Below are positions 1-64,000 of a DNA stretch of 64,000 bases, piece after piece (positions within the stretch are counted from its first letter, which is position 1; the number at the start of each line of letters is the position of its first letter). Source of the stretch: Candidatus Omnitrophota bacterium (lineage in GTDB: Bacteria; Omnitrophota; Gorgyraeia; JAZDFF01); the NCBI GenBank assembly GCA_043808095.1, contig JAZDFF010000001.1, positions 1,628 to 65,627 on the forward strand, in the 5' to 3' direction. Both the position numbers and the translations under genes were made by a program. Below the pieces are notes generated by a model. It saw only the letters and a list, made by a program, of their open reading frames with translations. It searched no databases and was not told where the DNA came from.

Positions 1-1
1 A

Positions 2-439
2 GGGGATTTTAAAGAGGCCAGAGGCCGATATGAAAAAATTATTAAAGAATTTCCTAATTGCCGATTTCAAAGCGTAGTTTATCTACGGCTGGGTGAAATA
101 GCCTTAAAAGAAGGAAGGTGGCTTGACGCCAATCGGATTTTCATGAAGATAATTAAAGATTATCGTTTAAGTTTCGAGGCCGAGCAAAGCAGATTGTTTT
201 TGGCCAGTGATAATTTTTTTACGCTGCAGGCAGGCGCATTCTTAGATGAGGCAAAGGCTAAAAACCTTTCCCTGAAATTGATAAATCAAGGGTATAAGGA
301 TGTGTATATCTCTACTCTGGAAAAAGACGGCCGGGTTTTTTATCGGGTAAGGGTCGGTAAACTGAATACCCGTAAAGACGCCCAGGATCTAAAGTACAGA
401 CTCGAGACCGCAGGCTATAAAGCAGCCATCTATCCGTAG
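2..439 (+). CDS. TPR-like / SPOR-domain protein, 5'-partial (continues upstream of window)
   Basis: Open frame with no stop from position 2; ORF 143..439 is in the same frame. The C-terminal ~75 aa (AGAFLDEAKAKNLSLKL...GYKDVYIS...FYRVRVGKL...AQDLKYRL) resemble a SPOR peptidoglycan-binding domain. Confidence 0.55.
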   Translation, partial: GDFKEARGRYEKIIKEFPNCRFQSVVYLRLGEIALKEGRWLDANRIFMKIIKDYRLSFEAEQSRLFLASDNFFTLQAGAFLDEAKAKNLSLKLINQGYKDVYISTLEKDGRVFYRVRVGKLNTRKDAQDLKYRLETAGYKAAIYP

Positions 440-681
440 CTGTATAATTCAAGAGATGTGATTACAATCTGAAAGACATAGTCAGGGTAGCGATACTCGT
501 CTAACGTTGTCGAATCTGGTATCGATACTAGATATTAGATGCCAGATACTAGATAACAAAATACTAACTTCTAAAACGAGCATCGATACGAGCATCCATA
601 CCGCAAAACTAGCCTCGAAACCGAAAGATTGCTAATATTACTTTCAATCAATACGACTAAATTGTTTTTTCAGAAAGGTTA

Positions 682-1602
682 ATGCAAAAAAAGGTCATCT
701 TTATTGTCGGACCCACCGCAGTCGGTAAGACCGAAGTCGCCAGTTTTCTATCCCGCAAAGTTAAGGTTGAGGTTATATCCTGTGACTCCATGCAGGTTTA
801 TAAGGGCATGGGCCTGATTAGCGCCGCACCGTCTAAATCCGTATTAAAGAAGCTAAAACATCATTTAGTAGGAGTACTTTCTCCGGAAAAAGAATACTCG
901 GTAGCAGATTTTATCATTAGGGCAAAAAAGATAATCGGCTCCATCCATAAAAAAGGCAAAATCCCCCTGATTGTAGGCGGTAGCGGCCTTTATATGAAGG
1001 CGCTTTTAGATGGAATATTTGAAGGGCCGCCGGCAAATGAGAAATTGCGTCGATACCTTTATGCACAGGCCAAAAAATATGGCAGTCAATACCTCCACAA
1101 AAAATTAGAACGTGTTGACCCTCAGGCCGCTTCGCGTATCCATCATTCTGATACAAAAAGGATTATCCGGGCCCTTGAGGTATTTAAACTCACCCAAGAG
1201 CCGATTTCAAGACTGCAAAAGAGAAGTCGGGGATTACTAGAAGATTACGACGTCAGGATATTCGGACTTAATCTAGGCCGCCAGAAACTTTATGAGCGCA
1301 TTGACAGCCGGGTTGATGAGATGTTTAGAAGAGGTCTGCTCAAGGAGGTCAAATCACTTTTAAAAAAGAAACTAAGCAAGACCGCCGGAAAAATTATCGG
1401 GATAAGTGAGATTAAGGGGTATCTGGATGCTAGATACGCCCTAGAAGAGGCCCTGCGCCTCGTAAAAAGAAATACCCGCCATTACGCCAAGAGACAGCTA
1501 ACTTGGTTTAGAAAAGATAAGCGGATAAAATGGATTGATGTCGAGGATAAATCCCCAGGGCAAATAGCACACATTATTTTAAACAGATTAAGAAAATATT
1601 AA
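682..1602 (+). CDS. miaA: tRNA dimethylallyltransferase
   Basis: P-loop IFIVGPTAVGKTEVA at the N-terminus; length and overall architecture are typical of MiaA. Confidence 0.9.
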   Translation: MQKKVIFIVGPTAVGKTEVASFLSRKVKVEVISCDSMQVYKGMGLISAAPSKSVLKKLKHHLVGVLSPEKEYSVADFIIRAKKIIGSIHKKGKIPLIVGGSGLYMKALLDGIFEGPPANEKLRRYLYAQAKKYGSQYLHKKLERVDPQAASRIHHSDTKRIIRALEVFKLTQEPISRLQKRSRGLLEDYDVRIFGLNLGRQKLYERIDSRVDEMFRRGLLKEVKSLLKKKLSKTAGKIIGISEIKGYLDARYALEEALRLVKRNTRHYAKRQLTWFRKDKRIKWIDVEDKSPGQIAHIILNRLRKY

Positions 1603-1699
1603 ACAAGATTTCTTAACACAGCTTTACACTGATTGCACACGAATTTACACAAATAAATTCGTGTAGATTTGTGTGAAATTAGTGTCTATTCGTGGATTT

Positions 1700-2947
1700 A
1701 TGGAACGCACCTTACTTGTAACCGTAAAATCAGACCGTGATAAAGACGCCTTTAGTCCGAAGGACCAGGAGCAGGAATTGATGGAACTGGCCAAGACCGC
1801 CGGAGCGCATGTTGAGGATTATATTATCTGCAGCCGGGACAAGTTAACATCCGGTTTATATATCGGAAGAGGCAAGGCCCAGGAGATTGCTTTACTCTGT
1901 CAGGAAAATTCCATTGATACCATAATTTTCAATAACGACCTTTCAGGAACTCAGCAGAGAAACTTAGAGGAGATTATTAATAGAAAGACCATTGACCGTA
2001 CCCAGCTTATCCTGGATATCTTTGTGCGGCATGCCCACTCGCCTGAGGCAAGCCTACAGGTAGAACTGGCGCAACTGGAATATTTATTGCCGCGCCTTAC
2101 CGGTAAAGGAATCTTTCTTTCCCGTCTGGGCGGCGGCATCGGGACCCGCGGCCCGGGTGAAACCAAATTAGAAGTGGACAGGCGCCGCATCCGCCGGCGA
2201 ATCACTAAAATAAGCCATGATTTAGAAACAGTTAGGATGCGCCGGCAGGCATTACGCAAACAGAGGAAGGAATCGTGTATTGCTAGCGTTTCTTTGGTCG
2301 GCTATACCAATGCCGGAAAGACTAGCCTTTTAAATACCCTCACCCAGGAAAACCAGTCAGTCAGAGAAAGCCTGTTTACTACCTTAGACACCTTATCGCG
2401 CAGTTTTAAGCTTCCCAACCACCAAAAGATTGTTACCTCTGATACCGTAGGTTTTCTGCAAAATCTTCCGCATCATCTTATCGAGGCCTTTAAGGCTACA
2501 TTAGACGAGGTAAAGGAGGCAGATCTTCTTATCCATGTCCTGGATGTCAGTCATCCACTGGCATATGAAAGAAGCAAGGCCGTCCTGAAGGTCTTAAAAG
2601 AACTGGGCGCAGACCAAAAACCCACAATCACGGCCTTGAATAAGATTGATAAACTTGCGGATAGAGACTGGCTGGTTCGCTATCATCATGATTTCCCTAA
2701 TGCCGTGACCATATCCGCCAAGACCAGAGAAAATCTGGATGAGCTGCTTGATAAGATTGAGGAGGAATTAAGGGATTCATTCTTAGCGGTCGAGCTAACC
2801 ATCCCTATTGAAAAGATGGCCTTGGTGGATTTAATATATCGAGAAGGTCAGGTTAAGTCCATTGAATATAGCGAAAAAGGAGTCAAGATAGAGGCAGTTC
2901 TGCCTGCTCTAACAATAAGTAAATTAAGCGCTTATATAAAAAGTTAG
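1700..2947 (+). CDS. hflX: GTPase HflX
   Basis: HflX N-domain (LQVELAQLEYLLPRL, GGGIGTRGPGETKLEVDRR) and G-domain (LVGYTNAGKTSLLN, DTVGF, NKID). Start placed at ATG 1700; the track's 1673 start is a GTG inside a repeat element. Confidence 0.85.
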   Translation: MERTLLVTVKSDRDKDAFSPKDQEQELMELAKTAGAHVEDYIICSRDKLTSGLYIGRGKAQEIALLCQENSIDTIIFNNDLSGTQQRNLEEIINRKTIDRTQLILDIFVRHAHSPEASLQVELAQLEYLLPRLTGKGIFLSRLGGGIGTRGPGETKLEVDRRRIRRRITKISHDLETVRMRRQALRKQRKESCIASVSLVGYTNAGKTSLLNTLTQENQSVRESLFTTLDTLSRSFKLPNHQKIVTSDTVGFLQNLPHHLIEAFKATLDEVKEADLLIHVLDVSHPLAYERSKAVLKVLKELGADQKPTITALNKIDKLADRDWLVRYHHDFPNAVTISAKTRENLDELLDKIEEELRDSFLAVELTIPIEKMALVDLIYREGQVKSIEYSEKGVKIEAVLPALTISKLSAYIKS

Positions 2948-2975
2948 AATACCTAATAAAAATCATTAGAATATC

Positions 2976-3004
2976 TTGACAAAATAGTTAAGTTATGTTA
3001 TACT
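2976..3004 (+). promoter_or_regulatory. sigma70-type promoter candidate (TTGACA-17 nt-TATACT) upstream of the hspR-like/heat-shock region
   Basis: Exact consensus hexamers with a 17-nt spacer were read directly from the sequence. Confidence 0.4.
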
Positions 3005-3169
3005 TCAAATGAAACCCAAACTTACGGAACACAGTGACTGTAAGTTTGCTGGCTGAATTTTGCAACACTAATTTTACTGATAGTACGAATTTCTAAAAAG
3101 ACTAGTTTTTTAAAATCAAACTCATATATTTACTCCTGCATTTTTAGTAAAATTAGTGTTGGATTCAAT

Positions 3170-3226
3170 TCGCCCCTGCTGTTTCGCTTTGTGAAGTGAA
3201 GCGAAACAAAGCGACAGGGGCTCATT
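3170..3226. promoter_or_regulatory. Long imperfect inverted repeat immediately upstream of the hspR-like gene (candidate operator or structured leader)
   Basis: gcccctgctgtttcgcttt...aagcgaaacaaagcgacaggggc gives a nested stem-loop of ~20 bp ending 14 nt before the gene start. Confidence 0.4.
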
Positions 3227-3239
3227 ACAGGTGACTAAG

Positions 3240-3503
3240 ATGCCTTTATTTGATATCCATATCAGCCCGGATGAGCCGGTATATGTAATAAGCGTGGTGA
3301 GTAAATTGGTGGATTTGCCGGCGTGGACCTTACGGCAGCTGGACAAGTGTGGAATTGTTTGTCCTAAGAGGATTGGGAAAAAGAGCAGGCTTTATTCTTT
3401 AAAGGATGTCAAAAAATTGGAGTACGTGCATTATCTTATGGAAGAAAGACGCGTAAACATTAGCGGCATCAGAATAATTTTGGAAATGGAAGTTAAGGAA
3501 TAA
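3240..3503 (+). CDS. hspR: MerR-family heat-shock regulator, HspR-like
   Basis: PVYVISVVSKLVDLPAWTLRQLDKCGIVCPKRIGKKSRLYSLKDVKKLEYV...GIRIILEME closely follows the HspR HTH consensus. The gene sits directly upstream of CIRCE-hrcA-grpE-dnaK-dnaJ. Confidence 0.7.
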   Translation: MPLFDIHISPDEPVYVISVVSKLVDLPAWTLRQLDKCGIVCPKRIGKKSRLYSLKDVKKLEYVHYLMEERRVNISGIRIILEMEVKE

Positions 3504-3520
3504 ATTTTTTTGACTTATTG

Positions 3521-3547
3521 TTAGCGCTCTCATGATGTGAGTGCTAA
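3521..3547. promoter_or_regulatory. CIRCE operator (HrcA binding site)
   Basis: TTAGCGCTC-N9-GAGTGCTAA matches the CIRCE consensus TTAGCACTC-N9-GAGTGCTAA with one mismatch. Confidence 0.8.
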
Positions 3548-3881
3548 AAAAGAGCTATTATGATTGCTCAGAAAAAAAAGAAGATTACAAAGATGGATTT
3601 TTGTTTTGCTAATCTGTGTAATCATACTGAAAAATCTGTGTAATCGTTTTAAAATGAGATTAGATAAATTGACACATTCGACTTCGCTCAGTGTCAAACC
3701 TGCCTCCCTCGGGACCGAGCCCCTCTCGGAATGGTTCCTCGGGACGAGGTCGCACCGAGTGTTTGGAAAACAGATATGCTCGGCACGAGGTGAGCATGGC
3801 CGAAAGGTTTGACAAACAAATAATTTGTGCTAAAATTATACTTCTGCGTTTTAAAGTCAAGAGTTCTACCAAGGGACAAAC

Positions 3882-4619
3882 ATGGTAAGAATAGTTGATT
3901 ATGACCAAAGAAGAAGGCTGGTCCTTGCCGCAACTATAAATAGGTATATTAAAGAGGCTAATCCTATTTCTTCTCTAGACATTGCCAAGGATTTTGACCT
4001 GAGCCCGGCTACCATAAGGAATATCTTCGCGGATTTGGAAGAAGCCGGTTACTTAACCCATCCTTATACCTCAGGAGGCAGGATTCCTACCGGTAAAGGC
4101 TACCGTTATTACGTGGATTTTCTTATTTCTCAGATGGAGCTCTTAGAAGGCGAGAAATATAAGATTCTTCGCCAATATCAGGATCAGGCTAATCAATTAG
4201 AGGAGATTCTGGATAAGACCTCGGATTTGATTGCCCAGGTTACGCATTATGCCGGCATCGCCTCATTTTTAGACAGGCAGGACAAATTTTCTTATAGAGG
4301 TATAAGTTTCGTCCTAAATCAGCCGGAGTTTCAAGATTTCCGGCGGGTACGTTTTTTAATCAACCTCATTGAAGATAAGCAACAGTTGCTTAATATCATT
4401 AACCGGGATTTTTCACAGAAGACCAGAGTTTATATCGGTCAGGAATTGGACTATCCTGAGATGGAAAGTTATTCTCTGGTGGTTTCAAGTTTTGGCTCAA
4501 AAAAAAGGCCCTTGGGAAGACTGGCGGTCTTAGGCCCGATGCGCATGGAATATAATCATATCATTCCGGCGCTGGAATATATTTCAAACGCGCTCTCGGA
4601 TGTAATCGAGGATTTTTAA
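3882..4619 (+). CDS. hrcA: Heat-inducible transcription repressor HrcA (short form, 245 aa)
   Basis: N-terminal winged helix (ISSLDIAKDFDLSPATIRNIFADLEEAGYLTHPYTSGGRIPTGKGYRYYVD) and C-terminal LGPMRMEY motif. It is about 100 aa shorter than typical HrcA. Confidence 0.85.
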   Translation: MVRIVDYDQRRRLVLAATINRYIKEANPISSLDIAKDFDLSPATIRNIFADLEEAGYLTHPYTSGGRIPTGKGYRYYVDFLISQMELLEGEKYKILRQYQDQANQLEEILDKTSDLIAQVTHYAGIASFLDRQDKFSYRGISFVLNQPEFQDFRRVRFLINLIEDKQQLLNIINRDFSQKTRVYIGQELDYPEMESYSLVVSSFGSKKRPLGRLAVLGPMRMEYNHIIPALEYISNALSDVIEDF

Positions 4620-4632
4620 CCCCCCTTTAAAT

Positions 4633-5217
4633 ATGCTTAATAATAAACCGGATTCAAAAAAAGAAGAAAAAAACACCGAGCCCCTGGCTAAAAAAGAAGA
4701 GCAGGTGGTTACACTTGGTGAGTCCGAGTACGTGAAATTAAAGGAGGAGGCGGATAAATCCAAAGAATATTGGGATAAAATCTTGAGGCTTCAGGCGGAT
4801 TTTGACAATATGCGTAAGCGCCAGGAAAAAGAAAGACAGGATTTTATCAAATTTGCCAATGAGGATATTATTCTGGAATTACTTAATGTCCTGGATGATC
4901 TTGAGCGCACGGTTTGTCTGGCGCAGTCTAAACACCAGGATTTGTCGGCATTCTTAAAAGGGGTTGAGATGATTCTGGCGCACCTTTATGACCTATTAAA
5001 AAAATACGGAGTAAAACCCATTGAGGCCGAAGGGAAAATCTTCAACCCGCATTTTCATGAGGCGCTGATGCAGGTTGAGGATAAAAATGTGCCCGAGCAT
5101 ACTATAGTCGAAGAATTACAAAAAGGTTATTTATTGAATGAGAAGGTAATCAGGTTTTCTAAGGTAAGGGTTTCGACTTTAAAGAGAACAGAAGAGAGAA
5201 AGGAAGAAAAAACATAA
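4633..5217 (+). CDS. grpE: Nucleotide exchange factor GrpE
   Basis: GrpE-like coiled-coil region plus C-terminal domain (FDNMRKRQEKE...GKIFNPHFHEALMQVE); sits between hrcA and dnaK. Confidence 0.85.
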   Translation: MLNNKPDSKKEEKNTEPLAKKEEQVVTLGESEYVKLKEEADKSKEYWDKILRLQADFDNMRKRQEKERQDFIKFANEDIILELLNVLDDLERTVCLAQSKHQDLSAFLKGVEMILAHLYDLLKKYGVKPIEAEGKIFNPHFHEALMQVEDKNVPEHTIVEELQKGYLLNEKVIRFSKVRVSTLKRTEERKEEKT

Positions 5218-5315
5218 AGGAGTATCTGGGATGTCCCTCGCCCCTTAATTTGAGCGAAGGGGGGGGCTCGGGATCAAATTCATCTAGCTTCGCTCGATAA
5301 ATTCGAGAGGTTAAA

Positions 5316-7250
5316 ATGGCAAAGATAATCGGAATTGACTTAGGAACTTCAAACTCTGCAGCTGCGGTTATGGAAGGCGGACGTCCTGTAATTATTCCGT
5401 CTGCTGAAGGAGCAGGCGTGGCTTCAGGCAAGGCATTCCCTTCATACGTGGCTTTTACCAAAGACGGCCAGCGTCTCGTAGGTGAACCGGCAAGAAGACA
5501 AGCTGCCATAAACCCTGAAGGGACGATTCAGGCAGCCAAACGCAAGATGGGCACTGACTTTAAATTTAAGCCCTTTGGTAAAGAATATACTCCGCAGCAG
5601 ATTTCTGCGTTTATCTTACAGAAGATAAAGCAGGATGCCGAAGGTTATCTTGGCGATAAGGTTGAAGAGGCGGTTATTACCTGTCCTGCTTATTTTGATG
5701 ATAATCAGAGGACGGCTACCAAAGACGCCGGAGAGATTGCCGGTTTAAAAGTTTTACGTATTATCAATGAACCCACTGCTGCCTGTCTTGCCTACGGACT
5801 TGAAAAGGCGGGTAAGGAATTAAAGATCCTGGTTTTTGATTTTGGCGGCGGTACACTCGATGTCACCATTATGGAGATGTGGAAAGAAGGCGGTTTCAAG
5901 GTTATGGCCACGAGCGGCGATACCCAGCTTGGCGGAACCGATATGGATAATACCTTAATCGATTATATTGCCAAGGAGTTTAAACGCGAGACCGGCATTG
6001 ACCTAAAGAATGACAAGATGGCCATACAGCGACTTCGCGAGGCCGCAGAAAAAGCCAAGGTTGAGCTTTCAAGCACGCTTACTACGGATATCAATCTTCC
6101 TTTTATTACCGCGGATGCCACCGGCCCCAAGCATTTGACCATGAGTATCAACCGGGCAAAGCTGGAAGAGTTAATCAGCCCGATAATCGAAAGATGTCGC
6201 GGCCCGCTTGAGCAGGCCTTAAAGGATGCCAAAGAGGCATTCAAAAAAGAAGGCGTGGATTTTTCCGATAAAGGAGTGGATAGGATTATCATGGTCGGCG
6301 GCCCCACCCGGATGCCGGTAGTACAAAAATTCGTCGAGGATTATTTTGGCAAAAAGATCGAGCGCGGAGTCGATCCCATGGAATGCGTGGCCATGGGCGC
6401 TGCAATTCAGGCCGCGATTATTAAGGGCGATGTGAAGGATGTATTATTACTGGATGTTACGCCGCTTTCTTTGGGAATCGAAACCTTAGGGAGAGTCAAT
6501 ACCAGATTAATCGACAGAAATACCACTATCCCCACGAGAAAAAGTCAGATATTTTCGACAGCAGCAGATAACCAGACTGCGGTAACAGTGCGGGTTTTAC
6601 AGGGAGAGCGCCCTATGGCAGATGACAACGTGGAGCTCGGGCGTTTTGATTTAGTCGGCATACCTGCTGCGCCGCGCGGTGTGCCCCAGGTAGAAGTTTC
6701 TTTTGATATCGATGCCAATGGTATCGTGCATGTCGCAGCCAAGGACTTAGGCACGGGCAAAGAGCAATCCATCCGTATCACCGCACCTAAGAAACTTTCA
6801 AAAGAAGAGATTGATAAGATGGTTAGAGACGCGGAAAAATTCGCCTCTGAGGATTCCAAGAAAAAAGAAGAAGTCGAGGCGATTAACCAGGCAGATAACC
6901 TTGTTTATGCCACGGAAAAATCGCTTAAGGACTTCGGAGATAAGGTCAGTCAAGGCGAGCGCGCTGACATCGAGTCAAAGCTCAATGACCTGAAGACTGC
7001 AATAAAAGATAAAAACGTCGACAGGATTAAACGCGCCTCAGAAGAATTAACTAAGGCTTCGCATAAACTGGCGGAAGAGATTTACAAACAGGCAGCAGCC
7101 AAACAAAAAGGCCAATCTCAGGGCCCGGATGCCGGGCCTGGGCAGGAAGGACCCGAAGGTGAAAAGTCCGCAAAAGGCGGATCCGCTTCCGGCGGAAGAA
7201 AAGACGAAGACATCATTGACGCGGAATATAAGGAAGAAGACGGAAAATAG
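5316..7250 (+). CDS. dnaK: Chaperone DnaK (Hsp70)
   Basis: [10 protein letters not shown] and DLGGGTFDV-type motifs; full-length Hsp70. Confidence 0.97.
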
Positions 7251-7370
7251 CAAAATTCGAAATCCGAATATCGAATATCGAAACAATTTTCAAATGACCA
7301 AAATTCAAATGTCCAAAACAAAAAATTTTGAAATTAGAACATTAGAAGATTCGAATTTGTTTCGAATTTC

Positions 7371-7398
7371 GCCTGCCTGCCGTCAGGCAGGGTTTTCG
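7371..7398 (+). terminator. Hairpin GCCTGCCTGCCGTCAGGCAGG followed by a U-rich tract between dnaK and dnaJ (attenuator/terminator candidate)
   Basis: 8-bp GC-rich stem with a 4-nt loop, followed by GTTTTCG. The same palindromic word recurs at 10907 and 17772. Confidence 0.35.
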
Positions 7399-7418
7399 TG
7401 CTTCGGATTTAAACTACG

Positions 7419-8549
7419 ATGTCTACAAAGCGTGATTACTACGAAATATTGGGTGTAAAAAAGAGCGCCTCCTTAGAGGAGATAAAAAAGGCTTACCGGG
7501 AGATGGCCTTGCGTTATCATCCTGACCGGGTTGAGGCCTCCCAGAAAAAAGAGGCCGAGGAGAAATTTAAAGAAATATCCGAGGCCTATGCGGTTTTGTC
7601 CGATGCCCAGAAGCGTGCCCTTTATGATCAATACGGCCATGCCGGCATCGATCAAAAATACACCTACGAAGATATCTTTAAAGGTGCTGATTTTAGCTCT
7701 ATCTTTGAAGGGCTGTCGGATTTTGGTTTTGGCGGAGGGTTATTCGAAGAGATATTCGGCGATGCCGGTTTTAATATATTCGGCACAAGGAGCGGCCGGG
7801 GCGCTAGAAGGGTCACGCGCGGGAGAGATATTGAATATTCTGTGAGTATTTCTCTTGAAGACGCCTATCAGGGCAAAGAGATATCCATACAGGTCCCGCG
7901 TTATGAGATTTGTAAGGTCTGTTCAGGCCAAGGCGCAAAACCCGGAACCAAGAAGACCACCTGTCCTCAGTGTAAGGGCAGAGGCCAGGTTGTGGTCTCA
8001 AGCGGTTTCTTCCAACTTGCCCAGACTTGTCCAGGGTGCCGAGGACAGGGTTCAATAATAAGTACGCCTTGTACAAACTGCCGGGGAGAAGGCAGAATTA
8101 AGGCCGTACATAAACTCCAGGTAAAGATCCCTCCGGGAGTTGACAGCGGCTCAAGCCTGCGTTTAAAAAGAGAAGGCGAAGAGGGCATTGATGCCAAGGG
8201 CGATCTCTATGTTATCATCGATGTAAAGGAGCATCCGGTATTTGCGCGCCATCACGATGATATTTACCTTGAGGTAGACGTAGATATGGTTACTGCCTGT
8301 TTAGGAGGAGAATTAGACGTACGTACCTTAAATGGCAATGTTTTAATGAAGGTGCCGCCGGGCACACAGCCGGGAAAGATATTCCGCCTAAAAGGACGAG
8401 GCATGCCTCAATTGCACGGTTATGGCAGGGGCGATGAGCTGGTTAAAGTAAATGTAACCATACCCACGAGTTTAACGTTAGAGCAGAAAAAAGTCCTGGA
8501 AGAATTCAGCCGTGTAAGCGGAAAGAATTTTGGGAAGTTTAATAGATAA
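7419..8549 (+). CDS. dnaJ: Chaperone DnaJ
   Basis: J-domain (YYEILGV...HPD), G/F region, four CxxCxGxG zinc-finger repeats, C-terminal domain. Confidence 0.95.
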
Positions 8550-8619
8550 AATTAAGTAAGAATTTTTCACTGTTAACTGTAAACTGGTTACTGTAAACTA
8601 CCGAGCGAAACGAGGTCAA

Positions 8620-8892
8620 GTGCCTACCTACGATTTTGAATGCACAAATTGTAATCATCATTTTGAGGCTTTTCAGACGATGAGTGCTAAGCCCCTGGTG
8701 AACTGTCCTAAATGCCATAAGCCAAAACTAAAGAGGCTCATCGGCACTGGTAGCGGGGTTATCTTTAAAGGTTCGGGTTTTTATCAGACTGATTATAAAA
8801 ATAAACCAGTGACAAAAGACAAACAATCGAAATCATCAAAATCTTGCTCAACCTGTTCTTCGGACAGAAGTAGTTGCTCTACTTGTAAATAA
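8620..8892 (+). CDS. FmdB-family zinc-ribbon protein
   Basis: MPTYDFECTNCNHHFE...CPKC pattern (CxxC-N-CxxC) with a Ser/Cys-rich tail. Confidence 0.6.
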   Translation: MPTYDFECTNCNHHFEAFQTMSAKPLVNCPKCHKPKLKRLIGTGSGVIFKGSGFYQTDYKNKPVTKDKQSKSSKSCSTCSSDRSSCSTCK

Positions 8893-9270
8893 ATGAAGAC
8901 CCTTTCCTTAAATTGGTTCCTAAAATATTGGCTTCCGGTAATTATCTATGCGGCTTTGATATTTTATGTCTCTTCAATCCCGCGACCAGAAATTCCCATT
9001 AAGATTATAAATATCGATAAGGTTTTGCATATTTTAGAATATCTACTCTTCGGTTTTTTAATAAAAAGGGCGCTTTCTGCCAATAGACTTTCTTTAGATT
9101 TTAAAAGACTGTCTGCTTTAACTATGCTGCTTTGTCTTTTGTATGGCCTAAGCGACGAATATCATCAATTTTTTATTCCTGGAAGACAGATGTCTGTTTT
9201 GGACGCTTATAGCGATGCCATCGGCGGATTATTGGGATCATTTTTTCATAGTCCATTGTTAACTAAATAA
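8893..9270 (+). CDS. VanZ-like family membrane protein
   Basis: Three to four TM helices; the HILEYLLFGFL and DEYHQFFIPGR motifs are typical of VanZ-like proteins. Confidence 0.55.
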   Translation: MKTLSLNWFLKYWLPVIIYAALIFYVSSIPRPEIPIKIINIDKVLHILEYLLFGFLIKRALSANRLSLDFKRLSALTMLLCLLYGLSDEYHQFFIPGRQMSVLDAYSDAIGGLLGSFFHSPLLTK

Positions 9271-9390
9271 AGGTATGATTAAAACACAGATTAGCACAGA
9301 TGTCTTCGGAAATATCTGTGCTAATCTGTTTCTTTTATCTGTGCCCATCTGTGAATATGCAATCCTTATTTATCTTACATAGCATTATAG

Positions 9391-10656
9391 ATGACCAAGA
9401 TTAGCCCTTTTAAAGCCTTGCTATATAATCAGGAGAAAGTAAACGATTTATCTAAGGTGGTCTGTCCGCCTTATGATATCATCTCCAAAACCGATCAAGA
9501 TAGGTACTATGCTAGGCACCCTTTTAATTTGATCCGTCTGATTTTAGGCAAAGATCTGCCTCAGGATAATAAAGCCGAAAATAAATACACCCGGGCAGAA
9601 AAACTCTTTAACGACTGGATAAAAGAACGCGTCTTTAAACTGGATGATAAGGAGTCCGTATATTTTTACCTCCAGCAATACCAGATAAAGGGCGAGCATA
9701 AAGAAAGGTTGGGATTTATCTCTCTAATGCGCCTTGAGGACAGAGATCATTCTACTGTTTTTGCCCACGAAAATACGCATCTGGGCCCCAAGGAAGACCG
9801 CTTCCAGCTAATAAAGAAGGTCAAGGCAAATTTAAGCCCTATATTTACTTTATTTATTGATGAAAAAAGATTGATTAACCGTATCTTTGGCGAACATTTA
9901 AAAGATACAACGCCTTTAATTTCTTTAACAGATCAAGACAGGGTTATCCATAAATTATGGAGACTTTCCGATAAGGCCTTGGTTGAGAAATTGAAAAAGA
10001 GTATGGAGGATAGACAAATATTCATTGCCGACGGTCACCATCGTTATGAAGTAGCGCTTTTATACCGTGATTATATGGCTAAAAAAAGCCGGAATTTCAA
10101 TAAAGAGGCCCGGTATAATTTTATTATGACTTATTTTGCGGATAACAATGCCAGAGATATTACCATACTTCCAATACACCGTGTAGTCAAAAGGATGCCT
10201 GAGGACATTTTAGGCCTGTCAGATTTATTTTATATCGAAAGGGCGAAAACAAAAGACGAGCTTTTTCTTTTCCTGGCTAAGGCCGGCCTTGCTGAACACG
10301 CCTTTGGATTATATCACAATAAAAAATTCTGGCTTCTTAGGCTTAGGAACGAAAGGATAGTAGATAAAATTGTCAAAGACGGTTCCTCTGATTATCATAG
10401 GCTTGATGTTGTAATCTTGCATAAATTGGTTTTGGAAAAAATTTTCGGTCTCAGAGACGAAGACGTAATTTTTGTCAAAGATGAGTATGAGGCTATTAAT
10501 ATGGTGGATGAAGGAAATGCCGAGGCGGTATTTTTGCTGAATTCTACCAAGATAAATCAAATCCGTAGTATCGCTCTTAATAACGAACGTATGCCTCCTA
10601 AGTCCACATATTTTTATCCAAAACTGTTATCGGGATCAGTAATCCACAAGTTTTGA
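9391..10656 (+). CDS. DUF1015-family protein
   Basis: N-terminus MTKISPFKALLYNQEKV...VCPPYDII matches the DUF1015 signature; ~420 aa. Confidence 0.6.
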   Translation: MTKISPFKALLYNQEKVNDLSKVVCPPYDIISKTDQDRYYARHPFNLIRLILGKDLPQDNKAENKYTRAEKLFNDWIKERVFKLDDKESVYFYLQQYQIKGEHKERLGFISLMRLEDRDHSTVFAHENTHLGPKEDRFQLIKKVKANLSPIFTLFIDEKRLINRIFGEHLKDTTPLISLTDQDRVIHKLWRLSDKALVEKLKKSMEDRQIFIADGHHRYEVALLYRDYMAKKSRNFNKEARYNFIMTYFADNNARDITILPIHRVVKRMPEDILGLSDLFYIERAKTKDELFLFLAKAGLAEHAFGLYHNKKFWLLRLRNERIVDKIVKDGSSDYHRLDVVILHKLVLEKIFGLRDEDVIFVKDEYEAINMVDEGNAEAVFLLNSTKINQIRSIALNNERMPPKSTYFYPKLLSGSVIHKF

Positions 10657-10797
10657 AGCACAGATTAACTAGTTTGAAATAAAGTAGCGAGTAATCCTTC
10701 GACATTGCTCAGGACACTTCGAAAGACACTGAGCTAAGTTGAAGTGCTAGTAGAGAGTAGAGAGAATTAAATTACAATATACAAAGCACAAATTATC

Positions 10798-10822
10798 CCC
10801 TGCAATCTGAAAGATTGCGGGG
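10798..10822 (+). terminator. Strong hairpin (CCCCGCAATC-loop-GATTGCGGGG) downstream of the DUF1015 gene
   Basis: Perfect 10-bp stem; the tract that follows is only weakly T-rich. Confidence 0.3.
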
Positions 10823-10962
10823 ATTTAATCCTGGAAATTCTACGAATTTCTCAGGACAAACAATATACAATGCCGAATACTGAAATTATGAACAAAATGT
10901 TTTGGTTATTGCCTGCCTGCCGGCAGACAGGGAAACCAGAAAAAATAAAAATCTGGTTACTG

Positions 10963-11036
10963 TCCCGAATGTTGTTACTATATTAGTTATTCTTCGGGAT
11001 CCCGAAGCGATACCATAGTAGTTACTACATTCGGGA
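10963..11036. repeat. MITE-like palindromic element: TIR TCCCGAATG...CATTCGGGA with central CTTCGGGATCCCGAAG
   Basis: One of five copies (10963, 29818 composite, 30846, 37328, 45256); the whole unit can fold as a hairpin. Confidence 0.6.
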
Positions 11037-11077
11037 TAAACTGTTTTCTGGTTACTCCCGAGCGAAGCGAGGGGAAC

Positions 11078-11917
11078 ATGCCTTTATTTGGAAAGCCGAA
11101 ATATACCATAGTGCGGGTAAAGAAAAAGGATATACCAGACGGTCTTTGGATGAAGTGCCTGGGTTGTTCTGAATTATTATATAATAAAACCCTGGATGAA
11201 AATCTTAAGGTTTGTCCAAAGTGCAATTACCACTTTACTCTAGGCGCAAAAGAAAGAATAGATTTCTTGATTGATAAAGACACCTTTGTTGAATTTGATA
11301 AAGATATGCTTACGGGGGATCCTCTTGAATTTAGGGGCCCGAAGAGTTACAAGGAAAAATTAAAAAAAGACCAAGAGGAGACCGGAATAAACGAGGCGGT
11401 TATTACTGGCGAAGGGCTACTTAACGGCAAAAAGATTATTGTCAATGTTACCGACTCCAGGTTTATTATGGGCTCGATGGGAACAGTGGTGGGCGAAAAG
11501 ATTACCCGTGCGATTGAACGCGCAACTGAGGAGGATCTTCCATTAGTGATTATCTCCGGTTCTGGCGGCGGGGCAAGGATGTATGAGGGGATGCTTTCTC
11601 TTATGCAGATGGCCAAGACCTCAGCGGCGTTGAACCATCATCACAATAAAAGTTTAGTCTTTATATCAGTATTGACCAATCCTACAATGGCTGGAGTATT
11701 GGCTTCTTTTGCAGGCCTAGGGGATGTCATTATCGCCGAGCCAAAGGCATTAATCGGTTTTACCGGCCCACGGGTTATTGAACAGACTATTCATCAGAAA
11801 TTACCACCCAATTTCCAGACTTCCGAATTTATGTTGGCGCATGGGCTAATTGATATGATTGTTAACCGCAAAAGCTTGAAAGAAACCCTTATCCAATTAG
11901 TGGATTATCTGGGTTGA
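11078..11917 (+). CDS. accD: Acetyl-CoA carboxylase carboxyltransferase subunit beta
   Basis: N-terminal C4 zinc ribbon (CLGCSE...CPKCNYHF) followed by the carboxyltransferase domain (GSMGTVVGEKI). Confidence 0.9.
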   Translation: MPLFGKPKYTIVRVKKKDIPDGLWMKCLGCSELLYNKTLDENLKVCPKCNYHFTLGAKERIDFLIDKDTFVEFDKDMLTGDPLEFRGPKSYKEKLKKDQEETGINEAVITGEGLLNGKKIIVNVTDSRFIMGSMGTVVGEKITRAIERATEEDLPLVIISGSGGGARMYEGMLSLMQMAKTSAALNHHHNKSLVFISVLTNPTMAGVLASFAGLGDVIIAEPKALIGFTGPRVIEQTIHQKLPPNFQTSEFMLAHGLIDMIVNRKSLKETLIQLVDYLG

Positions 11918-12194
11918 TACATTCGACTTCGTGGTTCGACAGGCTCACCACTTCTGGAACCATCCCGAACGAAGTTGAGGGGCTCAGTATCAATCCTGAG
12001 CGAGCGAAACGAATCTAAGGATTGATTTTCTTAAAATAGTTGGTATAATATGAACTTACGTTTAAGGGATAGAAAGGTGTAGTAAGAGGTAGCAGGGGTA
12101 AGGAGGGGCAAAATTTAAATCCCTTACTAACCCATTCTAACCCATGCTGACCCTTCCTAATCCTTAAATCTTTTGTATCAACAAGTGAGGGGAT

Positions 12195-13298
12195 ATGGCA
12201 CAAGTTAGTTTAAAAGATGTATCTAAAATCTACTATGGTAATATCAAAGCGGTTAATAAGGTAAATCTGGGAGTAGAAAACAAAGAATTTATGGTTTTGG
12301 TTGGGCCTTCCGGCTGCGGCAAATCCACGACTCTGCGTATGATTGCCGGTCTTGAAGAGGTTACCGAAGGCAAGGTCTTTATTGGCGATAAATTAGTCAA
12401 TGATGTACCTGCTAAGGACCGTGATATTGCTATGGTATTTCAGAATTACGCGCTTTATCCGCATATGACGGTTTTTGAAAATATGGCCTTTGGGTTAAAA
12501 TTGAGGCGCTATCCCAAGAATGAGATTGTGCGCCGGGTAAATGAGGCTGCAGAGATCTTGGGCCTAAAAGAACTTTTCAAACGGTTTCCCAGAGAACTTT
12601 CCGGCGGAGAGAGGCAAAGAGTGGCGGTGGGAAGGGCCATTGTGCGTAAGCCCATGGTCTTTCTTTTTGATGAACCTCTAAGTAACCTTGATGCCAAACT
12701 GCGCGTGCAGATGCGCACTGAGATTCATAAACTTCATCTTCGGCTTCAGACGACGATGATCTATGTTACCCATGATCAGGTGGAGGCAATGACCCTTGGC
12801 TCAAGGATTGCCGTAATGAAGAATGGCGAGATTTTACAATTTAATGACCCCATCAATGTATATGATAAGCCTAAGAATCGTTTTGTGGCTAGTTTTATCG
12901 GGACGCCTCCTATGAATTTTATGGACGGACAACTGATTAAAAAAGACGGCAAATTATACTTTAATGAGGGTAAATTTCAGGCCAAAGTAGTCGAAGGGAT
13001 GTATAAACCATTGCAGCCTTATCTAGGAAAGAATGTTACTTTTGGGATTCGTTCAGAAGATATCTATGATAAATTATTTGTTTCTGAGGCACCGCCGGAT
13101 AACATCGTCAGGGCAACTTGTGAAGTAGTAGAACCAATGGGCTCAGAGGTCTATTTGTATTTGAGAACAGATAAGCATACATTTATTGCCCGCGTAGGGG
13201 CTCATGACCGACCAGAAATAAACCAGGATATGGATTTGGTATTTGACATGAGCAAGGTGCACTTTTTTGATAAAGATACCGAAGTTACAATCGTATAA
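12195..13298 (+). CDS. ABC transporter ATP-binding protein, MalK/UgpC-type (orphan; no permease or binding protein nearby)
   Basis: Walker A GPSGCGKST, signature LSGGERQRVAVGRA, Walker B FLFDEPLSNLD, and a C-terminal MalK-like regulatory domain. Confidence 0.85.
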   Translation: MAQVSLKDVSKIYYGNIKAVNKVNLGVENKEFMVLVGPSGCGKSTTLRMIAGLEEVTEGKVFIGDKLVNDVPAKDRDIAMVFQNYALYPHMTVFENMAFGLKLRRYPKNEIVRRVNEAAEILGLKELFKRFPRELSGGERQRVAVGRAIVRKPMVFLFDEPLSNLDAKLRVQMRTEIHKLHLRLQTTMIYVTHDQVEAMTLGSRIAVMKNGEILQFNDPINVYDKPKNRFVASFIGTPPMNFMDGQLIKKDGKLYFNEGKFQAKVVEGMYKPLQPYLGKNVTFGIRSEDIYDKLFVSEAPPDNIVRATCEVVEPMGSEVYLYLRTDKHTFIARVGAHDRPEINQDMDLVFDMSKVHFFDKDTEVTIV

Positions 13299-14574
13299 CC
13301 TATCTAATAGAGCCTCCTGTAGACGTTCAACCATCCTCTTAATTATCACCTACAGCGTAATAGTAGGTCTCGTTTTATTCAAATTCCGCTATCTATTTAA
13401 AATGGTGGTTCCTATTTTTATTTTGCCTCTCTTGGTTTTTCTTTATCTGTTTAAGAAGACCCAAAAAAAATTAGTTCTCCTGTTCGTAGAAAGAAGTGGT
13501 ATCGAAGAAGGTGTTAATACGCTTAATGATACATTAATTCACCAAGAGAGATTAAGAGGGGCCTTAAACAAAAAGATAAACAGGTACTCTTATCTTAAGG
13601 AACTGACTCAGAATTTAAGCCTGGAGCTGTCCTTGGATGGGGTCTGGCAGATATTAAGGAAAGCCATAACAGAAGTATTTGGGGATTACCAGCTAAATTG
13701 TCTTTTATATCTTGTGGACCGCAAGAAGCATGAGTTGTCTTTGGTTTATTCCATGAGTACCCAAAATGAAATTATCAAGACTAAAAAGGGCAATATCTTT
13801 GATTACTGGGTAATCAAAAAAACGCAGCCTTTACTCGTTGAAAATGTAAAAACAGATTTTCGTTTCGATTTGGATATTATTGAAAAGGAGGAAGCGAGGG
13901 CCATTGGTTCTTTAGCGGCCGCACCACTTATTGCACATTCAAGGCCTATAGGAGTGTTGCATTTAGATTCTGCAGATATTGCTAAATTCAATTCTGACGA
14001 TGTAAGATTACTTTCCACTATCGCCGATTTGTTGACGGTGGCAGTTGAAAATGCGCTTTTTTATGAACACACTAAAGAGTTATCCATAAAAGACGGCTTA
14101 ACCGGGCTGTATCTTAGGCGTTTCTTTATGGAGCGACTTCATGAAGAGTTAGACAGGGCAAGGCTTAATAGATCTTCCGTTTCTCTTTTCATGTTAGATA
14201 TAGATAATTTTAAAAAATATAATGACAAATTTGGCCACATTGCCGGAGATATAGTGCTTAAGGTTATATCCGCAATATTATTAAAGACCTGCACAGGAAG
14301 CGGCACTGTCATCTCAAGATACGGCGGCGAAGAGTTTATTATCCTCATTCCTAATTTTCCTAAAAAAGAAGCCTTTACGTTTGCCAACACCATCAGCCAT
14401 AATATAAAGAGCACTGACATAGTTCTTCGCCGCAATAAAACCAATGTCACTGTTTCAATTGGAATAGCAACTTTTCCCTCCGACACCAAAATCGAAGAAG
14501 ACCTTATTCGTAAAGCAGATTTTGCGATGTATCAGGCAAAACAAATGGGGAGAAATCGGGTATGCTCTTGTTAG
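13267..14574 (+). CDS. Membrane-anchored GAF-GGDEF diguanylate cyclase
   Basis: Two N-terminal TM helices, GAF-like middle region, GGDEF domain with RYGGEEF. The 13267 start is TTG and overlaps the upstream gene by 32 nt; an alternative ATG lies at 13402. Confidence 0.7.
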   Translation: MIKIPKLQSYNLSNRASCRRSTILLIITYSVIVGLVLFKFRYLFKMVVPIFILPLLVFLYLFKKTQKKLVLLFVERSGIEEGVNTLNDTLIHQERLRGALNKKINRYSYLKELTQNLSLELSLDGVWQILRKAITEVFGDYQLNCLLYLVDRKKHELSLVYSMSTQNEIIKTKKGNIFDYWVIKKTQPLLVENVKTDFRFDLDIIEKEEARAIGSLAAAPLIAHSRPIGVLHLDSADIAKFNSDDVRLLSTIADLLTVAVENALFYEHTKELSIKDGLTGLYLRRFFMERLHEELDRARLNRSSVSLFMLDIDNFKKYNDKFGHIAGDIVLKVISAILLKTCTGSGTVISRYGGEEFIILIPNFPKKEAFTFANTISHNIKSTDIVLRRNKTNVTVSIGIATFPSDTKIEEDLIRKADFAMYQAKQMGRNRVCSC

Positions 14575-15578
14575 AGCCATCTGTATTTGTTGCTTCATTA
14601 TTTTTGGCAAGCTGGGCAATTTTTAATATTGATAGGTATTTTACTTTGCGCTGCGCTAATGCCAGAAATGAGCTTATAAATTTCAAAAATACCGCAGGAG
14701 AGTTAAGAGAACGTGTTTCTAAAATTGATGAAAAAAATCTAAAACTTCACCAAGAGGTAGAACGGATATTTTCTCTTTACGAATTTACCAAAGAAGTTAC
14801 CAAACATTTGGCTGAGGATGAATTAACGGGTGTCTTTAGAGAAATAGGGCACAAATACATAAGTTTTAAAGATATTAGATTAATTGAACAGTCGCAATTA
14901 AACGAAGAAGAATTATCCAGCTATCAAAAATTTAGCCTAAAGATAAAAAATGAGGCACTGGGGTATCTAGCGGTCTCAGGCCTTGGGGATACCGAGAAAG
15001 AAAGTTTTGGTATACTCTCTAGCCAGTTTGCCCTTGCCTTAAAAAGGGCCAGGCTCTATAAAGAGATTCAGAAGCTCGCCATAACAGATAGCTTGACTGC
15101 TGTCTACACACGCTGGTATTTTTTAGAGAGGGCAGAAGAGGAATTGCATCGCTCGTTAAAATTTGAGCTTAGTTTTTCGTTTTTGATGCTCGATATTGAC
15201 CACTTTAAAGACTGCAATGATAAATTCGGGCATTTGGTAGGAGACGCGGTTTTAGAGGAATTGTCCGAGGTCCTTAAGGGATGTATTCGCCAGATAGATT
15301 TATTGGGAAGGTTCGGCGGTGAGGAATTTTGCATATTATTACCTGAGACAAATAAAAAGAGTGCTTATCAGGCGGCTGAACGTATCCGCCAGACTGTCAT
15401 AGATTCCGAGATACGCGCCTATGATGAAAAGATAAAATTAACAGTAAGTATTGGCATTGCTACTTTTTCTGAAGATGCGGATAAACTTAAGGAATTAATT
15501 GACAGGTCTGATTGGGCATTATATCGCGCAAAACAAACGGGAAGAAACCGGATTTGTCTCTATGGGGTCTATAAATAA
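14562..15578 (+). CDS. Membrane-anchored GGDEF diguanylate cyclase (second of a tandem pair)
   Basis: N-terminal TM helix, coiled coil, GGDEF domain with RFGGEEF. The start overlaps the previous GGDEF gene by 13 nt. Confidence 0.8.
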   Translation: MLLLEPSVFVASLFLASWAIFNIDRYFTLRCANARNELINFKNTAGELRERVSKIDEKNLKLHQEVERIFSLYEFTKEVTKHLAEDELTGVFREIGHKYISFKDIRLIEQSQLNEEELSSYQKFSLKIKNEALGYLAVSGLGDTEKESFGILSSQFALALKRARLYKEIQKLAITDSLTAVYTRWYFLERAEEELHRSLKFELSFSFLMLDIDHFKDCNDKFGHLVGDAVLEELSEVLKGCIRQIDLLGRFGGEEFCILLPETNKKSAYQAAERIRQTVIDSEIRAYDEKIKLTVSIGIATFSEDADKLKELIDRSDWALYRAKQTGRNRICLYGVYK

Positions 15579-16110
15579 GGACTCCACCTGCCTTAATTTT
15601 AGTCAATTCAATAGGTTAAAATCTGACTCCAAATCCCAATATGTTATATAATTAAAGAAATGTATGAACAATTATCTTGGTTTCGAAGCTGGTTTAACGG
15701 TGTGGAAACTCTTATAGATACCTGTCTTAGAAGCTAGTATTTTGTTATCTGGTATCAAGCATCTAATATCTTGCATCTAGCATCGATGTCAGCATCCATA
15801 ACCAGAAACGCACATCGATGCCTAATTTGTCAAAATTGCCTTGCCAAAAGACTATATTTAGGATAAAATTATTAAGATTTCTTTAAATACTATTTTTAAC
15901 GCTAATTTTCGCGAATCTAACGCAGATTCTCACGAATGACTTTTTTATCATATTAGCGTAAATTAGCGTTTGATTAGCGTAGATTCGCGTTCAGAAAGTT
16001 TTTTTGATACTTCTTATAACCATGATATCTCAATTTACCCCGATAGAGATTAGTTTAATTAAAAAATAAATAAGCATAAATAGAGAACACCTTAGAAAAT
16101 TGCTCGCGCT

Positions 16111-17085
16111 ATGAATAAAGCCAAATCATTACAAGCCCCGTCTTCAAAGAAGATATCTCTAACAGGGTTTGTCATCGGCATTGATATTGGTGGCACCAAC
16201 ATAAAAGTTGGTTTAATAAATAAAGATAAGATTATCCATAAATTTGTCTTAAAGACGAGTTTATATCCTAAAAAATCAGACTTAATTAAGGCTGTTTTTA
16301 GTTCAATAGATAAGGTTTTAAGGAATAATTGCTTAGAGAAAAAAGATATACTGGGAATAGGCATAGGCCTACCCGGAGCCATAGATTATAAAAGAGGTAT
16401 TGTCCATTACCTTCCTAATATCCCCGGCTGGAAAGATGTGCCTTTAGCAAGATTAATCCGGAATCATTTAGGAATTTCTACCTACATCGATAATGATGTA
16501 AATCTTATGGCCTTGGCAGAATTGTATTATGGCCAGGGCAGGGGTAAAAAAAATTTGGTTTGCATTACGCTAGGTACAGGGGTAGGCGGTGGCCTTATTA
16601 TTGAAGGCAATATTTATCGAGGAACGAGTTTTTCTGCCGGTGAAATCGGGCATATGCCTATTGAATTAAAAGGTGCATTCTGTAACTGCGGGAGTCATGG
16701 ATGCTTAGAAAGCCTGATTGGAAATAGTCGTATTTTAGGCAGGGCAAAAAAAGTTTTTGGGAAATACATAACTCTTGAGGAATTAAGCAATTTAGCCATA
16801 AAAGGAAATCAAAGGGCAGTCAAGATCTGGCAAGATACTGGTTTTATTCTAGGGACAGTTCTGGCTGGAGTAGTTAATTTACTTAACCCTGAGCTTATCA
16901 TTATTGGCGGGGGGGTCTCAGAAAGCGGCAAGATTTTATTTAACCAGGTCAGAGAGACCATAAAAGAACGGGCAATGCCTTTACCTGGCAGTATAATCCA
17001 GGTTAGAAAAGCCGTAGTGAGAGAACCCGGCATTATGGGGGCAGCGGTTTTAGTCAGGAACAGTCTTAAATTAAAATATTCTTAA
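16111..17085 (+). CDS. ROK-family sugar kinase (glucokinase-like)
   Basis: [15 protein letters not shown]-binding motif and the ROK zinc motif [10 protein letters not shown]. Confidence 0.8.
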
Positions 17086-17096
17086 GTGGGGGGATT

Positions 17097-17744
17097 ATGA
17101 AGATTTTTATCGATACGGCAAACATCGAGCAGATTAAAGAGGCAAAGGCCTGGGGCCTTTTGGACGGCGTTACTACAAACCCCACCTTAATGGCAAAGGA
17201 AAACATTCCTGCGGAAAAACTTTTAAAGGAAATCTGCTCTTTAGTTGATGGCCCTATAAGTGCCGAGGTCATTAGCCAGGACCAATGCCCTATGGTAGAG
17301 GAGGCCAAAAAATTAGCTGCAATTCATAGGAACATTGTCATTAAGATTCCTTTGACTAAAGATGGCCTAAAAGCGACTAAGATTTTGAGAGGTCAGGATA
17401 TCAGAGTAAATGTTACTTTATGTTTTTCTGCTACTCAGGCACTTCTTGCTGCCAAGGCCGGCGCTAGTTTCATAAGCCCTTTTATCGGTAGGCTCGATGA
17501 TATAAGCCATTGTGGCATGGATTTAATAAGAGATATAAAAAAGATTTATGATAATTACCAATTTAAGACCCAGATTATTGTTGCCAGTATCCGTAATCCT
17601 CTTCATGTTTTAGAGGCAGCCCTAATCGGAGCTGATATTGCCACAGTTCCATTCGTTATCCTGGAGCAATTATTTAAACACCCTCTAACCGATATAGGGA
17701 TAAAGAGGTTTTTAGACGATTATAAGAAGGCCCCCCAAAAATAA
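17097..17744 (+). CDS. tal: Transaldolase / fructose-6-phosphate aldolase family (short type)
   Basis: [16 protein letters not shown]...GVTTNPTL signature; 215 aa. Confidence 0.85.
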
Positions 17745-17754
17745 TCAAGAAAAA

Positions 17755-20034
17755 ATGCATCAAGCAAAAATCCCTGCCTGCCGGCAGGCAGAAAAATTTA
17801 AAATCCAGAGATATCTTAAAGTTTTTAATTTTGGATTGTCATTTTGGTTTTTTATATTCTCCGCCACATTACTTGGCGGACCCGCCAAGATTTTTGGCGG
17901 GGGAATTCTGGCTTGTGCGTTTGCTCAAGAAGGCACTAAGGAGCCGGTTATTGTAGATGGCGATAAGGTAGAATTCTTTTCCGAAGAGAAAAAAGTAACA
18001 GCAGAAGGCAATGTCATCGTCTCTCAAAAAAAAGCGAAATTAGTTTGCGACAAGGTTACAGTATACACCGAGACCCAGGATGCAATAGCCGAAGGCCATG
18101 TCCGGTTTTATTACGAAAAAGGCGTTCTTTTCGCGGAAAAATTCATTTACAATTTCCAGAGCAAGAAGGGAAAGTTGATAGATGCTGATATCGAATCACC
18201 ACCGTATTACGGAAAGGGCCAATTTGCAGAAAAGGTCAGTGAATACGAACTAAAGATTAAACACGGATATTTTACAACCTGCGACGAGAAAAATCCTCAT
18301 TATAAGCTCCGGTCCAAGAAACTAAATATATTCCCCGGTGATAAAGTGGTAGCCAAGGAAGTCCTATTTCAAGTTGGTAAATTTCCTCTGATGTATTTGC
18401 CTAGTTACACCCACCCTATTGACGATAGGCGTCCACGGGTTACAGTTCTCCCGGGCCGAACTAAAGATTGGGGTTATTTTTTGTTAAGCGCCTGGAGGTA
18501 TTATTTTACCGAGAATGCTATGGGGAGATTCCATGTTGACTATCGCGAGAAGAAAGACGTCGCCTGGGGGTTTGATCATAAGTATAAGATAGAAAACATG
18601 GGAGAGGGGTTGTTTAAGACCTATTATATGAATGAAAGAAGTATCTCGGCTAAGCATGTCTATGAGATCTATGATGAGGAAAGAAATACTGTTGAGAAGG
18701 AAAGGTTCAGGATTCAATTAAGGCATAAATGGGAGATTAATCCCCAAGAAACTGCTATTTTAGAATATAATAAAATCAAGGATGCAACTTTTCTAAAAGA
18801 TTATTTTCTTCGGGAGTATGAAGAGGATGGTCAGCCAAGTTCATATTTTTTATACACCCGTTCATTGCCGGAATATACCTTTAGTTTTTATACTAAAAAG
18901 AGGACGAACCGCATCTTTGCGGAAGTAGAAAGACTGCCGGAGATGAAGATAGAAACCCCTGATTTAAATATAACCAGGCTTTTTTTGGAAGATAATAGTC
19001 CTACTTCAGACAAAGGATTACAATTTGAATTGCAAAAAACAAACGCCTATTTCAAAAACTCAACGAGTTTTTCTAATCTAGTTAGCAAGGGAGTTGTCCC
19101 TGATTCTGAAGTAAGCGACCAGGCCAAGAGGTTTGATACCTATAATCAGTTATCTCTGCAGAGGAAATTTGTTTTTATTGAGACACGGCCTCATGCCGGA
19201 TTCAGGGAGACTTTTTATAGCAAAGACAGGTATAACGACGAGAATTTATTTCGGGGGATATTCGATAGCGGTATTGACTTGAGTACCAAGTTTTACAGGA
19301 TCTTTGATGTAACAAGTGATTTTATGGATATCGAGATTAATAAACTGCGCCATATCATTACTCCCACTGCCTCATATTCATATGTCCATCCACCTACAAT
19401 CCCATCATCAAAATTAAATTACTTTGATAGCTTAGATTCAATAGGTCAAACCAACAAGATGTCACTGGCACTAAGCAATAAATTTCAGACAAAAAGGGAA
19501 AATAATACTATTGATTTTGTAAATTTTACAGTATCTAGCGATTATTCCTTTAAACCTAAAGGAGACAGAGGCAGCAGTTTTTCTGATTTTTTATTTGATC
19601 TGGAAACTATTCCTTATGAATGGCTAAGGATTGAAGCAGATGCTACTTACGACCACTTTGAAGATTATTTTAAAACTGTAAACTCGGATTTGACGGCAAA
19701 TATCACTGATAAGACTTCGGCTAGTTTTGGGTATCGTTATCAGAGAAAGTCGACTAGGGATTATATTACCAATTTTAATTACAGGATAAATCCAAAATGG
19801 TGGTTTTCTGTTTATGAAAGATTTGAACAGTTAGGCAGAGGTTTAACAGAGCAGGAATACACAATAGAAAGGGATTTACATTGCTGGACTATGGCATTCA
19901 CTTATAGTGTAAAAAGGGGCCGCGGCGAAGAGATATGGTTGGTTTTTTCGATAAAGGCATTCCCCGAGATGGGTTTTGAATTTAATAAGAGTTATCGCGC
20001 TCCTAAAAGAGGTACGCAGTTTGGTGGTCCTTAA
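17755..20034 (+). CDS. lptD: LPS-assembly outer-membrane protein LptD (OstA family)
   Basis: OstA-like N-terminal domain and a large C-terminal beta-barrel rich in aromatic residues. The start is uncertain: the first codons overlap a palindromic repeat, and an in-frame TTG at 17836 gives a cleaner signal peptide. Confidence 0.75.
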   Translation: MHQAKIPACRQAEKFKIQRYLKVFNFGLSFWFFIFSATLLGGPAKIFGGGILACAFAQEGTKEPVIVDGDKVEFFSEEKKVTAEGNVIVSQKKAKLVCDKVTVYTETQDAIAEGHVRFYYEKGVLFAEKFIYNFQSKKGKLIDADIESPPYYGKGQFAEKVSEYELKIKHGYFTTCDEKNPHYKLRSKKLNIFPGDKVVAKEVLFQVGKFPLMYLPSYTHPIDDRRPRVTVLPGRTKDWGYFLLSAWRYYFTENAMGRFHVDYREKKDVAWGFDHKYKIENMGEGLFKTYYMNERSISAKHVYEIYDEERNTVEKERFRIQLRHKWEINPQETAILEYNKIKDATFLKDYFLREYEEDGQPSSYFLYTRSLPEYTFSFYTKKRTNRIFAEVERLPEMKIETPDLNITRLFLEDNSPTSDKGLQFELQKTNAYFKNSTSFSNLVSKGVVPDSEVSDQAKRFDTYNQLSLQRKFVFIETRPHAGFRETFYSKDRYNDENLFRGIFDSGIDLSTKFYRIFDVTSDFMDIEINKLRHIITPTASYSYVHPPTIPSSKLNYFDSLDSIGQTNKMSLALSNKFQTKRENNTIDFVNFTVSSDYSFKPKGDRGSSFSDFLFDLETIPYEWLRIEADATYDHFEDYFKTVNSDLTANITDKTSASFGYRYQRKSTRDYITNFNYRINPKWWFSVYERFEQLGRGLTEQEYTIERDLHCWTMAFTYSVKRGRGEEIWLVFSIKAFPEMGFEFNKSYRAPKRGTQFGGP

Positions 20035-20212
20035 CAAATACGGATAGAGAATAAATTTTCTAGAAAACTACCAAGGGATATGAGCTAAGGCAGGGTTTAG
20101 GTTAAGTAATATAGGCTGTCACGAAATTCATTCCAACCTATGATTACAGTGATTTTAAATAAGATTCCAGTGATTATCTCGATGACATGCTTAATCGCCG
20201 TAATCTATTTTC

Positions 20213-20302
20213 TTCCCGCTTTACGGGATCCCGCTGGATATTTTCTATTGCGCGGGATAATCACCGTAATCAAGGGCGGCACTTTTGTGACGCCCTATTA
20301 AG
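20213..20302 (+). promoter_or_regulatory. Conserved ~90-nt leader element (copy 1), upstream of ugd
   Basis: ~90% identical to 52594-52687; contains the palindrome GCGGGATCCCGC and an AGGGCG...CGCCCT hairpin. Confidence 0.45.
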
Positions 20303-20326
20303 TAATAAGTTAGGAGGGTAATCAGC

Positions 20327-21634
20327 GTGAAAATTTCGGTTATAGGCACAGGTTATGTAGGCTTGGTTACAGGAACTTGTCTTGCGGAGTTAGGCAACCA
20401 GGTCATCTGCGTTGATAATGATAGAAATAAAATCGATAATTTAAAGAAGAAAATCGTACCCATTTATGAGCCCGGACTGGAGGACTTAATAAAAAGGAAT
20501 ACGGCAGAGCATAGGCTCTCATTTTCCACCAGCATCAAAGAGGCGGTAGAAAAAAGCGAAGTTATATTTATTGCCGTGGGCACGCCTTCAAAAGAAACTG
20601 GAGAAGCGGATTTAACTGGTATAGAAAGTGTTGCTTTGCAGATTGCAAAGGCAATGAAGTCTTATCGGCTAATTGTAGAAAAGTCTACTGTTCCGGTTGA
20701 AACCGGCTCCTGGGTAGAGCATACCATTAACGTAGGTATAAATAAAAAAATTAAATTTGATGTTGCTTCAAATCCGGAGTTTTTAAGAGAAGGCCAGGCC
20801 ATAAATGATTTTATGCATCCGGACAGGATTGTGATAGGAGTCAATACCCAGAAGGCAAGAGATACCCTCTTTAACCTGTACAAACCACTCGGTGTGCCCA
20901 TAGTAGTAACTGATATAAAATCGGCTGAGTTGATTAAACATGCCTCAAATTCTTTTCTTGCCACAAAGATATCTTTTATTAATGCTGTTTCGCAAATCTG
21001 TGAGTTGACGGGTGCTGATGTAAAGAAGGTAGCTGAAGGCATGGGCTTGGATAGCCGCATTGGTCGAGAATTTTTAAATGCCGGCATTGGTTACGGCGGT
21101 TCATGTTTTCCTAAAGACCTTGATGCCTTTATAAAGATATCAGAGAAATATGGTTATGATTTTCAGCTTTTGAAGGCAGTAAAAGAAATAAACGAAAAAC
21201 AAAGAGAGTTTTTTGTAAAAAAGATAAAAGATGCCATCTGGATATTAAAAGGCAAGGTTATTGGAGTATTAGGTATTTCTTTTAAACCCAATACCGACGA
21301 CATCAGGCAGTCACCGGCAATTGATATCATAAATAGACTGATAGAAGAAGGCGCCTCTGTCCAGGCCTTTGATCCGCAGGCTATGAAGAAATCCAGGGAT
21401 ATTTTAAAAAAGGTAAAATTTTGTAAAGACCCTTACGAGGCATCCCGTAATAGCGACTGTTTGCTTATTCTTACCGAATGGAGTGAGTTTAAGGAATTGG
21501 ATTTCAGGAAAATAAGAAAAATAATGAAACATCCCCTTATCATTGACGGCAGAAACATCTATGACCAAGATTTGTTAAAAAAATTTGGTTTTAGATATAT
21601 TTCTATAGGCAGGTCAAATAAAGCCACGACTTAG
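20327..21634 (+). CDS. ugd: UDP-glucose 6-dehydrogenase
   Basis: MKISVIGTGYVGLVTG Rossmann motif and catalytic GGSCFPKD; GTG start. Confidence 0.85.
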   Translation: MKISVIGTGYVGLVTGTCLAELGNQVICVDNDRNKIDNLKKKIVPIYEPGLEDLIKRNTAEHRLSFSTSIKEAVEKSEVIFIAVGTPSKETGEADLTGIESVALQIAKAMKSYRLIVEKSTVPVETGSWVEHTINVGINKKIKFDVASNPEFLREGQAINDFMHPDRIVIGVNTQKARDTLFNLYKPLGVPIVVTDIKSAELIKHASNSFLATKISFINAVSQICELTGADVKKVAEGMGLDSRIGREFLNAGIGYGGSCFPKDLDAFIKISEKYGYDFQLLKAVKEINEKQREFFVKKIKDAIWILKGKVIGVLGISFKPNTDDIRQSPAIDIINRLIEEGASVQAFDPQAMKKSRDILKKVKFCKDPYEASRNSDCLLILTEWSEFKELDFRKIRKIMKHPLIIDGRNIYDQDLLKKFGFRYISIGRSNKATT

Positions 21635-21770
21635 CGAACGAAGTGAAGCTAAGTCGTTTGGCTGAATTTGACCCTTGACATCTACTTTGAATTAAATATT
21701 TTTAGGTAAATGTCAAAGGTTTAATTCGCGCACACACTTGACAATTTTGTCAAGTGTGCGCTCATTAAAT

Positions 21771-22217
21771 ATGATTGATGGAGTCAAGATAAAAGAATTA
21801 AAGATAATACCTGATGAGCGCGGCAGGCTTATGGAGATACTTAGGGTAGACGACCCTATCTTTAAAAAATTTGGCCAGGTCTATATGACTACTGCCAAAC
21901 CCGGCGTCGTTAAGGCCTGGCATTACCACAAATTACAGATCGATAATTTCACTTGCGTTAATGGACGTATTCGCCTTGTCCTCTACGATGCCAGAGCAGA
22001 TTCTCCTACTTACGGCGAAATCAACGAATTTACCTTAAGCCTTAATGAGCCTAAGCTTATCCAGATACCGCCTAATGTGTATCACGGTTTTAAAGGTATA
22101 AGCGACATCGAGGCCGTAGTTATTAATACGGTAACTCATCCTTATAACAGGCAGTCTCCTGATGAGTACAGGGTTGACGCATTTGATAATACAATAGATT
22201 ATGACTGGAGGAAATAA
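21771..22217 (+). CDS. RmlC-like cupin, dTDP-4-dehydrorhamnose 3,5-epimerase / sugar isomerase family
   Basis: MIDGVKIKELKIIPDERGRLMEI...GQVYMTTAKPGVVKAWHYH fits the RmlC-like fold. Start moved to ATG 21771; the track's 21738 start lies inside an upstream palindrome. Confidence 0.6.
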   Translation: MIDGVKIKELKIIPDERGRLMEILRVDDPIFKKFGQVYMTTAKPGVVKAWHYHKLQIDNFTCVNGRIRLVLYDARADSPTYGEINEFTLSLNEPKLIQIPPNVYHGFKGISDIEAVVINTVTHPYNRQSPDEYRVDAFDNTIDYDWRK

Positions 22218-22467
22218 ATGAAGCCCAAACTTACGGAGCAATAGCGAACGTAAGTTTGCTGGCTGAATTTACCCCCACACCAATTGGCTTATAATTTTAG
22301 GCAGTATTAACAATTGGTGTGGGGGTCCAATTCGCTCGCCACTAATTCTTTGGCGAGCGTCCGCCAAAGTTTTAGTGGAGGACGCATTAACAAAGATGCT
22401 GTTCATAAGAGATTGACTTATGTCGTCATTCTGACTCCATAAGTCAAGTGTTCATTGGAGGAAATAA

Positions 22468-23202
22468 ATGGCTGATTTAAAAGGCATTATTTTAGCAGGC
22501 GGCCTGGGAAGGCGCCTTGAGCCGTTAACGAGAGTGACTAATAAACATCTCTTGCCTGTTTTCTCAAAACCGATGATTTATTATCCGTTACATACGCTGG
22601 TCGAGGCCGCAATAAAGGATATAATGATTGTCACCGGTGGCAATAACGCCGGAGATTTCCTAAAACTTTTAGGAGATGGACATGAATTCGGCTTGAAGCA
22701 TATCCATTATACCTATCAAAGAAACGAAGGCGGGATAGCCGATGCGCTAAAACTTGCCGAGGATTTTGCCGAGGGCGGCCGGATTGTGGTTGTCCTTGGT
22801 GATAATGTGATTGAAAAATCTATTAAAAAATATGTTGATAAATTCAGAAGACAGAAAAAAGGTTCAAGGGTCTTAATCCATAGGGATCCTGATCCAGGGA
22901 GGTTTGGTGTCGTAGAATTTAAGAATGACAAAATCATTGGAATTGAAGAAAAACCCAAGAACCCCAAATCTAATTATATTGTTACCGGCATCTACATGTA
23001 TGATAATAAAGTTTTTAAGATCATTAAAAAGCTTAAACCTTCTGCTAGAGGAGAGCTTGAAATTACCGATGTTAATAATGCCTATTTAAAATCAGGTGAA
23101 TTATATTATGATATTTTAGACGGGTTCTGGACCGACTGCGGTACATTTGATTCGTTGCTTCGTGCTAATAATTTGGTAGCGAAGATCGGAGGTATAATTT
23201 GA
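22468..23202 (+). CDS. Sugar-phosphate nucleotidyltransferase (short glucose-1-phosphate thymidylyltransferase-like)
   Basis: GIILAGGLGRRLEPLT...KHLLPV motif; 244 aa. Confidence 0.7.
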   Translation: MADLKGIILAGGLGRRLEPLTRVTNKHLLPVFSKPMIYYPLHTLVEAAIKDIMIVTGGNNAGDFLKLLGDGHEFGLKHIHYTYQRNEGGIADALKLAEDFAEGGRIVVVLGDNVIEKSIKKYVDKFRRQKKGSRVLIHRDPDPGRFGVVEFKNDKIIGIEEKPKNPKSNYIVTGIYMYDNKVFKIIKKLKPSARGELEITDVNNAYLKSGELYYDILDGFWTDCGTFDSLLRANNLVAKIGGII

Positions 23203-24158
23203 AACTGCTCGTTACAGGTGGGGCGGGATTCATCGGCTCCAATTTTATACGCTATATTCTAGATAAATATCCTGATTACAAGGTAGTGAACCTCGATAAT
23301 TTGAGTTATTGTGGGAATTTAGAGAATTTAAGGTCTATAGAGAAAAATCCCAATTACAAATTTATAAAAGGGGACATCTGCATAGCCAAGATAGTTGAGA
23401 TGTCTTTGAATGATGTCGATGTCGTAATCAATATGGCAGCCGAGACACACGTGGATAGGTCTATAGTTGACGCATTTAGTTTCATTCAGACTAATGTTGT
23501 AGGTACTTATACACTCCTCGAAGCAGCCAAGAGAAAAAAAGTCAAATTATTTTTACAGGTGAGTACTGATGAGGTCTATGGTAGTATCGAAAACGGAAGT
23601 TTCAAAGAGGTAGATCCATTAAACCCCAGCAGCCCCTATGCTGCCAGTAAGGCCTCGGCTGATCTTTTGGCGAGGTCATATTTTACCACTTATAATTTCC
23701 CGGTTGTGATTTCAAGAAGCAGCAATAATTTTGGCCCTTATCAGTATCCGGAGAAAGTCATCCCTTTATTTATTACTAATATTTTGGAGGCTAAAAAAGT
23801 TCCCTTATACGGAGACGGATTAAACAGGAGGGATTGGATTTTTGTCCTGGATAATTGTGCGGCAATTGATTTAGTGATTCATAAGGGCCTTATAGGCGAG
23901 ATTTATAATATCTGTTCAGGCAACGAATTCACTAATAGAGAGCTCACTGATACTATCTTAGCGAAAATGGGTAAAGGCGAAGATACAATTGAGTATGTTT
24001 TGGATCGCCCGGGACATGACAGAAGATATTCGGTGGATCCTTCCAAAATCAGGTCTTTGGGATGGCAACCTTCGTATGATTTTAATAGTCAGTTGGCTCT
24101 TACCATTAGTTGGTATAAGGATAATCAAAAGTGGTGGCAAAGACTAAAAAGGTCTTGA
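23199..24158 (+). CDS. rmlB: dTDP-glucose 4,6-dehydratase
   Basis: [11 protein letters not shown] and YAASKASAD (YxxxK) motifs; 4-nt overlap with the upstream gene. Confidence 0.88.
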   Translation: MKLLVTGGAGFIGSNFIRYILDKYPDYKVVNLDNLSYCGNLENLRSIEKNPNYKFIKGDICIAKIVEMSLNDVDVVINMAAETHVDRSIVDAFSFIQTNVVGTYTLLEAAKRKKVKLFLQVSTDEVYGSIENGSFKEVDPLNPSSPYAASKASADLLARSYFTTYNFPVVISRSSNNFGPYQYPEKVIPLFITNILEAKKVPLYGDGLNRRDWIFVLDNCAAIDLVIHKGLIGEIYNICSGNEFTNRELTDTILAKMGKGEDTIEYVLDRPGHDRRYSVDPSKIRSLGWQPSYDFNSQLALTISWYKDNQKWWQRLKRS

Positions 24159-25012
24159 TTACCGGCTCAACCGGAATGCTGGGCAGCGACCTCTGCCAGG
24201 AATCTTCTTTAGATTACCAGGTTTTTTGTTTAGCAAAACCAATTCAAGAAACAGAGAATTGTTTCTGCGCTGACATCGCTGATAGGGATGCAATAAGAGA
24301 TATATTCCGCAGAATTCATCCGGATATAATAATTCATACCGCAGCCTTCAGCAATGTGGATGGCTGCGAGTTGAATCCGGACCTGGCCCTTAAGATAAAC
24401 GCTGAGGGGACAGGAAATTTGGCACATTACTCAAAGGAAATAGACGCGGTATTTGTTTATATCGGCACGGACTATGTATTTTCCGGCAATAATAATAAGC
24501 CTTATAAGGAGGATGATGATGCTTCGCCGGTAAACGTATATGGAAAGACAAAACTTCTGGGAGAAGAAATAGTAAAAGGCCAGTTAAAAAGATATTTTAT
24601 TGTCCGTACCTCGTGGTTGTTCGGTAGGGGCAGGAAAAATTTCGTAGATATGGTGCTTGAAAAAGCAAAGACCGGCAGTGTTATTAAAATCGTAAGCGAC
24701 AAAGTTAGTTCACCAACGTATACGAAGGATCTAAGTTTAGCCATTTTAAACCTTATCAATAAAGACCATTATGGCATTTTTCATATCGCAAATCAGGGAA
24801 GTTGTTCCTGGTTTGACTGGGCGGCTAAAATTTTGGAATACGCAAAGTTAGACGCTACAAAGTTGTCTCCTATTAGTTTAAAAGAACTGAACCTGGCGGC
24901 AAAACGTCCCCTTATGACGTCGCTTGATATATCCAAATTTGTCAAAGTAACCGGATATCCTATGCGTTCTTGGCAGGACGCCCTGGGAGAATTTATATGT
25001 TCGAAAAACTAA
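24131..25012 (+). CDS. rmlD: dTDP-4-dehydrorhamnose reductase
   Basis: VLITGSTGMLGSDL and YGKTK motifs; ~290 aa RmlD architecture. Confidence 0.85.
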   Translation: MVAKTKKVLITGSTGMLGSDLCQESSLDYQVFCLAKPIQETENCFCADIADRDAIRDIFRRIHPDIIIHTAAFSNVDGCELNPDLALKINAEGTGNLAHYSKEIDAVFVYIGTDYVFSGNNNKPYKEDDDASPVNVYGKTKLLGEEIVKGQLKRYFIVRTSWLFGRGRKNFVDMVLEKAKTGSVIKIVSDKVSSPTYTKDLSLAILNLINKDHYGIFHIANQGSCSWFDWAAKILEYAKLDATKLSPISLKELNLAAKRPLMTSLDISKFVKVTGYPMRSWQDALGEFICSKN

Positions 25013-26295
25013 AACTAAAAATAAATAAAAAAGAGGCAAAGATTGCGGTAATCGGCCTAGGTTATGTCGGCCTGCCCTTAGCGGTTGAATATGCAAAAAG
25101 AGGATTTACCGTCTTCGGGATAGATAATGACAAGGATAGGATTAATAAAGCCAAGAATCTAGTGCCTTATATTCTGGATGTCCCGACAGAAGATATTAAA
25201 AATGTGCTGGATAAAAATAAATTATTTCCGACAACACAATTTAATAAATTAGGAATCTCGGACGTAGCTATTATCTGTGTCCCTACGCCATTAAAGAGGA
25301 AATACCAGCCGGACATTTCTTATATTATAAGCGCAGCTAAAGAAATTAAAAAATATATTCATAAAAATCAATTGGTAGTTTTAGAAAGTACCACCTATCC
25401 GGGCACTACCGAAGAAGTGATCTTGCCCTTACTTGAATCAAGCGGACTGAAATGCGGCAGAGATTTTCTCCTCGCTTTTTCGCCCGAAAGAATTGACCCC
25501 GGAAACGAAAAATTCCCGGTTTATAAGATTCCCAAGGTAGTCGGCGGCCTCACCCCAGAGGCTACAATATTGACTAAGTTGCTTTATGAGAACATCATAG
25601 AGAAAGTAGTCCCTGTTTCATCGACAAAGGTGGCTGAGACCGTAAAATTATTGGAAAATACCTTCCGCATCGTTAATATCGCCCTTATTAATGAGATAGC
25701 CATGATGGCCCATAAAATGAATATGGATATCTGGGAGATAATTGAAGCGGCCAGCACCAAGCCCTTTGGTTTCATGAGTTTTTATCCGGGTCCGGGCGTA
25801 GGGGGCCACTGCATACCAAAAGATCCACTGTACTTATACTGGAAGGCAAAACTGCACGGTTTTAAATCCCGTTTTATTAAATTGGCTTCGGATATAAACA
25901 ATGCCATGCCTGATTATGTTGTGTCAAGGGTATCCGCAGGCTTAAAAAAACGAGGCAAGAACCTGTCTTCGTCTAAGGTTTTAATTGTCGGCGTAACCTA
26001 TAAAAGAGATGTCAAGGATTTACGCAAGTCTCCAGGTATAGAAATTATCGATATCTTTAAGTCTATGCATGCGCATGTAGCTTATTACGACCCCCTGATC
26101 CCGTTTTTAAAGATCAATAATATTAATCTTAAGTCGGTAACACTAGATAAAAAGACACTCAAAAGCTTTGACTGCGTGGTTATTGTAACCGACCACAGTG
26201 ATATTAATTATCAGCTGATATCGGATAATTCCAAACTTATCTTTGATACCCGCAACGTATTTAAAAGACAAAACCCAAAGATTGAGAGGCTATAA
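24997..26295 (+). CDS. Nucleotide-sugar dehydrogenase (UDP-ManNAcA/UDP-GlcNAc dehydrogenase family)
   Basis: IAVIGLGYVGLPLA Rossmann motif and GGHCIPKDP catalytic Cys. Start placed at ATG 24997. Confidence 0.8.
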   Translation: MFEKLKLKINKKEAKIAVIGLGYVGLPLAVEYAKRGFTVFGIDNDKDRINKAKNLVPYILDVPTEDIKNVLDKNKLFPTTQFNKLGISDVAIICVPTPLKRKYQPDISYIISAAKEIKKYIHKNQLVVLESTTYPGTTEEVILPLLESSGLKCGRDFLLAFSPERIDPGNEKFPVYKIPKVVGGLTPEATILTKLLYENIIEKVVPVSSTKVAETVKLLENTFRIVNIALINEIAMMAHKMNMDIWEIIEAASTKPFGFMSFYPGPGVGGHCIPKDPLYLYWKAKLHGFKSRFIKLASDINNAMPDYVVSRVSAGLKKRGKNLSSSKVLIVGVTYKRDVKDLRKSPGIEIIDIFKSMHAHVAYYDPLIPFLKINNINLKSVTLDKKTLKSFDCVVIVTDHSDINYQLISDNSKLIFDTRNVFKRQNPKIERL

Positions 26296-26357
26296 TACAC
26301 AGATTAGCACAGATATCTGTGCTAATCTGTGTAGTAATTATTTAACTGGAGAAAAAT

Positions 26358-27293
26358 ATGGCAAGATACTTAGTTACCGGCGGGGCAGGCTTTATCGGCT
26401 CGCATATTGCAAGGAAATTAGTAGAAGAGAGTCAGGAAGTCTTGGTCCTGGATAATTTTTCAACGGGAAAACGCGAGAATTTAGACGGTATTTTAGACAA
26501 GATTACCCTGATTGAAGGCGATATCCGGGATAAAGAGCTCGTAAGAAATTCCTTAAGGGGCATAGACTTTATTTTGCATCAGGCAGCTCTGCGTTCGGTG
26601 CCGAAGTCAGTAAATGACCCGATTACCTATAACGATGTCAATGTGACCGGAACATTGAATCTTTTGCTCGTTGCAAGAGAGGCGGGGGTAAAACGCCTTG
26701 TCCTTGCCTCTTCAAGTTCGGTCTACGGAGACGCAAAAAAAATGCCCGAGAGAGAAGACCAGTTGCCTGCTCCCATCTCTCCGTATGCCGCGACAAAATT
26801 GGCCGGTGAGTACTATTGCGGCTTTTGTTCTGCCGTATACGGCCTTGAGACCGTATCTTTGCGTTATTTTAATGTCTTTGGCCCAAGACAGTCGCTCGAA
26901 TCAGAATACGCAGTTGTTATACCAAAGTTTATCAGTTGTATGCTTAAAGATGCCGCTATGCCAATTTACGGCGACGGTAAACAATCCCGGGATTTTACCT
27001 ATATCGATAATGTCGTTCAGGCTAATATCCTGGCATCCCGGGCAAAGTTACAATGTCCGCAGGTTTTTAACGTAGCCTCAGGCCATGCCTATAGCGTCCT
27101 GGATTTAGTCGCAAATTTAAATAAAATAATGAAAAAAAATATAAAACCTGATTTCTTGCCTCTCCGCTCAGGCGATGTAAGACATACCCTGGCCGACATT
27201 TCAAAGGCAAGGAGGCTTTTAGGATTTAACCCCGAGATTGATTTTGTTGAGGGCTTGGAAAGGACGGTCAAATGGTTCGAAAGTCAAAGGTAG
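26358..27293 (+). CDS. NAD-dependent nucleotide-sugar epimerase (UDP-GlcNAc/UDP-glucose 4-epimerase-like)
   Basis: [10 protein letters not shown] and YAATKLAGE motifs. Confidence 0.8.
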
Positions 27294-28294
27294 TAGTAAT
27301 TACCGGAGGGGCAGGTTTTATCGGTTCGCATCTGGGAGAGCACCTCTTAAAAGAAGGTAATAGGATTATTTGCATTGATAACTTGATTACCGGAAAAATT
27401 GACAATATCCAGGGCCTTTTAATAAACAGCAATTTTAAATTCATCCAGCACGATGTTACTAAATTCATTGATATCGAAGGGCCGGTGGATTACGTCTTAC
27501 ATTTTGCCTCGCCAGCGAGCCCCGTTGATTATTTGACCTATCCCATCCAGACCTTAAAAGTCGGTTCTCTCGGCACGCATAATTCCCTGGGCCTGGCTAA
27601 GGCCAAAAAGGCAAAATTCCTCTTAGCCTCTACTTCTGAGGTATACGGCGACCCGTTAGTGCATCCTCAAAGAGAAGATTACTGGGGCAATGTTAATTGT
27701 GTTGGGCCGCGCGGGGTATATGATGAAGCCAAGCGTTTTGCGGAAAGTATTACCCTGGCTTATCATCGCACTCATAAATTAGATACCAAGATAATCCGTA
27801 TATTTAATACCTATGGTGAAAAGATGCGCAGTCACGACGGTAGGGTTATCCCGAATTTTATCACTCAGGCACTTTCCCATAAGCCCATCACCGTCTATGG
27901 TAAAGGAAATCAAACCAGGTCTTTTTGTTACATCTTAGATTTAGTTGAAGGAATTACGCGGATTATGAAATCCGGATCATCTGAGCCAATAAACCTCGGC
28001 AATCCTAGAGAATACAAAGTTCTAGAACTGGCTAAAATTATAATCAAGATGACTGGTTCTAAAAGTAAGATTATCTACGAGTCCCTTCCTCAAGATGACC
28101 CAAAACAACGTTGTCCGGATATCTCCAAAGCAAAAAAACTGCTAAGTTGGCAGCCAAAAGTAAAATTAGAAGAGGGTTTAATGAAGACTATTTTATGGTT
28201 TAAGGCCCACTTACATGATTTTCATCAAACAACCGCGGCAGATAGAAGTTGCAGAAAACATTATAATGAAAAAATCTGCCGTCGTCCAACCTGA
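27272..28294 (+). CDS. UDP-glucuronate decarboxylase (UDP-xylose synthase)
   Basis: [31 protein letters not shown] and [20 protein letters not shown] are hallmarks of UXS/ArnA-type decarboxylases. Confidence 0.8.
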
Positions 28295-28326
28295 GCGTCA
28301 GTTTTTTAGCTCTTAACTACAAAAAT

Positions 28327-29052
28327 ATGCAGGCAATAATTTTAGCAGGCGGAAAAGGCGAAAGGCTCAAGTCCATTACCAGGGATATTCCAAAACCTAT
28401 TATCCCGCTTGGCGGGAAACCTTTTTGTCTTTATCAGATAGAATTGCTTAAAAAACACGGTGTCAGGGATATCATTTTTAGCATCGGGTATTTGCGGGAA
28501 AAAGTCCAGAGGTTATTGGGTAATGGTAGTGATTTAGGCATAGATATCCACTATGCGATAGAAGATGAGCCATTAGGGACTGCCGGAGCGATAAAGAATT
28601 CAGCACAGTACCTGCACTCAGATGCTCTTTTTTTGGTTCTAAACGGCGATGTCTTGACTGATATGGATTTGTCTAAATTAATTGAGTTCCACAGATCTAA
28701 AAAATCTTTTGTGACGATTTCCTTAATTGAGGCAAAAGAAAAGAAATCTTATGGCTCAGTCCTGGTTAATAAAAATGGGCGCATAAAATCATTTGCGGAA
28801 AAAGTTGAGTCTTTGCAAAATTCACAGTTTGTGAATGCCGGTATCTACGTATTTGAAAGAAGGGCCCTGGATAAGATTCCTCCTGCCCTAAATTACTCTT
28901 TTGAAAAGGAATTCATCCCACGCCTTGTAAGAAAGAATTTACCTGTTTTTGGTTTTAAGACCTCTTGTTACTGGATAGATATCGGAGAACCATCGCGTTT
29001 TAAACAGGCAGAGAAAGAGATTTCCAGGTTGCACCCTGAGCTTAGAAAATAA
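28327..29052 (+). CDS. Sugar-phosphate nucleotidyltransferase (mannose-1-P guanylyltransferase-like)
   Basis: MQAIILAGGKGERLKSIT...PKPIIPLGGKP motif. Confidence 0.7.
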   Translation: MQAIILAGGKGERLKSITRDIPKPIIPLGGKPFCLYQIELLKKHGVRDIIFSIGYLREKVQRLLGNGSDLGIDIHYAIEDEPLGTAGAIKNSAQYLHSDALFLVLNGDVLTDMDLSKLIEFHRSKKSFVTISLIEAKEKKSYGSVLVNKNGRIKSFAEKVESLQNSQFVNAGIYVFERRALDKIPPALNYSFEKEFIPRLVRKNLPVFGFKTSCYWIDIGEPSRFKQAEKEISRLHPELRK

Positions 29053-29135
29053 GTAATTAATGATTACGGTGATTATTAGAATACGATTACAGCGATAAAA
29101 ACATAAAACTTGAGTTAAACCTTAGTTTAAATTAA

Positions 29136-29741
29136 ATGAGACGACTAAATAAGAAGGCAATAAGTTTAGCCGAATTGGTAATTACTATAGCGATTATGGT
29201 CATCTTGGCAGTTATGGCCCTGATCCGGACCGGCTATAATGACACCTTAAAATTAAATGCCTGCGCCAGAAAGATTGCGGGAGATATTAGGTATGTCCAG
29301 CAGTTGGCAATGACCGAGTCTAAATCCAGTGTAAGTGCGAATCCCTATATTATGGATTTTAATCCTCCTTCTGCGTCTTGGGTTCCTGGCCATCCGAATT
29401 TACCTTTAGGCCAAAGCTATATGGTAGTAAGAAGTGGTCTCGCCGGTTATTTACAAGACCCCTACGCCAAAGAGGATTTAGTAATGGACTTTACAAAACA
29501 AGATACCTGCAAGGGTGTAAATTTTACAAACGTAACTCTTGGAACTTGTGGAACTTGTAAGTCTCTGCGGTTTAGTGACAATCTAGGTACGCCACTTTCG
29601 GCTAATTTAGTGGGATATTTTGGTTCCTGGGCATATGGGACTTATCCTCTAAGCGCAGCACCCCAGATTGCTATTTCTTACAAGGGTAAATTAGTTACAA
29701 TTTACATTACCCCAGAGACAGGCTTGGTGAGGATAGAGTGA
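29136..29741 (+). CDS. Prepilin-like protein with an atypical class-III signal
   Basis: The N-terminus is KKAISLAELVITIAIMVILAV, with A-I-S-L-A-E in place of the usual G-F-T-L-I-E. It has a hydrophobic helix and a Cys pair near the C-terminus. Confidence 0.5.
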   Translation: MRRLNKKAISLAELVITIAIMVILAVMALIRTGYNDTLKLNACARKIAGDIRYVQQLAMTESKSSVSANPYIMDFNPPSASWVPGHPNLPLGQSYMVVRSGLAGYLQDPYAKEDLVMDFTKQDTCKGVNFTNVTLGTCGTCKSLRFSDNLGTPLSANLVGYFGSWAYGTYPLSAAPQIAISYKGKLVTIYITPETGLVRIE

Positions 29742-29810
29742 TGCAATTTTTAAAAAGAAAAATTGCATTGATTACAGCGATTTTTAAAAAAGATTACAGT
29801 GATTAAAGAA

Positions 29811-30150
29811 ATGATTATCCCGAATGATGTTATTCTTTGTAGTGTCTCTTCGGGATCCCGTTCCGAATATAGCAAATGCTTTTGTATAGTTTCGGGATCC
29901 CGACGATTCGCTTCTATGAATACCTTCATTCGGGAAAGAATAACCTAAAAAGTTACTACATTCGGGACAGTGATAGAACCATATTTAATGTCCAATATCC
30001 AATAAATACCAATAATACCAATGAATGTCCAATTGCCAATTGGATAGTTGGGATTTGGGATTTTATTGGCACTTCGACTTTGCTCAGTGCCAATGGTGAG
30101 CATAGTCGAACCATTGGAGTTTGGTAGTTATTGGTAAATATTGGGATTTA
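29811..30150. repeat. Left direct repeat flanking the pilin/PilX-like locus: a composite of two MITE-like units plus a CCAAT/ATTGG-word palindrome
   Basis: 29811-29860 is identical to 37321-37380, and 29977-30062 is identical to 37430-37524. The left copy carries an extra 46-bp insert (30062-30108) from the 'acttcgactttgctcag' repeat family. Confidence 0.7.
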
Positions 30151-30287
30151 AAGAGTCATTGGGACATTGTCCCGCGTAGCGGGATTCCGCTTTCGTTTTA
30201 ATTAGATAGGCGGGAAAGAATTAGGAATTTATTCGGCATTAGTCATTAGGAATTCAACATTAACTTTTATTTTAAGAGGTGTGATAA

Positions 30288-30791
30288 ATGAAGATAGATA
30301 AAAGGACAAAAGGTGTAACCCTTATCGAATTAGTCATAGTAATCTTGGTTTTGAGTATTGCCAGTCTTGGCCTGCTTTCCTTATTCAACCAGGTCATCCG
30401 CTCAACAGTTAAACAGGAGTCTATGACCGTGGCAACCCAGTTGGCCAGAGGCCTGATGGAGAAATTAATGTTGGTGGATTTCTATGAATTAAGGAAACCT
30501 TTTTCCGATGGAGGTTACGATGACAGATTTTGTGATTTAACTACGTGTAGTGATAGTGATTGGACGACGGATTGGAAGAGTCGCGGTTATTGCTACAATA
30601 TAGAGGTCAAATCCATTAATCCTGATTATATCAATGCCCCTACTAACAATGATTTGGCTGATAGCGCTGCGGTAGTAGATTTCTCTAATTTCTTAAGAGT
30701 CAGGGTAAGGGTCTGGAGACAAGGGGCTACTGGCGCAAGACTCTGCCCGGATATAGATTTATATACGATTGTGACACCTTATAAGTATTGA
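30288..30791 (+). CDS. Type IV pilin/pseudopilin-like protein
   Basis: Canonical prepilin motif KGVTLIELVIVILVLSI (G|VTLIE). Confidence 0.7.
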   Translation: MKIDKRTKGVTLIELVIVILVLSIASLGLLSLFNQVIRSTVKQESMTVATQLARGLMEKLMLVDFYELRKPFSDGGYDDRFCDLTTCSDSDWTTDWKSRGYCYNIEVKSINPDYINAPTNNDLADSAAVVDFSNFLRVRVRVWRQGATGARLCPDIDLYTIVTPYKY

Positions 30792-30845
30792 TAATATAAA
30801 TGATAAATTTCCAATATCCAATAATACCAATGAATGTCCAATTTC

Positions 30846-30921
30846 TCCCGAATACAGTTACCCAAAGAAGTTATGCTTCGGGATCCCGAAGTTATACTTC
30901 GCAGAGATACTACATTCGGGA
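30846..30921. repeat. MITE-like palindromic element (copy)
   Basis: TCCCGAATA...GCTTCGGGATCCCGAAGT...CATTCGGGA. Confidence 0.6.
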
Positions 30922-31014
30922 CAATGACCAATTAGATAATTGAGATTTGGGATTTCATTGGGATTTGGTAGTTATTGGTAATTATTGGGATTTAAGTGTA
31001 AAGGGGTTGTCCAA

Positions 31015-31623
31015 ATGAGAAAAGGGTTTACCTTAATTGAGGCGGTCATTGTGATATTTATCTTAGGGATTGTAGTTGCGGGTCTTATTCCTATCCTTTT
31101 CAAGGGCATTGAAATATCTACTTCTGGGATGTCTAGCCAAGAAGACTTAGCCAAAGCCAGGATTGCGCTGGAGAGGATGGTTAGTGAGATAAGGGATTCA
31201 GAATGTATTTGTTCCTGTCTTTGCTCGGGCGGTTCTTGTAATAGCAGTCTTATGTATATTCCAACTTCTAAAGATAAAAGAATTTATTTCGCGACACCAA
31301 GCGCTGACCCTAAAAATAAGATATTAAGAAACGTCTATACTATTACCAGCCCTGATCCCACAACTTGCGTAACACTTTGTAATTCCTCTTGGAATTCAAC
31401 TGCTACATCTTCGCAGGCACTCATTGATTCTCTTGCCTCAATGAGTCCTGGTAATACCTGTATTAGTTGTAGGGCATTTAACGAGAATGGAGTTGAACAA
31501 ACCTCTTATTTGGGCGTTATTAATAACAGCCGTTTATTAAAAATTAAATTTATCTTACATAAGAAATCCGGCGGAGAACTTCCCTTTGAGACACAGGTGG
31601 TGTTGAGGAAGAGGGTACCATAA
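31015..31623 (+). CDS. Type IV pilin/pseudopilin-like protein
   Basis: MRKGFTLIEAVIVIFILGIV prepilin motif; Cys-rich C-terminus. Start at ATG 31015 with an upstream AAAGGGG. Confidence 0.7.
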   Translation: MRKGFTLIEAVIVIFILGIVVAGLIPILFKGIEISTSGMSSQEDLAKARIALERMVSEIRDSECICSCLCSGGSCNSSLMYIPTSKDKRIYFATPSADPKNKILRNVYTITSPDPTTCVTLCNSSWNSTATSSQALIDSLASMSPGNTCISCRAFNENGVEQTSYLGVINNSRLLKIKFILHKKSGGELPFETQVVLRKRVP

Positions 31624-31698
31624 GGAATGAACGTCCAATATCCAATAAATACCAATAATACCAATGAATTTCCAATGACCAATAACCAATAAATACCA

Positions 31699-32052
31699 AT
31701 GGCCAAGGAATATGATATCAAAGACAGGACTTTTAGTTTTGCACAAAGGGTTTTAGAAATAGTAGGTATGTTGCCCAAGATAGTAGAATGCGATGTAATT
31801 CGTAAACAACTTACTGAGGCAGGGACTTCCGTAGGCGCAAACGTTGAAGAAGCAGACGGTGCCTTAAGCAAAAAGGATTTTATAAATAAGATGGGTATAG
31901 CCAGAAGAGAGGCTAAAGAGAGCAGATATTGGTTGAGGCTTATTTCAGGAAAGTATATTAATGAGGAGAAGATTGCCAAAGATATAATTGAAGCAAATGA
32001 ACTCAAAAATATCTTAAGTTCAATTATTGAGAATACTAATAAATCCAAATAA
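31699..32052 (+). CDS. Four-helix-bundle protein of the 23S rRNA-intervening-sequence / Avd family
   Basis: 117 aa. The pattern LxxxGxxxxxxE...SxxDFxxKxxIARREAKESRYWLRL matches this family, to which the DGR accessory protein Avd belongs. Confidence 0.6.
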   Translation: MAKEYDIKDRTFSFAQRVLEIVGMLPKIVECDVIRKQLTEAGTSVGANVEEADGALSKKDFINKMGIARREAKESRYWLRLISGKYINEEKIAKDIIEANELKNILSSIIENTNKSK

Positions 32053-32131
32053 TGGCTTATAAATTGGAAATTGGTATTTGGGATTTTATTGGAGGTTGGT
32101 ATTTATTGGTAATTATTGGGATTTAAAGAGT

Positions 32132-33766
32132 ATGAATCTTTTCACCAACAAGACTGGTTTTGCCTTATTTATCTCTATCTTCATCATCCTGGCTTTCTCA
32201 ACCATAGCGCTTCTTTGCTTTAATCTTCTGACTGTCCAGGACGATGCCGCCATCCGCAATCTCTATTCCATAAGGGCCTATTACCTGGCAGAGGCAGCCA
32301 GACAGCTTTGGTTAGAATACTATGTGCCTTGGGGGAGTGATTTTTGCAATGACGGCTCTGATGAAAAGCCAAACGAATTCCCTGATAATATTACCCGTAC
32401 CATAAACGGCGGAACACTTAATATTCATTATGTAGCTAGACAAGCACCTGAGCAGGCTACCACTGTGCAATTTTCCGGTTCGGTCCCTTTAAGTGGTCAG
32501 CAAATCAGCCGCAGCTTTACCCAGGATTTTTCTTTTCCCTTGGGTTCAGCTGCCTTTAATCTCAGGAGGGATTTGCAGAATTTTGTGTTGGCTACCTTTA
32601 ATGCTGGTTCAAGTAGTTGTTTTTATCTGGGAGGTGATACCGGACTTAGCGGGCAGAGCCTTCCACTATATTTCTTTGCTAAGGCGTGTAGTGATTGTGC
32701 TGGGTCACAATGCAACGAAGAATCCGACCCTCAGTATATTTTTCGTAGTTTTGGGAATGTCTATATGGGAAATTTTGATGTAGTACTTAGAATTGCACAG
32801 ATTGGAGATTCATCTAATCAGCGAAACCTTTATATGAATATACCCAGCGGTTCTAAAAAATTACATATATTTGAATGTTCAAGAATAAATGGCAATCTTT
32901 ATCGTCGCAATACTGACTTAAATTGTTTCCCAATTATTAATTCCGGTTGGCAGGGTATGTGCTATGTTTACCAGCTCGCAGGGGGGCCTTGTCCTAGCTG
33001 TAACAGTTGTTGTAAAGATTCCAATTGCGATTCTTCTTGTTTCGTTTCTGACGCTGGCTGGCCAGCTTCACCACCACAACCTATCCCCAGCAAACCCGTT
33101 ATTGATAATAGTTATTTCAATCAGGAGCTTAAAATTGCATTTCAGAGCGGAAGCACTTCTGGTTCTCCCCTTTCTGGTGACTTAGGAAAGAGGAATCGCT
33201 ATTTTAATCTGGCTAATTTGAATATTGATGGTGATATCAGCGGCGGGCCTGCTAATATTGTAACTACGGGCAGGATACTTATTGCTGATAATGTGAAGAT
33301 AGGCGAGAAAATAACTCTTATATGCGGGGATGATGTTTCCAATACTGACCCAAATGAAGAATATATTTATTTAGGCTCAGATAACGTAATAGGCGGCACC
33401 TATTCTGGCGGCCAGATTTCAGGCGGAGGAAGCCTTATATATAGTCGTAATGACAGTACTAGCCTTACATACGCTCCGCTTTATATTCCTGACGGTGCAA
33501 GGATAAAGGCAAGCATATTATCGCCAGGATTAGTGTGGATAAATAGCCAGGATAGTTGGAATATCTGGGGCACAGTTTATTCTGGAAGCGTTATATCAAT
33601 CACAGGAGGTCAGGGAGAACTTCGTGGTAGGATTTTTAGCGACGCCCCTGCACCGGATCCTTCAAAAGATGGGCCCTTTAATATGACCCTTTATGAAGAA
33701 TCAAATCTTCCTTTAAGGCTTAAAGGCCTTTATAATATCTCCACCAGCAACTGGCGGGAGCAGTAG
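32132..33766 (+). CDS. PilX-like large secreted protein, paralog 1 (pilin-type N-terminal anchor, Cys-rich variable body)
   Basis: N-terminus KTGFALFISIFIILAFSTIALLCFNLL is a PilX_N-like helix. C-terminus ...RLKGLYNISTSNWREQ is shared with the paralogs at 33951 and 35679. Confidence 0.65.
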   Translation: MNLFTNKTGFALFISIFIILAFSTIALLCFNLLTVQDDAAIRNLYSIRAYYLAEAARQLWLEYYVPWGSDFCNDGSDEKPNEFPDNITRTINGGTLNIHYVARQAPEQATTVQFSGSVPLSGQQISRSFTQDFSFPLGSAAFNLRRDLQNFVLATFNAGSSSCFYLGGDTGLSGQSLPLYFFAKACSDCAGSQCNEESDPQYIFRSFGNVYMGNFDVVLRIAQIGDSSNQRNLYMNIPSGSKKLHIFECSRINGNLYRRNTDLNCFPIINSGWQGMCYVYQLAGGPCPSCNSCCKDSNCDSSCFVSDAGWPASPPQPIPSKPVIDNSYFNQELKIAFQSGSTSGSPLSGDLGKRNRYFNLANLNIDGDISGGPANIVTTGRILIADNVKIGEKITLICGDDVSNTDPNEEYIYLGSDNVIGGTYSGGQISGGGSLIYSRNDSTSLTYAPLYIPDGARIKASILSPGLVWINSQDSWNIWGTVYSGSVISITGGQGELRGRIFSDAPAPDPSKDGPFNMTLYEESNLPLRLKGLYNISTSNWREQ

Positions 33767-33950
33767 AAAAGGATTGGGACAATTAAGTAGTAGTTTCGTC
33801 TTAAAAGGTTATAGGGTTGCGGTTACGTATCGTATGAAAAGTTATCGTTGGTCGTTTATCGTATAAATACGACAGACAAAACTGATACACGATGGACGAT
33901 ACGTGTCCGAGGCCGAAACCGATAAAACGTCAGACAAGGTTTTATTAATC

Positions 33951-35501
33951 ATGCATCTACCTATCAATAAAAGTGGCTTTGCTCTTTTTATCTCTATCTT
34001 CATCATCCTGGCATTTTCCACCATCGCCCTGCTTTGCTTTAATCTTTTAACTGTCCAGGACGATGCCGCTATCCGCAATCTCTACTCCATCCGTGCCTAT
34101 TACCTGGCAGAGGCAGCCAGGCAGCTGTGGTTAGAATACTATCCAAGCTGGGGAAATGATTTTACCAACACGACCCAGTTTCCCGATGGCACCACCCGCA
34201 CTTTAAATGGCGGACAATTTAGTTTCAGCTATATCAGTCGCAACAGCCGTTTGGCCAGCTTGAACTTTACCGGAAGCATCCCCCTGGGCACAACTACGGT
34301 TACCAAAGGTTTTAGGCAGGATTTTAGCGATTCATCCTCAGCGCTCTTTAGAGACTTAAATAATTTTGTCTTAGGGGTGTTTAATGATGATGAGGTCTAT
34401 GCCTTGGGTGGGGATAATCCTGCAGAAGGACGTTATTATTATACATACGGTTGCGCATGCGCACAAGGCTGTAGCACGACACTTAATCAAAGATACATCT
34501 TTCGTGCATTTGGTAATGTTTATCTCGATGGCCCTTCGTCTTCTCCTAATGGGAGACATCTATTTAAGTTAGGCGAGATTGGTTATCCTAATGATCCTAG
34601 TAAACCCAGAGAGCTCTATATAACAGGTAAAGGAATAGGTTCGGGGGTGCTTATTAGTGAATGTACAAGGATATACGGTAATCTTAGGATAACTAATGCC
34701 TACCTTCATCATCATCAACTTGAATCAGGTGGTTTTAGTAAGTGTAGATTAAATGTAGTTAGCAGTTCACCTTATTATTGTGTAAATCCTCTAGATCCCC
34801 CTAATGTTTGTGATGGTAGTTGCTATAGTGGTGCTGCTGGCACTTTACCTCAACCCGCAAAACCCGATATAAACACCTATTTTACGCAAGAACTGCAATT
34901 GGCCCAAAATTGTTCCAGCGGTGGTTATTGCTGGAATGGCAATGGTATTGCTGGTCCAACAACTTTAACTAAAAATGTTTATTATAGCGGCTCTGATGAT
35001 TTTTATTTAACGGGAGATATTAACGTCATTTTTCCGATAAATATCGTTATTAACTTAACCAATGCAACTAAATCAGTAAGGATCCAATCTGGAGCCAAGG
35101 TTTCAGGAAAGATAACCATTATCTCTTCTGGTAAGATTGTTACATATGGTGATGAAATAAGGGTCGGCGATATAAATTTAACCTGCCCTAGCTCTCTTAT
35201 TTATTCACATTCAGATGCTAATCCTGCCATAGAAATCAATGCCTCTCCTGAAATCAAGGCAAATATCTTATCTCGGGGTTCGGTTGATTTAGCAGAACAA
35301 CAGACTCCCAAGATTTGGGGCACAATCTATGCCTGGGAGATTGATGCCTATCAAGCTGGTCAGGCCAATATCTATGGCCCAGTATTCGTTGACCAGACAG
35401 AAATAGATAAACCCCTTAATCTTACCTTAAACGAGGCCCCGCTTTCCTTTAGAATCAGGGGCCTGTATAATATAGCCTCCAGCAACTGGCAGGAGCAGTA
35501 G
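33951..35501 (+). CDS. PilX-like large secreted protein, paralog 2
   Basis: Same N-terminal ~65 aa and C-terminal GLYNIASSNWQEQ as paralog 1; the middle is unrelated. Confidence 0.65.
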   Translation: MHLPINKSGFALFISIFIILAFSTIALLCFNLLTVQDDAAIRNLYSIRAYYLAEAARQLWLEYYPSWGNDFTNTTQFPDGTTRTLNGGQFSFSYISRNSRLASLNFTGSIPLGTTTVTKGFRQDFSDSSSALFRDLNNFVLGVFNDDEVYALGGDNPAEGRYYYTYGCACAQGCSTTLNQRYIFRAFGNVYLDGPSSSPNGRHLFKLGEIGYPNDPSKPRELYITGKGIGSGVLISECTRIYGNLRITNAYLHHHQLESGGFSKCRLNVVSSSPYYCVNPLDPPNVCDGSCYSGAAGTLPQPAKPDINTYFTQELQLAQNCSSGGYCWNGNGIAGPTTLTKNVYYSGSDDFYLTGDINVIFPINIVINLTNATKSVRIQSGAKVSGKITIISSGKIVTYGDEIRVGDINLTCPSSLIYSHSDANPAIEINASPEIKANILSRGSVDLAEQQTPKIWGTIYAWEIDAYQAGQANIYGPVFVDQTEIDKPLNLTLNEAPLSFRIRGLYNIASSNWQEQ

Positions 35502-35678
35502 AAAATGATTGTAGAGATTATAAATCAAAATGCAAAATTCAGGTTTAGGGGTTAGTAGGATTAAGTAGGGAGTAGTAAGGGTAAGAAAGGGATAAATTAT
35601 AAAAACCCATCCTAACCCCTTCTAACCCTTTCTATCCCTTCCTAACCCTTAAATCTTTGATTTTTATCTTACAAAAGT

Positions 35679-37295
35679 ATGAATCTATCCACTCACAAAG
35701 GTTTTGCCTTATTTATCTCTATCTTCATCATCCTGGCATTTTCAACCATTGCCTTACTTTGTTTTAATCTCTTGACGGTCCAGGATGATGCAGCCATCCG
35801 TAATCTCTACTCCATCCGTGCATATTACCTGGCAGAGGCAGCCAGGCAACTCTGGTTGGAATACTATGCACCCTGGGGCGCAGATTTTACTATTAGTAGT
35901 CAATTCCCTTCAGTAACCAAGACCTTAGCAGTAAATCAATTCAGTATCAATTATTCTCCTTATGGCCAGGATGCCGGCCCACTTACTCAGCAGAGAAAAG
36001 CTCGAGTCCATTTTCAAGGAATAATTCTATCTATCCCTATCACTAGAACATTTTTTCTGGACATAGATGCTGAACCCAAGACTGCCTTAACCAGGACCTG
36101 CGCCTCTGACAAAAGAGACTGTCTGAGCGGTGATTTAAAGAATTTTGTTTTGAATTATAATGGCAGTTCTGATCTCAACTTGGCAGGAACATTAGATTAT
36201 TGTTGTTGTACTGGTTTTAATGGTAGTAGTTGTTGTGGTACTTATGGTTGTCCTTTTGGAGATTGTGTTGGTTATCCGCCTTTTAGAGGCCCTGTCGTCA
36301 CTGGGGATGTCTATTCGAATAGAAATGTTTATTTCAAATCCGGAGAGATTAACGGAAATCTTTATAGCAGTTCCAATATTCAGGTCCGTGAATGTGCAAG
36401 GATAATAAATGGTTCGGTATATCACGGCGGAGCGCTTAATTGTTGTCGTGTTTCTGGGTTAGTCCCGCCTCTTGTTTCTTGTAAATGTGATAATAGTTAT
36501 ACCTGTAACAATTATTGCTGCGGCGGTGGCCCTTGTCTAACTGATGGTGGCGCTTCCGGCCCTAAGCCGGCTCCTTCAAAGCCAGCGATTGATACTACAT
36601 ATTTTGATAAACAGATTGAGTGTGCCCAAACTTATGGCGAAGTGCCATCTGGTGGGACTAAAACTATCTCTAGTGATGTGAATTTAGGAACTACAGGAGA
36701 TATCTATGTTAATGGAAAGATAGTCATTAACTGCACCGGTGACTGCACCGGTGGGAGTACAAATATCTCTACTACTGGTAGGTCGTGTAATATAGTGGCT
36801 ACTGGTGATATTGAGGTCACGAGGTCACATATTTCTGAGCGGATAAACCTAATCAGTGGAGGCAGGATTTTGACGAATGGCGATCCAACCTATGGTCCAA
36901 CAGTAATCGGCGGTGATTATTCTGCCGGCCCTCCTGAGCAGGTCACGGGCGTGGGTTGTCTTCTCTATGCACGGGCACAAACCAATCCTATAGCAATTAT
37001 TAGAGATTCTATGGTTAAGGCAAGAATATTGACACCAGCATCGGGTTCAGTAAGCATAATAAGCGGAAGTAATGACTGCGCAGGAAAGATCTGGGGTATA
37101 GTCTATACAAAGACCACTGATCTATCGGATACACGTAAATGTCCGAGTATTGTTGGCAGTATATTTACAGACAGTCTCTCTTCAACAATGCAATTTGGAC
37201 CTACCGAAGATGGTACTGGCAATTCCAATCTTTTTCTTCCTCTGAGGCTTAGAGGCCTTTATAATATCTCTACCAACAACTGGCAGGAGCAGTGA
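35679..37295 (+). CDS. PilX-like large secreted protein, paralog 3
   Basis: Same N- and C-terminal modules as paralogs 1 and 2; very Cys-rich variable middle (CCCTGFNGSSCCGTYGCPFGDC...). Confidence 0.65.
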   Translation: MNLSTHKGFALFISIFIILAFSTIALLCFNLLTVQDDAAIRNLYSIRAYYLAEAARQLWLEYYAPWGADFTISSQFPSVTKTLAVNQFSINYSPYGQDAGPLTQQRKARVHFQGIILSIPITRTFFLDIDAEPKTALTRTCASDKRDCLSGDLKNFVLNYNGSSDLNLAGTLDYCCCTGFNGSSCCGTYGCPFGDCVGYPPFRGPVVTGDVYSNRNVYFKSGEINGNLYSSSNIQVRECARIINGSVYHGGALNCCRVSGLVPPLVSCKCDNSYTCNNYCCGGGPCLTDGGASGPKPAPSKPAIDTTYFDKQIECAQTYGEVPSGGTKTISSDVNLGTTGDIYVNGKIVINCTGDCTGGSTNISTTGRSCNIVATGDIEVTRSHISERINLISGGRILTNGDPTYGPTVIGGDYSAGPPEQVTGVGCLLYARAQTNPIAIIRDSMVKARILTPASGSVSIISGSNDCAGKIWGIVYTKTTDLSDTRKCPSIVGSIFTDSLSSTMQFGPTEDGTGNSNLFLPLRLRGLYNISTNNWQEQ

Positions 37296-37320
37296 AAAAA
37301 TGATTCCAGCGATTAAGAAG

Positions 37321-37570
37321 ATGATTATCCCGAATGATGTTATTCTTTGTAGTGTCTCTTCGGGATCCCGATGTAATTCTTAAGAAGTTACTACATTCGG
37401 GACAGCGATAAAAGATACGATTACAGCAAGAGAACCATATTTAATATCCAATGTCCAATATCCAATAAATACCAATAATACCAATGAATGTCCAATTGCC
37501 AATTGGATAGTTGGGATTTGGAGAATTTATTGGAGTTTGGTATTTATTGGTAATTATTGGGATTTAAAGA
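37321..37570. repeat. Right direct repeat flanking the pilin/PilX-like locus
   Basis: See the 29811-30150 entry; ends in the ...GGGATTTAAAGAGT-ATG junction that also precedes paralog 1. Confidence 0.7.
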
Positions 37571-37572
37571 GT

Positions 37573-37650
37573 ATGAATCTTTTCACCAACAAGACTGGTT
37601 TTGCCCTTTTTATCTCTATCTTCATCATCCCGGTCTTTTTGGTTATCGCT
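37573..37650 (+). pseudogene. Truncated fourth copy of the PilX-like N-terminal module (promoter-proximal fragment or silent cassette)
   Basis: ATGAATCTTTTCACCAACAAGACTGGTTTTGCC... is nearly identical to the 5' end of paralog 1 (32132). Homology is lost after ~25 codons; the frame runs into the trpB start. Confidence 0.5.
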
Positions 37651-37712
37651 TTGTTCTCTCCGAGAATGAATAAATTGACAGTTCGTCAGATTATCTTTAT
37701 AATAAACCCATT

Positions 37713-38900
37713 ATGACAAAAAAATTACCCGATCATCACGGATATTTCGGTCAGTTCGGGGGGAAGTTTGTGCCTGAGACCCTGATGTATGCGCTCTCTG
37801 AATTAGGGGAGGCTTATAAGGCAGTTAGAAAAGACCCCGCCTTTAGGAGAGAACTAAGATATTATCTTCAGATTTACGCCGGAAGGCCAACACCTTTGTA
37901 TCCTGCCAGGAATTTAAGCAGATATTTAGGAAATCTAAAGGTCTGTCTAAAACGCGAAGACCTTCTGCATACCGGGGCCCATAAAATAAATAATGCCTTA
38001 GGTCAGGTGCTTTTAGCCCGGCGGATGAAAAAGACGCGCATTATTGCCGAGACCGGCGCCGGCCAGCACGGCGTTGCCACTGCCACAGTAGCGGCCTTGT
38101 TTGGCCTGGAGTGCGACATCTATATGGGGCTTGAAGATATCAAAAGACAGCACCAAAATGTCTTCAGGATGAAACTTCTGGGTGCGAGAGTTATCCCCGT
38201 TGATAGCGGCTCTAAGACTTTAAAAGATGCCTGTTCAGAGGCAATCCGGGATTGGGTGACTAATGTCAAGGATACCTATTATCTTATCGGTTCGGTTATC
38301 GGGCCGCATCCTTATCCGGTAATGGTGCGCGATTTTCAGACGGTGATCGGCGAGGAATCCAGAAGACAGATACTGGAGTTAGAGGCCAGGCTTCCTGATT
38401 ATCTAGTAGCCTGTGTCGGAGGCGGAAGTAATGCCATGGGTTTATTTTACCCTTTCTTTAAGGATAAAAAGGTGAAATTTATCGGGGTGGAGGCGGCAGG
38501 AAAAGGCCTCACTAGCGGTCTTCATTCGGCGAGTTTGGTTAAGGGAAGGATCGGGGTCTTACACGGCAGCAAGAGTTCGCTTCTACAGGATAAATACGGC
38601 CAGGTAAATATTGCCCATTCTATTGCCGCTGGCCTTGATTATCCTGGGGTGGGGCCGGAACATACCTATTATAAAAAGATAAAGCGAGCCGAATATGTAG
38701 CCGTAGGCGATCGGCAGGCCTTAGAGGGCCTGAGGCTCTTATCAGAAACTGAGGGAATCATCCCGGCCTTGGAGCCAAGCCATGCCATTTATTATTTAAA
38801 AATCTTAGCCAAGAAAATTAAGACCAGGGCCCTGGTTATTCTTTGTTTGTCAGGCAGAGGGGACAAAGACCTGGATATCGTTATGAAACATGGTTGCTAA
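37713..38900 (+). CDS. trpB: Tryptophan synthase beta chain
   Basis: [18 protein letters not shown] (PLP lysine), GSNAMG. Confidence 0.95.
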
Positions 38901-39001
38901 AATTACTAAGGTTACTAAAAGTTACTATAAGTTACAATATTCTAGCAACCTCATTTAACATCAGATAACCTCATAGAACCTCATTTAACCTTTTTGAAGT
39001 G

Positions 39002-39784
39002 ATGACACGAATCGATAAAAAGTTTAGAGATTTAAGAAGGCAGCATAAAAAGGCCTTTATTGCCTTTATCACTGCAGGAGACCCTGACCTTAATACCACT
39101 TTTAAATTAGCCCTGGAACTTGAAAAATCCGGGGTGGATATCATAGAGTTGGGGGTGCCATTTTCCGATCCTCTGGCTGACGGACCGGTTATACAGGCCG
39201 CTTCAGAGCGCAGCCTTAAAAAAGGAACTACCTTAGTTGGTGTAATTAATCTTATAAAGAGGATAAGAAGAGAGAGTAACATTCCTCTTGTGATAATGAG
39301 CTATTACAATCCTATTCTCAGTATGGGTGAGGAAAGGTTTACAATAGAAGCGCATCTGGCCGGTTTAGACGGACTGATTATCCCGGATTTACCTCCTGAA
39401 GAGTCGTCTTCCTTAATCTCTTTCTGCCGAAGCCATAATTTAAATAATATTTTATTTTTGTCCCCCACAAGTCCGATTTCACGGATTAAATCAATCACCA
39501 GGCTTACTAGCGGCTTTATCTATTATGTTTCTTTAACCGGAGTTACCGGCACCAGGGATAGATTGGCAGGACAGCTAGAGAACAGAATCAGGCTGATAAA
39601 GCGTTTTAGCAAAAAACCCGTGTGCGTCGGCTTCGGGATATCTAATAGGAATCAAGTGCAGAAAATTTCTAGATTTTCTGACGGCGTAATTATAGGAAGC
39701 GCGATTGTCAAAAAGATCCAGGATAACGTCGGTAATAAATATTTGGTAACCAAGGTCGGTAAGTTTGTAAGAAGCTTGATGTGA
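39002..39784 (+). CDS. trpA: Tryptophan synthase alpha chain
   Basis: ELGVPFSDPLADGPVIQ and GFGIS motifs. ATG at 39002; the track's 38999 is a GTG. Confidence 0.9.
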   Translation: MTRIDKKFRDLRRQHKKAFIAFITAGDPDLNTTFKLALELEKSGVDIIELGVPFSDPLADGPVIQAASERSLKKGTTLVGVINLIKRIRRESNIPLVIMSYYNPILSMGEERFTIEAHLAGLDGLIIPDLPPEESSSLISFCRSHNLNNILFLSPTSPISRIKSITRLTSGFIYYVSLTGVTGTRDRLAGQLENRIRLIKRFSKKPVCVGFGISNRNQVQKISRFSDGVIIGSAIVKKIQDNVGNKYLVTKVGKFVRSLM

Positions 39785-39929
39785 ATTAATTTAATTTTCA
39801 CTGAAAGAATCTAATGATGCGCAGATAATTACAGATAATCTGTGCCCATCTGTGAAAAACTAAATTTAAACTGCAATCTGTGCTTAAGCCGCAGGCTGAT
39901 CCGCCTGCGGCGGAAATCTGTGATATAAA

Positions 39930-41189
39930 ATGTATAATAAGATTAATTTGGAAAATAAATTACGGATTGTTACTTATCCTATGGAGGGATTAAGGTCAGT
40001 TTCCGTAGGTATCTGGATCGGAGTCGGCGGTCGGTTTGAAAATGCCTCTAACAAAGGCATATCGCATTTCCTAGAACACCTGGTTTTTAAAGGCTCTAGA
40101 AAATACTCCTGCGAAGAAATAAAACAGGGAATCGAGGGCTCGGGAGGAGCTTTAAACGGATTCACCTCAGAGGAATTTACCTGTTATCTGGTGAAGGTCT
40201 TAGACAAAAATATCCTTAAGGCGATTGATATCTTAGCGGATATGGTGGTAAATCCGCTGATTCCCTCCGTTGAAGTTGAAAAAGAACGCGGGGTAATTAT
40301 TGAAGAGATAAAGATGTATAAAGATCTACCCCAGCATTATGTCCATGAACTTTTAGACGGCTTGCTTTGGCCGAATCACCCCTTGGGAATGAACCTCGCC
40401 GGGACGGTTGATAGCGTATCCGGTATTTCCCGGGAAGACCTTTTTAAATTTCAATCCTTTTGGTATCCTGTTTCTAATATAGTGGTTGTGATATGTGGTG
40501 CCTTTCATGAAGCCAAGACAATAGAAAAAATCAAGGCCACTTTTAGAAAATTAGCCTCTGGTAAAAAAACGCAGTTTCTTAAATTTAGCGCAAAACAAAA
40601 TAGCCCTCGTTTTACAACCCTCAATAAAAAAACCGAACAAACTCACCTTGCCATGGGTTATCCCAGCCTAAAGAGAGATCATCCCAAAAAGTATGTCTTA
40701 AGTTTATTAAATACAATACTAGGCGCTAATATGTCCAGTCGCTTGTTTAAAGAGATACGCGAAAAAAGAGGCCTGGCTTATGAAATCGGCACAAGCTTAA
40801 AACGGCACGCTGATAGCGGCGCATTTGTCGTCCATGCTGGAATCGACAACAGAAATGTAATCCAGACCATCGATTTAATCCTAAAGGAATTTGATAAGAT
40901 AAAAAAGTTTTTGCCGACTAAGAGTGAATTTATGCGGGCCAAGGAGTTTTATTGCGGCCAGCTGATCATCGCCCTTGAAGACCCTCTTAATCAGATGCTT
41001 ATGTTGGGAGAAGACGTCCTGTCAAAGGACGAGATTCATTCTCCCCAAGAAACATTAAAAGAGATTGAAAAAATTAAGATTGAAGAAATATCGGAATTGG
41101 CCAAAGATATTTTTGACCCCAGGCATATTAATGTTGCCTTAATCGGGCCGGACAGCGGTATCGAGTCAAAGTTTAAAAAAATAATCTAA
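39930..41189 (+). CDS. M16-family zinc peptidase (insulinase/PqqL-like)
   Basis: Inverted zinc motif HFLEHLVFKGS (HxxEH) plus a downstream E. Confidence 0.85.
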   Translation: MYNKINLENKLRIVTYPMEGLRSVSVGIWIGVGGRFENASNKGISHFLEHLVFKGSRKYSCEEIKQGIEGSGGALNGFTSEEFTCYLVKVLDKNILKAIDILADMVVNPLIPSVEVEKERGVIIEEIKMYKDLPQHYVHELLDGLLWPNHPLGMNLAGTVDSVSGISREDLFKFQSFWYPVSNIVVVICGAFHEAKTIEKIKATFRKLASGKKTQFLKFSAKQNSPRFTTLNKKTEQTHLAMGYPSLKRDHPKKYVLSLLNTILGANMSSRLFKEIREKRGLAYEIGTSLKRHADSGAFVVHAGIDNRNVIQTIDLILKEFDKIKKFLPTKSEFMRAKEFYCGQLIIALEDPLNQMLMLGEDVLSKDEIHSPQETLKEIEKIKIEEISELAKDIFDPRHINVALIGPDSGIESKFKKII

Positions 41190-41207
41190 AACATCTTAAT
41201 TGAAAAA

Positions 41208-42233
41208 ATGAACGCCTTCGGTATTCCTCAAATAATTATAGTGGTCTTACTGTTGTTACTTTCGGCATTACTCTCTGCCTCAGAGACCTCGCTTATCGGC
41301 CTGAGTAAAATGCGGCTGCGCCATCTGGTTTCTAAAGGCGCCAAAGGTGCATTAGGCGTCCAGCGGCTTATCTCAAAATTAGATAAGGTCATCGCTGCAA
41401 TATTAATCGGCAACAACCTGATTAATACCGCAATATCTGTTATTGTTACTACCGGATTTGTCCTGATCTTCGGGCCGAAACTGGCAATGATTATCTCGAT
41501 ATTTTTTTTAACCTTTATCATTTTAGTATTCTGTGAGATAACGCCGAAAATCCTGGCCATTAAATTTACCGAGAAGGTTGCGTTTATCGTATCCCCGATA
41601 ATGGAGGTGATCTTAAAGATATTTTCTCCACTGATTCCTCTTTTTACCGTTGTCAGCGATTCGATATTGAAGGTATTAAGGGTTGAGCCGGTAAAACGTT
41701 CGCCGCTTATTACCGAAGAAGAACTGCGCCTGATGATTGAGGTCGGCAGAGACGAAGGCGTCTTAAGCGACGATGAAAGAAAGATGCTTTACCGTATCTT
41801 TGAGTTTGGCAATATCAAGGTTTCTGATGTAATGGTACCAAAGGAAAAAATCGTTGCCATAGATATCAAATCCGACCCCGAGGCCTTATTAAATATCCTT
41901 ACCGAGGAAGGTTATTCCAGGATTCCCGTTTACAGAGATTCCGTAGACACTATTATAGGAATTATCTATGCCAAGGATTTATTGCATATCTGGAGAAACA
42001 ATAAACTTTTTACCGTTGATGACCTGGTCCATGCGCCTTTTTATGCCAGACCCGAAGCAAAGGTAAATGATTTATTAAGGGAGTTTCAGAAGAACAAGGT
42101 TCAGATTGCCATTGTGGTAGGTGGCGAAAACAAGACTAAGGGCCTGGTGACCTTGGAGGATTTGTTTGAGGAGATTGTGGGAGAAATAGAAGAGGACAAA
42201 AAACCGCTTAAGAATCTTAAGAAGAAGACATAA
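41208..42233 (+). CDS. CNNM/HlyC/CorC-family transporter (DUF21 + tandem CBS)
   Basis: Four N-terminal TM helices (DUF21) followed by two CBS domains. Confidence 0.8.
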   Translation: MNAFGIPQIIIVVLLLLLSALLSASETSLIGLSKMRLRHLVSKGAKGALGVQRLISKLDKVIAAILIGNNLINTAISVIVTTGFVLIFGPKLAMIISIFFLTFIILVFCEITPKILAIKFTEKVAFIVSPIMEVILKIFSPLIPLFTVVSDSILKVLRVEPVKRSPLITEEELRLMIEVGRDEGVLSDDERKMLYRIFEFGNIKVSDVMVPKEKIVAIDIKSDPEALLNILTEEGYSRIPVYRDSVDTIIGIIYAKDLLHIWRNNKLFTVDDLVHAPFYARPEAKVNDLLREFQKNKVQIAIVVGGENKTKGLVTLEDLFEEIVGEIEEDKKPLKNLKKKT

Positions 42234-42490
42234 CTGAATGTATTGGCACATTCGCTTCGCTTTAGTGTCAACACCGAGAATATAGGCAAAGCAGTTTTCA
42301 TCGATGAATACGAAGGTGTTGACAAAAATTTATTTATGTGATACATTTATGAAGTCTTTAGATTAAAATTTTTTGAGAAACATAAAAAGGAGGATCGCAA
42401 AAACGCAAAAGAAAAATTTTTGGCGCTTTGGCGGCGTGAGTGTCTTAATACTAATTTGGCGTTTTGGCGATTAAAAAGGAGGAGGAAACA

Positions 42491-42631
42491 ATGGAAGCTT
42501 ATTGCGTAAAATGTAAGTCAAAGAAAGAGATGAAGGATACCCAAAACGTTACTTTAAAGAACGGCCGCAAGGCAATTAAAGGCAAATGCCCTGATTGTTC
42601 AACTGGCATGTTTAGGATAACAGGTAAGTAG
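42491..42631 (+). CDS. Small zinc-ribbon protein (46 aa), absent from the ORF track
   Basis: Strong RBS AAAGGAGGAGG 7 nt upstream of the ATG. CxxC...CxxC pattern (CVKC...CPDC). Read directly from the sequence. Confidence 0.45.
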   Translation: MEAYCVKCKSKKEMKDTQNVTLKNGRKAIKGKCPDCSTGMFRITGK

Positions 42632-43007
42632 GCTTCATAACTAAAATAAAAAATAAATTATAGGGCGTCATAAAAATTCCGCCCTTGATTGCAGAGGTTA
42701 CAAAATCTGATTATGCGGATTTCCGCCTTTGGCGAAAAATATTCCGAAGAAACAATCTTTGTAATCATTAGGCTAAAACGATACTTCGACTTTGTCCTGC
42801 TTCGACAGGCTCAGTATTCGCCCTGAGCGAGCGAAATCCCTCGACTGCGCTCGGGATGGTTCGAGGGGTGGTGAGCCCTTCGATTACGCTCAGGGCAAAT
42901 GGTGAGCAAAGTCGAACCAGAGCAAGTCGAACCACGAGTCGAAAGGCTCAGTATTCGTCCTGAGTGAAATCGAAGGACGAATTTTATGACAGCCTAAATA
43001 AATTATT

Positions 43008-43364
43008 TTGAAGAGGCAGGAGAAAATAGACTCCAAAGAGAAATCAATATTAGCTACTAGATTTGCCAAGGACAAGAAGGCAGAAGAAATTACAGTCTTA
43101 GATATGCGTAAGACCTCTAACTTCTGCGATTTCTTTGTTATTATGTCCAGCGCCTCAACGCGGCAGTCAAAGGCAATAGCCGATGCCATCGAAAAAGGCC
43201 TCGGTTCTAAGAAGGTCAGATTGCTTCATTGCGAAGGCAAAAGCGAGGGCCTTTGGATTTTGCAGGATTACGGCGATGTAATCGTGCATATTTTTAATCA
43301 GGATATCAGGTCTTTTTATTGTCTTGAGCGGCTGTGGAGCGATGCCCAAAGACTGGATTTTTAA
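43008..43364 (+). CDS. rsfS: Ribosomal silencing factor RsfS (Iojap-like)
   Basis: DFFVIMSSASTRQSKAIADAI...WILQDYGDVIVHIF...RSFYCLERLW matches the RsfS consensus. Confidence 0.8.
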   Translation: MKRQEKIDSKEKSILATRFAKDKKAEEITVLDMRKTSNFCDFFVIMSSASTRQSKAIADAIEKGLGSKKVRLLHCEGKSEGLWILQDYGDVIVHIFNQDIRSFYCLERLWSDAQRLDF

Positions 43365-43504
43365 TAAGCACATCCCGATGTAACGTCGGGATAAGTGCGA
43401 ATTTAACCCCCGTCGCTTTGCTTCGCAAAGCGAAGCAGCGGGGGTAAGTTCGGACAAATAACTTATGTCGCTCTACAGGCTCCATAAGTTATGTCCTCAC
43501 TTAT

Positions 43505-45175
43505 GTGACAAAAGAAGTATTGGTAGAACAAAACCTAATAAAACTTGTAAATAAAGCCGTCCAAGATAATTTCCCTTCCGTAACTTTAGACGAACTGCCC
43601 ACCTATCTAGAAATACCCAAGGAATACAAATTCGGTGATTTCTCTTCAACCGTTGCCTTAAAGCTTAGTAAGATTTTAAAACAACCCCCTCTTGAAATCG
43701 CCAATATTCTTAAGAGCACCATTATCGCCACAATCGATTCCTCAAGGTTAAAAGATGTAATTTTTAAGACAGAGATACAACCTCCCGGTTTTATTAACTT
43801 CTTTATTAAGACGCAATATCTTTATGTGTTGTTAAATCAGATTATTCAAAAAGGAAAAGATTTTGCAAGGTCGGATTTGGGTAAAGGCGCTAATGTTTTA
43901 ATCGAGTTTATTAGCGCTAACCCTACTGGGCCGCTATCACTTGCCCATGGCCGTCAGGCAGCAGTGGGCGATGCCCTGGCCAATATTTTAGATTTTGCCG
44001 GCTTTAATGTAAGCAGGGAATATTATGTTAATGACGAAGGCCGCCAGATTGATTTATTGGGGGCCTCAATTGAGGCCCGTCTTAAGGAACTATTGGGCAA
44101 GACAAGTGCATTTCCCGAAGAAGGATATCACGGTAAATATATTTATGATATTTCCCGTGTAATTATTGATAAAAAAATTGATACGAAGGATAAAGGCATT
44201 GAATTTTTCTCAAAATTCGGCGTAGATTACATCCTGGAAATAATCAAGAATGACTTAGAGGATTTTGGGGTAAAGTTTGATTTCTGGTCCAGCCAAAAGG
44301 CATTAAGAGAAGATGGCAATATTGACGAGGCCTTGGATTTTTTGGCCAAGAAAAAATTGACCTATAAAGAAGATGATGCCCTCTGGTTTAAGTCCACTGC
44401 CTTTGGCGATGACAAGGATAGGGTGGTTATAAAAAAAGACAAGACGTTTACGTACCTGGCGCCTGACATCGCCTATCATCGGGATAAATTCAGACGCGGC
44501 TTTAACTGGCTGATTAATCTCTGGGGTCCGGATCATCACGGCTACATCCAGAGATTAAAGGCGGCGATAAAGGCCTTGGGCCATGATAAGGAAAGTCTTT
44601 CTGTTATTATTGTACAGCTAGTGACCTTATTAAGAGGCAAAGAGGCTGTCTCGATGTCTAAACGAAGCGGTGAATTTGTGAGTCTGCGAGATGTGATGAC
44701 TGATGTAGGAAAAGACGTAACCAGATTTTTCTTTTTAACACGCAGGACCGACAGCCACCTGGATTTCGACCTTGAACTGGCCAAGAAGCAATCGCAGGAA
44801 AACCCCGTATTTTATATCCAGTATGCCTATGCCAGAATCTGGGGGATTTTAGAGGGCGCCAAGGAAAAAGGCATCTCTCTTGGGGGTAAGACCAAGGCAG
44901 GGATTTTAGATAAAGAAGAAGAGATTATTATTATGCGGCTCTTAAATCGGTTTCCTCATATAATTTTAGCCAGTTATAAACTGCTTGATCCATATCCCCT
45001 GACAAGTTATCTCTTGGAACTAGTGGGCGCATTCCATAGATTCTATGACCGCCATAAGGTCCTAAGCGAAGATACTGACCTTACCAGTGCCAGGCTCATG
45101 CTTATCGAGGCAGTAAAGATAGTCCTTGAGAACGGCCTTACATTATTAGGTGTTTCCCGTCCCAAGAGGATGTAA
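43505..45175 (+). CDS. argS: Arginine--tRNA ligase
   Basis: Class I motifs SANPTGPLSLAHGRQA and MSKRSG; DALR-type C-terminal domain. Confidence 0.95.
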   Translation: MTKEVLVEQNLIKLVNKAVQDNFPSVTLDELPTYLEIPKEYKFGDFSSTVALKLSKILKQPPLEIANILKSTIIATIDSSRLKDVIFKTEIQPPGFINFFIKTQYLYVLLNQIIQKGKDFARSDLGKGANVLIEFISANPTGPLSLAHGRQAAVGDALANILDFAGFNVSREYYVNDEGRQIDLLGASIEARLKELLGKTSAFPEEGYHGKYIYDISRVIIDKKIDTKDKGIEFFSKFGVDYILEIIKNDLEDFGVKFDFWSSQKALREDGNIDEALDFLAKKKLTYKEDDALWFKSTAFGDDKDRVVIKKDKTFTYLAPDIAYHRDKFRRGFNWLINLWGPDHHGYIQRLKAAIKALGHDKESLSVIIVQLVTLLRGKEAVSMSKRSGEFVSLRDVMTDVGKDVTRFFFLTRRTDSHLDFDLELAKKQSQENPVFYIQYAYARIWGILEGAKEKGISLGGKTKAGILDKEEEIIIMRLLNRFPHIILASYKLLDPYPLTSYLLELVGAFHRFYDRHKVLSEDTDLTSARLMLIEAVKIVLENGLTLLGVSRPKRM

Positions 45176-45255
45176 TATATGAATCACGAATAAACACAAA
45201 TTTCACACTAATTAACACGAATATTAAAATTTACAAATTCGTGTCTATTCGTGTG

Positions 45256-45329
45256 TCCCGAATGAAGCAATTGATTGTGTTTAGCTTCGGGATCCCGAAG
45301 TGATTCTTAAGAAGTCACTACATTCGGGA
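45256..45329. repeat. MITE-like palindromic element (copy), upstream of recJ
   Basis: TCCCGAATG...CTTCGGGATCCCGAAG...CATTCGGGA. Confidence 0.6.
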
Positions 45330-45345
45330 TAATTCGTGAGAATTA

Positions 45346-47046
45346 GTGTACAATAAAATGTATAAAAACTGGCAGGTTGCTCGGGTTGATGCCCATAAAC
45401 AAACCGAATTAAGCAAAGAATTAGGCATATCCAGGATTCTGGCCTCTCTTTTAATTAATCGGGGCCTTATTTCTAAAACTACGGCCTCAAGTTTTTTGAA
45501 CCCGCATCTGGCGGATTTGGTCGACCCTTTTAAATTGAAGGATATGGCCAATGCCGTCAAAAGAATAAAAAAAGCCCAGAAAAATAAAGAGAAGGTCTTG
45601 GTTATCGCCGATTATGATGTGGACGGACTGACCAGTTGTGCGGTATTAAAATCCGCCCTAAAGAGATTGAACCTTGAGGTTTTTACTTATTTGCCCCACA
45701 GAATTTCCGAGGGCTATGGAATAAGTAAGAAGGCCCTCGAGTACTGCCTAAAGATAAAGGCGAGCCTAGTATTTACTGTTGACTGCGGCATTACTGGCCA
45801 CAAAGAGATTGGATTTTTAAATAAACACAATATTGACACCATTATTATCGACCATCATCAGCCCAAGGGCAGGTATTTACCCGAGGCCTATGCCATCATT
45901 GACCCGAAACGTCCTGATTGCGCTTATCCTTACAAAGAGCTTGCCGGAGTGGGCCTTGTCTATAAAGTGGTTTGGGCATTTTTAGGACATCATGCAAAAG
46001 ATTTCTTCGATCTGGTTGCATTAGGCACTGTGGCTGATATTGTGCCTTTAGACGGAGAAAACCGCATCTTCGTAAAAGAGGGGCTAAGGCATATTAATTT
46101 TCCAAAGCGTCCGGGGATAAAGGCGCTTCTTGAGGTCTGCGGCCTAAAGGGCAAAATCATCCGAACGGAGTATATAAATTTTATCCTAGGGCCAAGGATT
46201 AATGCCTCGGGCAGGATGCGTACTGCCGAGGATTCTTTAGAATTGCTTTTAACCGAATCTGAAGAAGAGGCCTTCTGCCTAGCTAAGAACTTAGAAAGTG
46301 ATAACCGCACGCGCCAGACGGTTGAAAGCCGGGTGCTTCAGGAAGCCCTAACCAAGATTGATAAAGAAATCAATTTTAAAGACCACTATGTGATAGTACT
46401 TAGTTCCGAGGGTTGGCATCAGGGCGTCCTGGGGATTGTGGCCTCAAAGGTTGTGGACAGGTTTTATCGGCCGGCAATAATCATTTCTTTGGAAGATAAT
46501 ATGGGTAAGGGTTCTGCCCGTTCTATCCATTCTTTTCACCTATTTGAAGCGCTCCATAAGTGTTCAAAATATCTGGAGGGTTTTGGCGGGCATAAATATG
46601 CCGCAGGCCTTACCATAACGCGGGATAATATCGATACATTTAAGAACGAAATGAACCGTATTGCCAAAGACCTCTTAAGACCCGAAGACCTTATGCCGGC
46701 AATAGATATTGATGCAGAAATTCGCTTAAGCGACTTGAATAAGGATTTAATTCTGGAACTGGAGAAATTAGAGCCTTTTGGAAAAGGCAATCCTGAACCA
46801 ATATTTTCTGTAATAAACCTTTATCTTAGAGGAAGACCGCTTATACTGGGCAGGGAAACGCTAAAATTCTGGGTCAGTGACGGACAGTTATTTTATCCGG
46901 CAATAGGTTTCGGGATGGCAGGATGCCTAGATTTGATTTGCCAGGCACAAAGCCTTGATCTCTGCTTTAGCCTACGGCTTGATTCTTGGGAAGGGGAGGA
47001 ATCTCTTATTTTAGAGGTAAAGGATATCCGGTTCAACAACGCCTAA
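45346..47046 (+). CDS. recJ: Single-stranded-DNA-specific exonuclease RecJ
   Basis: DHH motifs (IADYDVDGLTS, DHH), DHHA1 domain and a C-terminal OB-like region. Confidence 0.9.
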   Translation: MYNKMYKNWQVARVDAHKQTELSKELGISRILASLLINRGLISKTTASSFLNPHLADLVDPFKLKDMANAVKRIKKAQKNKEKVLVIADYDVDGLTSCAVLKSALKRLNLEVFTYLPHRISEGYGISKKALEYCLKIKASLVFTVDCGITGHKEIGFLNKHNIDTIIIDHHQPKGRYLPEAYAIIDPKRPDCAYPYKELAGVGLVYKVVWAFLGHHAKDFFDLVALGTVADIVPLDGENRIFVKEGLRHINFPKRPGIKALLEVCGLKGKIIRTEYINFILGPRINASGRMRTAEDSLELLLTESEEEAFCLAKNLESDNRTRQTVESRVLQEALTKIDKEINFKDHYVIVLSSEGWHQGVLGIVASKVVDRFYRPAIIISLEDNMGKGSARSIHSFHLFEALHKCSKYLEGFGGHKYAAGLTITRDNIDTFKNEMNRIAKDLLRPEDLMPAIDIDAEIRLSDLNKDLILELEKLEPFGKGNPEPIFSVINLYLRGRPLILGRETLKFWVSDGQLFYPAIGFGMAGCLDLICQAQSLDLCFSLRLDSWEGEESLILEVKDIRFNNA

Positions 47047-47052
47047 TTCCTA

Positions 47053-47280
47053 TCACGCTTTTGTAATTTTACCTGCCTTAATACACTTAGAACAGACCAG
47101 TACCCTCTTAATGGTTTTACCGAGGCGAATTCTTATCTTCTGTAGGTTAGGCAAAAATTTCCTTTTAGAGACGCCGGTGATTTTTCTTCCTGCGCCGCCT
47201 TTACGCTTGGCCATACCGCGGCGGATGATACTTCTTCCGGCCATGACATGTTTACCGCAAACAAAACATTCCCGTGCCAT
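47053..47280 (-). CDS. rpmB: 50S ribosomal protein L28
   Basis: MARECFVCGKHVMAGRSI...RKFLPNLQKIRI matches the L28 consensus. Start trimmed to the internal Met. Confidence 0.9.
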   Translation of the reverse strand: MARECFVCGKHVMAGRSIIRRGMAKRKGGAGRKITGVSKRKFLPNLQKIRIRLGKTIKRVLVCSKCIKAGKITKA

Positions 47281-47622
47281 ATTGACTCCTTTAATGAATA
47301 ATATCACAGATGATTACAGATCTACCTTTAAATTTCAGATTTTCGCAGATGGGTACAGATAAGTTAATCAGTGTCCATCTTGTAGTTTTTCCCGCTAAGC
47401 GGGATCCCGCTGGAATCTTTTATTTTGGTACGGGATAATCTGTGCTAATCTGTGGATAAATATAACTAAGTTCGGATTTTATTTGAGTATACTTGAAAAC
47501 AGATTTTTGTCAAGGTAAAATGAGTGAGGGCATAAGTTATGTCGCCAAAGTCAATAAACAGTTCCATAACTTATGTGCTTTATTGGAAAAGGGCGGTATA
47601 ATCGAATTATAGGAGAGCTCAA

Positions 47623-48423
47623 ATGAAAAAGATATTATTACTTGGTTTATCAGTGTTATTTATTTGTCAAATTTGTTTTGCCCAAGAAGCAGCACCTCAA
47701 ACCAGCCCCAAATATAAAGAACAACCACTTACTCTTATCATCAAATCAGACAAAAAAGTGTATGAAGTTGGGGAGGATATAAAAGTTAATTTTAAGTTTA
47801 TAAATCAATCGGAAGATACCATAAAGATAAAAGTTGGTAGGCAAGATTTGTATAATTTCTTTGATTTTTTTATATCACGAAATTGGGGTAAGCCAAGAAT
47901 AATCGGGGGAGCGAATGTTGAAGATATAAAGGAGGAAAAAATTGCCCCCGGCGAATCTTATAGTTTTGATGGATTAATTAATGAACTAGATATGAGGGCG
48001 ATGAGGCCAATATTTTATGAACCTGGTAGAGATAATACAGGTAGATATAAGATAACCATTACATATCGTGGTGATATAACCATCACTTCTAACACCATCA
48101 CCATAGAGGTCAAAGAGAGGCAGTTTAAAAATTTGTTTGAAAAGCAGTTTTATCAGATAAAGAACGGAATGAGCAGAGAGCAGGTTATTAGTCAGTTAGG
48201 TCAGCCATTTGAAAAACGGATTCATACATTGCCAGCAGGGCCATTCTGGGGTCCTCAAGAGGGTTTGGCTTCAATTTTAAAACCAGGGGCTAAATTTGAA
48301 GAGTGGGGATATCAAAAAGACGGTACTACCTACTTGATTTGGTTCGGTTCTCTTGAGGTAAAACCTGAAGCTGAATGGAAAGTTATAGGCAAGACCTTAT
48401 TTCCCACTGGAGCGGTATTTTAA
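47623..48423 (+). CDS. Secreted protein: N-terminal beta-sandwich-like domain plus C-terminal BamE/SmpA_OmlA-like domain
   Basis: Signal peptide MKKILLLGLSVLFICQICFAQEA. The C-terminus KNGMSREQVISQLGQP...W.Y resembles BamE. The N-domain is paralogous to the next gene (DKKVYEVGEDI vs DKKIYYVGDQI). Confidence 0.5.
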   Translation: MKKILLLGLSVLFICQICFAQEAAPQTSPKYKEQPLTLIIKSDKKVYEVGEDIKVNFKFINQSEDTIKIKVGRQDLYNFFDFFISRNWGKPRIIGGANVEDIKEEKIAPGESYSFDGLINELDMRAMRPIFYEPGRDNTGRYKITITYRGDITITSNTITIEVKERQFKNLFEKQFYQIKNGMSREQVISQLGQPFEKRIHTLPAGPFWGPQEGLASILKPGAKFEEWGYQKDGTTYLIWFGSLEVKPEAEWKVIGKTLFPTGAVF

Positions 48424-48455
48424 TTCACCTCTAATAGACAAAGGAGCAACCCAAG

Positions 48456-49130
48456 ATGAAAAAAACGCTAGTATTTTGTTTAGTATTATTCTTTACTTCT
48501 TTAGGCTGCCAGATTAAGGAAAATAATGCGCAGGTAAATTCCTTAAAAACCGAAACTTTATCCGAGGCCAATATCGGAGCCTGGTCAGAGACAGTCGATG
48601 GCCTGCGTAGTAGGATTGCAACTGATAAAAAAATTTACTATGTCGGAGACCAGATAATTTTTTCACTCACCTGGGAAAACCTTAATAACAAAGAGGTGTT
48701 AATAAATTTTAGGGAAGATAGGCTGCTTCAAGGGATGATGTCCTTTAAAAACCAAGGTGGCAGAGGGCTTTTATCCAGGCTAATAACGTTAGAATTTGCG
48801 CCCGTATATCAAAAAAAGATTCCTAGCCATGGTTTATACTCGTATGAGTTGGTAGGTAAATTTACCAGAAAGACTCCGGATGATGTAAACCGGTTATTTG
48901 TATTAGGTAGTATTCCAGAAGACATTGAGAACTTTTATGGAAACATTGTTTTGGAGTTTTCTACTAAGACATTGTCAGAAATACCTGTTTTAATCGGTAA
49001 ATCCGGCAAGTTTTTTGTATCGCTCAATTATGAGATGTCGCCTGACTCTTATTTTGCCAAGAAAGAATCCCTGGCCTGGACAGGAAGGATTGAATCCAGG
49101 GAAGTGATGTTTGAGGTAAGAGGCAAATAA
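48456..49130 (+). CDS. Lipoprotein (signal LGC) paralogous to the N-domain of the preceding gene
   Basis: Lipobox FTSLGC with a shared N-domain motif; 1-nt junction to the helicase gene. Confidence 0.45.
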   Translation: MKKTLVFCLVLFFTSLGCQIKENNAQVNSLKTETLSEANIGAWSETVDGLRSRIATDKKIYYVGDQIIFSLTWENLNNKEVLINFREDRLLQGMMSFKNQGGRGLLSRLITLEFAPVYQKKIPSHGLYSYELVGKFTRKTPDDVNRLFVLGSIPEDIENFYGNIVLEFSTKTLSEIPVLIGKSGKFFVSLNYEMSPDSYFAKKESLAWTGRIESREVMFEVRGK

Positions 49131-52082
49131 ATGAAAACCACTATCCTAACCGGCTTGAACAAAGAACAGATCGAAGCGGTTACTCATAAAGAAGGTCCGC
49201 TTTTAATTATTGCCGGAGCCGGGACAGGAAAGACCGCAGTAATCACCCGCAGGATCGCCTGGCTTCTCGCCGAAAAATTAGCCCGGCCAGAAGAGATCCT
49301 TGCCCTTACCTTTACCGATAAGGCAGCCCAGGAGATGGAAGAACGGGTAGATATCCTGGTGCCTTATGGCCTCACAGATATCTGGATTTCAACATTCCAT
49401 GCCTTTGGCGATAGAATCTTACGGGAAAACGCATTAGATATCGGGCTTCCCCCGGATTTTCGCGTGCTCACCCGGCCGCAGGCCTCAGTATTTTTGCGCG
49501 AACACCTCTTTGAATTGCCCTTAAAGCATTATCGGCCTTTAAGCGATCCCACCAGGTTTATCGATGCCATGATTAATTTATTCAGCCGCGCCAAAGACGA
49601 AGACGTCTCAAGTGATGAATACATTGAATATACCAGTAAGTTAGAGAGAGAAATAAACCCGGATGATCCCGAACAAAAAGAGGAACTCACCCGCCAGGTT
49701 GAGCTTGCCTCCTGCTATGCCAAATTCCAGGAACTCCTTAATAAATACGGCATGGTTGATTTCGGCAACCAGTTTTATCTTGCCTTAAGGTTATTCAGAG
49801 AACATCCTTCAATCTTAGCCCGTTACCAAAGACAATTCAAATTCGTACTGGTGGATGAATTCCAGGATACAAATTACGCCCAGTTTGAACTCTTAAAATT
49901 ACTCGCTAAAAATAATAATATCACCGTAGTAAGCGATGACGACCAGTCCATTTACCGCTTCCGGGGTGCAGCTTACAGCAATATCCTGCAGTTTATGAAC
50001 AATTATCCTTCGACCAAAAAGATTACCCTGATTAAAAACTACCGGTCGACTCAGGTAATCCTGGATACTGCCTACAGGCTGATTCAGCATAATAACCCTG
50101 AGCGTTTTGAAGTAAAGGCCGGGATTAATAAACATCTTGTAGGGACGAGCAAAAAAGGCAAGGCAGTCAAGCATCTTTATTTTGACCATGTCTCTAATGA
50201 GGCAGATAGTATTGCCAAGATAATCCAGGAAAAAGTTCACCCCGTTAGAGGCTCTCGTTTAAAACATGCTGTCTCTAATGGGGTCAAGACCAAGAAGTTT
50301 AATTATCAGGACTTTGCCATCTTAGTCCGTTCCAATTCAGATGCTGAAGCCTTCCTGCAGGCCCTAAACATGTATGAGATCCCCTGGCGTTTTAGCGGCA
50401 ACCAGGGTTTATATTCCAGGGGCGAAATTAGATTATGCATAGGTTTTTTAAGGTTGATGGCTAATGTCCATGATTCGACCAGCCTCTACTATCTGGCAAG
50501 TTCCGATATTTATAAAGTCCCTCTAAAAGACTTAAGCCTGTGCACTAATTATAGCCGCAGATTTAATCAGAGTTTGTTTAGCGTTTTAGAGAACCTTGAT
50601 AAGGTCGAGAATCTGGAAAAGATGCCCAAAGATTCGAAGGCCGCGATCGGGAAGCTGGTCGTAGATATCAATAAATTCCTGGAGATTTCCCGCGAGCATA
50701 CCACAGGAAGGTTACTTTATTTATTCCTGACCGAGACCGGATGTATTAAGCGCCTGATTAAGGAGCTGTCACTGGTAAACGAAGAGAAAGTGCAGAATAT
50801 TGCCCGTTTTTTTCAGATTGTCCGGGATTTTGAGAATATTGCCAAGGAAGACCGGGTAGTCTATTTTGTCGATTATATTGATATGCTTATCGAGGCAGGA
50901 GATGACCCGGCAACGGCGCAGGCGGATCTGGATGCCCCGGCAGTAAATGTGATGACCGTGCATAAGGCAAAGGGACTGGAGTTTGAGGTGGTCTTTATTG
51001 TGAGTTTAGTCGGCGGCCGTTTTCCCTGGCCGCATCGCCGCCAGGGCCTGGAACTGTCCGATGCCCTTATAAAGGATATCCTCCCCAGCGGGGATTTTCA
51101 CCTGCAGGAAGAAAGAAGGCTCTTTTATGTAGCCATGACCAGGGCCAAGAAGGAGCTCTATCTGACTTCATCAAGAGACTACGGCGGCAGCCAACCCCGC
51201 AGGGTCAGTCAATTTGTGATGGAGGCCCTGGGTTTAAAAAAGTCGCCGGATATATCTTTCAGGAGTTCTGCCCAGGAATATATCCAGAAGTTTAAGCCCC
51301 CTGCAAAAAGAAAGTCCGGAAAAGTTACGATAGAAAAAGATGAGATAATCAGCCTTAGTTATTATCAGGTCGATGATTATTTGACCTGTCCTTTAAAATA
51401 TAAGTACGTGCATATCCTGCGCGTTCCGATTATAGCGCATCATACAGTTATCTACGGCAAGGCTATACACGATGCTATCTCACGATATTTCGAGTTAAGG
51501 CTCGCCGGAAAGGAAATCGATAAAGATAGGCTTTTTGGGATTTTTGAGGCCTCTTTTAAACCCGAAGGATTTTTATCGCGCCAGCATTACGAGGAAAGGC
51601 TCGCCAAGGCCAGGCAATTCCTGGATAGGTTCCTTAGAGAACAGGAGGCAAGCGGAAAATTACCCCTTTTTGTGGAAAAAGAATTTTCTTTTCTGTATGG
51701 TAAAGACCGCATAGTCGGTCGTTGGGATGCTATTTATGCCGAGAGAGATTTTATCACCATACTTGATTTTAAATCCTCAGATGTGAGTGTTCAGAAGGAT
51801 GCCGACAAAAGGACCAGGGAAAGCATCCAGCTGGATATCTATGCCTTAGCCTATAAACAGGTCTTTGGCCGGCTTCCGGATGAAGTGGCCTTGTATTTTC
51901 TGGAATCCGGCATAATCGGAAGGGCTGAAAAGAAAGTCAAGAATTTAGAGAAGATTGAAGAGAAGATAAAGATAGCATCCCAGGGCATACGCCAGGCTGA
52001 ATTTCCCGCCAGGCCCGTGTATCTGGCCTGTAATTGGTGCGCCTATAACCAGATCTGCCCTTATGCAAAGCATAAGGGCTAA
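49131..52082 (+). CDS. UvrD/PcrA-type helicase fused to a C-terminal PD-(D/E)XK, Cas4-like Fe-S nuclease domain
   Basis: Walker A IIAGAGTGKT, UvrD motifs (VDEFQDTN, NYRST...), four Cys in the C-terminus (C-x...CNWC...C) and D/E-K nuclease residues. Confidence 0.8.
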   Translation: MKTTILTGLNKEQIEAVTHKEGPLLIIAGAGTGKTAVITRRIAWLLAEKLARPEEILALTFTDKAAQEMEERVDILVPYGLTDIWISTFHAFGDRILRENALDIGLPPDFRVLTRPQASVFLREHLFELPLKHYRPLSDPTRFIDAMINLFSRAKDEDVSSDEYIEYTSKLEREINPDDPEQKEELTRQVELASCYAKFQELLNKYGMVDFGNQFYLALRLFREHPSILARYQRQFKFVLVDEFQDTNYAQFELLKLLAKNNNITVVSDDDQSIYRFRGAAYSNILQFMNNYPSTKKITLIKNYRSTQVILDTAYRLIQHNNPERFEVKAGINKHLVGTSKKGKAVKHLYFDHVSNEADSIAKIIQEKVHPVRGSRLKHAVSNGVKTKKFNYQDFAILVRSNSDAEAFLQALNMYEIPWRFSGNQGLYSRGEIRLCIGFLRLMANVHDSTSLYYLASSDIYKVPLKDLSLCTNYSRRFNQSLFSVLENLDKVENLEKMPKDSKAAIGKLVVDINKFLEISREHTTGRLLYLFLTETGCIKRLIKELSLVNEEKVQNIARFFQIVRDFENIAKEDRVVYFVDYIDMLIEAGDDPATAQADLDAPAVNVMTVHKAKGLEFEVVFIVSLVGGRFPWPHRRQGLELSDALIKDILPSGDFHLQEERRLFYVAMTRAKKELYLTSSRDYGGSQPRRVSQFVMEALGLKKSPDISFRSSAQEYIQKFKPPAKRKSGKVTIEKDEIISLSYYQVDDYLTCPLKYKYVHILRVPIIAHHTVIYGKAIHDAISRYFELRLAGKEIDKDRLFGIFEASFKPEGFLSRQHYEERLAKARQFLDRFLREQEASGKLPLFVEKEFSFLYGKDRIVGRWDAIYAERDFITILDFKSSDVSVQKDADKRTRESIQLDIYALAYKQVFGRLPDEVALYFLESGIIGRAEKKVKNLEKIEEKIKIASQGIRQAEFPARPVYLACNWCAYNQICPYAKHKG

Positions 52083-52320
52083 TTTATACTCCGCGGCCTG
52101 AAAACCGCGCCCTTTAGGGCGCGGATAAGATGTGGCCGCTTGAGTATTCCGCCCAAGGAACCCCGGGCTTTAGCCCGGGTGGGCTCCATTTTTTGAGAGT
52201 TAAAACATTCTGGCTTTCAAGAGGTTAGTGAAATTTTTTCAAATGAAGCCCAGACTTATGGAGCCTGCTTGACACCAAACAGGCGATTGCGAACATAAGT
52301 TGTGTGCTCATTAAAATACC

Positions 52321-52349
52321 TTGACAAATGTCGAAAAAAATAATATACT
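52321..52349 (+). promoter_or_regulatory. Perfect sigma70 promoter (TTGACA-17 nt-TATACT) driving a short structured transcript
   Basis: Exact consensus hexamers with a 17-nt spacer, read directly from the sequence. Confidence 0.45.
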
Positions 52350-52355
52350 TAAATA

Positions 52356-52465
52356 AATACTTTTTAAAAGTTTTTTGTGGCTTAGGCGACCAAACTTGGC
52401 CACGGATTCCGAGTTTCGGAATAAGGGAGGTTGCTTCTAAAAGATAGAAGCAACCTTTTTTATTT
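52356..52465 (+). ncRNA. Candidate ~110-nt small RNA ending in an intrinsic terminator
   Basis: Predicted +1 ~7 nt after the -10. Hairpins GUGGC...GCCAC and UUCCG-AGUUU-CGGAA, an exposed AAGGGAGG, then GGUUGCUUCU-loop-AGAAGCAACC followed by UUUUUUAUU. Confidence 0.35.
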
Positions 52466-52593
52466 AGGTAAGCGAGGAAGCGCTTTCTTTTTAAAACAGC
52501 CCTTCACAAAACTAGTTCAGGGCTGTTGATTGCAGTGATTTCAAAAAAGATTACAGCGATTTATCGTCGAGCATTAATCTTTGTAATCTGATT

Positions 52594-52687
52594 TTCCCGC
52601 TTTGCGGGATCCCGCTGGAAATTTTCTATTGTGCGGGATAATCTCTGTAATCAAGGGCGAAACGATTTTTGTGAAGCCCTATTTAAG
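52594..52687 (+). promoter_or_regulatory. Conserved ~90-nt leader element (copy 2) upstream of the 1956-aa surface protein
   Basis: ~90% identical to 20213-20302, with the same GCGGGATCCCGC palindrome and AGGGC...GCCCT hairpin just before the RBS. Confidence 0.45.
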
Positions 52688-52700
52688 GGAGGATAAAAAG

Positions 52701-55700
52701 ATGATGGGAATAAAAAAATTAATAAGTGTATTAATTTTAGGTTGCGTATTAATATTATTGAATAATCCTTCCCTTTTAGCAGAAGAGGGTCAATGGAAGT
52801 CCTTGGATGAAGGAATTCCTTCGCTAACTGCTCCCCAGGCTTCAGTACTTAAGTCTACTGATTCAACTGTCCATTTAAGGATACAGGTCCCTGGTTTTGA
52901 AGTTAAGCAAAATGAAGAACAGGGCGTAGTCTATCAACAAATCCGTCTTCCTCAGGCAAGCTTGCTTCCTGAAATAGGCAAACCGATGCTTCCCCGGCTT
53001 ATCAGGATTATCGCCGTGCCTAAAGAATGTAATCTTTCCGATATCAAGTTAGAATTTTCTCCTACCAAAATCCAGACCTTGGAAAACTACTTAGTTTATC
53101 CTCTGCCTGATTTAGACGATAAAAAAGATATCTTTGTTAAAGACGAACTTTTCTATGAAAAAGACGTTTTTTATCCCGAACAGGTGGTAAAGGTTGAATC
53201 TATAGGCCTGATGCGCGACCAGAAAATTCTTAAGATTCAAATCTGTCCTATACAATATAATCCTAAGACAAAACAACTCAAGGTATATAAAGACCTGATA
53301 ATCAAGGTAAACTTTCCTTCTGGTATAGTGAGTTCATCTACGGGAGTAGGACCTCTTGAACATGTGGCTAACCTGGCTCTATTAAATTATGAATCCAGGC
53401 CTCAAGAAGAGCCAGAAGAAGGCGGTAAATCAGGGAATGTTATCTATCCCACAAATTTGAAAACCGGTACAAACAATGCTGATTATATTATCATTGCTGC
53501 TCCTCTGCTTTGGCAGGACAGGGATACCAACGGATTGGTTACTTTTGCTAACCATCGCGCTACCTATAATAACTGGAATGTGGCAGTGGTAAATAGAGAT
53601 GATATCTATAATCAATTTAGCGGCACCACTGATGATGACAAGATTAAGGCCTTTATTACCTATGCCTATAATAATGTCGCTAACCATTGGCATGCGCCTC
53701 GTATGGGCGATGACCATACTGGATTTGTGCTTTTAATGGGAGACGCGCGTTCAGCTGCCGGTACAGGCCATCTACCCACACATATCTCTATTCTTGTTGA
53801 CCCTATTAAATATGAACGTATTGCTACTGACCACTGGTATGCCTGTATAAATGATGATGACGGCAGCGGTATGGTTGATGATAATGACCGCATGGCTGAT
53901 CTTTTTATTGGCCGGTTTTGCACAGGAGGCGATGACTGGGCCCAGAGAGTTCTGGATAAGACCCGCTTCTTTGATATTGCCGGAATTCCTAGCCCCAATT
54001 GGAAAGGAAAGATTGGCCTTTGGTGCGGCTATGGAAGCCAAGATGCCAACAGGATCAGCGAGCTTAGAGATACAATCTATCCTCATATTGAACAGCTGGC
54101 CGGCACTAATTCTTTTTTTGAGGTAAGCGATAAGGAATTTAGTACAGATCATACTAATTTAAATGATTTTAAGGATGACTTTAAGAACTATTTTAATTTA
54201 GGCAGAGGGATTGTTATTGACAATAGTCATGGTGACTACAATCTGTGGCAGTGGTCCAAAAATTTGTCTACGTTTGTAAACTTCGCTACTGATGATGTAG
54301 ACACTCTGAATAATGGTAGCAAAACTCCTCTGGTTCTGAGTTTTTCTTGTAGCACAGCGAGGTTTGACTATATCGGCAAAGGAGGTCAAGGCGTTGATCC
54401 CAATTTTGAGTCTTTAGCTGAAAGGTTTACCGAGATAGCTAACAATAAAGGTGCGGTAGCCTTTTGGGGGGCAACACGCGATACTAATTACCATGGAGAT
54501 TTTGAGTATACTGATACTATGATTCCGGCAGTCTTAGAATACGGCCTAAGCAATCTGGGTCAGGCTATTCTTTATACCAAACTCACCTGCTCTACAGTTT
54601 ATAATGGGGATATCATATTTAATCTGGTGGGTGATCCGGGTCTAGGGCTCTATGGCACTGTCCCAGGTTTTATCACTGACCTGCAGATTACCAGTGATAA
54701 TATCCAGACCGCTTCGGTTGGTTCTGATATTAGAATAACCGCTAAAGTAGAGAATATGACTGTTGTAGCAGCAACAAACGTCTGGGTGCGCTTCTATGAC
54801 GGCGACCCTACCAATGGTGGCATTCAGATAGGCTCTGACCAATTAATTAGCTCAATTCCCAGGTTTGGCAGTCAGACCGCAGAGGTCCTCTGGATTAATC
54901 CCTCCCAGACAGCGCATACCATATATGTGGTGGTTGATCCTGATAATACCATCACTGAATTTAATGAGGAAAATAATAAGGCCTCTACGGTAGTTCTCCT
55001 GGGATTTTCAGTCACTCCGGGTTATTATATTGACTCTTCGGCAATAGTAGCGGATGTAAATAATGACGGTGATAAGGAGATAATCGTAGGCTGTAATGAC
55101 TACAAAATTTATGTTTGGCAATCAAACGCTCAAGCATTACCCGGCTGGCCTATTTCAACAGGTGGTTCTGTGGAATCTTCTCCTGCTGTAGCTGATCTAG
55201 ACGGAGATGGAGATTTGGAGATAATTTTCAGTAGTAATAATGGTTATGTCTATGCCTGGCACCATAATGATGGACCTGATGCTGGCGATGAAGCAGATCC
55301 GGTTGCGGGTTGGCCAATTTCTATAGGCGGTCAAGTCCGTGCCACTCCAGTTGTTTTTGACTTAGACAATGATGGTGATTTAGAGATTATTGCTGCCTCA
55401 ACCAATGGCAAGGTCTATGCCTGGCATCACAATGGCCAGCCTTTTGCTTCTTGGCCAGGAGGTTATTTACAGGCAGCAGGAGCAATTTATTCTTCACCCG
55501 CAGTGGGTGATATTGATGGACAAGGCAGTGTAGAGATAGTAGTAGGCAGCGACGATGGCAAGGTCTATGCCTGGCATGCTCATAATGGCCAGGCCTTGAC
55601 TAATTGGCCAGTTGTAACCAACCCAACCTTACCCATACGTTCTTCACCCAGTTTAGCGGATTTAGACCGCGACGGTTTTCTCGATGTGGTAGTTGGTTCC

Positions 55701-58571
55701 ACCAATGGTAGGATGTACGCCTTTAAGTATGACGGCAGCCCTGTTACCGGTTGGTCAGGCGGAGTAGCAACCGCTGGTGCAATATATTCTTCACCCTCCA
55801 TCGCGGATATTAATAAAGACGGTGAATTAGAGGTAGTGGTGGGTTCTTATGATAACAAGGTCTATGCCTTTAAGTATGATGGAAGTCTTCTTTCTGGTAA
55901 TTGGCCAGTAACTACTGGCAATGATATCTATTCCTCGCCCTCATTATCTGACGTAAATGGTGATGGTAATATTGATGTGGTAGTGGGTTCTTATGACCAG
56001 CATCTTTATGTCTTGGATAAAAATGGCGGAGTTGTTGGTTCTCCTTTTACAACCTCAGGCAGAATTAGGTCGTCACCTGCAATCGTAGATATGGATGGTG
56101 ATGAACGGCCTGAGATATTAGTGGGTTCTTATGAGCAGTTGCATGTGTTTAGGGCAGGCGGCAGTGCAGTTGAACCCGAAGATATGCCTTGGTCGCAATT
56201 CCGCAAAGAGCCAAACAGGAAGGCAGTCTATAGTCGGCTCGCCCAAAGCCAGATTACCAACAGCCCAATGGATTATGCCACAATTCAAAAGGCCATATAC
56301 GCAGCTCAACCCGAAGAAACCATCTTAGTGCCAGAAGGTACATATTATGAAAATATCTCTTTCAAAAGCAAATCTATTACTTTAAAGGGTACAGAGGGTC
56401 CAGGAGGAGTGAAGAAGAGCATCTTAGATGGAGGTGGTGTTGGTTCGGTAGTTTATATGAGTTATAGCGAAGATTATCAGACAGGACCCTTTAATCCCGT
56501 CCTAGAAGGATTTAAGATTACCCATGGCTCAGGATATATGGGAGATTTGGGAGGGGGGGTTCTTATAAGTGGTAACTATCCACCTAATTCAAGACCGCAG
56601 GTCCTCCACAATTATATAACAGAAAACGAAGCTGATTATGGTGGTGGTATTGACCTTGGGGGGAGTTCGGCAATTATTAAACAAAATATTATCAGCAACA
56701 ACACAGCTCATATCGCTGGAGCAGCAATTTGTGCTATTGGGTATAGTATTAGCAACGAATCGCCGCTCATTACCAATAATGTAATCTATGCCAATACCGC
56801 GCCTGATTATAATCCTGATGAATGGGTTAGTGGTGGCATTATTTTTATCACCCAATCTGGAATCGACCCCGTAGATACACCGACATATTATCCTATAATT
56901 GCTAATAATACCATTACCTTAAATGTGGAGTGGTATGTTGGTAGAGGTCCAGCCGTGGTTATTAATAATCCTTTCCCCAACTGGGTGGATGCCAAGTTAG
57001 TCAATAATATCATTGTGAACAATTCCAAGGGGATTTGTTATTATTCCTCAAATCAGCCTTCAGGAGAACCTTCTCCTGAATCAATTGCCTATAATGATGT
57101 GTATAACAACACCGGCGGAAATTATGTGGGGCTTTCTGACAGAACTGGCATACAAGGCAATATCTCTGTTGAACCTAAGTTTAGAAACGGACTCTACTTA
57201 AGAGATCATATCTCTCCTTGTATTGATGCTGGTATTCCTGATCCCGATGGTAACCTAAATAATAATGAGGGCCAGCTTTGGGATTGGTCCCTTGAGCCTG
57301 ATTTTTCTGCTGGCCATATCAATATGGGCGCCTTTGGCAATACTTCCATAGCAGAACTTAGCTGCCATGTTCCTTATTTTCAGGACGATTCTTCCTGGGG
57401 TTATCCTATTAATAGTTATTATTGGGAGTGGCCGGTAGATCAGCCCGTTAATCTCACTGTTCATGCCGTTGATTGTGATGGCGATACGCTTAATATTAAT
57501 TTCGGGTTTTTGCCTCCAGGCCTATCGGCAACAGTTACACCGGGTAATCCTGCTTACCTTGTTATTACAGGCACACCCAATGTTACGGGAACTTATTCCA
57601 CCACATTTATTGTCCAGGATAACAGCCAGTATTTATTCTCTAAGACAGTGCCAGTCACCTTTAACATATTTAAATATGAGCCTGCGTCGCCATCATGTCC
57701 TTATTTATATCTGTGGAATGGCTCTGATTATGTCTTTGAGAATGACCTCTTCCCATCTGGAAATCCCAAGGAATACACTGATTATTATCTCTTGATGAAG
57801 GAATTAATACCAAAGGATGAGGTCTATTCTTTAAAGATAAAGGAGGAATTAGAGGAGACTTCTCATATAGACAAGGTATCGCTTTTACAGATAGACCATC
57901 CTGAAGGAGTAAAGATTGCTCCTACCCTGGAAGGTAAATTATATACCTATAAAGAACCTCTTACAGCTGCCGCAAATGTCGTCAATAGCCAGGGCGAGGA
58001 TATTACCGAGTTAATTTCTACCGGCGCTGATAATAAAGAGTATTTTGGCAGGCAGGGAGAGGAGATTATGCTTAGGTTTGCGAAAAACGGCCTAAGAGAT
58101 GAAACCAGACTTATCCTGAGTTCTGACCTGCCTAGGCCAAAACCCAATTATGCCAAATCTATCCATCTTCAGTTCAAGGACAAAAAAGGCCAGTGGCAGA
58201 ATCTCGTAGTCCTGCATCCCCATGAATACTGGGATATCTGGGCAGTGGATTTATCACCTTACCTTGAGGATTTAGGCAAAGATGAGGATTTGGAGATTAA
58301 GATCTTCTTTACTCAAGACCACAAGTTAGACTTCGTGGCCTTAGATACATCGCAACAAGCCCCCATTGTCGTAACCGAGCTTCCGCTTTTAAAGGCTACG
58401 CACTCTAAAGATAACGATATACGCTTAAAGTTGGAAACCTCTGATAATGACTACACCCGGACAATCAAAGGAGACTACATTGATTTAGAATTCCCATATC
58501 TAAGTAAGCCTACTCAAAAAAGAAGCTTTATCTTTGTCAGTGAGGGTTGGTATAGGCAAAACAAGAAATAG
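52701..58571 (+). CDS. Giant secreted multidomain protein: C25 (gingipain)-like cysteine peptidase + FG-GAP/VCBS beta-propeller + right-handed parallel beta-helix + C-terminal domain
   Basis: Signal peptide MMGIKKLISVLILGCVLILL; RBS AAGGGAGG. The candidate catalytic dyad (NSHGD...SFSCSTARFDY) resembles the Kgp/Rgp C-x-TAQFDY region. There are at least six FG-GAP-like repeats (DLDGDGDLEII...YVYAWHHN). Beta-helix repeats run from about 56280 to 57300. Confidence 0.75.
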   Translation: MMGIKKLISVLILGCVLILLNNPSLLAEEGQWKSLDEGIPSLTAPQASVLKSTDSTVHLRIQVPGFEVKQNEEQGVVYQQIRLPQASLLPEIGKPMLPRLIRIIAVPKECNLSDIKLEFSPTKIQTLENYLVYPLPDLDDKKDIFVKDELFYEKDVFYPEQVVKVESIGLMRDQKILKIQICPIQYNPKTKQLKVYKDLIIKVNFPSGIVSSSTGVGPLEHVANLALLNYESRPQEEPEEGGKSGNVIYPTNLKTGTNNADYIIIAAPLLWQDRDTNGLVTFANHRATYNNWNVAVVNRDDIYNQFSGTTDDDKIKAFITYAYNNVANHWHAPRMGDDHTGFVLLMGDARSAAGTGHLPTHISILVDPIKYERIATDHWYACINDDDGSGMVDDNDRMADLFIGRFCTGGDDWAQRVLDKTRFFDIAGIPSPNWKGKIGLWCGYGSQDANRISELRDTIYPHIEQLAGTNSFFEVSDKEFSTDHTNLNDFKDDFKNYFNLGRGIVIDNSHGDYNLWQWSKNLSTFVNFATDDVDTLNNGSKTPLVLSFSCSTARFDYIGKGGQGVDPNFESLAERFTEIANNKGAVAFWGATRDTNYHGDFEYTDTMIPAVLEYGLSNLGQAILYTKLTCSTVYNGDIIFNLVGDPGLGLYGTVPGFITDLQITSDNIQTASVGSDIRITAKVENMTVVAATNVWVRFYDGDPTNGGIQIGSDQLISSIPRFGSQTAEVLWINPSQTAHTIYVVVDPDNTITEFNEENNKASTVVLLGFSVTPGYYIDSSAIVADVNNDGDKEIIVGCNDYKIYVWQSNAQALPGWPISTGGSVESSPAVADLDGDGDLEIIFSSNNGYVYAWHHNDGPDAGDEADPVAGWPISIGGQVRATPVVFDLDNDGDLEIIAASTNGKVYAWHHNGQPFASWPGGYLQAAGAIYSSPAVGDIDGQGSVEIVVGSDDGKVYAWHAHNGQALTNWPVVTNPTLPIRSSPSLADLDRDGFLDVVVGSTNGRMYAFKYDGSPVTGWSGGVATAGAIYSSPSIADINKDGELEVVVGSYDNKVYAFKYDGSLLSGNWPVTTGNDIYSSPSLSDVNGDGNIDVVVGSYDQHLYVLDKNGGVVGSPFTTSGRIRSSPAIVDMDGDERPEILVGSYEQLHVFRAGGSAVEPEDMPWSQFRKEPNRKAVYSRLAQSQITNSPMDYATIQKAIYAAQPEETILVPEGTYYENISFKSKSITLKGTEGPGGVKKSILDGGGVGSVVYMSYSEDYQTGPFNPVLEGFKITHGSGYMGDLGGGVLISGNYPPNSRPQVLHNYITENEADYGGGIDLGGSSAIIKQNIISNNTAHIAGAAICAIGYSISNESPLITNNVIYANTAPDYNPDEWVSGGIIFITQSGIDPVDTPTYYPIIANNTITLNVEWYVGRGPAVVINNPFPNWVDAKLVNNIIVNNSKGICYYSSNQPSGEPSPESIAYNDVYNNTGGNYVGLSDRTGIQGNISVEPKFRNGLYLRDHISPCIDAGIPDPDGNLNNNEGQLWDWSLEPDFSAGHINMGAFGNTSIAELSCHVPYFQDDSSWGYPINSYYWEWPVDQPVNLTVHAVDCDGDTLNINFGFLPPGLSATVTPGNPAYLVITGTPNVTGTYSTTFIVQDNSQYLFSKTVPVTFNIFKYEPASPSCPYLYLWNGSDYVFENDLFPSGNPKEYTDYYLLMKELIPKDEVYSLKIKEELEETSHIDKVSLLQIDHPEGVKIAPTLEGKLYTYKEPLTAAANVVNSQGEDITELISTGADNKEYFGRQGEEIMLRFAKNGLRDETRLILSSDLPRPKPNYAKSIHLQFKDKKGQWQNLVVLHPHEYWDIWAVDLSPYLEDLGKDEDLEIKIFFTQDHKLDFVALDTSQQAPIVVTELPLLKATHSKDNDIRLKLETSDNDYTRTIKGDYIDLEFPYLSKPTQKRSFIFVSEGWYRQNKK

Positions 58572-58902
58572 ATTCCGATACTTTTAACAGTGGATTTAAA
58601 TTAAATAATATACTAGGATATTATTCCTTAAGCGTAATTTACCTTCTGTTATCTGCAAGACGCCTGCTTTCTTATGTCCTCCGAGTGTCTTAATCCTTGA
58701 CTTTGCTTAGGATTAGGAGTATACTAATCAAATTGAAATCTAGACTTACGGAATGATAATGAACGTAAGTTTGTGATTGAATTTGACCCTTGACATCTTT
58801 GATGTCAAGGGTTTAATTCGCAGACGCCCCGAAATTTCGGGGCTACAATTTATGTCATTTACTTTCCATAAATTGTCTGCTCATTTAAAGGGGGTGATTT
58901 TT

Positions 58903-59169
58903 TTGGCTTTGTCTAAACCCGATAAAACTAAGATCATCAGCAAGTTTAAATTGCATACCCAAGACACGGGTTCTGCCCCGGTCCAGATTGCGATCTTAAC
59001 CGAGAGAATAAGTTTGCTCTCCGAGCATTTTAAAACCAATAAGAAAGACCATCATTCCCGCAGAGGACTATTATGTATGGTCGGTAAACGTAAACGCCTT
59101 CTAAGCTATTTAAAAAAAGAAGCACCCAAGGTTTATGAGGATATAGCAGGAAAATTAAATTTAAAATAA
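58903..59169 (+). CDS. rpsO: 30S ribosomal protein S15
   Basis: ...[54 protein letters not shown] matches the S15 consensus. TTG start at 58903 with an upstream AAAGGGGG; the track's longer ORF reads through upstream palindromes. Confidence 0.85.
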
Positions 59170-59181
59170 AGGTATAACTAT

Positions 59182-61272
59182 ATGGCAATCGAACGTGTTG
59201 AATTAAAATTCGGACAAGAGACCCTAATTTTGGAGACGGGAAAACTCGCCCGTCAGGCAAATGGTGCGGTTTGCGTTACTTTTGGCGGGACCGTGGTTTT
59301 GGTCTCAGCCTGTGTCTCAAAGACAGTAAGGCTGGAGACTAATTTCCTGCCTTTGACCGTCGAATATCAGGAAAAGACCTATGCCGCAGGAAAGATTCCC
59401 GGCGGATTCTTTAAGAGAGAGGGTCGTCCTTCGGAAAATGAGATTTTAACTGCAAGACTTATTGACCGTCCCATAAGACCTCTTTTTCCTAAAGGCTTTG
59501 TCAATGAGGTTCAGATAATGGGTCTAGTTTTGTCCAGTGACGGGGAAAACGATCCCGACATCCTAGCGGTAATCGGCGCCTCCGCAGCCTTATCCATATC
59601 AGATATCCCCTTTGAGGGGCCTTTGGGAATCTGCCGCGTCGGCCACCTAAACGGCGAATTTATCCTAAATCCTACATATAAACAGGTAGAGGAAGGCAAA
59701 TTTGATGTTGTGGTAGCAGGTACCAAAGACGGGGTGATAATGCTTGAGGCAAGGGCTAATGAGGCCAAAGAGGACCTGGTCTTTGAGGCGATAAACTTCG
59801 GCTATAATAATCTCAAGTCAGTGATTTCTTGTCAGGAAGAGCTCCTTTGCACTTCGGCTGAGACTAAGATGCAGGTTAAGCTTAAGACATTTGACCCTGA
59901 GCTTATTAGTATTATTGAATCGAAATATAATGATCGGCTTGATTCTATTTTTCAGATTAAAGATAATATCTCAAGGCAAGAGGCCAACAGCCTACTGGCT
60001 GAGGAATTATTTGATTCCTTAAATACTGAATCCGCCAAGTATGCCAAAAAGGATATCATAGAAACGATTGAAGAAATCGAAGGCCATAAATTACGATCGT
60101 TTATTTTATCGCATTCTAAAAGAGTAGACGGCCGCGCCCTGGATGAGATCCGGCCGATTAATTGCTCCATCGGAGTGCTGCCGCGTACACACGGCTCAGG
60201 TATTTTTACCCGGGGTTCTACTCAGAGCCTCTGTGTAACTACTTTAGGAAGCGCCTCCGATGAACAGATGATTGAGGCCTTGGAAGGTGAGACCTCCAAA
60301 TCTTTTATGCTCCATTACAGTTTTCCGCCTTTTAGCGTTGGCGAAATTAAGCCGGTAAGAGGCCCGGGAAGGCGCGAGATCGGCCACGGCGCACTCGCAG
60401 AGAAGTCTTTGCGCGCGGTGATGCCTTCTAAGGAAGAATTCCCTTATACGGTAAGAGTAGTTTCCGAAATTTTAGAATCAAACGGTTCCTCAAGCATGGC
60501 CACGGTCTGCGCAGGGACGCTGGCGCTTTTGGATGCAGGCGTGCCTATAAAGGCACCGGTTGCCGGAGTGGCCTTAGGCCTGATTAAGGAACAAAATAAA
60601 GAGATCATATTGACCGACATCGCCGGGCTTGAAGATCATTTCGGGGATATGGATTTTAAGGCTGCCGGCACAAAAGACGGCATTACTGCTGTGCAACTCG
60701 ACCTTAAGATAAGAGGCATTAGCCTCAACCTGATAAAAGAGGCCCTTATTAGGTCACGGCAAGGCAGACTTTTTATTCTCGATAAAATGGCGCAGGTGAT
60801 TAATAAACCCAGAGAGTCGCTATCGAAATATGCCCCGCGCATCCATATCCTGAAGATTAATCCCGAGCGCATCGGAGAGCTCATAGGGCCGGGCGGTAAG
60901 ACCATAAAAAAGATTATTAATACTACCGGAGTAAGCGTAGATATCGAGGACGACGGCAGCGTAATGGTTGCTTCAACCGATGCCAAGGCCTCGGAAGAAG
61001 CGATTTCGATGATTAAGGCCCTTACCGAAGATGCCGAGGTAGGAAAGATTTATAAAGGACGCATCAAGAAGATTACCAATTTCGGAGCGTTCTGTGAGAT
61101 TATGCCGGGAAAAGAAGGTCTTATTCATGTCTCGGAATTATCCGATAAGTTTGTGAAAAATGTCGAAGACGTGGTTAAGCTTGGCGATGAGGTGAAGGTA
61201 AAGCTAGTCAATATCGATGAGATGGGCAGGCTTAATTTAAGCATTAAACAAGCTCCGCCAGAGAGTCAATAA
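59182..61272 (+). CDS. pnp: Polynucleotide phosphorylase
   Basis: Two RNase PH domains, KH domain and C-terminal S1 domain; rpsO-pnp synteny. Confidence 0.97.
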   Translation: MAIERVELKFGQETLILETGKLARQANGAVCVTFGGTVVLVSACVSKTVRLETNFLPLTVEYQEKTYAAGKIPGGFFKREGRPSENEILTARLIDRPIRPLFPKGFVNEVQIMGLVLSSDGENDPDILAVIGASAALSISDIPFEGPLGICRVGHLNGEFILNPTYKQVEEGKFDVVVAGTKDGVIMLEARANEAKEDLVFEAINFGYNNLKSVISCQEELLCTSAETKMQVKLKTFDPELISIIESKYNDRLDSIFQIKDNISRQEANSLLAEELFDSLNTESAKYAKKDIIETIEEIEGHKLRSFILSHSKRVDGRALDEIRPINCSIGVLPRTHGSGIFTRGSTQSLCVTTLGSASDEQMIEALEGETSKSFMLHYSFPPFSVGEIKPVRGPGRREIGHGALAEKSLRAVMPSKEEFPYTVRVVSEILESNGSSSMATVCAGTLALLDAGVPIKAPVAGVALGLIKEQNKEIILTDIAGLEDHFGDMDFKAAGTKDGITAVQLDLKIRGISLNLIKEALIRSRQGRLFILDKMAQVINKPRESLSKYAPRIHILKINPERIGELIGPGGKTIKKIINTTGVSVDIEDDGSVMVASTDAKASEEAISMIKALTEDAEVGKIYKGRIKKITNFGAFCEIMPGKEGLIHVSELSDKFVKNVEDVVKLGDEVKVKLVNIDEMGRLNLSIKQAPPESQ

Positions 61273-61507
61273 GTCTTGATATATGCTGGCGGCAAGAACC
61301 CAGCCAGTACAGGCCATTCTTATATTGCCTTGTCAAATAAAGATCACTTTGATTCCAGTGATTAAAATGTAGATTCCAGAGATTATTTTCCATCGGAAAC
61401 ACTGGAATCTTTTTGCTATAGGCTGGATCCCGCTTTGGTTAAAGGTGAAAGCGGGAAAAATCGCTGTAATCAATTTAGCAATCACTGTAATCATTCTTTA
61501 AAAATAA

Positions 61508-63724
61508 ATGAAGAAAAAACGATTAGACGAGATAAAAGGCATAATCCTTTTTTCCCTAGGCGTTTTAGTTTTAGCAAGCCTTATTTCCTATACCCCCAAT
61601 GACCTTTCGTTTTATACCTCAAGTCCCAATGTTCCCGCTAAAAATCTTGTCAGGATTTTCGGCGCTTATTTATCCGGGCTATTGTTTTTCCTTATCGGAT
61701 GGTCGTCTTACTTTCTTGTTGTGCTTATTTTTCTCTGGGCTAAGGAACAGTTCAGCGGTAAATTAGAAAAATTTAGTATATTTAAAATATTCGGCCTGGT
61801 GGTTTTCTTTCTATCGCTGAGTTCATTACTAGCCCTTTTTGGAGGGTTAGATGCCGGTTTAATCTTTAAAAGGGCGGGGTTTGTCGGTTGGAGATTTTGT
61901 GATTATCTTTTGAGATTTTTCGGCCGAGTCGGCTCTTCGGTTGTCTTAATTACACTGATTTTACTTTCTCTAAGTCTTGCCATTGAGGAATTCCTTCCCT
62001 CGTCTTTATTTTTGAGATTAAGGCAAATATATGATAGGTTCTATAATCTGGCAATCTCCAAGCTCTTTAGATTTAGAAAGAAAAAAGCAGAAAAAGAAGA
62101 GCTAGAAGAGCCAAGGTTAGTTATTAAGCCTAGACCGATAATTCCCAAAGAAGAATTTAAGGAACCTCCTAAGATAATCGTATCTACCCCAAGTGTAAAA
62201 ATTAAGACAGAAAAACCCCTTTCGCCTGCCAAGCCCAGACCTCAAGAAGTAAAAATCGGAGATTACCAACTCCCCAGTTTAGATTTGTTGGAATCCCCAC
62301 CGCCCTTGGCTGCGCGCCAGATCAAGGACGATTTAACCACAAACGCACGGATCCTGAAAGAAACTTTATCAGATTTTGGCATATCGGTTAAGGTAAGTAA
62401 TATTGAGAGAGGTCCGGTAATTACCCGTTATGAAGTAGAGCCTGCACCCGGAGTAAAAATTCATAAGATTGTCAGTCTAAGCGATGATATTTCCCTGGCT
62501 ATGAAGGCGCAGTCAGTAAGGATTGTTGCGCCTATCCCAGGCAAAGGCCTGGTGGGAGTCGAGGTACCCAATACCCAGTCGAGCCTGGTCTATCTTAAAG
62601 AGGTGCTTTCTACGGATGAATTTGTAAAATCAAACTCTAAATTGGCTCTGGCCTTAGGAAAGGATATCACGGGAAAACCAGTAGTCACTGATCTCTGCGA
62701 TATGCCGCATCTTTTGATTGCCGGAACTACCGGTTCGGGAAAGACTGTTTGCGTAAACTCTTTGGTGATGTCCATACTCTATAAGGCCACGCCCTCGGAA
62801 GTAAAATTCATTATGGTTGATCCCAAGATGGTGGAACTTGCGCCTTTTAATGGCCTGCCGCATCTTATTTGTCCGGTAGTGACTGATGCCAAAAAAGTAT
62901 CTGCAGCCCTAAATTGGGTGGTCAATGAGATGGAAGAGCGCTACACCTTACTTGCTAAAGAGAGCGTGAGAAACATTGATGCCTATAATGAGAGGCATGA
63001 GAAGCTTCCTTATATTATGGTCATCGTAGATGAATTAGCAGATTTAATGGTCGTGGCAGCAAATCAGATTGAGAATGCGATTACAAGGCTTGCCCAGCTT
63101 TCCCGGGCTGTGGGAATTCACCTTGTCTTAGCGACACAGCGGCCGTCGGTAGATGTAATTACCGGGGTAATCAAGGCCAATTTTCCCGCACGTATTTCTT
63201 TTAAGGTGGCATCCAAAGTTGATTCGCGCACTGTCTTGGATATGAACGGAGCGGATAAACTTTTAGGAAAAGGCGATATGCTCTTTCTAAAGCCCGGCCA
63301 GTCAAAACCCATCCGGGCGCAAGGAAGCTTGCTGAAGGATAAAGAGATTGAGAATGTGGTTAATTTTATTAAGGCGCAGGGCGAACCCGTTTTTAACGAG
63401 GATATCCTCAAAGAACAGACCAAATCCCTTAGTTTCGGTGATTTCGAAAAGGATGAATTATTTGATGAGGCGGTAAGGCTGATTTTAGAAAGTAACCAGG
63501 CCTCGGTATCCATACTGCAGAGAAGGATGCGCCTGGGTTATACTCGCGCCGCGCGTCTTATTGATATGATGGAACAGGAAAGTATTGTCGGGCCTTATCA
63601 GGGCAGTAAGCCCCGCAAGATTCTAGTCGACAGAAAAGCTTGGCTTATAGAGCACGGCTTTAAGATTCTGGGCGAACAGGTTGACGAAGAAGTCGAGGAA
63701 GAAGAAGAGGCGGCAGAGGGATAA
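61508..63724 (+). CDS. ftsK: DNA translocase FtsK
   Basis: N-terminal TM segments, Pro/Lys-rich linker, motor domain (HLLIAGTTGSGKTV, VIVDELADLM) and C-terminal gamma winged helix. Confidence 0.95.
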   Translation: MKKKRLDEIKGIILFSLGVLVLASLISYTPNDLSFYTSSPNVPAKNLVRIFGAYLSGLLFFLIGWSSYFLVVLIFLWAKEQFSGKLEKFSIFKIFGLVVFFLSLSSLLALFGGLDAGLIFKRAGFVGWRFCDYLLRFFGRVGSSVVLITLILLSLSLAIEEFLPSSLFLRLRQIYDRFYNLAISKLFRFRKKKAEKEELEEPRLVIKPRPIIPKEEFKEPPKIIVSTPSVKIKTEKPLSPAKPRPQEVKIGDYQLPSLDLLESPPPLAARQIKDDLTTNARILKETLSDFGISVKVSNIERGPVITRYEVEPAPGVKIHKIVSLSDDISLAMKAQSVRIVAPIPGKGLVGVEVPNTQSSLVYLKEVLSTDEFVKSNSKLALALGKDITGKPVVTDLCDMPHLLIAGTTGSGKTVCVNSLVMSILYKATPSEVKFIMVDPKMVELAPFNGLPHLICPVVTDAKKVSAALNWVVNEMEERYTLLAKESVRNIDAYNERHEKLPYIMVIVDELADLMVVAANQIENAITRLAQLSRAVGIHLVLATQRPSVDVITGVIKANFPARISFKVASKVDSRTVLDMNGADKLLGKGDMLFLKPGQSKPIRAQGSLLKDKEIENVVNFIKAQGEPVFNEDILKEQTKSLSFGDFEKDELFDEAVRLILESNQASVSILQRRMRLGYTRAARLIDMMEQESIVGPYQGSKPRKILVDRKAWLIEHGFKILGEQVDEEVEEEEEAAEG

Positions 63725-63840
63725 TATAGTACGATGTAAATTTAAAAGAGATTCTATATGCACAGATTAGCACAGATATCGACGGAGAAATATGTACTCA
63801 TCTGTATAATCATAACTTTATTTAGTTGACAGGTGAATAT

Positions 63841-64000
63841 ATGGAGTCCATTGGAGAAAGATTAAAAAAAACAAGAGAATCAAAGAAACTTTCTTTAGCA
63901 GAGGTCTCTAAAAAGACCACGATAAATCTTGATATCCTGACTGCCTTAGAAGAAGACAGGTTTAATATTCTTAATAAAGTCTATATCAAGGGATTCTTAA
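63841..64000 (+). CDS. HTH (XRE-like) domain protein, 3'-partial; RodZ-like N-terminus
   Basis: MESIGERLKKTRESKKLSLAEVSKKTTINLDILTALEED is XRE/RodZ-type; runs off the window end. Confidence 0.45.
   Translation, partial: MESIGERLKKTRESKKLSLAEVSKKTTINLDILTALEEDRFNILNKVYIKGFL

Follow-up and report, generated by a model that had tools for sequence, protein, structure and literature searches.

An over-represented palindromic 10-mer forms the joint of small, probably mobile repeats in Omnitrophota

Introduction

Omnitrophota are uncultured and mostly ultra-small bacteria, and to our knowledge the dynamics of their genomes have been little studied. The DNA analysed here (a 64-kb stretch of an Omnitrophota MAG, hereafter the window) contains many copies of a palindromic 10-mer, CGGGATCCCG. 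We consider it probable that the elements carrying the 10-mer are small palindromic repeats, mobile but non-autonomous, which form a superfamily dispersed within a clade of Omnitrophota, and that the heptamers of which they are built are recognised by a mobilising protein. A literature search returned no earlier description of the 75-bp Omnitrophota repeat reported below, nor any paper on interspersed repeats in Omnitrophota.

Results

Frequency and genic setting of the 10-mer

Nine perfect copies of CGGGATCCCG were found in the window, compared to 0.04 expected from dinucleotide shuffles, none of which gave nine copies in 100 replicates. The massive over-representation claimed by a preliminary description of this DNA was thus borne out. 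The copies start at positions 10995, 20224, 29851, 29893, 30879, 37361, 45288, 47400 and 52605; five of these coordinates had been given exactly before, whereas the other four (29892, 30889, 37371 and 52610) were misplaced by 1-10 nt. The two near-variants reported earlier are genuine (GCGGGATTCCGC at 30179-30190 and GGATCCCGC at 61425), and both of the sequence contexts described for the motif are present as stated. Outside the elements, GGATCC was counted eight times in the window, where base composition leads to an estimate of ~10 for the whole window, and avoidance of GGATCC is therefore not apparent.

In the window, every copy of the 10-mer lies outside credible genes and within one of two families of elements, which we refer to as type A and type B (Table 1). 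Two mechanically called open reading frames overlap a copy. The first (52602-58571) begins with TTG, and its real start is likely the ATG at ~52701 that follows a GGGAGG ribosome-binding site. The second (29876-30127, 83 aa) is made of repeat sequence and has no Pfam match. Searching the window with a profile built from 92 metagenomic copies revealed no decayed type A copies in its genes.

Table 1. Coordinates of the palindromic elements and associated repeats in the window
Feature	Position	Strand	Details
Type A, 74 nt, TCCCGAATG…CTTCGGGATCCCGAAG…CATTCGGGA	10963..11036	.	nhmmer E=4e-20; RNA/DNA fold z=-5.3; flanked by a 421-aa gene and the gene for the acetyl-CoA carboxylase beta subunit
Type B, whole unit including GATTACAG-type arms	20141-20272	+	orthologous L122 gap lacks it
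Type B core	20214..20257	+	short hairpin TCCCG-CTTTA-CGGGA abutting long hairpin TCCCGC-N22-GCGGGA
76-nt direct repeat, copy 1 (flank and left half-element)	29786..29861	+	ends exactly after CGGGATCCCG
Outer type A, left 43 nt, ending with CGGGATCCCG	29818..29860	.	split by nested insertion
Inner type A, 75 nt	29861..29935	.	inserted in the outer copy at CGGGATCCCG^AAG; zero duplicated bases
Outer type A, right 32 nt	29936..29967	.	joined to 29818..29860, gives a complete 75-nt element
Decayed type B-like pair, TCCCGC-GTA-GCGGGA and TTCCGC…GGCGGGAA	30170..30216	+	
Type A, 76 nt, at the centre of inverted motif arrays of the CCAAT type	30846..30921	.	core and arrays nearly identical to L176 6700-6900; neighbouring genes differ
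76-nt direct repeat, copy 2	37296..37371	+	
Type A, 75 nt, upstream of PALP (tryptophan synthase beta-like) gene	37328..37402	.	orthologous L122 site lacks it
Isolated short module TCCCGATGTAACGTCGGGA, downstream of rsfS	43373..43391	.	
Type A, 74 nt, between argS and recJ	45256..45329	.	
Type B core, upstream of gene for 266-aa protein of unknown function	47390..47435	+	promoter-like site downstream, 47493-47521
Type B core, upstream of C25-peptidase/FG-GAP gene	52595..52638	+	whole unit 52526-52653, 80% identical to L122 7368-7487, a non-orthologous site
Single module TCCCGCTTT…AAAGCGGGA, preceded by GGA (half 10-mer), upstream of ftsK	61425..61456	+	

Architecture of the elements

Rather than standing alone, the 10-mer is the joint of two abutted hairpin modules, each of the form TCCCG…CGGGA. 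Type A elements are palindromes of ~75 bp with six copies in the window, one of them nested in another, and type B elements pair a short with a long hairpin, the window containing three copies as well as two in a decayed state. The type A consensus reads TCCCGAATG-N22-CTTCGGGA immediately followed by TCCCGAAG-N20-CTACATTCGGGA, and its 75 bp correspond to 25 codons. It contains four heptamers (TCCCGAA/TTCGGGA) in alternating orientation: two of them form the ends of the element, TCCCGAATGnAG and CTnCATTCGGGA, which are inverted repeats of each other, and two stand back to back to form the 10-mer within a perfectly palindromic central 14-mer, TTCGGGATCCCGAA. Outer and inner heptamers are separated by 30-31 nt, or about three helical turns. 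A length of 75 nt is modal both between genes (56 of 88 copies) and in open reading frames (14 of 17).

Doublets (~143) predominate over singlets (44), with a spacer of zero between the units, and isolated modules were also found more often than the ~7 expected by chance in all the sequence searched. By eye, short isolated modules present complementary stem extensions (GA/TC, GC/GC and GAC/GTC). The same core is common to several element families and to hybrid elements, in which one type A half is joined to one half of another family exactly between CGGGA and TCCCG. The cores sit within arrays of short motifs that are phased at ~10-11 nt.

Spread and precise insertion

An exact pattern with 23 specified bases retrieved type A elements from at least 120 metagenome contigs in ~40 datasets, and the carrier genomes are ~60-78% identical at the protein level. 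The syntenic relative L122, which shares 70-75% nucleotide identity with the window, lacks the window's copies at the orthologous sites and possesses three copies of its own, each where the corresponding gap in the window is empty.

Three comparisons of filled and empty sites each revealed an insert of exactly 75 bp without target-site duplication. In holB, the empty site CAGTTTGTTT^CTTTAAAG is found in L243 and L244, and the same site carries the 75-nt insert in L137, with flanks that are ~93% identical. Comparing L242 to L177 identified a nested insertion at CTT^CGGGATCCCG, again without target duplication, and in the window the removal of the nested copy restores a perfect 75-nt element. 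CTT^CGGGATCCCG was thus the target of two independent nested insertions. The insertion sites that we observed (GTTT^C and CTT^CGGGA) define the target weakly, and TTR is preferred in the flanks at both ends of type A. Direct repeats of at least 8 nt occur in both flanks of ~20% of the copies, at offsets of 0-11 nt and as part of the phased motif arrays, and for these copies a target duplication is possible. In RecG and Wzy the flanking arrays seem to have arrived together with the core, which implies that the moving unit is sometimes larger than 75 bp.

The two copies of the 76-nt direct repeat bound a 7.5-kb segment that the syntenic relative lacks, and the 76-nt duplication explains why one pair of copies in the window shares an identical 50-nt half. 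The view that small mobile palindromic repeats have the 10-mer at their core, already put forward in the preliminary description, agrees with these observations. Its companion suggestion of a recombination site also gained ground: the motif or its edge is a rearrangement junction in the two nested insertions, in the hybrid elements and in the 76-nt duplication.

In-frame copies within genes

The motif had been described as exclusively intergenic, which is true of the window and only locally so, because copies elsewhere lie in frame within genes. These add ~25 codons to RecG, UvrA, the DNA polymerase III delta' subunit (HolB), TrpC (IGPS), GvpL/F and a flavodiiron-like (ODP-lactamase-family) protein. 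Crude calls of open reading frames place ~16% of the copies in genes, and seven copies in six gene families were confirmed. RecG aligns well to PDB 1gm5 in two blocks, and the break between them falls exactly at the insert. In DNA polymerase III delta', the 25 residues are missing from orthologues that are 90%, 89% and 79% identical, and in UvrA, IGPS, the ODP-lactamase and GvpL/F the insert interrupts a domain. A structural model of HolB places the insert (residues 222-246) as a predicted coil between two helices, in a region where pLDDT is below 50 (residues 197-309). The same codon of holB is occupied repeatedly in lineages that are ~60% identical. Decay is seen in some of the intragenic copies (P0126, P0139 and P0132).

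The start codon of TrpA in L122 is altered by a repeat.

Conservation, folding and alternative functions

Within type A, the heptamer blocks are ~97% identical and the interiors ~50%, although the former value is inflated because the metagenome sample contains only copies that agree exactly with the search pattern at 23 of the 37 block positions. The left end TCCCGAATG was nevertheless more than 90% conserved although the search pattern did not demand it. Most type A copies are predicted to fold far more stably than shuffled controls (z of -4 to -7). Across 56 type A copies, no covariation was detected for either the long-hairpin or the two-hairpin model. Conservation in type A resides in sequence blocks and not in interior pairing.

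Such a pattern is compatible with the dimeric binding protein suggested in the preliminary description, and it is also what might be seen if the heptamers were sites for a host dimeric DNA-binding protein (nucleoid-associated, chromosome-organising or regulatory), with selection for binding keeping the 10-mer and with copies spreading mainly by recombination or duplication. The conservation of blocks without structural covariation, the palindromic 14-mer, the regular distance between heptamers and the position of the cores in phased arrays are all consistent with a bound protein, as is the retention of the blocks across genomes whose coding DNA is just 70-75% identical. A host function could in addition account for strongly conserved blocks in possibly old copies such as those of holB. 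However, it does not lead one to expect exact 75-bp inserts in coding sequences and in other copies, positions that differ between syntenic genomes, or the decay of intragenic copies, and we did not find a consistent placement of the elements relative to promoters. We therefore regard a host binding site as unlikely to be the main explanation, while giving it some weight.

A role of the elements in RNA, whether as hairpins that stabilise transcripts, as terminators or as 5' leader or attenuator structures, appears improbable. The stable predicted folds would fit it, as would the stem extensions of short isolated modules; moreover, all copies in the window lie between co-directional genes, and the type B subfamily of the window is co-oriented with the gene in four of four cases (the window's three copies and the L122 copy). 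Yet the folds of type A are not backed by covariation, and type A occurs about equally in both orientations relative to transcription. The window elements have no Rfam match at gathering thresholds, and the search for intrinsic terminators in the window yielded a single weak terminator-like pattern overlapping a copy, at 47398. Elements are missing upstream of orthologous genes, and copies lie inside open reading frames. The earlier proposal that type B is a gene-leader element did not survive the comparison with L122: this relative has no copy in front of its UDP-glucose dehydrogenase gene, where the gap is 14 nt, and a closely similar copy is found there at a non-orthologous site. Relatives of type B occur in both orientations relative to genes, some with the short and long hairpins swapped, and promoter-like sites are found on either side of the element.

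Finally, it is very doubtful that the 10-mer has no significance of its own and is enriched passively, either through the recent amplification of a single repeat, a case that the preliminary description had itself considered, or through local duplication. Nine of nine copies do lie inside repeat elements and the 76-nt duplication did generate one half-identical pair, but the interiors are only ~50% identical around a near-invariant 10-mer and end blocks, several families and hybrids have the core in common, and the elements extend over ~40 metagenome datasets and genomes that are ~60-78% identical at the protein level, so that this explanation is already largely refuted.

Search for a mobilising enzyme

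We did not identify a mobilising enzyme in the 0.8 Mb of sequence searched, which contains one Y1/RAYT-like gene (Pfam Y1_Tnp, 4e-14), located in L176. This gene is flanked by arrays of the unrelated sequence GATATCAG, and no TCCCG…CGGGA modules were found in its flanks. Its closest homologue (90% identical), in L245, presents the same flanks, and the remaining homologues do not exceed 46% identity. The 20 open reading frames of the window that were scanned, fewer than half of the total, include no transposase.

Discussion

If the elements are mobile repeats, as we favour, the heptamers may serve as recognition and cleavage sites for a trans-acting enzyme working as a dimer. Such an enzyme would most likely act on folded single-stranded or cruciform DNA and make cuts that are not staggered; candidates would be a site-specific recombinase or an HUH/Y1 transposase (of the IS200/IS605 or RAYT type). 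The over-representation of the 10-mer would then follow from the doublet being the unit that can be mobilised.

It is also conceivable, but we think rather unlikely, that the 75-bp doublet is moved by a mechanism undescribed for bacterial repeats. The element would be symmetric, cut at the feet of its hairpins, pasted without staggered cuts, perhaps excised with equal precision, and would target its own core. Were this the case, the repeat would reversibly create 25-codon inserts in essential proteins and would nucleate the phased motif arrays that fill intergenic regions of Omnitrophota, and its driver would be either an enzyme unrelated to RAYT/IS200 or host recombination and repair acting on cruciforms.

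Clean filled and empty sites without duplication, together with self-targeting at a defined position, constitute handles for finding the mobilising enzyme. The repeats likely complicate the assembly of MAGs, and they produce spurious reading frames (29876-30127) and altered start codons (L122 TrpA). They could also be used as strain markers.

Several known systems share part of these properties. IS200/IS605 elements transpose by the "peel and paste" mechanism of Y1 HUH enzymes, generate no target-site duplication, carry hairpins at their ends and can in principle be excised precisely. The Omnitrophota repeat resembles them in its insertion without target duplication and in the hairpins at both ends. 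In contrast to IS200/IS605, where the ends are asymmetric and a 4-5-nt target guides cleavage away from the hairpin foot, the ends are here symmetric and located exactly at the hairpin foot, the flank preference is just TTR, and no tnpA with matching ends was found in the sequence searched. In Nostoc and other cyanobacteria, Elhai et al. described small dispersed repeats (SDRs) in 2008 (Genome Res 18:1484, a reference listed in PMC3116915). These are reportedly tiny hairpin-forming sequences that insert precisely, nest inside other repeats and accompany tandem heptamer arrays, without a known transposase. Hairpins, precise insertion, nesting and motif arrays would thus be shared with the Omnitrophota repeat; SDRs are said to be 21-27 nt long and unrelated to it in sequence.

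DDE transposases move classical MITEs, whose insertion produces target-site duplications, unlike that of the Omnitrophota repeat in the three filled/empty comparisons. Correia, ERIC and Nezha MITEs are short and non-autonomous, with terminal inverted repeats and occasional in-frame fusion to open reading frames (PMC10969869), and the Omnitrophota repeat shares each of these traits. REP doublets (REPINs and BIMEs) are moved by RAYT transposases. REPs are imperfect palindromes of ~37 nt that are highly over-represented and clade-wide, mainly as inverted doublets, and REPIN doublets can fold into a single long hairpin or into a "clover" of two hairpins (PMC3116915, PMC3337134). As with REPINs and BIMEs, the Omnitrophota repeats are highly over-represented and clade-wide, consist of imperfectly palindromic units of about this size and are predominantly inverted doublets able to form a hairpin in either of these ways, but they differ from REPINs in the absence of a spacer and in the presence of copies in genes. 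They also depart from the REP-RAYT arrangement, since no cognate RAYT flanked by the repeat was found in the 0.8 Mb searched and the RAYT-like genes of L176 and L245 bear GATATCAG flanks.

The Omnitrophota repeat also resembles Rickettsia palindromic elements (RPEs), small palindromic repeats found between genes and in frame within unrelated housekeeping genes, whose mobilising enzyme is unknown (PMC10969869). RPEs are ~100-150 bp long and occur in Rickettsia/alphaproteobacteria, whereas the Omnitrophota unit is exactly 75 bp, consists of two abutted TCCCG…CGGGA modules and is probably unrelated in sequence; the fraction of copies in genes is also lower in our sample (~16%). We claim no kinship with RPEs and draw an analogy only. 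Like RPEs, the Omnitrophota repeat occurs both between genes and within unrelated housekeeping genes, where it adds a short peptide and keeps the reading frame. A 25-codon repeat in RecG, UvrA, DNA polymerase III delta' and TrpC extends "selfish DNA inside genes", classically associated with Rickettsia, to an unrelated and uncultured phylum.

Occurrence of the palindrome in the window

The palindromic 10-mer CGGGATCCCG starts at positions 10995, 20224, 29851, 29893, 30879, 37361, 45288, 47400 and 52605 of the window. These nine copies compare with 0.04 expected, and none of 100 dinucleotide-preserving shuffles reached nine. The over-representation claimed in the preliminary description (at least nine copies) was confirmed; five of its coordinates were exact, four were wrong by 1-10 nt, and the two near-variants that it listed are real (GCGGGATTCCGC at 30179 and GGATCCCGC at 61425). 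The hexamer GGATCC is not avoided, since it occurs eight times outside the elements, against the ~10 that base composition predicts for the whole window.

The copies had also been described as exclusively intergenic. This holds for the window, where all of them lie between credible genes; the two mechanical ORFs that overlap copies are a C25-peptidase gene with a TTG-extended 5' end and an 83-aa frame built of repeat sequence, for which Pfam gave no match. It does not hold for other contigs, which carry type A copies (see below) inside genes. The ~50 credible genes are all on the + strand across positions 1-64000 and GC skew is positive throughout, a co-orientation that is unusually strict over 64 kb. 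The window has no tRNA.

Modular architecture of the elements

Two types of element carry the 10-mer (table). Type A is a ~75-nt imperfect palindrome, TCCCGAATG…CTTCGGGA|TCCCGAAG…CATTCGGGA, and type B is a short hairpin (TCCCG-loop-CGGGA) that abuts a longer one (TCCCGC-N~22-GCGGGA) with no gap. In each type, the 10-mer arises where one TCCCG…CGGGA module ends and the next begins, 3' foot against 5' foot. This core is common to other families (TCCCGCC…GGCGGGA|TCCCGCC…GGCGGGA, TCCCGAT…ATCGGGA pairs and the window's type B). Hybrid elements combine a type A half with half of another family, joined exactly at CGGGA|TCCCG, and isolated modules number 44 against ~7 by chance. The elements form a modular, doublet-based repeat superfamily, and movement as a doublet would explain why the 10-mer is frequent.

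Nearly all intergenic regions of the window hold arrays of short direct and inverted motifs with a phase of ~10-11 nt, for example GATTACAGYGATT/AATCNCTGTAATC, CACAGATTAGCACAGAT, CCAATA…/…TTGGG, ACACGAAT/ATTCGTG and CTGGTTACT. Type A cores, meaning the elements proper as distinct from flanking arrays, are usually centred in them. A third, unrelated palindromic family, found repeatedly in the window and in related contigs (table), has the form CCTTCGAYT..GCTCAGG…CCTGAGC..TCGAAGG. The segment 52083-52200, located 3' of an AddA-like helicase-nuclease gene, is GC-rich and contains several stable hairpins (ccgcggcc…gcgccctttagggcgc…cccgggctttagcccggg) with no match in Rfam.

Positions of the elements, arrays and genes in the window and in compared contigs (L numbers)
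Feature	Sequence	Positions	Remark
Type A	window	10963-11036	
Type A	window	30846-30921	
Type A	window	37328-37402	
Type A	window	45256-45329	
Type A composite	window	29818-29967	copy within copy; profile made from metagenomic copies only
Inner type A copy of composite	window	29861-29935	full 75 nt
Type B	window	20214-20257	
Type B	window	47390-47435	
Type B	window	52595-52638	
Decayed type B relative	window	30170	
Decayed type B relative	window	61425	
Array	window	9281-9334	
Array	window	20141-20180	
Array	window	26293-26336	
Array	window	29770-29810	
Array	window	29990-30150	
Array	window	30800-30990	
Array	window	37455-37560	
Array	window	38900-38990	
Array	window	45200-45354	
Array	window	52526-52560	
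Array	window	61355-61500	
Third palindromic family	window	42809-42976	
Third palindromic family	window	30070-30115	
Third palindromic family	L122	2930-3000	
Third palindromic family	L176	9700-9790	
RAYT-like Y1 transposase gene	L176	10132-10815	HFH and RYIHLNP motifs
Homologue of this gene	L245	61-750	
Type A in RecG	L150		alignment to PDB 1gm5 breaks exactly at 25-aa insert
Type A in DNA polymerase III delta' (HolB)	L137, L142		same codon in both; decayed versions in other orthologues
Type A in UvrA	L146		interrupts UvrA_inter domain
Type A in TrpC (IGPS)	L199		interrupts IGPS domain
Type A in ODP-lactamase-family (flavodiiron-like) protein	L203		interrupts domain
Type A in GvpL/F	L136		interrupts domain

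Precise insertion without target duplication

Element positions are lineage-specific. Contig L122, from a relative, is syntenic with window 18.5-39.8 kb at 70-75% nucleotide identity (at the protein level, UDP-glucose dehydrogenase is 78% identical and the 759-aa protein upstream 64%). All three of its CGGGATCCCG copies fill intergenic gaps whose counterparts in the window are short and lack the motif; in turn, where the window has its type B copy upstream of the dehydrogenase, L122 has a gap of 14 nt. With its GATTACAG-type arms counted in, the type B unit of L122 matches window 52526-52653 and 20141-20272 at 77-80% identity, and is therefore better conserved than the coding DNA despite its different locus.

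The moving unit was defined from three comparisons of filled and empty sites. At holB, the empty site in L243 and L244 reads …CAGTTTGTTT^CTTTAAAG…, and L137 carries exactly TCCCGAAT…ATTCGGGA (75 nt) at ^, with flanks ~93% identical and no target duplication. Comparison of L242 with L177 revealed a 75-nt copy that had entered at CTT^CGGGATCCCG of the orthologous type A element, likewise without duplication. Read on the opposite strand, the window's nested copy has this insertion point too. When it is taken out of the composite, 43 + 32 nt join as a perfect 75-nt element, and the junction CGGGATCCCG^AAG contains zero duplicated bases. Insertion is a precise 75-bp event without target duplication, and the element targets its own kind, beside the core. 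A fourth indel (L159 vs L205) spans ~190 nt and comprises the core plus flanking ACGCAGAT arrays. Flanks prefer TTR at both ends, with T in 71% at position -2. The earlier proposal that the 10-mer is a nicking or recombination site of mobile repeats agrees with insertion at CTT^CGGGATCCCG and with the joints of the hybrids; cleavage itself we infer.

Direct repeats of at least 8 nt were found in both flanks of 20% of copies; cross-element controls gave 1%. They belong to the phased arrays and have variable offsets, and we rejected them as target-site duplications as a general rule, the copies in RecG and in a Wzy-type ligase being set aside.

Window 29136-37700 is missing from L122, where the NTP-transferase gene is directly followed by the PALP gene. 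It encodes pilin-like (N_methyl) proteins, a 23S-rRNA-IVP protein and three uncharacterised proteins of 530-560 aa, and ~7.5 kb of it is spanned by a 76-nt direct repeat (29786-29861 and 37296-37371) whose copies end exactly after the 10-mer. No transposase or integrase domain was found there among the 20 window ORFs scanned, and we rejected the idea of a transposon bounded by type A copies.

Copies inside genes

Coding sequence tolerates the element. Of 105 full type A copies, 17 fall within long ORFs (crude ORF calls), and 14 of the 17 are exactly 75 nt long. Insertions into the six host proteins of the table were confirmed. HolB orthologues without the insert show 90%, 89% and 79% identity, and the predicted HolB model, whose confidence is low around the insert, would place it as a coil between two helices. 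In PolA (L217), the element encodes the C-terminal end together with the stop codon. TrpA of L122 takes its start codon and its six N-terminal residues (MKTTFG) from the right arm of a type A copy that has decayed (L122 11506-11578 compared with window 38901-39005), an extension that is absent from the window's TrpA. In-gene copies are read in all three frames, yielding the peptides SRM…LRDPE…HSG, xPN…SGSRS…TFG and YPEC…SGSRR…FIR. Selection for stop-free frames was rejected: 2.57 of six frames are open per element vs 2.1-2.2 in controls, which is a modest excess only.

The copies in RecG (L150 ~1190-1290) and in the Wzy-type ligase (L240 ~1820-1920) sit in short tandem arrays of the heptamers CTGGTAA and AGTAACC, which become continuous again when the core is taken out. 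Measured against PDB 1gm5, the RecG insert has ~30 aa and not 25, which suggests that these arrays came into the genes along with the core.

Conserved heptamers and candidate enzymes

Across 56-63 distinct 75-nt copies, only TCCCGAATG, CTTCGGGA, TCCCGAAG and CTACATTCGGGA are near-invariant, a conservation that the search pattern itself imposed in part, although the left end is >90% conserved without being required by the pattern. Together, these blocks contain the heptamer TCCCGAA/TTCGGGA four times, its orientation alternating; type A interiors are ~50% identical. Conservation in blocks only, and the phased arrays surrounding the cores, would also suit a host factor that binds the heptamer blocks (TTCGGGATCCCGAA is a candidate protein-binding target) and keeps them conserved instead of mobility, a reading that we consider unlikely.

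Elements working at the RNA level are disfavoured. Rfam gave no match in the window, and formal pair counts detected no covariation for either fold: 70.6% of cells were paired in the long-hairpin model vs 72.7% in shuffles, and 58.3% vs 59.5% in the two-hairpin model. Arms within one element pair no better than arms drawn from different elements. A structural RNA or DNA helix kept by compensatory change was rejected, as shuffle controls equalled or exceeded the observed pairing; the heptamer blocks are conserved rather than pairing. The preliminary description had assigned type B to gene leaders, and this gene-leader or attenuator role did not withstand the synteny with L122 (the gap upstream of the dehydrogenase), the orientation of the copies or the promoter positions. 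Both orientations of type A relative to transcription are equally frequent.

A trans-acting enzyme, probably a dimer, would recognise the heptamers and cut at them without stagger. The hairpins and the missing duplication would both fit an HUH/Y1 enzyme. In 0.8 Mb of sequence, a phmmer search with approximate RAYT and IS608 TnpA queries found one Y1_Tnp gene, in L176, whose L245 homologue (90%) is annotated 'RayT'. The gene has ~150-nt arrays of GATATCAG/CTGATATC on both sides, and GTGCCAGACAC/GTGTCAGACAC adjoin it. A link to RAYT as mobiliser is not supported, because the flanks of this gene and its homologue hold no TCCCG…CGGGA modules; the L176 transposase may belong with the motif arrays instead of with these modules.

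Distribution and comparison with known systems

The UDP-glucose dehydrogenase (20327-21634) shows 100% identity to a protein from a Candidatus Omnitrophota MAG, and its next-closest relatives are also Omnitrophota. A search of the metagenome collection for type A, with 23 bases fixed, gave at least 120 matches, those listed coming from ~40 datasets that include freshwater sediments, lakes and groundwater (median GC 0.40). In the genome collection, the loose pattern TCCCGN{4,34}CGGGATCCCG was dominated by chance matches in high-GC genomes, and among the matches listed only L038 and L090 faintly resemble the elements. Viral carriage of type A was rejected, with zero matches among IMG/VR viral contigs; three loose type B-like matches there are of doubtful relevance.

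No published account of interspersed repeats in Omnitrophota turned up in our literature search. Cyanobacteria have small dispersed repeats, reportedly treated by Elhai in 2008, that are a possible parallel. Unlike classical MITEs, type A insertions fail the target-duplication test. REP doublets and REPINs are nearest in architecture (PMC3116915, PMC3337134), but type A has no RAYT flanked by its modules among the sequences searched and is not limited to extragenic space. Type A has no known sequence kinship to Rickettsia palindromic elements. These are nearest in behaviour, since they form in-frame insertions in genes (PMC10969869).

Follow-up and report, generated by a model that had tools for sequence, protein, structure and literature searches.

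What are the short palindromic repeats that recur in the 64,000-nt stretch of Omnitrophota DNA analysed here (the window), and do they move? An earlier note on this DNA had flagged five copies of about 74 bp, two of them delimiting a pilin locus, and described them as a MITE-like mobile family. The Omnitrophota are uncultured, and a literature search found no description of their repeat content. The sequences belong to a 75-nt repeat family that is dispersed between genes in the genomes of many uncultured Omnitrophota and resembles small parasitic mobile elements of the REP/REPIN type rather than a classical MITE.

Copies in the window

All five flagged loci are genuine copies, and their coordinates hold. 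They share the consensus TCCCGAATG…cTTCGGGA/TCCCGAAg…CATTCGGGA; within the window the exact 9-mers TCCCGAATG and CATTCGGGA are confined to these loci, and the 14-mer TTCGGGATCCCGAA (≤ 2 mismatches) occurs six times versus 0.33 expected from shuffles. No strand is assigned to any of the features. The first element (10963..11036; inverted hairpin units 10963-10999 and 11000-11036, scoring 25.9 and 31.0 bits) lies 306 nt after a DUF1015 gene and 41 nt before accD. Positions 29818-29967, previously called composite or double, are composite but not double: a 75-nt element (29861..29935; units 29861-29897 and 29898-29935) is inserted at TCCCG^AAG in the right unit of a host element. The left part of the host (29818..29860) comprises the whole left unit (29818-29855) plus TCCCG of the right unit, and its right part (29936..29967) is the last 32 nt of that unit, AAGAATAACC…CATTCGGGA, homologous to 37371-37402. 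With this nesting, the five sites hold six elements. The next copy (30846..30921) has a pilin-like gene on either side, 30288-30791 at a distance of 54 nt and 30985-31623 at 63 nt, both with an N_methyl prepilin motif in a Pfam scan. The last one (45256..45329) separates argS from recJ; it begins 80 nt past the argS stop and leaves 28 nt to the likely recJ ATG (45358).

The element at 37328..37402 lies between the third ∼ 540-aa paralogue (32 nt away) and trpB (310 nt away), and is the uninterrupted counterpart of the host element at 29818. The 50 identical bases reported for these two copies are there, and the identity runs on into both flanks; we therefore regard them as paralogues of a duplicated intergenic segment and not as independent insertions. 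Their duplicated segments also share CCAAT/ATTGG word arrays, which is what would be seen if the whole family were regulatory DNA duplicated locally at the pilin locus, the null explanation of the earlier note. That explanation is refuted as a general one by the copies at 10963 and 45256, which occupy unrelated housekeeping spacers, and by hundreds of copies in other genomes; we give it almost no credence. The right halves of the 37328 and 45256 copies are identical at 34 of 37 positions. The loops of the five copies differ substantially, so that this segment of the genome has seen no recent burst.

Distribution among genomes

A strict pattern, run on a collection with one genome per species, matched 87 stretches, compared with ∼ 0.05 expected by chance. 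Of the 42 assemblies matched, 39 were bona fide, every one an Omnitrophota-like species-level MAG. Matches in other phyla (L015, L067 and L084) were unrelated CCCGA-rich low-complexity repeats. The element is also present on at least 120 metagenome contigs. The MAG CAZDNS01 has 18 strict copies, and the 64 kb of the window hold six elements. Several MAGs labelled 'Planctomycetota' or 'Planctomycetia' contain the element. The earlier note had tied local duplication to a lack of both further copies and target-site duplications (TSDs); further copies are many, and TSDs are absent (see below).

Architecture of the element

The element is built from two inverted 37-38-nt stem-loop units, placed head to head with zero spacer and ∼ 75 nt long in total. 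Each unit (consensus TCCCGAA-TG-n-AG-…-aCT-…-aG-…-C-TTCGGGA) has a 7-8-bp stem and a ∼ 22-nt loop that holds several near-invariant bases. The loop positions T8 G9 n A11 G12 are 82-94% conserved (per position); this TG-N-AG motif lies within the loop, 3' of the 5' stem arm, and most copies have T or A as N. Inverted pairs ('+-') made up 87 of 94 unit clusters, and neither '-+' nor tandem arrangements occurred. Inverted pairing implies an element that is functionally equal in both orientations: each strand, or RNA from either strand, would present one 'sense' and one 'antisense' hairpin. The inverted termini described earlier are present at all five window sites but are recast as hairpin arms. 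Likewise, the 'central palindrome' of 16 bp is the feet of two adjoining hairpins; it is perfect at 10963, 30846 and 45256, whereas the 37328 copy (GAT) and the composite have an imperfect version.

The stem of each unit covaries. In a tally where partner units were sampled without constraint, 54 stems were TCCCGAA/TTCGGGA and 18 TGCCGAA/TTCGGCA, and CCCCGAA/TTCGGGG and TCCCGTA/TACGGGA were also found. Stem cells were paired in 96.4% of cases versus 91.5% in shuffles, and 29 cells were changed on both sides versus 5.8 expected, a number reached in 0 of 500 shuffles. Compensatory changes affect four of the eight stem pairs, and the paralogous pair L046/L048 carries TACCGAA/TCCGGTA versus TGCCGAA/TTCGGCA. 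The covariation is within each half: TGCCGAA always goes with the TTCGGCA of its own unit, and the partner of a terminus lies at the centre of the same half instead of at the opposite end. Between the two arms of an element there was none. One long hairpin or cruciform was rejected as the conserved fold; true arm pairs were no more stable than chimeras (−30.40 versus −30.37 kcal/mol), their complementarity was similar (0.449 versus 0.440), and C/G-type heterodimers disrupt the central palindrome. No additional base pair within the loop exceeded expectation by more than ∼ 0.2. Predicted folds of the copies are stable (z-scores −3.7 to −7.5). The halves appear to reassort between copies, and are differently combined in L016 and L069, which have identical right halves and different left halves.

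Signs of mobility

Four relatives (L088, L089, L090 and L091; AccD 79-84%) lack the element in the orthologous DUF1015-accD spacer, and two (L092 and L093; ArgS 66%) lack it in the argS-recJ spacer. At both sites the relatives may have lost the element instead of the window having gained it; the relatives are distant and the spacers barely alignable. Copies that are 94-99% identical occur at non-homologous loci within one MAG (L072/L081, L068/L078, L046/L048 and L055/L062). L154:6058-6131, at a locus without genes in common with the window, matches the 10963 element at 97% identity in reverse orientation. Nested insertions offer unambiguous blunt junctions: besides the window, L044, L046 and L056 carry TCCCG^[element]^AAG, and L048 and L187 have the mirrored form. 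For the window, the uninterrupted counterpart of the nested site is preserved at 37328.

These observations bear on the possibility that the hairpins are an immobile host cis element, such as a protein-binding site or an RNA hairpin pair (an mRNA stabilizer, a processing site, an operator for pilus or neighbouring genes), selected locus by locus. The near-invariant positions across many species, the covarying stem and the stable predicted folds are what such a function would leave behind; copies are always near gene ends, and type IV pilus gene clusters harbour three of the five sites in the window as well as several of the fetched loci. However, the element is missing from orthologous spacers of syntenic relatives, its flanking genes are unrelated (accD, recJ, trpB, pilins, glycosyltransferases), its orientation is random relative to transcription, elements are nested in one another, near-identical copies lie at non-homologous loci, and there is no T-run terminator, promoter signal or Rfam match. 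We consider a host function of this kind unlikely as the general explanation, and exaptation of some copies may have occurred.

Similarity between near-identical copies usually continues 10-45 nt into flanking short-word repeats and not beyond, so that the true mobile unit may exceed 75 nt, or the arrays may be the target. The 75-nt core could thus travel with arrays of 7-9-nt words (GTAACCAG, CGGTTNA, AATTACCA) as a larger composite module, or home into them via an enzyme other than Y1/HUH. Window positions 10934-11051 match L154:6043-6162 at 92% over 120 nt, L041/L069 (∼ 165 nt) and L126/L204/L210 share word-repeat flanks, and each core subfamily has its own word type. On the other hand, nested copies lack the words, word arrays exist without a core (the L092 argS-recJ spacer has one), and the flank similarity is short and imperfect. 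A composite module as the unit of movement seems to us rather improbable.

Insertion sites and known signals

The earlier note had proposed a search for TSDs; none were found at 2-10 nt in 88 copies, where matches of 3-10 nt were no commoner than chance. Only one exact flank match of k ≥ 4 was seen (k = 7, about chance level). Insertion sites are short, AT-rich intergenic spacers with a weak flank logo, TTR^…^YAA, which has the same TTR on both flanks; the TCCCG^ junction is confined to nested sites. Median distances are 50 nt from the preceding stop codon and 71 nt to the following start codon, and one in-frame 75-nt copy was found inside a long ORF. Orientation relative to genes was unbiased (18 versus 13; 22 versus 18, p = 0.40), and no significant strand polarity was detected in the GAT variant, in unit-score asymmetry or in G·T versus A·C mismatches (16 versus 7). 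The only recurrent neighbours are type IV pilus genes, and no transposase recurs among them.

Several known signals were considered and rejected. Intrinsic terminators are GC-rich hairpins followed by a T-run; no terminator-like site overlaps the copies in 29000-46000, and the sequences directly after the elements (TAAACT, CAGTGA, CAATGA, CAGCGA and TAATTC) hold no T-run. No sigma-70 promoter signal was seen at the copies. A sigma-54 promoter, considered for a second hairpin family, has a GG-to-GC spacing of 14, not 12 (by eye). Integron attC sites carry R''/R' core sites, RYYYAAC … GTTRRRY, and bound gene cassettes beside intI; the termini here are TCCCGAATG / CATTCGGGA, the neighbours are syntenic housekeeping genes, and the window encodes no integrase. 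An Rfam scan of the window gave zero matches at gathering thresholds, and the surroundings of two copies gave only chance-level miRNA matches (E ≥ 0.33).

Search for a mobilizing enzyme

Pfam scans of 26 ORFs, synteny with L091 and tblastn with Y1 seeds bear out the earlier statement that the window contains no transposase. The seeds were approximate IS200, IS608 and E. coli RAYT sequences and the L065 protein. A cognate IS200/IS605-type enzyme, which the earlier note had suggested looking for, did not emerge: tblastn matched only L065 and L011, both flanked by unrelated TIRs, as were two further Omnitrophota homologues. The only Y1_Tnp(+DnaA_C) genes in 1.3 Mb of fetched DNA (L065, L011 and L214-L216) have their own, unrelated inverted repeats. 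The L065-type gene family is also widespread in Elusimicrobia and Endomicrobiales. Neither a RAYT flanked by these units (a REPtron) nor a parent IS with the element's ends was found in the window or the fetched loci.

These results also weigh on the classical MITE, in which a DDE-type IS would have lost its interior and the remnant would be recognized by its 9-bp TIRs and inserted by a staggered cut. The short, non-coding, multi-copy sequence, the exact 9-nt inverted termini and a window devoid of transposase all agree with it. Against it, TSDs are absent and nested junctions blunt, each terminus pairs with the centre of its own half, and no parent IS was found in the 1.3 Mb of fetched DNA; we judge it very unlikely. 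What survives of the MITE-like description is that the family is non-coding, dispersed and shows signs of mobility, but it has no TSDs, its TIRs are hairpin arms, and the window and fetched loci yielded no parent IS.

We favour, as the probable explanation, a non-autonomous REP-doublet (REPIN-like) mobile family specific to Omnitrophota. It inserts precisely and without TSD into short AT-rich intergenic spacers (TTR^…^YAA) and recurrently into TCCCG^AAG of resident copies, moved presumably by an enzyme encoded in trans elsewhere in the genome. The likeliest candidate would be an HUH/Y1 single-strand-DNA transposase of the RAYT/IS200 kind that reads the hairpin and the conserved loop bases; such recognition would account for stem covariation and fixed loop positions across many species, with the remaining loop drifting. 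Hairpins co-transcribed with neighbour genes may alter mRNA stability or processing. Against the REPIN-like reading, no cognate transposase was found in the window or the 1.3 Mb of fetched DNA. A less probable variant, though one we take seriously, is that the hairpin pair is the substrate of an Omnitrophota-wide enzyme other than a TIR-flanked Y1, with blunt, TSD-free insertion at TCCCG^AAG or TTR^YAA; the element and the 7-9-nt word arrays of its subfamilies would then form a composite intergenic module that reshapes spacers phylum-wide. Conservation over many species would in that case result from element and enzyme having co-evolved vertically over a long time.

Comparison with known systems

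REP doublets, or REPINs, are mobilized by RAYTs (Bertels & Rainey 2011, PMC3116915; PMC3337134). Like them, the REPIN-like family proposed here has short, extragenic palindromic units that form inverted doublets, apparently many copies per genome, no TSD and near-identical copies at unrelated loci; both are non-coding, so mobilization must be in trans. Its 37-38-nt stem-loop unit falls within the 20-40 nt of REP units. Unlike REPINs, which form a near-perfect hairpin, the units here abut without a spacer, have a loop that is large and partly conserved on a short stem, and show no mutual covariation of the two halves. REPs are species-specific, whereas this sequence is conserved over dozens of species, unusually strongly for REPs.

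GTAG REP dimers have stems of 5-13 bp and loops of 2-20 nt, carry at one end a GTAG (or CGTC) tag that lies beyond the stem, and encode 20-30 amino acids when inside ORFs (Di Nocera et al. 2013, PMC3733652). In families from the PVC bacterium Opitutus terrae the partners are 1-2 bp apart and in-frame intragenic dimers occur (PMC3733652). The Omnitrophota element resembles these in stem length (its ∼ 22-nt loop is slightly longer), in head-to-head homodimers and heterodimers differing in the stem, in an in-frame intragenic copy and in a PVC superphylum host. However, its G-N-AG lies in the loop beside the 5' stem arm, its external flank logo is just TTR, and its link to a tyrosine transposase is putative. 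E. coli BIMEs likewise have modular hairpin units in alternating orientation and apparent reassortment of halves, but the element lacks conserved linker motifs and gave no sign of IHF or gyrase binding. IS200/IS605 PATEs and IS608 share hairpins at both ends and precise, TSD-free insertion with a fixed, recurrent short site (here TCCCG^); elements of that type insert 3' of one fixed tetra- or pentanucleotide and are biased in strand or orientation. In the present family neither bias was seen, the same weak TTR flanks both sides, and the element is the two hairpins alone. Correia elements, which are MITEs, match it in size class, terminal inverted repeats and intergenic location, but not in its missing TSD and its ends, which are hairpin arms.

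Implications

Within the window, the pilin-locus repeats are best annotated as selfish or structural DNA, not as pilin-specific regulatory sites. The fixed nesting site and the within-unit covariation lead to testable predictions on the mechanism of insertion, and the element provides a clean substrate for finding a hairpin-recognizing enzyme. A phylum-restricted 75-nt element is also a practical marker for binning and for detecting mislabelled MAGs, and a likely source of assembly breaks.

Anatomy of the element

The five copies reported by the earlier note, at 10963-11036, 29818-29967, 30846-30921, 37328-37402 and 45256-45329, were borne out by reading the sequence at each locus. All five share the design TCCCGAATG…cTTCGGGA/TCCCGAAg…CATTCGGGA. 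Exact TCCCGAATG and CATTCGGGA are confined to these loci within the window, and the central 14-mer (≤ 2 mismatches) occurs six times against 0.33 expected from dinucleotide shuffles. The window has a G+C content of ∼ 41%, nearly all its genes lie on the + strand, and it holds neither tRNAs nor Rfam matches at gathering thresholds. Every element divides at GGGA/TCCC into two units of 37-38 nt. Reading 160 half-elements from 90 copies from the outside inwards gave the unit consensus TCCCGAA-T-G-n-A-G-n-n-a-C-T-n5-a-G-n5-C-T-TCGGGA, in which the search pattern dictates the 7-mers, while T8, G9, A11, G12, G24 and C30 show 82-94% conservation of their own. The element is therefore built from one unit, present twice in opposite orientation and spacer-free. 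A unit-profile search (nhmmer) returned 87 clusters arranged '+-', two '++--', two '+--' and three solitary or weak units; a '-+' or simple tandem arrangement was never found.

The conserved fold

The folding prediction proposed by the earlier note gave a stable structure for the whole element on both strands (-22 to -32 kcal/mol, z-scores -3.7 to -7.5), but stability did not identify the fold under selection. A long hairpin between the left and right arms was rejected: the complementarity of real arm pairs (0.449) hardly differs from that of chimeras of different copies (0.440), and neither does the MFE (-30.40 vs -30.37 kcal/mol). Position-by-position correlation was absent between the halves and within the loops.

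To remove ascertainment bias, metagenome contigs were scanned with a pattern fixing one unit only (at least 120 contigs matched) and the unconstrained partner unit was examined. The main partner stems among the matches listed were TCCCGAA/TTCGGGA (54), TGCCGAA/TTCGGCA (18) and TCCCGAT/TTCGGGA (9), with single cases of CCCCGAA/TTCGGGG and TCCCGTA/TACGGGA. Across 109 aligned partner units from the matches listed, the 8-pair within-unit stem is 96.4% paired compared with 91.5% in shuffles, and 29 stem cells are changed on both sides where 5.8 are expected; none of 500 shuffles came up to this, and the slid controls all fell well below it. The signal comes mostly from pair 2:36 (CG 82, GC 22), whose switch could be a single inherited event, with double changes at three further pairs. 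The paralogous nested copies of L046 and L048 (L-numbers denote loci fetched from other genomes or metagenome contigs) differ in the same stem, TACCGAA/TCCGGTA vs TGCCGAA/TTCGGCA, and C/G heterodimers have no intact 'central palindrome' (…GGGATGCC…). Together, the arm chimeras, the uncorrelated halves, the within-unit covariation and the broken palindrome point to one short hairpin per unit as the structure under conservation, rather than a long hairpin or a palindromic duplex site. The inverted termini and central palindrome described earlier are thus present in the sequence, but the ends would be hairpin arms of separate units and not MITE termini.

Distribution

The strict two-unit pattern was searched in a one-genome-per-species collection of 596 Gb; it fixes 27 bases, so ∼ 0.05 chance matches are expected. 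It matched 87 stretches in 42 assemblies. Matches in three of these (Terriglobales, Treponema, Bacteroidetes) were discarded as unrelated CCCGA-rich low-complexity sequence lacking a unit-profile hit. The remaining 39 assemblies are MAGs carrying the label Omnitrophota/Omnitrophica or else Planctomycetota, Planctomycetia or 'uncultured bacterium'; 18 strict copies were counted in one of them (CAZDNS01). The window belongs to an Omnitrophota MAG, its AccD and ArgS matching NCBI Omnitrophota proteins at 100% identity.

Evidence for mobility

Gene order DUF1015-accD-ABC-GGDEF is kept in L088-L091 (AccD identity 79-84%), with spacers of 2-201 nt that all lack the element; L089 reads …AACTG TAAACTGTA… and its window counterpart …ACTG[element]TAAACTGT…. 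Likewise, L092 and L093, the nearest relatives by ArgS (66%), have no element between argS and recJ. Given how distant all these relatives are and how poorly the spacers align, the absences show turnover without establishing its direction. L088 and L089 encode identical AccD (P0002) yet have wholly different DUF1015-accD spacers (201 nt, L088:1886-2086, vs 64 nt, L089:761-824), and intergenic turnover in this lineage must therefore be very fast. At the same locus, CTCCCGARCGAAGYGAGGGRA is conserved directly 5' of the accD ATG (window 11047-11077; L089:795-824) and could bring an anti-SD (CUCCC) into pairing with the GGGGA/GGGA ribosome-binding site. Judged by the start annotated for L092 (ATGTATAAAATCTGGCAGG), recJ probably begins at ATG 45358 rather than at GTG 45346 of the mechanical ORF listing (window 45346-45360).

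The locus at 29818-29967, previously called 'composite or double', is not a double element but one nested in another: a 75-nt element (29861-29935) splits the right unit of its host exactly between TCCCG and AAG, at unshiftable junctions with zero duplicated bases. The uninterrupted site is seen in the paralogous copy at 37328, whose left unit and flanks match those of the 29818 copy. The TCCCG^AAG junction recurs in L044, L046 and L056, while L048 and L187 have it mirrored (CTT^CGGGA). There are pairs of copies, 94-99% identical and in either orientation, of which both members lie in the same MAG but on different contigs (L072/L081, L068/L078, L046/L048, L055/L062), and tblastx between their loci detected nothing in common beyond the element and its immediate flanks. 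Copy 10963 has a reverse-oriented counterpart of 97% identity at L154:6058-6131, on a 13.7-kb metagenome-contig stretch without any gene in common with the window. The earlier note would have abandoned a mobile family had there been neither further copies nor target-site duplications (TSDs); many other copies were found, and no TSDs.

Genomic context

Elements occupy short spacers (median 50 nt from the upstream stop and 71 nt to the downstream start) between genes that are nearly always co-directional. Their orientation relative to the genes is random, whether judged by the asymmetric GAT variant (18 vs 13) or by half-score asymmetry (22 vs 18, p = 0.40), and the excess of G·T over A·C stem mismatches (16 vs 7) is not significant. 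The flank logo is weak (TTR 5', YAA 3'). The TSDs expected of a MITE did not appear: flanking direct repeats of 3 to 10 nt were not beyond chance. In the region 29000-46000, none of the copies overlaps a terminator-like or promoter-like site.

The similarity of near-identical copies usually runs on for 10-45 nt into their flanks, through repeated 'words' of 7-9 nt (such as GTAACCAG, CGGTTNA, AATTACCA and TTATGAGT), and ends there. Word type is specific to each core subfamily, and word arrays without a core also exist; the arrays are either a preferred insertion target or co-travel with the core. Window spacers are packed with 7-10-nt words (CCAAT-type then ATTGG-type, ACACGAAT/ATTCGTG, CTGGTTACT) in which hairpin elements are embedded, at 29981-30160, 30800-30845, 30922-31000, 31624-31700, 32069-32126, 37444-37567, 45190-45255/45330-45350 and 10945-10962/11037-11055. 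Such arrays likewise surround copies at many other Omnitrophota loci.

Other repeats and genes of the window

A second abutting-hairpin family (D8 and D14 in the self-comparison of the window) also has a GGGA/TCCC junction, TCCCGC-nnnn-GCGGGA/TCCCGCTGGAAaTTTTCTATTGyGCGGGA followed by TAATCnCnGTAATCAAGGGCG. It lies at 20211-20278, 47387-47435 and 52592-52659, with a partial copy at 30167-30200, in each case a short way 5' of a gene; two of the copies agree at 92% over 66 nt. Short-loop variants, for example TCCCGaagtaTCGGGA/TGCCGAtataTTCGGCA, also occur among the metagenome partner units of the matches listed, and with the second family suggest that concatenated TCCCG/CGGGA hairpins form a wider superfamily. 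Three gene ends (9285-9329, 26286-26342, 63761-63805) carry a palindromic repeat, CACAGATTAGCACAGAT…ATCTGTGCTAATCTGTG (D7); elements in L034, L082 and L086 are flanked by related TAATCTGTG words. The hairpin repeat AAATGAAGCCCAAACTTACGG…CGTAAGTTTG (D13) follows three genes (22216-22258, 52241-52283, 58731-58773).

Within the pilin-like locus, a 23S rRNA intervening-sequence (four-helix-bundle) protein gene (31699-32052; PF05635, E = 3.6e-19) lies between word arrays. Three tandem ∼ 540-aa paralogues (32078-33766, 33903-35501, 35679-37295) lack a Pfam match and have in common a hydrophobic N-terminus and a C-terminal …GLYNI(S/A)(S/T)(S/N)NW(R/Q)EQ; at the DNA level their 5' and 3' ends recur with 75-88% identity (D1, D5). 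A perfect sigma-70 consensus (TTGACA-17-TATAAT, 37675-37703) is placed 10 nt 5' of the trpB start.

Search for the enzyme

That the window encodes no transposase, as the earlier note held, was upheld by Pfam scans of 26 ORFs, which gave housekeeping functions (sugar-nucleotide enzymes, ArgS, RecJ, AddA-like helicase, PNPase, FtsK, S15, a C25 peptidase-like giant protein and pilin-like proteins) and by the synteny of the first 20 kb with L091 (chaperone and housekeeping genes). When the 617 ORFs surrounding the first 87 loci were clustered, no transposase recurred, the sole recurrent neighbours being type IV pilus genes. The protein of L065:716-1717 carries Y1_Tnp and DnaA_C HTH domains and scores 69 bits, under the cut-off of 80, against the NCBIfam 'REP-associated tyrosine transposase'; tblastn with this protein and Y1 seeds located one more homologue, in L011. 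These two genes and two more Omnitrophota homologues have their own inverted repeats at both sides (GGGGACGTAGTTAGAT…, GGGTCAGGTCTTTACA, GGGACGGAGTTAA…), of 16-25 bp in the MAG loci L065:648-1725, L011:6965-7975 and L214:250-1370, and no TCCCGAA units surround them. The search for a cognate IS200/IS605-type transposase thus gave Y1 genes with no link to the element. In type they correspond to the 'TIRYT' class defined by Di Nocera et al. (PMC3733652). The occurrence of homologues on numerous 1.1-1.5-kb contigs, and commonly in Elusimicrobia and Endomicrobiales, suggests an active IS-like family.

Relationship to known families

attC sites, Rfam families and terminators all fail outright as descriptions of the element, and an IS200/IS605-type element does not fit on orientation bias. 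Nor does a classical MITE fit, on TSDs: what stands of that reading is a dispersed, non-autonomous and probably mobile element, whereas its mechanism does not. We found no literature describing repeats of this kind in Omnitrophota.

REP dimers have stems of 5-13 bp and loops of 2-20 nt, form head-to-head homo- and heterodimers, whose partners are separated by 1-2 bp in Opitutus terrae, a PVC bacterium, and, when in frame, encode 20-30 residues (PMC3733652). The element fits them closely, including an in-frame 75-nt copy within a long ORF (L029:5916-5990, JBFMEB010000009) that would add 25 residues (…VPNVETALAILRDPEVILKGVASFG…); L076:5420-5494 is a possible second case. It differs in its slightly longer loop (∼ 22 nt), in carrying the G-N-AG motif inside the loop where REPs have it outside the stem, in the conservation of its sequence over dozens of species, and in that no RAYT flanked by its units was found. 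Because insertion is precise, TSD-less and hairpin-dependent, we infer that the most plausible mobiliser would be an HUH/Y1 enzyme. The family is best described as REP-doublet/REPIN-like and restricted to Omnitrophota.

Follow-up and report, generated by a model that had tools for sequence, protein, structure and literature searches.

Three tandem, predicted ComZ-like pilin genes with an identical N-terminal helix and divergent bodies in a probable minor-pilin operon of Candidatus Omnitrophota

In type IV pilins a conserved N-terminal helix is usually paired with C-terminal domains that vary, and alternative sets of tip proteins are known from Myxococcus xanthus, which has three minor-pilin/PilY1 clusters, and from Neisseria, which has PilC1 and PilC2. 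In the GspI-J-K and PilV-W-X complexes the caps, GspK and PilX, have Gly-1, lack Glu5 and come last after three Glu5 minor pilins. For cyanobacteria, several core minor-pilin complexes are described in a preprint (bioRxiv 10.64898/2026.02.12.705559). ComZ of Thermus thermophilus (PDB 6qvi; Salleh et al. 2019, PMC6561018), for which DNA binding, a requirement in natural competence and a location at the tip have been described, is encoded alongside pilA1-pilA4 and has been argued to be a tip pilin. It has about 500 aa, a hydrophobic N-terminal helix without Glu5 and two domains, a GspK-like pilin domain and a large beta-solenoid resembling DUF3494 ice-binding proteins, and these two domain relatives were reported in the same study (PMC6561018).

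The locus described here is located in a 64,000-nt stretch (the window) of a metagenome-assembled genome of Candidatus Omnitrophota (GCA_043808095.1, contig JAZDFF010000001.1, 1,628 to 65,627 of the forward strand). The genes are all on the forward strand, in the order minor pilins A, B and C, a 23S_rRNA_IVP/Avd-like gene, and three large genes K1, K2 and K3. Minor pilin A (29136..29741, 201 aa, leader ...KKA/ISLAE) is weakly GspH/XpsH/FimU-like, with matches to Pfam N_methyl (E 0.0047) and to NCBIfam XpsH (E 0.0012) and Verru_Chthon cassette protein D (E 0.00084), the latter two below cut-off. Minor pilin B (30288..30791, 167 aa, leader ...KG/VTLIE) is PilV/GspI-like (N_methyl, E 2e-6; NCBIfam PilV, E 9.4e-8, below cut-off), and minor pilin C (31015..31623, 202 aa from the ATG at 31015, leader MRKG/FTLIE) is in the GspJ/PilW position (N_methyl, E 3.4e-7; NCBIfam prepilin N-terminal domain, E 1.7e-4, above its cut-off). 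All three leaders contain Glu5, and A, B and C occupy the GspH/FimU, GspI/PilV and GspJ/PilW positions in that order. These Pfam and NCBIfam matches agree with the preliminary description, in which three short prepilins and an Avd-like gene were placed at the locus. That description had also reported no assembly ATPase or prepilin peptidase, and we likewise found no pilus ATPase, prepilin peptidase or reverse transcriptase among the 38 predicted window proteins scanned (ORFs of at least 100 aa); a few further window proteins, e.g. at 37713-41189, were identified from their translations only.

Three large genes were, as described before, found in tandem on the same strand: K1 (32132..33766, 544 aa), K2 (33951..35501, 516 aa from the ATG, or 532 aa from the GTG at 33903 called by NCBI; weak DUF7305 match, E 0.013) and K3 (35679..37295, 538 aa, 26 Cys). 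The three paralogues have the leader ...NKTG/FALFISIF..., with Gly-1, Ile at +5 and no Glu5, followed by a long hydrophobic alpha-1 helix. The near-identical N-terminal anchor noted earlier (about 88% in DNA) was recovered as 56 codons, residues GFALF...LEYY, with protein identity of 100% and DNA identity of 86.9-88.7% between K1, K2 and K3, and the common C-terminal tail ...R[LI][KR]GLYNI..NW[RQ]EQ was present in all three. The window contains exactly 4 copies of the 5' constant 22-mer and exactly 3 of the 3' tail (chance expectation 0). Since each pair differs by 16-20 synonymous and 0 nonsynonymous codons in the constant block (dS about 0.6-0.85), the homogenisation of this block is old, and the 0 nonsynonymous changes in 56 codons across three lineages imply that each copy is under selection. 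This indicates that strong purifying selection, rather than ongoing cassette exchange, has kept the block identical after an old homogenisation. At identical residues, codons differed in 33% of cases in the N-terminus versus 48% in the body, a modest difference that was significant in one pair only.

The Cys-rich middles had been described as impossible to align, but K1, K2 and K3 share 31-37% amino-acid identity over 364-400 aligned columns of the body, with many common motifs. The pattern of constant ends and divergent bodies is real and recurs in a related contig (L007). Identity falls sharply at the end of the helix, from 100% to 31-44%, and the longest exact matches between the copies are 26-38 nt. 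Although synonymous divergence is saturated, each of the three ORFs is still intact over more than 515 codons, and the bodies are acidic to neutral (pI 4.8-6.4).

The K family comprises 71 clusters in 1.84 billion representative proteins, has no Pfam or NCBIfam model, and all of its organism-named members are Omnitrophota. A module of three small prepilins and one large family member is kept in the Omnitrophota contigs L003-L005 and L009. Minor pilin A shares the motif AARK[IV]A.DI.Y.Q with the first-position genes of L001, L003 and L009, and minor pilin B shares the C-terminus ...VTP..Y with the second-position genes in relatives. Across the family the core solenoid motifs and the C-tail are conserved. 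The N-terminal region is 100% identical within the array versus 41-50% identical to other family members, among them a fourth paralogue, also full-length, from a different contig of this genome (P0005, 50%). In the same comparison the bodies were 26-32% identical within the array versus 17-31% to others, and are thus no closer to each other than to homologues from other genomes; bodies of such ancient divergence had been named beforehand as an outcome that would speak against recombination-driven variation. The N-terminus is common to the copies in arrays without intervening pilin genes (the window and L007). In L001, unlike in the window, whole modules are repeated: every K gene is accompanied by small-pilin genes of its own, identity between the K N-termini is only 54%, and the paralogous A and B genes also have common N-termini. 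DNA identity in L007 is 99-100% over the first 40 codons and 36-85% elsewhere, evidence that 5' gene conversion occurs in the family and is recent in this contig. Scans of public genome and metagenome collections yielded neither another sequence with the constant N-terminal block of the window nor a strain variant.

The structure of K1 was predicted from an alignment of 20 sequences (pLDDT 73, pTM 0.76). The model consists of an alpha-1 helix (residues 7-67), a four-strand pilin beta-sheet (87-134), a beta-solenoid (about 200-506) and the conserved C-tail, with Cys-rich loops of low confidence at 169-201 and 266-311. The best solved match, and the sole Foldseek match at E<=1e-3, was ComZ, and GspK was a structural match of the pilin domain; the K proteins are predicted to have a GspK-like pilin domain into which a large beta-solenoid is inserted. 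Because the global superposition on ComZ is poor (TM 0.22) and the loops are of low confidence, the match to ComZ is to be read domain by domain. The K proteins and ComZ are alike in size, in the Glu5-less hydrophobic N-terminal helix, in the combination of the two domains, with GspK and DUF3494 ice-binding proteins as the domain relatives in both cases, and in adjoining small minor-pilin genes (in the window, L001, L003 and L009). They have no detectable sequence similarity, with 11-13% identity in structural alignments, and 6qvi was absent from a profile search of 20 family members against all PDB sequences (E<=10). Unlike ComZ, the K proteins have Cys-rich loops and acidic to neutral bodies, and they occur as three tandem paralogues with an identical alpha-1 helix. 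The earlier view that they are PilX-like surface proteins is consistent with their PilX/GspK position, i.e. without Glu5 and after three Glu5 prepilins, and with the GspK-like modelled pilin domain. In contrast to GspK and PilX they are about twice the size and match no PilX_N or GspK model: neither PilX_N (Pfam) nor any NCBIfam model matched K1, K2 or K3 at E<=0.1, and PilX_N matched 1/20 family members (E 1.8e-4). The inserted domain, a predicted beta-solenoid in K, is alpha-helical in GspK (PMC6561018).

The spacers of the locus are rich in hairpins and palindromes. Two intergenic blocks, IG1 (29786..30151) and IG5 (37296..37567; RNA fold -47.1 kcal/mol, z -5.58), had been described as direct repeats that bracket the locus. 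IG1 lies between minor pilins A and B, and the repeats therefore do not bracket the operon. Of the two identical blocks claimed for them, the 50-bp block was recovered exactly (29811-29860 and 37321-37370), while the second, given as 86 bp, is 72 bp long (29987-30058 and 37450-37521). IG1 contains two TCCCGAATG...TTCGGGATCCCG...CATTCGGGA nested palindromes and a hairpin of a CCAAT arm and an ATTGG arm with a 48-nt insertion, and IG5 contains one TCCCGAA-type palindrome and a compact CCAAT/ATTGG hairpin. A second CCAAT/ATTGG hairpin is found at 30796..30995, with a TCCCGAA-type palindromic element in the loop (fold -60.3 kcal/mol, z -3.35), and one hairpin/palindrome kind is also present at about 10960-11040 and 45255-45335. 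Judged by sequence, the flanking repeats are composites of two kinds of dispersed intergenic hairpin/palindromic element. The K1-K2 spacer (33767..33950) forms a long imperfect hairpin with periodic arms of the ATCGT/ACGAT type (fold -47.6 kcal/mol, z -2.9), and the K2-K3 spacer a hairpin of the TTAGGG/CCCTAA type (35544..35651; fold z -4.31) with a sister copy at 12055-12170.

Between minor pilin C and K1 a gene for a four-helix bundle is enclosed in a hairpin (31624..32126, forward strand; Pfam 23S_rRNA_IVP, E 3.6e-19; TIGR02436, E 2.3e-23). The CCAAT-rich arm (31624-31701), the ORF (31699-32052) and the ATTGG-rich arm (32069-32126), which ends 5 nt before the start codon of K1, involve the inverted repeats I3, I6 and I18, and the long stem encloses the ORF (fold z -3.37). 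An IVP gene is also found upstream of a K gene in L001. In the 23S rRNA intervening sequences of the Leptospira/Salmonella type, an IVP ORF (Pfam PF05635) is carried in a long stem-loop. The gene in the window is similar to them in having a four-helix-bundle ORF in the loop of an imperfect stem of roughly 40-55 bp, but unlike them it is inside a protein-coding operon with gene-less hairpin copies in the neighbouring spacers. IG5 looks like a gene-less version of this element.

Downstream of IG5, a truncated fourth copy had been proposed. A 47-codon ORF (37573-37716) does start like K1, but only about 37 codons are homologous to K, it contains no body, and its 3' part is the promoter of a trpB-like gene. 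The remnant (37573..37690, forward strand) was delimited from repeat D5 (32077-32192 and 37518-37633) and alignments. The tract shared with K1 (116 nt, 94% identity) has an abrupt boundary and takes in the upstream arm and the first ~61 nt of the remnant; the next ~50 nt are only loosely similar to K1. As noted earlier, K1 and the remnant ORF are alike upstream, where both have the ATTGG-rich element and the ...GGGATTTAAAGAGT-ATG junction. A sigma-70 consensus promoter (TTGACA-17-TATAAT, 12/12 match, 37675..37703, forward strand) lies within this 47-codon ORF, 10 nt before the start codon of trpB (ATG at 37713; trpB-like ORF 37713-38900). The fourth copy is what is left of the 5' end of a K gene, a short piece fused to the promoter of trpB.

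In the preliminary description the locus was interpreted as recombination-driven variation analogous to pilE/pilS. In a programmed form of this model, constant ends would be recombination anchors and bodies would be exchanged between copies so that the tip is varied. As in Neisseria, pilus genes with conserved and variable parts are clustered, with divergent bodies flanked by constant 5' and 3' ends, and traces of recombination or gene conversion exist in the combination of an identical N-terminal block with such distant bodies, in the 5' conversion of L007, in the K1-remnant tract and possibly in the C-tails of K1 and K3 (88% identical over 65 nt). In Neisseria a G-quadruplex-forming sequence lies upstream of the expression locus; here a canonical G4 motif is found 30 nt upstream of K3 (35616-35648, minus strand), within the K2-K3 spacer hairpin, a dispersed element whose sister copy carries the motif at 12121-12153. 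The comparison fails at the donors: each of the three K copies is complete, with a start codon and an anchor of its own, and none is a silent, 5'-truncated donor. Body cassettes that are silent or promoterless were not found, no further copies are present in the window, and the sole truncated copy is a constant 5' end without a variable body, whereas a pilS cassette is built the other way round. The constant block is diverged at synonymous sites (87-89% DNA identity, exact runs at most 26-38 nt, dS 0.63-0.85), the bodies contain no high-identity mosaic segments and differ as a whole rather than by mini-cassettes, the repeats are dispersed, no recombinase was found nearby in the scan of window proteins, and the protein would be a tip pilin and not the major pilin. 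Variation of this kind is highly improbable here. We give scarcely more credence, and regard as very doubtful, the idea that the constant 5' block and 3' tail are anchors by which whole solenoid heads or 5' ends are exchanged or converted among expressed tip-pilin genes, with the structured spacer elements (hairpins, among them the one with the G4 motif and the one that carries the four-helix-bundle gene) promoting this; if true, tips would be switched, or their genes would vary in copy number, at the level of the population in a host-dependent phylum. The conversion in L007, the K1-remnant tract and the hairpin-enclosed IVP gene upstream of K in two organisms are compatible with such exchange and do not demonstrate it. 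The Avd-like gene immediately upstream of K1, and its counterpart upstream of K in L001, could also suggest an accessory factor of a diversity-generating retroelement acting on the bodies. Such an element is effectively refuted, because neither the scan of window proteins nor the called genes of L001 yielded a reverse transcriptase; furthermore no template/variable repeat pair is present in the window, the C-terminus is conserved rather than variable, and the copies differ by divergence of the whole gene and not by adenine-specific changes.

The gene order resembling H-I-J-K, the weak N-terminal matches of the small genes to XpsH/GspH, GspJ and GspG, and the structural match of the K pilin domain to GspK would all fit a pseudopilus of a type II secretion-like system (GspH-I-J-K) with three alternative caps acting in secretion. 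This is unlikely given that the best whole-protein match is the type IV pilus competence pilin ComZ and that no gspG, gspD, gspE or gspF was found near the operon in the scan of window proteins. Ordinary tandem duplication, without alternative tips, with redundant or partly decaying copies and an identical N-terminus that is simply the usual conserved alpha-1 of pilins, is in line with the general pattern of type IV pilins, with the decayed remnant of a further copy and with the common N-termini of the paralogous A and B genes in L001. Four observations make it quite unlikely as well: the long intact ORFs at saturated synonymous divergence, the family-wide conservation of the solenoid motifs and C-tail, the lack of nonsynonymous changes in the constant block, and a drop of identity at the helix end that is sharp instead of following the usual gradient.

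The reading that we consider fairly probable as a whole is that the locus is a minor-pilin operon (tip or priming complex) of a type IV filament system, in which K1, K2 and K3 are alternative tip caps, three in number, that all use a single set of core minor pilins. The constant N-terminal block, which matches the alpha-1 helix, would dock onto the three shared partner pilins and the assembly machinery, and the constant C-tail, by analogy with the topology of ComZ, would be the last element returning to the pilin domain and would dock likewise. Both ends may have been homogenised by past gene conversion and then held identical by very strong purifying selection, and the variable bodies would be anciently diverged solenoid heads with Cys-rich surface loops. 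Each filament would be capped by one of the three heads, so that a single pilus chassis could bind with three different specificities (for surface, host or DNA). As in the Myxococcus, Neisseria and cyanobacterial sets, paralogous tip components would provide one machinery with several specialisations; in contrast to those sets, the cap gene alone is multiplied here, with common core pilins and an identical alpha-1 helix.

We conclude that the K array is a paralogous set of putative tip proteins and not a new mechanism of programmed variation. A previously unannotated family can now, on the basis of the structural prediction, be putatively assigned as ComZ-like modular tip pilins. Omnitrophota are uncultured, often ultra-small and suspected of host dependence, and the three heads, which differ greatly from each other but share an identical docking helix, are candidate receptors for hosts, surfaces or DNA. 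The locus would thus be a natural example of modular tip exchange on a common minor-pilin chassis.

The pilin locus lies on a contig of 159,674 bp from a Candidatus Omnitrophota MAG and contains three small prepilin-type genes, A (29136-29741), B (30288-30791) and C (31015-31623), a gene for a 23S_rRNA_IVP (Avd-like) four-helix-bundle protein (IVP gene, 31699-32052) and the three large pilus-tip-type genes K1 (32132-33766), K2 (33951-35501) and K3 (35679-37295), all on the forward strand. This is the gene content given in the preliminary description. A 47-codon ORF (37573-37716, forward strand) overlaps the start of trpB at 37713. The products of A, B and C carry prepilin-type leaders with Glu5, with Pfam N_methyl matches and weak XpsH/GspH-, PilV- and GspG/J-type N-terminal matches; searches of PDB sequences with pilins A and B gave N-terminal noise only. 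The K proteins, annotated as hypothetical proteins (V1674_00170, 00175 and 00180), start with ...NKTG/FALFISIF, without Glu5. The other scanned genes of the window were of housekeeping type (dnaK/dnaJ/grpE, rml genes, trpBA, argS, recJ, pnp and ftsK), and no pilus ATPase, prepilin peptidase, recombinase or reverse transcriptase was found among them, in agreement with the earlier statement that assembly ATPase and prepilin peptidase are missing from the window. Two neighbouring genes for GGDEF diguanylate cyclases, of which one also encodes a GAF domain, were located at 13267-15578, some 14 kb upstream of the pilin genes, and a 1989-aa ORF (52602-58571) with a gingipain-type C25 peptidase, propeptide, CARDB, many FG-GAP repeats and Ig-like domains appears to encode a giant secreted or surface protease.

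The K proteins matched no model in Pfam or NCBIfam, save for a weak DUF7305 match in K2, and a word-indexed homologue search (whether run with one query or with a profile of 20 sequences) returned the K1-K3 paralogues only. An exhaustive profile search over 1.84 billion representative proteins was needed to detect the family, which comprised 71 clusters at E<=1e-3 and 21 at the stricter E<=1e-10; most lengths were 400-620 aa, and the source-named members were all from Omnitrophota MAGs. Conserved in the family alignment were the N-terminal helix, a PxKPxIDTTYY motif, solenoid-like GRNIYVNGNVTI...GPGNIVATG...IGERIxLIA repeats and a PLxIKGLY C-tail, separated by indel-rich, Cys-rich regions. A model of K1 built from a 3-sequence alignment was unusable (pLDDT 42.6), and the 20-sequence alignment gave a usable AlphaFold model (pLDDT 73, pTM 0.76) with a helix at residues 7-67, a four-stranded sheet at 87-134, a beta-solenoid at about 200-506 and a final strand at 537-543; the low-confidence loops 169-201 and 266-311 match Cys clusters.

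The sole significant Foldseek match of the K1 model was ComZ. Since a profile search against PDB sequences detected no sequence similarity to ComZ, the K proteins are referred to as ComZ-like in architecture and not as members of the ComZ sequence family. ComZ has been shown to bind PilA2 and DNA and has been argued to require a position at the pilus tip; its pilin fold accommodates the solenoid as an insertion between the last two strands, and the domain relatives given for ComZ are GspK and an ice-binding protein (PMC6561018). These two reported relatives are exactly those of the K1 model. By analogy, the conserved C-tail of the K proteins may be the element that returns to the pilin domain, in which case the constant ends would correspond to a split pilin domain and the variable body to an inserted solenoid.

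Comparison of K1-K3 confirmed that the ends are shared. A stretch of 56 residues (GFALF...LEYY) is identical in all three proteins and 86.9-88.7% identical at the DNA level, and the C-terminal tail is likewise common to them; within the window there are four occurrences of the 5' constant 22-mer and three of the 3' tail (expected by chance, 0). The constant/variable boundary, where identity drops from 100% to 31-44%, coincides with the end of the alpha-1 helix in the K1 model. The middles had been described as unalignable, but the K bodies do align, with 31-37% identity over 364-400 columns and many common motifs. The supposed fourth, truncated K copy at 37573 is homologous to K over only about 37 codons: its upstream arm and first approximately 61 nt belong to a tract of 116 nt with 94% identity to K1, beyond which similarity collapses. 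The 3' part of this ORF is a perfect sigma-70 consensus promoter (TTGACA-17-TATAAT, 37675-37703) 10 nt upstream of trpB, and a promoter and terminator scan gave no enrichment except for this promoter.

The 16-20 codon differences per pair in the constant block were all synonymous, with no nonsynonymous difference (Nei-Gojobori dS 0.63-0.85, dN about 0.01), and for the bodies dN was 0.67-0.81 with dS saturated. The exclusively synonymous divergence of the constant block therefore indicated very strong purifying selection and no recent homogenisation. Identity of the N-terminus is 100% among the array copies and only 41-50% in comparisons with other family members; for the bodies it is 26-32% within the array and 17-31% to homologues from other genomes. 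Among identical residues, 29-36% of the codons differed in the N-terminus versus 44-54% in the body, a difference significant for one pair only. As judged from these comparisons, the array N-terminus is younger than the bodies. The simplest account would be an old gene conversion that covered the 5' block encoding the helix, with subsequent purifying selection, which would arise because all three heads must dock onto the same A, B and C partners and machinery. The K1-like tract of the fragment at 37573 and the K1/K3 tails (88% identical) are smaller traces of gene conversion.

Related loci differ in how the K genes are arranged. A single A-B-C-K module was found in L003-L005 (an Omnitrophota MAG) and L009, and L001/L002 of another organism carry a repeated module ([A, B, IVP, K, C], [A, B, K], [A, B, ...]) with own small-pilin genes for each K and with two K N-termini that are only 54% identical. 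A fourth full-length paralogue in the MAG of the window (P0005, V1674_01210, 619 aa, on another contig) has an N-terminus only 50% identical to that of the K1-K3 array. In L007 (9-3104, JGI Ga0315289_10081612) two K genes are directly tandem as in the window, and the first 40 aligned codons available are 99-100% identical at the DNA level, compared with 36-85% in the rest of the genes. This tract is a clear instance of recent 5' gene conversion in the K family, unless it arose as an artefact of assembly, which is possible for so short a contig. The constant block had no further copy in scans of genome_contigs and metagenome_contigs, which also yielded no GTDB-representative relatives; with a looser motif, four metagenome loci were found.

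The preliminary description had interpreted the locus as a pilE/pilS-like cassette-variation system bracketed by direct repeats (29811-30150 and 37321-37570). The observation itself was largely real, but the interpretation was not supported. Silent 5'-truncated body cassettes are absent, with no more copies in the window and none of the constant block in the searched collections, and the single truncated copy is built the opposite way. The conserved segments are not DNA-identical (exact runs of at most 26-38 nt) and the bodies lack mosaic high-identity segments. The repeats contain identical blocks of 50 bp, as described, and of 72 bp instead of 86 bp, but they are generic composites of two element types and not a dedicated bracket; gene A falls outside them because the upstream repeat sits between A and B. 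One element is a nested palindrome (TCCCGAATG..CTTCGGGATCCCGAAG..CATTCGGGA) that occurs again at approximately 10960-11040 and 45255-45335, and the other, of which the pilin locus has four copies, is a hairpin whose 5' arm is CCAAT-rich and whose 3' arm is ATTGG-rich. The reported ATTGG-rich upstream element exists as the 3' arm of this hairpin. A canonical G-quadruplex motif 30 nt upstream of K3 (35616-35648, minus strand) falls in a hairpin of the dispersed TTAGGG/CCCTAA type, which has a sister copy at 12121-12153 (minus strand); of the three canonical motifs (loops <=7) that the 64-kb window contains, two lie in such elements. A diversity-generating retroelement was ruled out because the scanned window proteins include no reverse transcriptase and template/variable (TR/VR) repeats are absent, as was an invertible or shufflon-type switch, since the copies are on a single strand, inverted gene segments are absent and the scanned proteins include no recombinase.

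One CCAAT/ATTGG hairpin (31624-32126) holds the sole IVP gene of the window in the loop of its long stem, and gene-less copies lie in neighbouring spacers (29981-30151, 30796-30995 and 37444-37567); 37444-37633 looks like an "empty-site" version of the K1 upstream region. The IVP gene of L001/L002 (40% protein identity) is also stem-enclosed (L001 6250-6725), by a long stem of unrelated sequence, and likewise lies immediately upstream of a K-family gene. The stem-enclosed gene looks like an rRNA-IVS-like element within a pilin operon; a literature search on hairpin-flanked IVP genes found nothing useful. Each operon spacer folds as a long hairpin (z-scores -2.9 to -5.6), and long imperfect hairpins occupy many intergenic spacers (10960-11040, 12055-12170, 22329-22388, 33820-33905, 35544-35651, 42877-42976, 45204-45335 and 61350-61493), frequently terminating just upstream of a start codon. 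Their arms consist of short motifs recurring about every 10 nt, of the TTAGGG/CCCTAA, CACGAAT, GATTACAG, ATCGT and TCCCGAATG nested-palindrome types. Candidate roles are RNA processing or stability elements, protein-binding arrays or MITE-like repeats; an Rfam search of 28900-38000 gave nothing meaningful.

The locus is of a kind already known, with modular tip pilins within minor-pilin operons. Most likely, A, B and C make up the priming or tip complex of minor pilins, with one or another of the three ComZ-like heads as its cap, which would give the pili three different binding surfaces; that T2SS-type pseudopili and not pili carry the heads is less likely. Confidence is good for the identity and architecture of the K proteins and lower for the alternative use of the three heads. 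By analogy with ComZ, the heads may have a DNA-receptor function; their acidic to neutral character (pI 4.8-6.4) argues neither for nor against DNA binding. The K family is unannotated, with named members all from Omnitrophota, and the K array provides an instructive signature of concerted evolution of a docking helix.

Follow-up and report, generated by a model that had tools for sequence, protein, structure and literature searches.

The four-helix-bundle protein gene found at 31699-32052 (+ strand) of the 64-kb stretch of Candidatus Omnitrophota DNA analysed here, which is called the window, sits in the loop of a long inverted repeat of the type (CCAAT)n/(ATTGG)n. This hairpin is the feature that best explains why the gene is where it is, and the locus is probably a hairpin cassette of the type of the 23S rRNA intervening sequences (IVS) that lies in the spacer of an mRNA rather than in rRNA. 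The reading is drawn from the presence of the same protein family and the same architecture as in the 23S rRNA IVS, found here between protein-coding genes. Taken alone, the four-helix-bundle gene is ordinary: such genes are annotated by the thousand, their function is not known, and the domain was still called uncharacterised in a 2024 paper (PMC11270868).

The left flank (75 nt) and the right flank (79 nt) of the ORF were found to be mutually complementary. The left arm of the hairpin (31624-31698, + strand; repeat families D3, D6 and D7) was A/C-rich with (CCAAT)n units reaching up to the ATG, was included in the inverted pairs I11, I17 and I25, and contained an exact 24-mer present 3 times in the window against 0 expected. 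The right arm (32053-32131, + strand; repeat family D2) was found to contain (ATTGG)n/GGGATTT units, with a 31-mer present 4 times in the window against 0 expected. The RNA fold of 31610-32140 contained a long stem closing around the entire ORF, the ATG included (z -4.2), and the inverted-repeat score of one flank against the other was 25.5 vs 11.3 for shuffled flanks. No Shine-Dalgarno-like GGAG, GAGG or AGGA was present in the 20 nt before the ATG at 31699. This anatomy around the gene had been overlooked in the original prediction.

Hairpins of the same family without the gene were found in the window as well, all on the + strand. The copy at 37440-37572 was a clean hairpin without an ORF, with 95% identity to the arms of the gene-bearing copy and a fold of -49.4 kcal/mol (z -6.1, with 0 of 200 shuffles as stable), in which the next ATG was paired into the base of the stem. 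Immediately after it, at 37573-37716, came what is left of a fourth member of the paralogue family described below, cut down to an N-terminal part. In this copy and in the gene-bearing one the right arm ended in ...ATTATTGGGATTTAAAGAGT, with the ATG of the following ORF as the next letters. The empty copy at 29977-30156, with arms 94-97% identical to those of the other copies, was found to contain a nested insertion of 43 nt (30070-30112) between duplicated ATTGG; relatives of this insertion were present as a 45-nt stretch at 42875-42919 and, in a longer version, in another Omnitrophota locus (L011). In the empty copy at 30796-30995, another palindrome, TCCCGAA...TTCGGGA (30843-30925), was nested in the apex. 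Among the four window copies the identity of the arms was 91-97%, and all four copies were located in spacers of an 8-kb pilin-like locus, with 0 copies in the remaining 56 kb.

The upstream host of the gene-bearing hairpin was a pilin-like gene (31015-31623, + strand) with a Pfam N_methyl match of 30 bits (N-terminal methylation motif), whose product is named 'type II secretion system protein' at NCBI and whose stop lies 76 nt before the ATG at 31699. The downstream host was the first (32132-33766, + strand) of three lineage-specific paralogues of 532-544 aa, followed by the second at 33951-35501 and the third at 35679-37295. The four-helix-bundle ORF ends 80 nt before the ATG at 32132, in agreement with the original prediction, which had placed it directly upstream of these genes. 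In the three paralogues the first 65 residues were nearly identical, followed by a remainder of 37-48% identity with many indels, and the earlier description of wholesale divergence was therefore fair. No Pfam match was found for the three paralogues, and neither they nor the pilin-like protein had a homologue outside their own contig, on which the paralogues are annotated as 'hypothetical protein'. The label 'PilX-like', which they had been given earlier, is thus unsupported. No Rfam family, rRNA included, was present in the window, and the neighbours of the hairpin were protein-coding genes. No + strand promoter-like or terminator-like site was found between 31623 and 32132, which is compatible with read-through transcription and is not proof of it. 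An outward promoter in the right arm was also considered and was rejected: no arm contained a + strand sigma-70-like site, and promoter-like sites were fewer in the region than in its shuffles.

The four-helix-bundle ORF was present as originally described, on the + strand with an ATG start and a product of 117 aa, and the family assignment was borne out by both profiles. The product matched PF05635 (23S_rRNA_IVP) with 69.4 bits against a cut-off of 33.8 over profile positions 2-105 of 106, and TIGR02436 (four helix bundle protein) end to end with 82.5 bits against a cut-off of 24. It was the one PF05635-family member in the 64-kb window. A word-indexed search recovered 2900 homologues at E<=1e-3. 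Of these, MFH1201293.1, annotated as 'four helix bundle protein' in a MAG of Candidatus Omnitrophota, was 100% identical, and MFH1202322.1 was 91% identical. The dN/dS of the gene against close relatives was 0.05-0.24, which indicates that the protein is maintained by purifying selection. The protein was basic, with a pI of 8.6 and a family median pI of 9.4. PADLOC gave no match and PHROGs gave one weak, meaningless match.

The AlphaFold (AF2) model of the protein, built on 31 sequences, had a pLDDT of 94.2 and contained four helices at residues 7-22, 29-53, 58-82 and 89-115. The profile of the window protein with 30 relatives matched PDB 2RLD (BT_0352) at E 8.6e-29 with 38-40% identity, followed by 2GSC (Xcc0516) at E 0.06, and did not recover Bordetella Avd (4DWL) even at E<=1. 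The same two structures were the best matches of the model in Foldseek, with a TM of 0.82-0.89 for 2RLD and about 0.83 for 2GSC; Avd was ranked behind them with a TM of 0.76-0.80 and 17-19% identity. These closest solved relatives, BT_0352 of Bacteroides thetaiotaomicron and Xcc0516 of Xanthomonas campestris, are stand-alone 'S23 ribosomal protein family' proteins whose function is not known, and Xcc0516 is cited as a homopentameric toroid in PMC4990558. By sequence, the window protein therefore groups with the IVS/"S23p" proteins represented by 2RLD and resembles Bordetella Avd only in fold.

That likeness in fold is one of the points in favour of the original interpretation of the gene as an orphan Avd, an accessory of a diversity-generating retroelement (DGR). 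On this view the protein would act together with a DGR reverse transcriptase whose gene lies in another part of the genome, possibly in the diversification of the adjacent paralogues. PF05635 is moreover the Pfam family found most often beside DGR reverse transcriptases (PMC10053308), and the scan for such an enzyme covered + strand ORFs in 64 kb of the 160-kb contig, with about 96 kb of the contig and the other contigs of the MAG lying outside it. Within the window, the earlier claim of an absent reverse transcriptase was upheld, with no RVT match in the 39 of about 45 + strand ORFs of at least 100 aa that were scanned with Pfam. These 39 ORFs encoded housekeeping, sugar-nucleotide, pilin-like, helicase, protease and similar proteins, five of them without any match, and no transposase domain, RAYT included, was found among them. 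The six remaining + strand ORFs (starting at 5316, 24970, 26358, 27272, 37713 and 38999) were read by eye: ORF 5316-7250 (644 aa) appeared DnaK-like and the others were read as sugar-nucleotide enzymes and TrpB/TrpA. The claim that no YxDD motif occurs was not correct to the letter, as literal [YF]xDD strings were present, for example AYFDD in ORF 5316-7250.

Further evidence stands against the orphan-Avd interpretation. A self-BLASTN of the window gave no pair with mismatches concentrated at A, as had been stated for the template and variable repeats, and the mismatches between paralogues were distributed evenly over the bases. The paralogues differ along their whole length and not in a C-terminal variable region, and nothing in them resembles a DGR target. 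Among 435 stop-to-stop ORFs of at least 180 aa from 74 related loci, which were screened for [YF]xDD with only the motif carriers scanned by Pfam, the motif was found in 9; none of the 9 was a reverse transcriptase (8 housekeeping enzymes and 1 without a match), and the annotated neighbours of the relatives were housekeeping genes. The missing sequence-level match to Avd and the relatives at 73-88% identity placed in other neighbourhoods, described below, argue in the same direction. An orphan Avd is thus very improbable, and the position before three divergent paralogues is probably incidental. The original observation holds and its interpretation is partly supported; a PF05635 match without a reverse transcriptase should not be taken as a degenerate DGR.

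The gene with the same arms was found in other genomes. The proteins P0003, P0005 and P0007, 78-88% identical to the window protein, were encoded between porin (Alginate_exp) and GH57 genes (loci L001, L113 and L117), and P0012, 73% identical, was encoded between two permease genes of an ABC transporter operon (L115). Complete CCAAT/ATTGG arms were present in L113, L115 and L117, whereas L001 had kept the right arm with a left arm of only about 19 nt. The gene with its arms was thus found in at least three unrelated gene neighbourhoods. An exact search of genome contigs with a 19-mer of the right arm gave four Omnitrophota loci along with many chance matches. Empty hairpins of the same family were present in the MAG loci L006, L008 and L011, with the right arm only in L025, each just upstream of an unrelated ORF. 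The hairpin is a multi-copy element of this Omnitrophota lineage, mostly empty, carrying the gene in a few copies and located in co-directional spacers. No target-site duplication was recognisable at the hairpin ends in the copies read directly, in the window and in other genomes, and no empty orthologous site was found, the upstream pilin-like protein and the paralogues having no homologues outside the contig. For these two reasons, the evidence for mobility is the distribution of the copies alone.

The arms of the window copy were 92% identical to those of L113, with a pS of 0.63 for the enclosed gene, and 86% identical to those of L115, with a pS of 0.77. The arms, 86-92% identical where the synonymous sites of the gene differ at a pS of 0.63-0.77, have thus diverged far less than these sites, and the arm sequence itself is constrained, beyond the mere ability to pair. 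In most Omnitrophota copies read, the right arm was found to end about 3-7 nt before the next ATG, except for the copies at 29977-30156 (about 136 nt) and 30796-30995 (19 nt) and those of L006 and L011 (about 21-22 nt). The conserved arms, the end of the right arm at the usual Shine-Dalgarno place, the pairing of the next ATG into the base of the stem and the clustering of four copies in the 8-kb pilin-like locus are what would be seen in a domesticated module, in which the hairpins are intercistronic control elements that set how the gene downstream is translated and how its RNA is processed and stabilised. The protein, basic and under purifying selection, would then bind RNA and regulate in trans all hairpins of the family, among them those preceding the pilin-like genes and the paralogues. 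However, in other genomes this hairpin stands before unrelated genes, so that it is not specific to one regulon, some copies lie farther from the next start, and nested insertions of other repeats are more typical of selfish DNA. Domestication is accordingly a rather unlikely account, though one that overlaps with the IVS-type cassette and does not exclude it.

The generality of the arrangement was examined in 80 loci at 44-80% identity, obtained by a metagenome scan with the protein alignment. The inverted-repeat test was carried out on the 68 genes for which 120 nt were available on either side, those of the window, L001 and L002 included; each upstream flank was aligned locally with its downstream flank in reverse complement, and the score was checked against shuffles and against 236 other ORFs of at least 150 aa from the same loci as controls. 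The median score was 19.25 for the four-helix-bundle genes (n=68) vs 9.5 for the control ORFs (n=236), and shuffled flanks had a mean score of 10.5 (Mann-Whitney p 1e-19 for genes vs controls). A score of at least 15 was reached by 66% of the four-helix-bundle genes vs 5.9% of the controls, and a score of at least 20 by 49% vs 4.2%. About one third of the 68 relatives were without a clear flanking repeat. At loci scoring at least 20, the median distance between the inner end of an arm and the ORF was about 17 nt on the start-codon side and about 21 nt on the stop-codon side. Because the sample of 68 consists of the nearest relatives of the query, the generality is limited to this clade and does not extend to all PF05635 proteins or to true Avds. 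Raw RNAduplex energies of the flanks were also tried as a discriminator and were rejected, with medians of -60.9 for the genes and -56.7 for the control ORFs and no separation.

The arms were found to consist of short tandem units that differ between genomes and share one common theme. At least 4 periodic CAA units were present upstream in 41% of the loci vs 2% of control flanks, and periodic TTG units were present downstream in 54% of the loci vs 2% of control flanks. The units were (AACTCC)n/(GGAGTT)n in L110, (ATGACCA)n/(TGGTCAT)n in L077, (CAATGAA)n in L073, AAATCCCAAAT/ATTTGGGATTT in L049 and L037, (CAAACTT)n in L111 and (TTTGTAAA)n in the phage contig L112. The latter contained the single relative found in a scan of viral contigs, which was likewise flanked by a hairpin. 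L111, from a GC-rich genome, was found to contain an AT-rich hairpin family in five spacers (605-716, 1393-1478, 2705-2791, 3860-3960 and 5194-5275), with the four-helix-bundle gene adjoining one of the five, a pattern as in the window. L111 and L112 are independent instances of the gene with a hairpin. Conserved 23S motifs were absent from all related loci, and no rRNA was found with Rfam in the 20 related loci whose repeats were strongest. The neighbour upstream ran in the direction of the gene in 46 of 51 loci, and the neighbour downstream did so in 36 of 54.

The question of pairing as RNA or as DNA was approached through the two strands of the arms. Of 33 strong loci, 23 had sense arms that folded more stably than the antisense arms (p 0.003), the median difference being -4.1 kcal/mol; in the window the values were -77.2 for sense and -63.1 for antisense. 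With both transition mismatches scored alike, there were 79 G.T vs 55 A.C mismatches (p 0.047; 23 loci vs 9), and two U.G wobbles were kept in 7-8 of eight Omnitrophota copies. A compensatory change was found in 1 of 37 pairs among the 8 Omnitrophota hairpins, where covariation is uninformative because the arms, 86-97% identical, are too conserved. The A/C-rich orientation of the arms is unusable as a strand test, since a palindrome keeps its polarity on reverse complementation. Taken together, the strand tests (p 0.003 to 0.05) weakly favour a sense-strand RNA and are suggestive, not decisive.

These results bear on a further explanation, in which the element is a DNA-level non-autonomous transposon (a MITE or mobile insertion cassette), the arms are terminal inverted repeats for a transposase encoded elsewhere, the four-helix-bundle gene is a mere passenger and RNA structure plays no part. 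The element does have terminal inverted repeats and occurs in many copies, filled or empty, and in more than one genomic context, and the 43-nt insertion between duplicated ATTGG indicates that small mobile DNAs are active in the lineage. This explanation is nevertheless improbable: it meets with the lack of a recognisable target-site duplication and of a transposase domain in the scanned window ORFs, with the co-directional placement after the upstream gene and the slight excess of G.U pairs, and with the same protein family recurring beside arms of different tandem units in distant genomes, which is hard to explain for an arbitrary passenger.

Among known elements, REP/BIME palindromes and MITEs are likewise multi-copy imperfect palindromes found in co-directional spacers and prone to nesting. 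They differ from the hairpins of the window family in that some of the latter carry a conserved protein gene at the apex and in that the protein family and tandem-repeat arms recur together in unrelated genomes; no RAYT or other transposase was found in the scanned window ORFs. Avd (4DWL, 8UB7) shares with the window protein the four-helix-bundle fold, the basic charge and, in the broad sense, the Pfam family, and is set apart by its low sequence identity, the missing profile match and the lack of a template/variable repeat nearby and of a reverse transcriptase among the scanned ORFs of the window and of the related loci.

The closest likeness is to the intervening sequences of 23S rRNA that contain an S23p/IVP ORF, described in Leptospira, Coxiella burnetii, Brucella and Haemophilus (PMC4990558). 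In Coxiella the terminal repeats form a 28-bp stem that is cut by RNase III, and the loop of this stem contains the S23p ORF; its Shine-Dalgarno sequence is poor, its start codon is preceded by tandem heptamers, and IVSs have been suggested as possible remnants of transposition (PMC4990558). The window locus shares with these the PF05635 protein, the ORF in the loop of a terminal inverted-repeat stem, the poor or absent Shine-Dalgarno sequence, the tandem repeats before the start (heptamers in Coxiella, CCAAT here) and the coexistence of short versions without an ORF. It differs in its location, as the window copy was found in the spacer of a protein-coding operon, without an Rfam match, and not in helix 25 or 45 of the rRNA. 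The arms here contain about 65-75 nt of tandem units vs 28 bp in Coxiella, and purifying selection acts on the window ORF, in contrast to the Coxiella ORF, which is described as decaying (PMC4990558). The open-access papers and bioRxiv preprints searched, a set that is incomplete and so cannot establish novelty, gave no account of PF05635 genes embedded in hairpins outside rRNA.

With the family, the hairpin anatomy, the empty and filled copies, their contexts, the constraint on protein and arms and the generality among relatives established here, a course of events can be proposed for the IVS-type cassette. The cassette would lack a promoter and would rely for its transcription on read-through from the pilin-like operon. 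In the RNA the arms would pair, burying the ATG of the four-helix-bundle gene, which is without a Shine-Dalgarno sequence, and the paired arms would reach to a few bases from the start codon of the next gene. By analogy with the stems of the 23S IVS, for which excision by RNase III has been demonstrated, the long duplex may be an RNase III substrate, and the enzyme could clip the cassette from the polycistronic RNA and leave the host cistrons intact. Such clipping would make an insertion between cistrons as tolerable as one in an rRNA helix. Avd, a pentamer with a positive charge, binds RNA stem-loops beside its own gene in the DGR ribonucleoprotein (bioRxiv 10.1101/2023.10.23.563531). As the window protein is basic like this RNA-stem-loop binder, and presumably pentameric, binding of its own repeat-armed RNA would be the simplest role to assign to it.

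The context of the gene is what matters here, with a conserved tandem-repeat-armed hairpin enclosing it, between co-directional protein-coding genes, in the window and in most close relatives examined, and with gene-less hairpins close by. Such an arrangement would carry the IVS architecture over from rRNA to mRNA and would link an uncharacterised protein family with a specific nucleic-acid partner. It is possible, and is proposed tentatively, that PF05635 proteins and tandem-repeat-armed hairpins are the two parts of a single widespread system, with the classical 23S rRNA IVS as its best-known habitat. If this is true, the pentameric protein would recognise the periodic CAA/UUG-type units of its own arms; TRAP, for comparison, reads spaced triplets. 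The protein would control the processing, translation or copying of all hairpins of the family in a genome, the empty hairpins would be non-autonomous derivatives, and Avd would be the version of an RNA-hairpin binder that was recruited by a reverse transcriptase. The 30-year-old question of the role of the IVS protein would become directly testable.

The three adjacent genes (532-544 aa) next to the four-helix-bundle gene were found to contain nearly identical first ~65 codons, at window 32132-32330, 33951-34150 and 35679-35875, with a DNA identity of 81-86%, whereas the protein identity fell to 37-48% in the remainder. As judged from the sequence, this near-identical start followed by a diverged remainder may reflect gene conversion, or else strong constraint acting on the membrane-anchor region at the N-terminus. 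No homologues of the three proteins were found beyond their own contig. The spacers between the genes contained other hairpins (33790-33900 and 35540-35650) unrelated to the CCAAT family; in one of them, a G-rich run of GGGTTAG/GGGTAAG-like units pairs with TAACCCT-like 10-nt repeats arranged in tandem. The N-terminus occurs a fourth time as a truncated copy (47 codons, 37573-37716) directly after the empty hairpin at 37440-37572; this copy contained a perfect sigma-70 consensus (TTGACA, 17 nt, TATAAT) at 37675-37703, 10 nt upstream of the trpB start at 37713.

A second family of intergenic palindromes, TCCCGAA...TTCGGGATCCCGAA...TTCGGGA, was found to be dispersed across the window (10954-11043, 29818-29935, 30843-30925, 37325-37404 and 45251-45333). 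One such palindrome was nested in the apex of a CCAAT hairpin, and at the porin/GH57 locus L001 another lay within the right arm of the hairpin that carries the gene. The right arm of one empty CCAAT hairpin was found to contain a 43-nt insertion (30070-30112) with CACTTCGAC at the 5′ end and GTCGAACC at the 3′ end, and the ATTGG present on either side of it resembles a target duplication of 5 bp. A related 45-nt stretch was found at 42875-42919, and a longer version (about 447-552 of L011) occupied the equivalent position in an Omnitrophota hairpin of another MAG, likewise between two ATTGG. From its sequence, the insertion looks like a tiny MITE with the hairpin arms as its target.

The protein MFH1202322.1, on a 170-kb contig, was found to be 91% identical to the window protein MFH1201293.1; their NCBI accessions are only about 1000 numbers apart, and it may be a second copy within the MAG. 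The GC-rich metagenomic contig L111 (605-5275) contained AT-rich hairpins with (CAAACTT)n/(AAGTTTG)n arms in the spacers between co-directional housekeeping genes, and its four-helix-bundle gene (3995-4348) was found to be flanked by a complete hairpin on one side and an extra right arm on the other; the arrangement in the window is thereby replicated independently. The 38-kb viral contig L112 was found to contain, at 4860-5375, a 40%-identical four-helix-bundle gene, antiparallel to the phage structural genes and flanked by a near-perfect inverted repeat, (TTTGTAAA)n/(TTTACAAA)n; the same repeat unit was also present in a neighbouring spacer at about 4380-4410.

A large CRISPR-discovery screen includes '23S rRNA IVP' among the CRISPR-array-linked domains (PMC10910872, figure legend). 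Tandem-repeat arms such as those described above could be taken for short arrays by repeat finders, and such misreading might explain the link.
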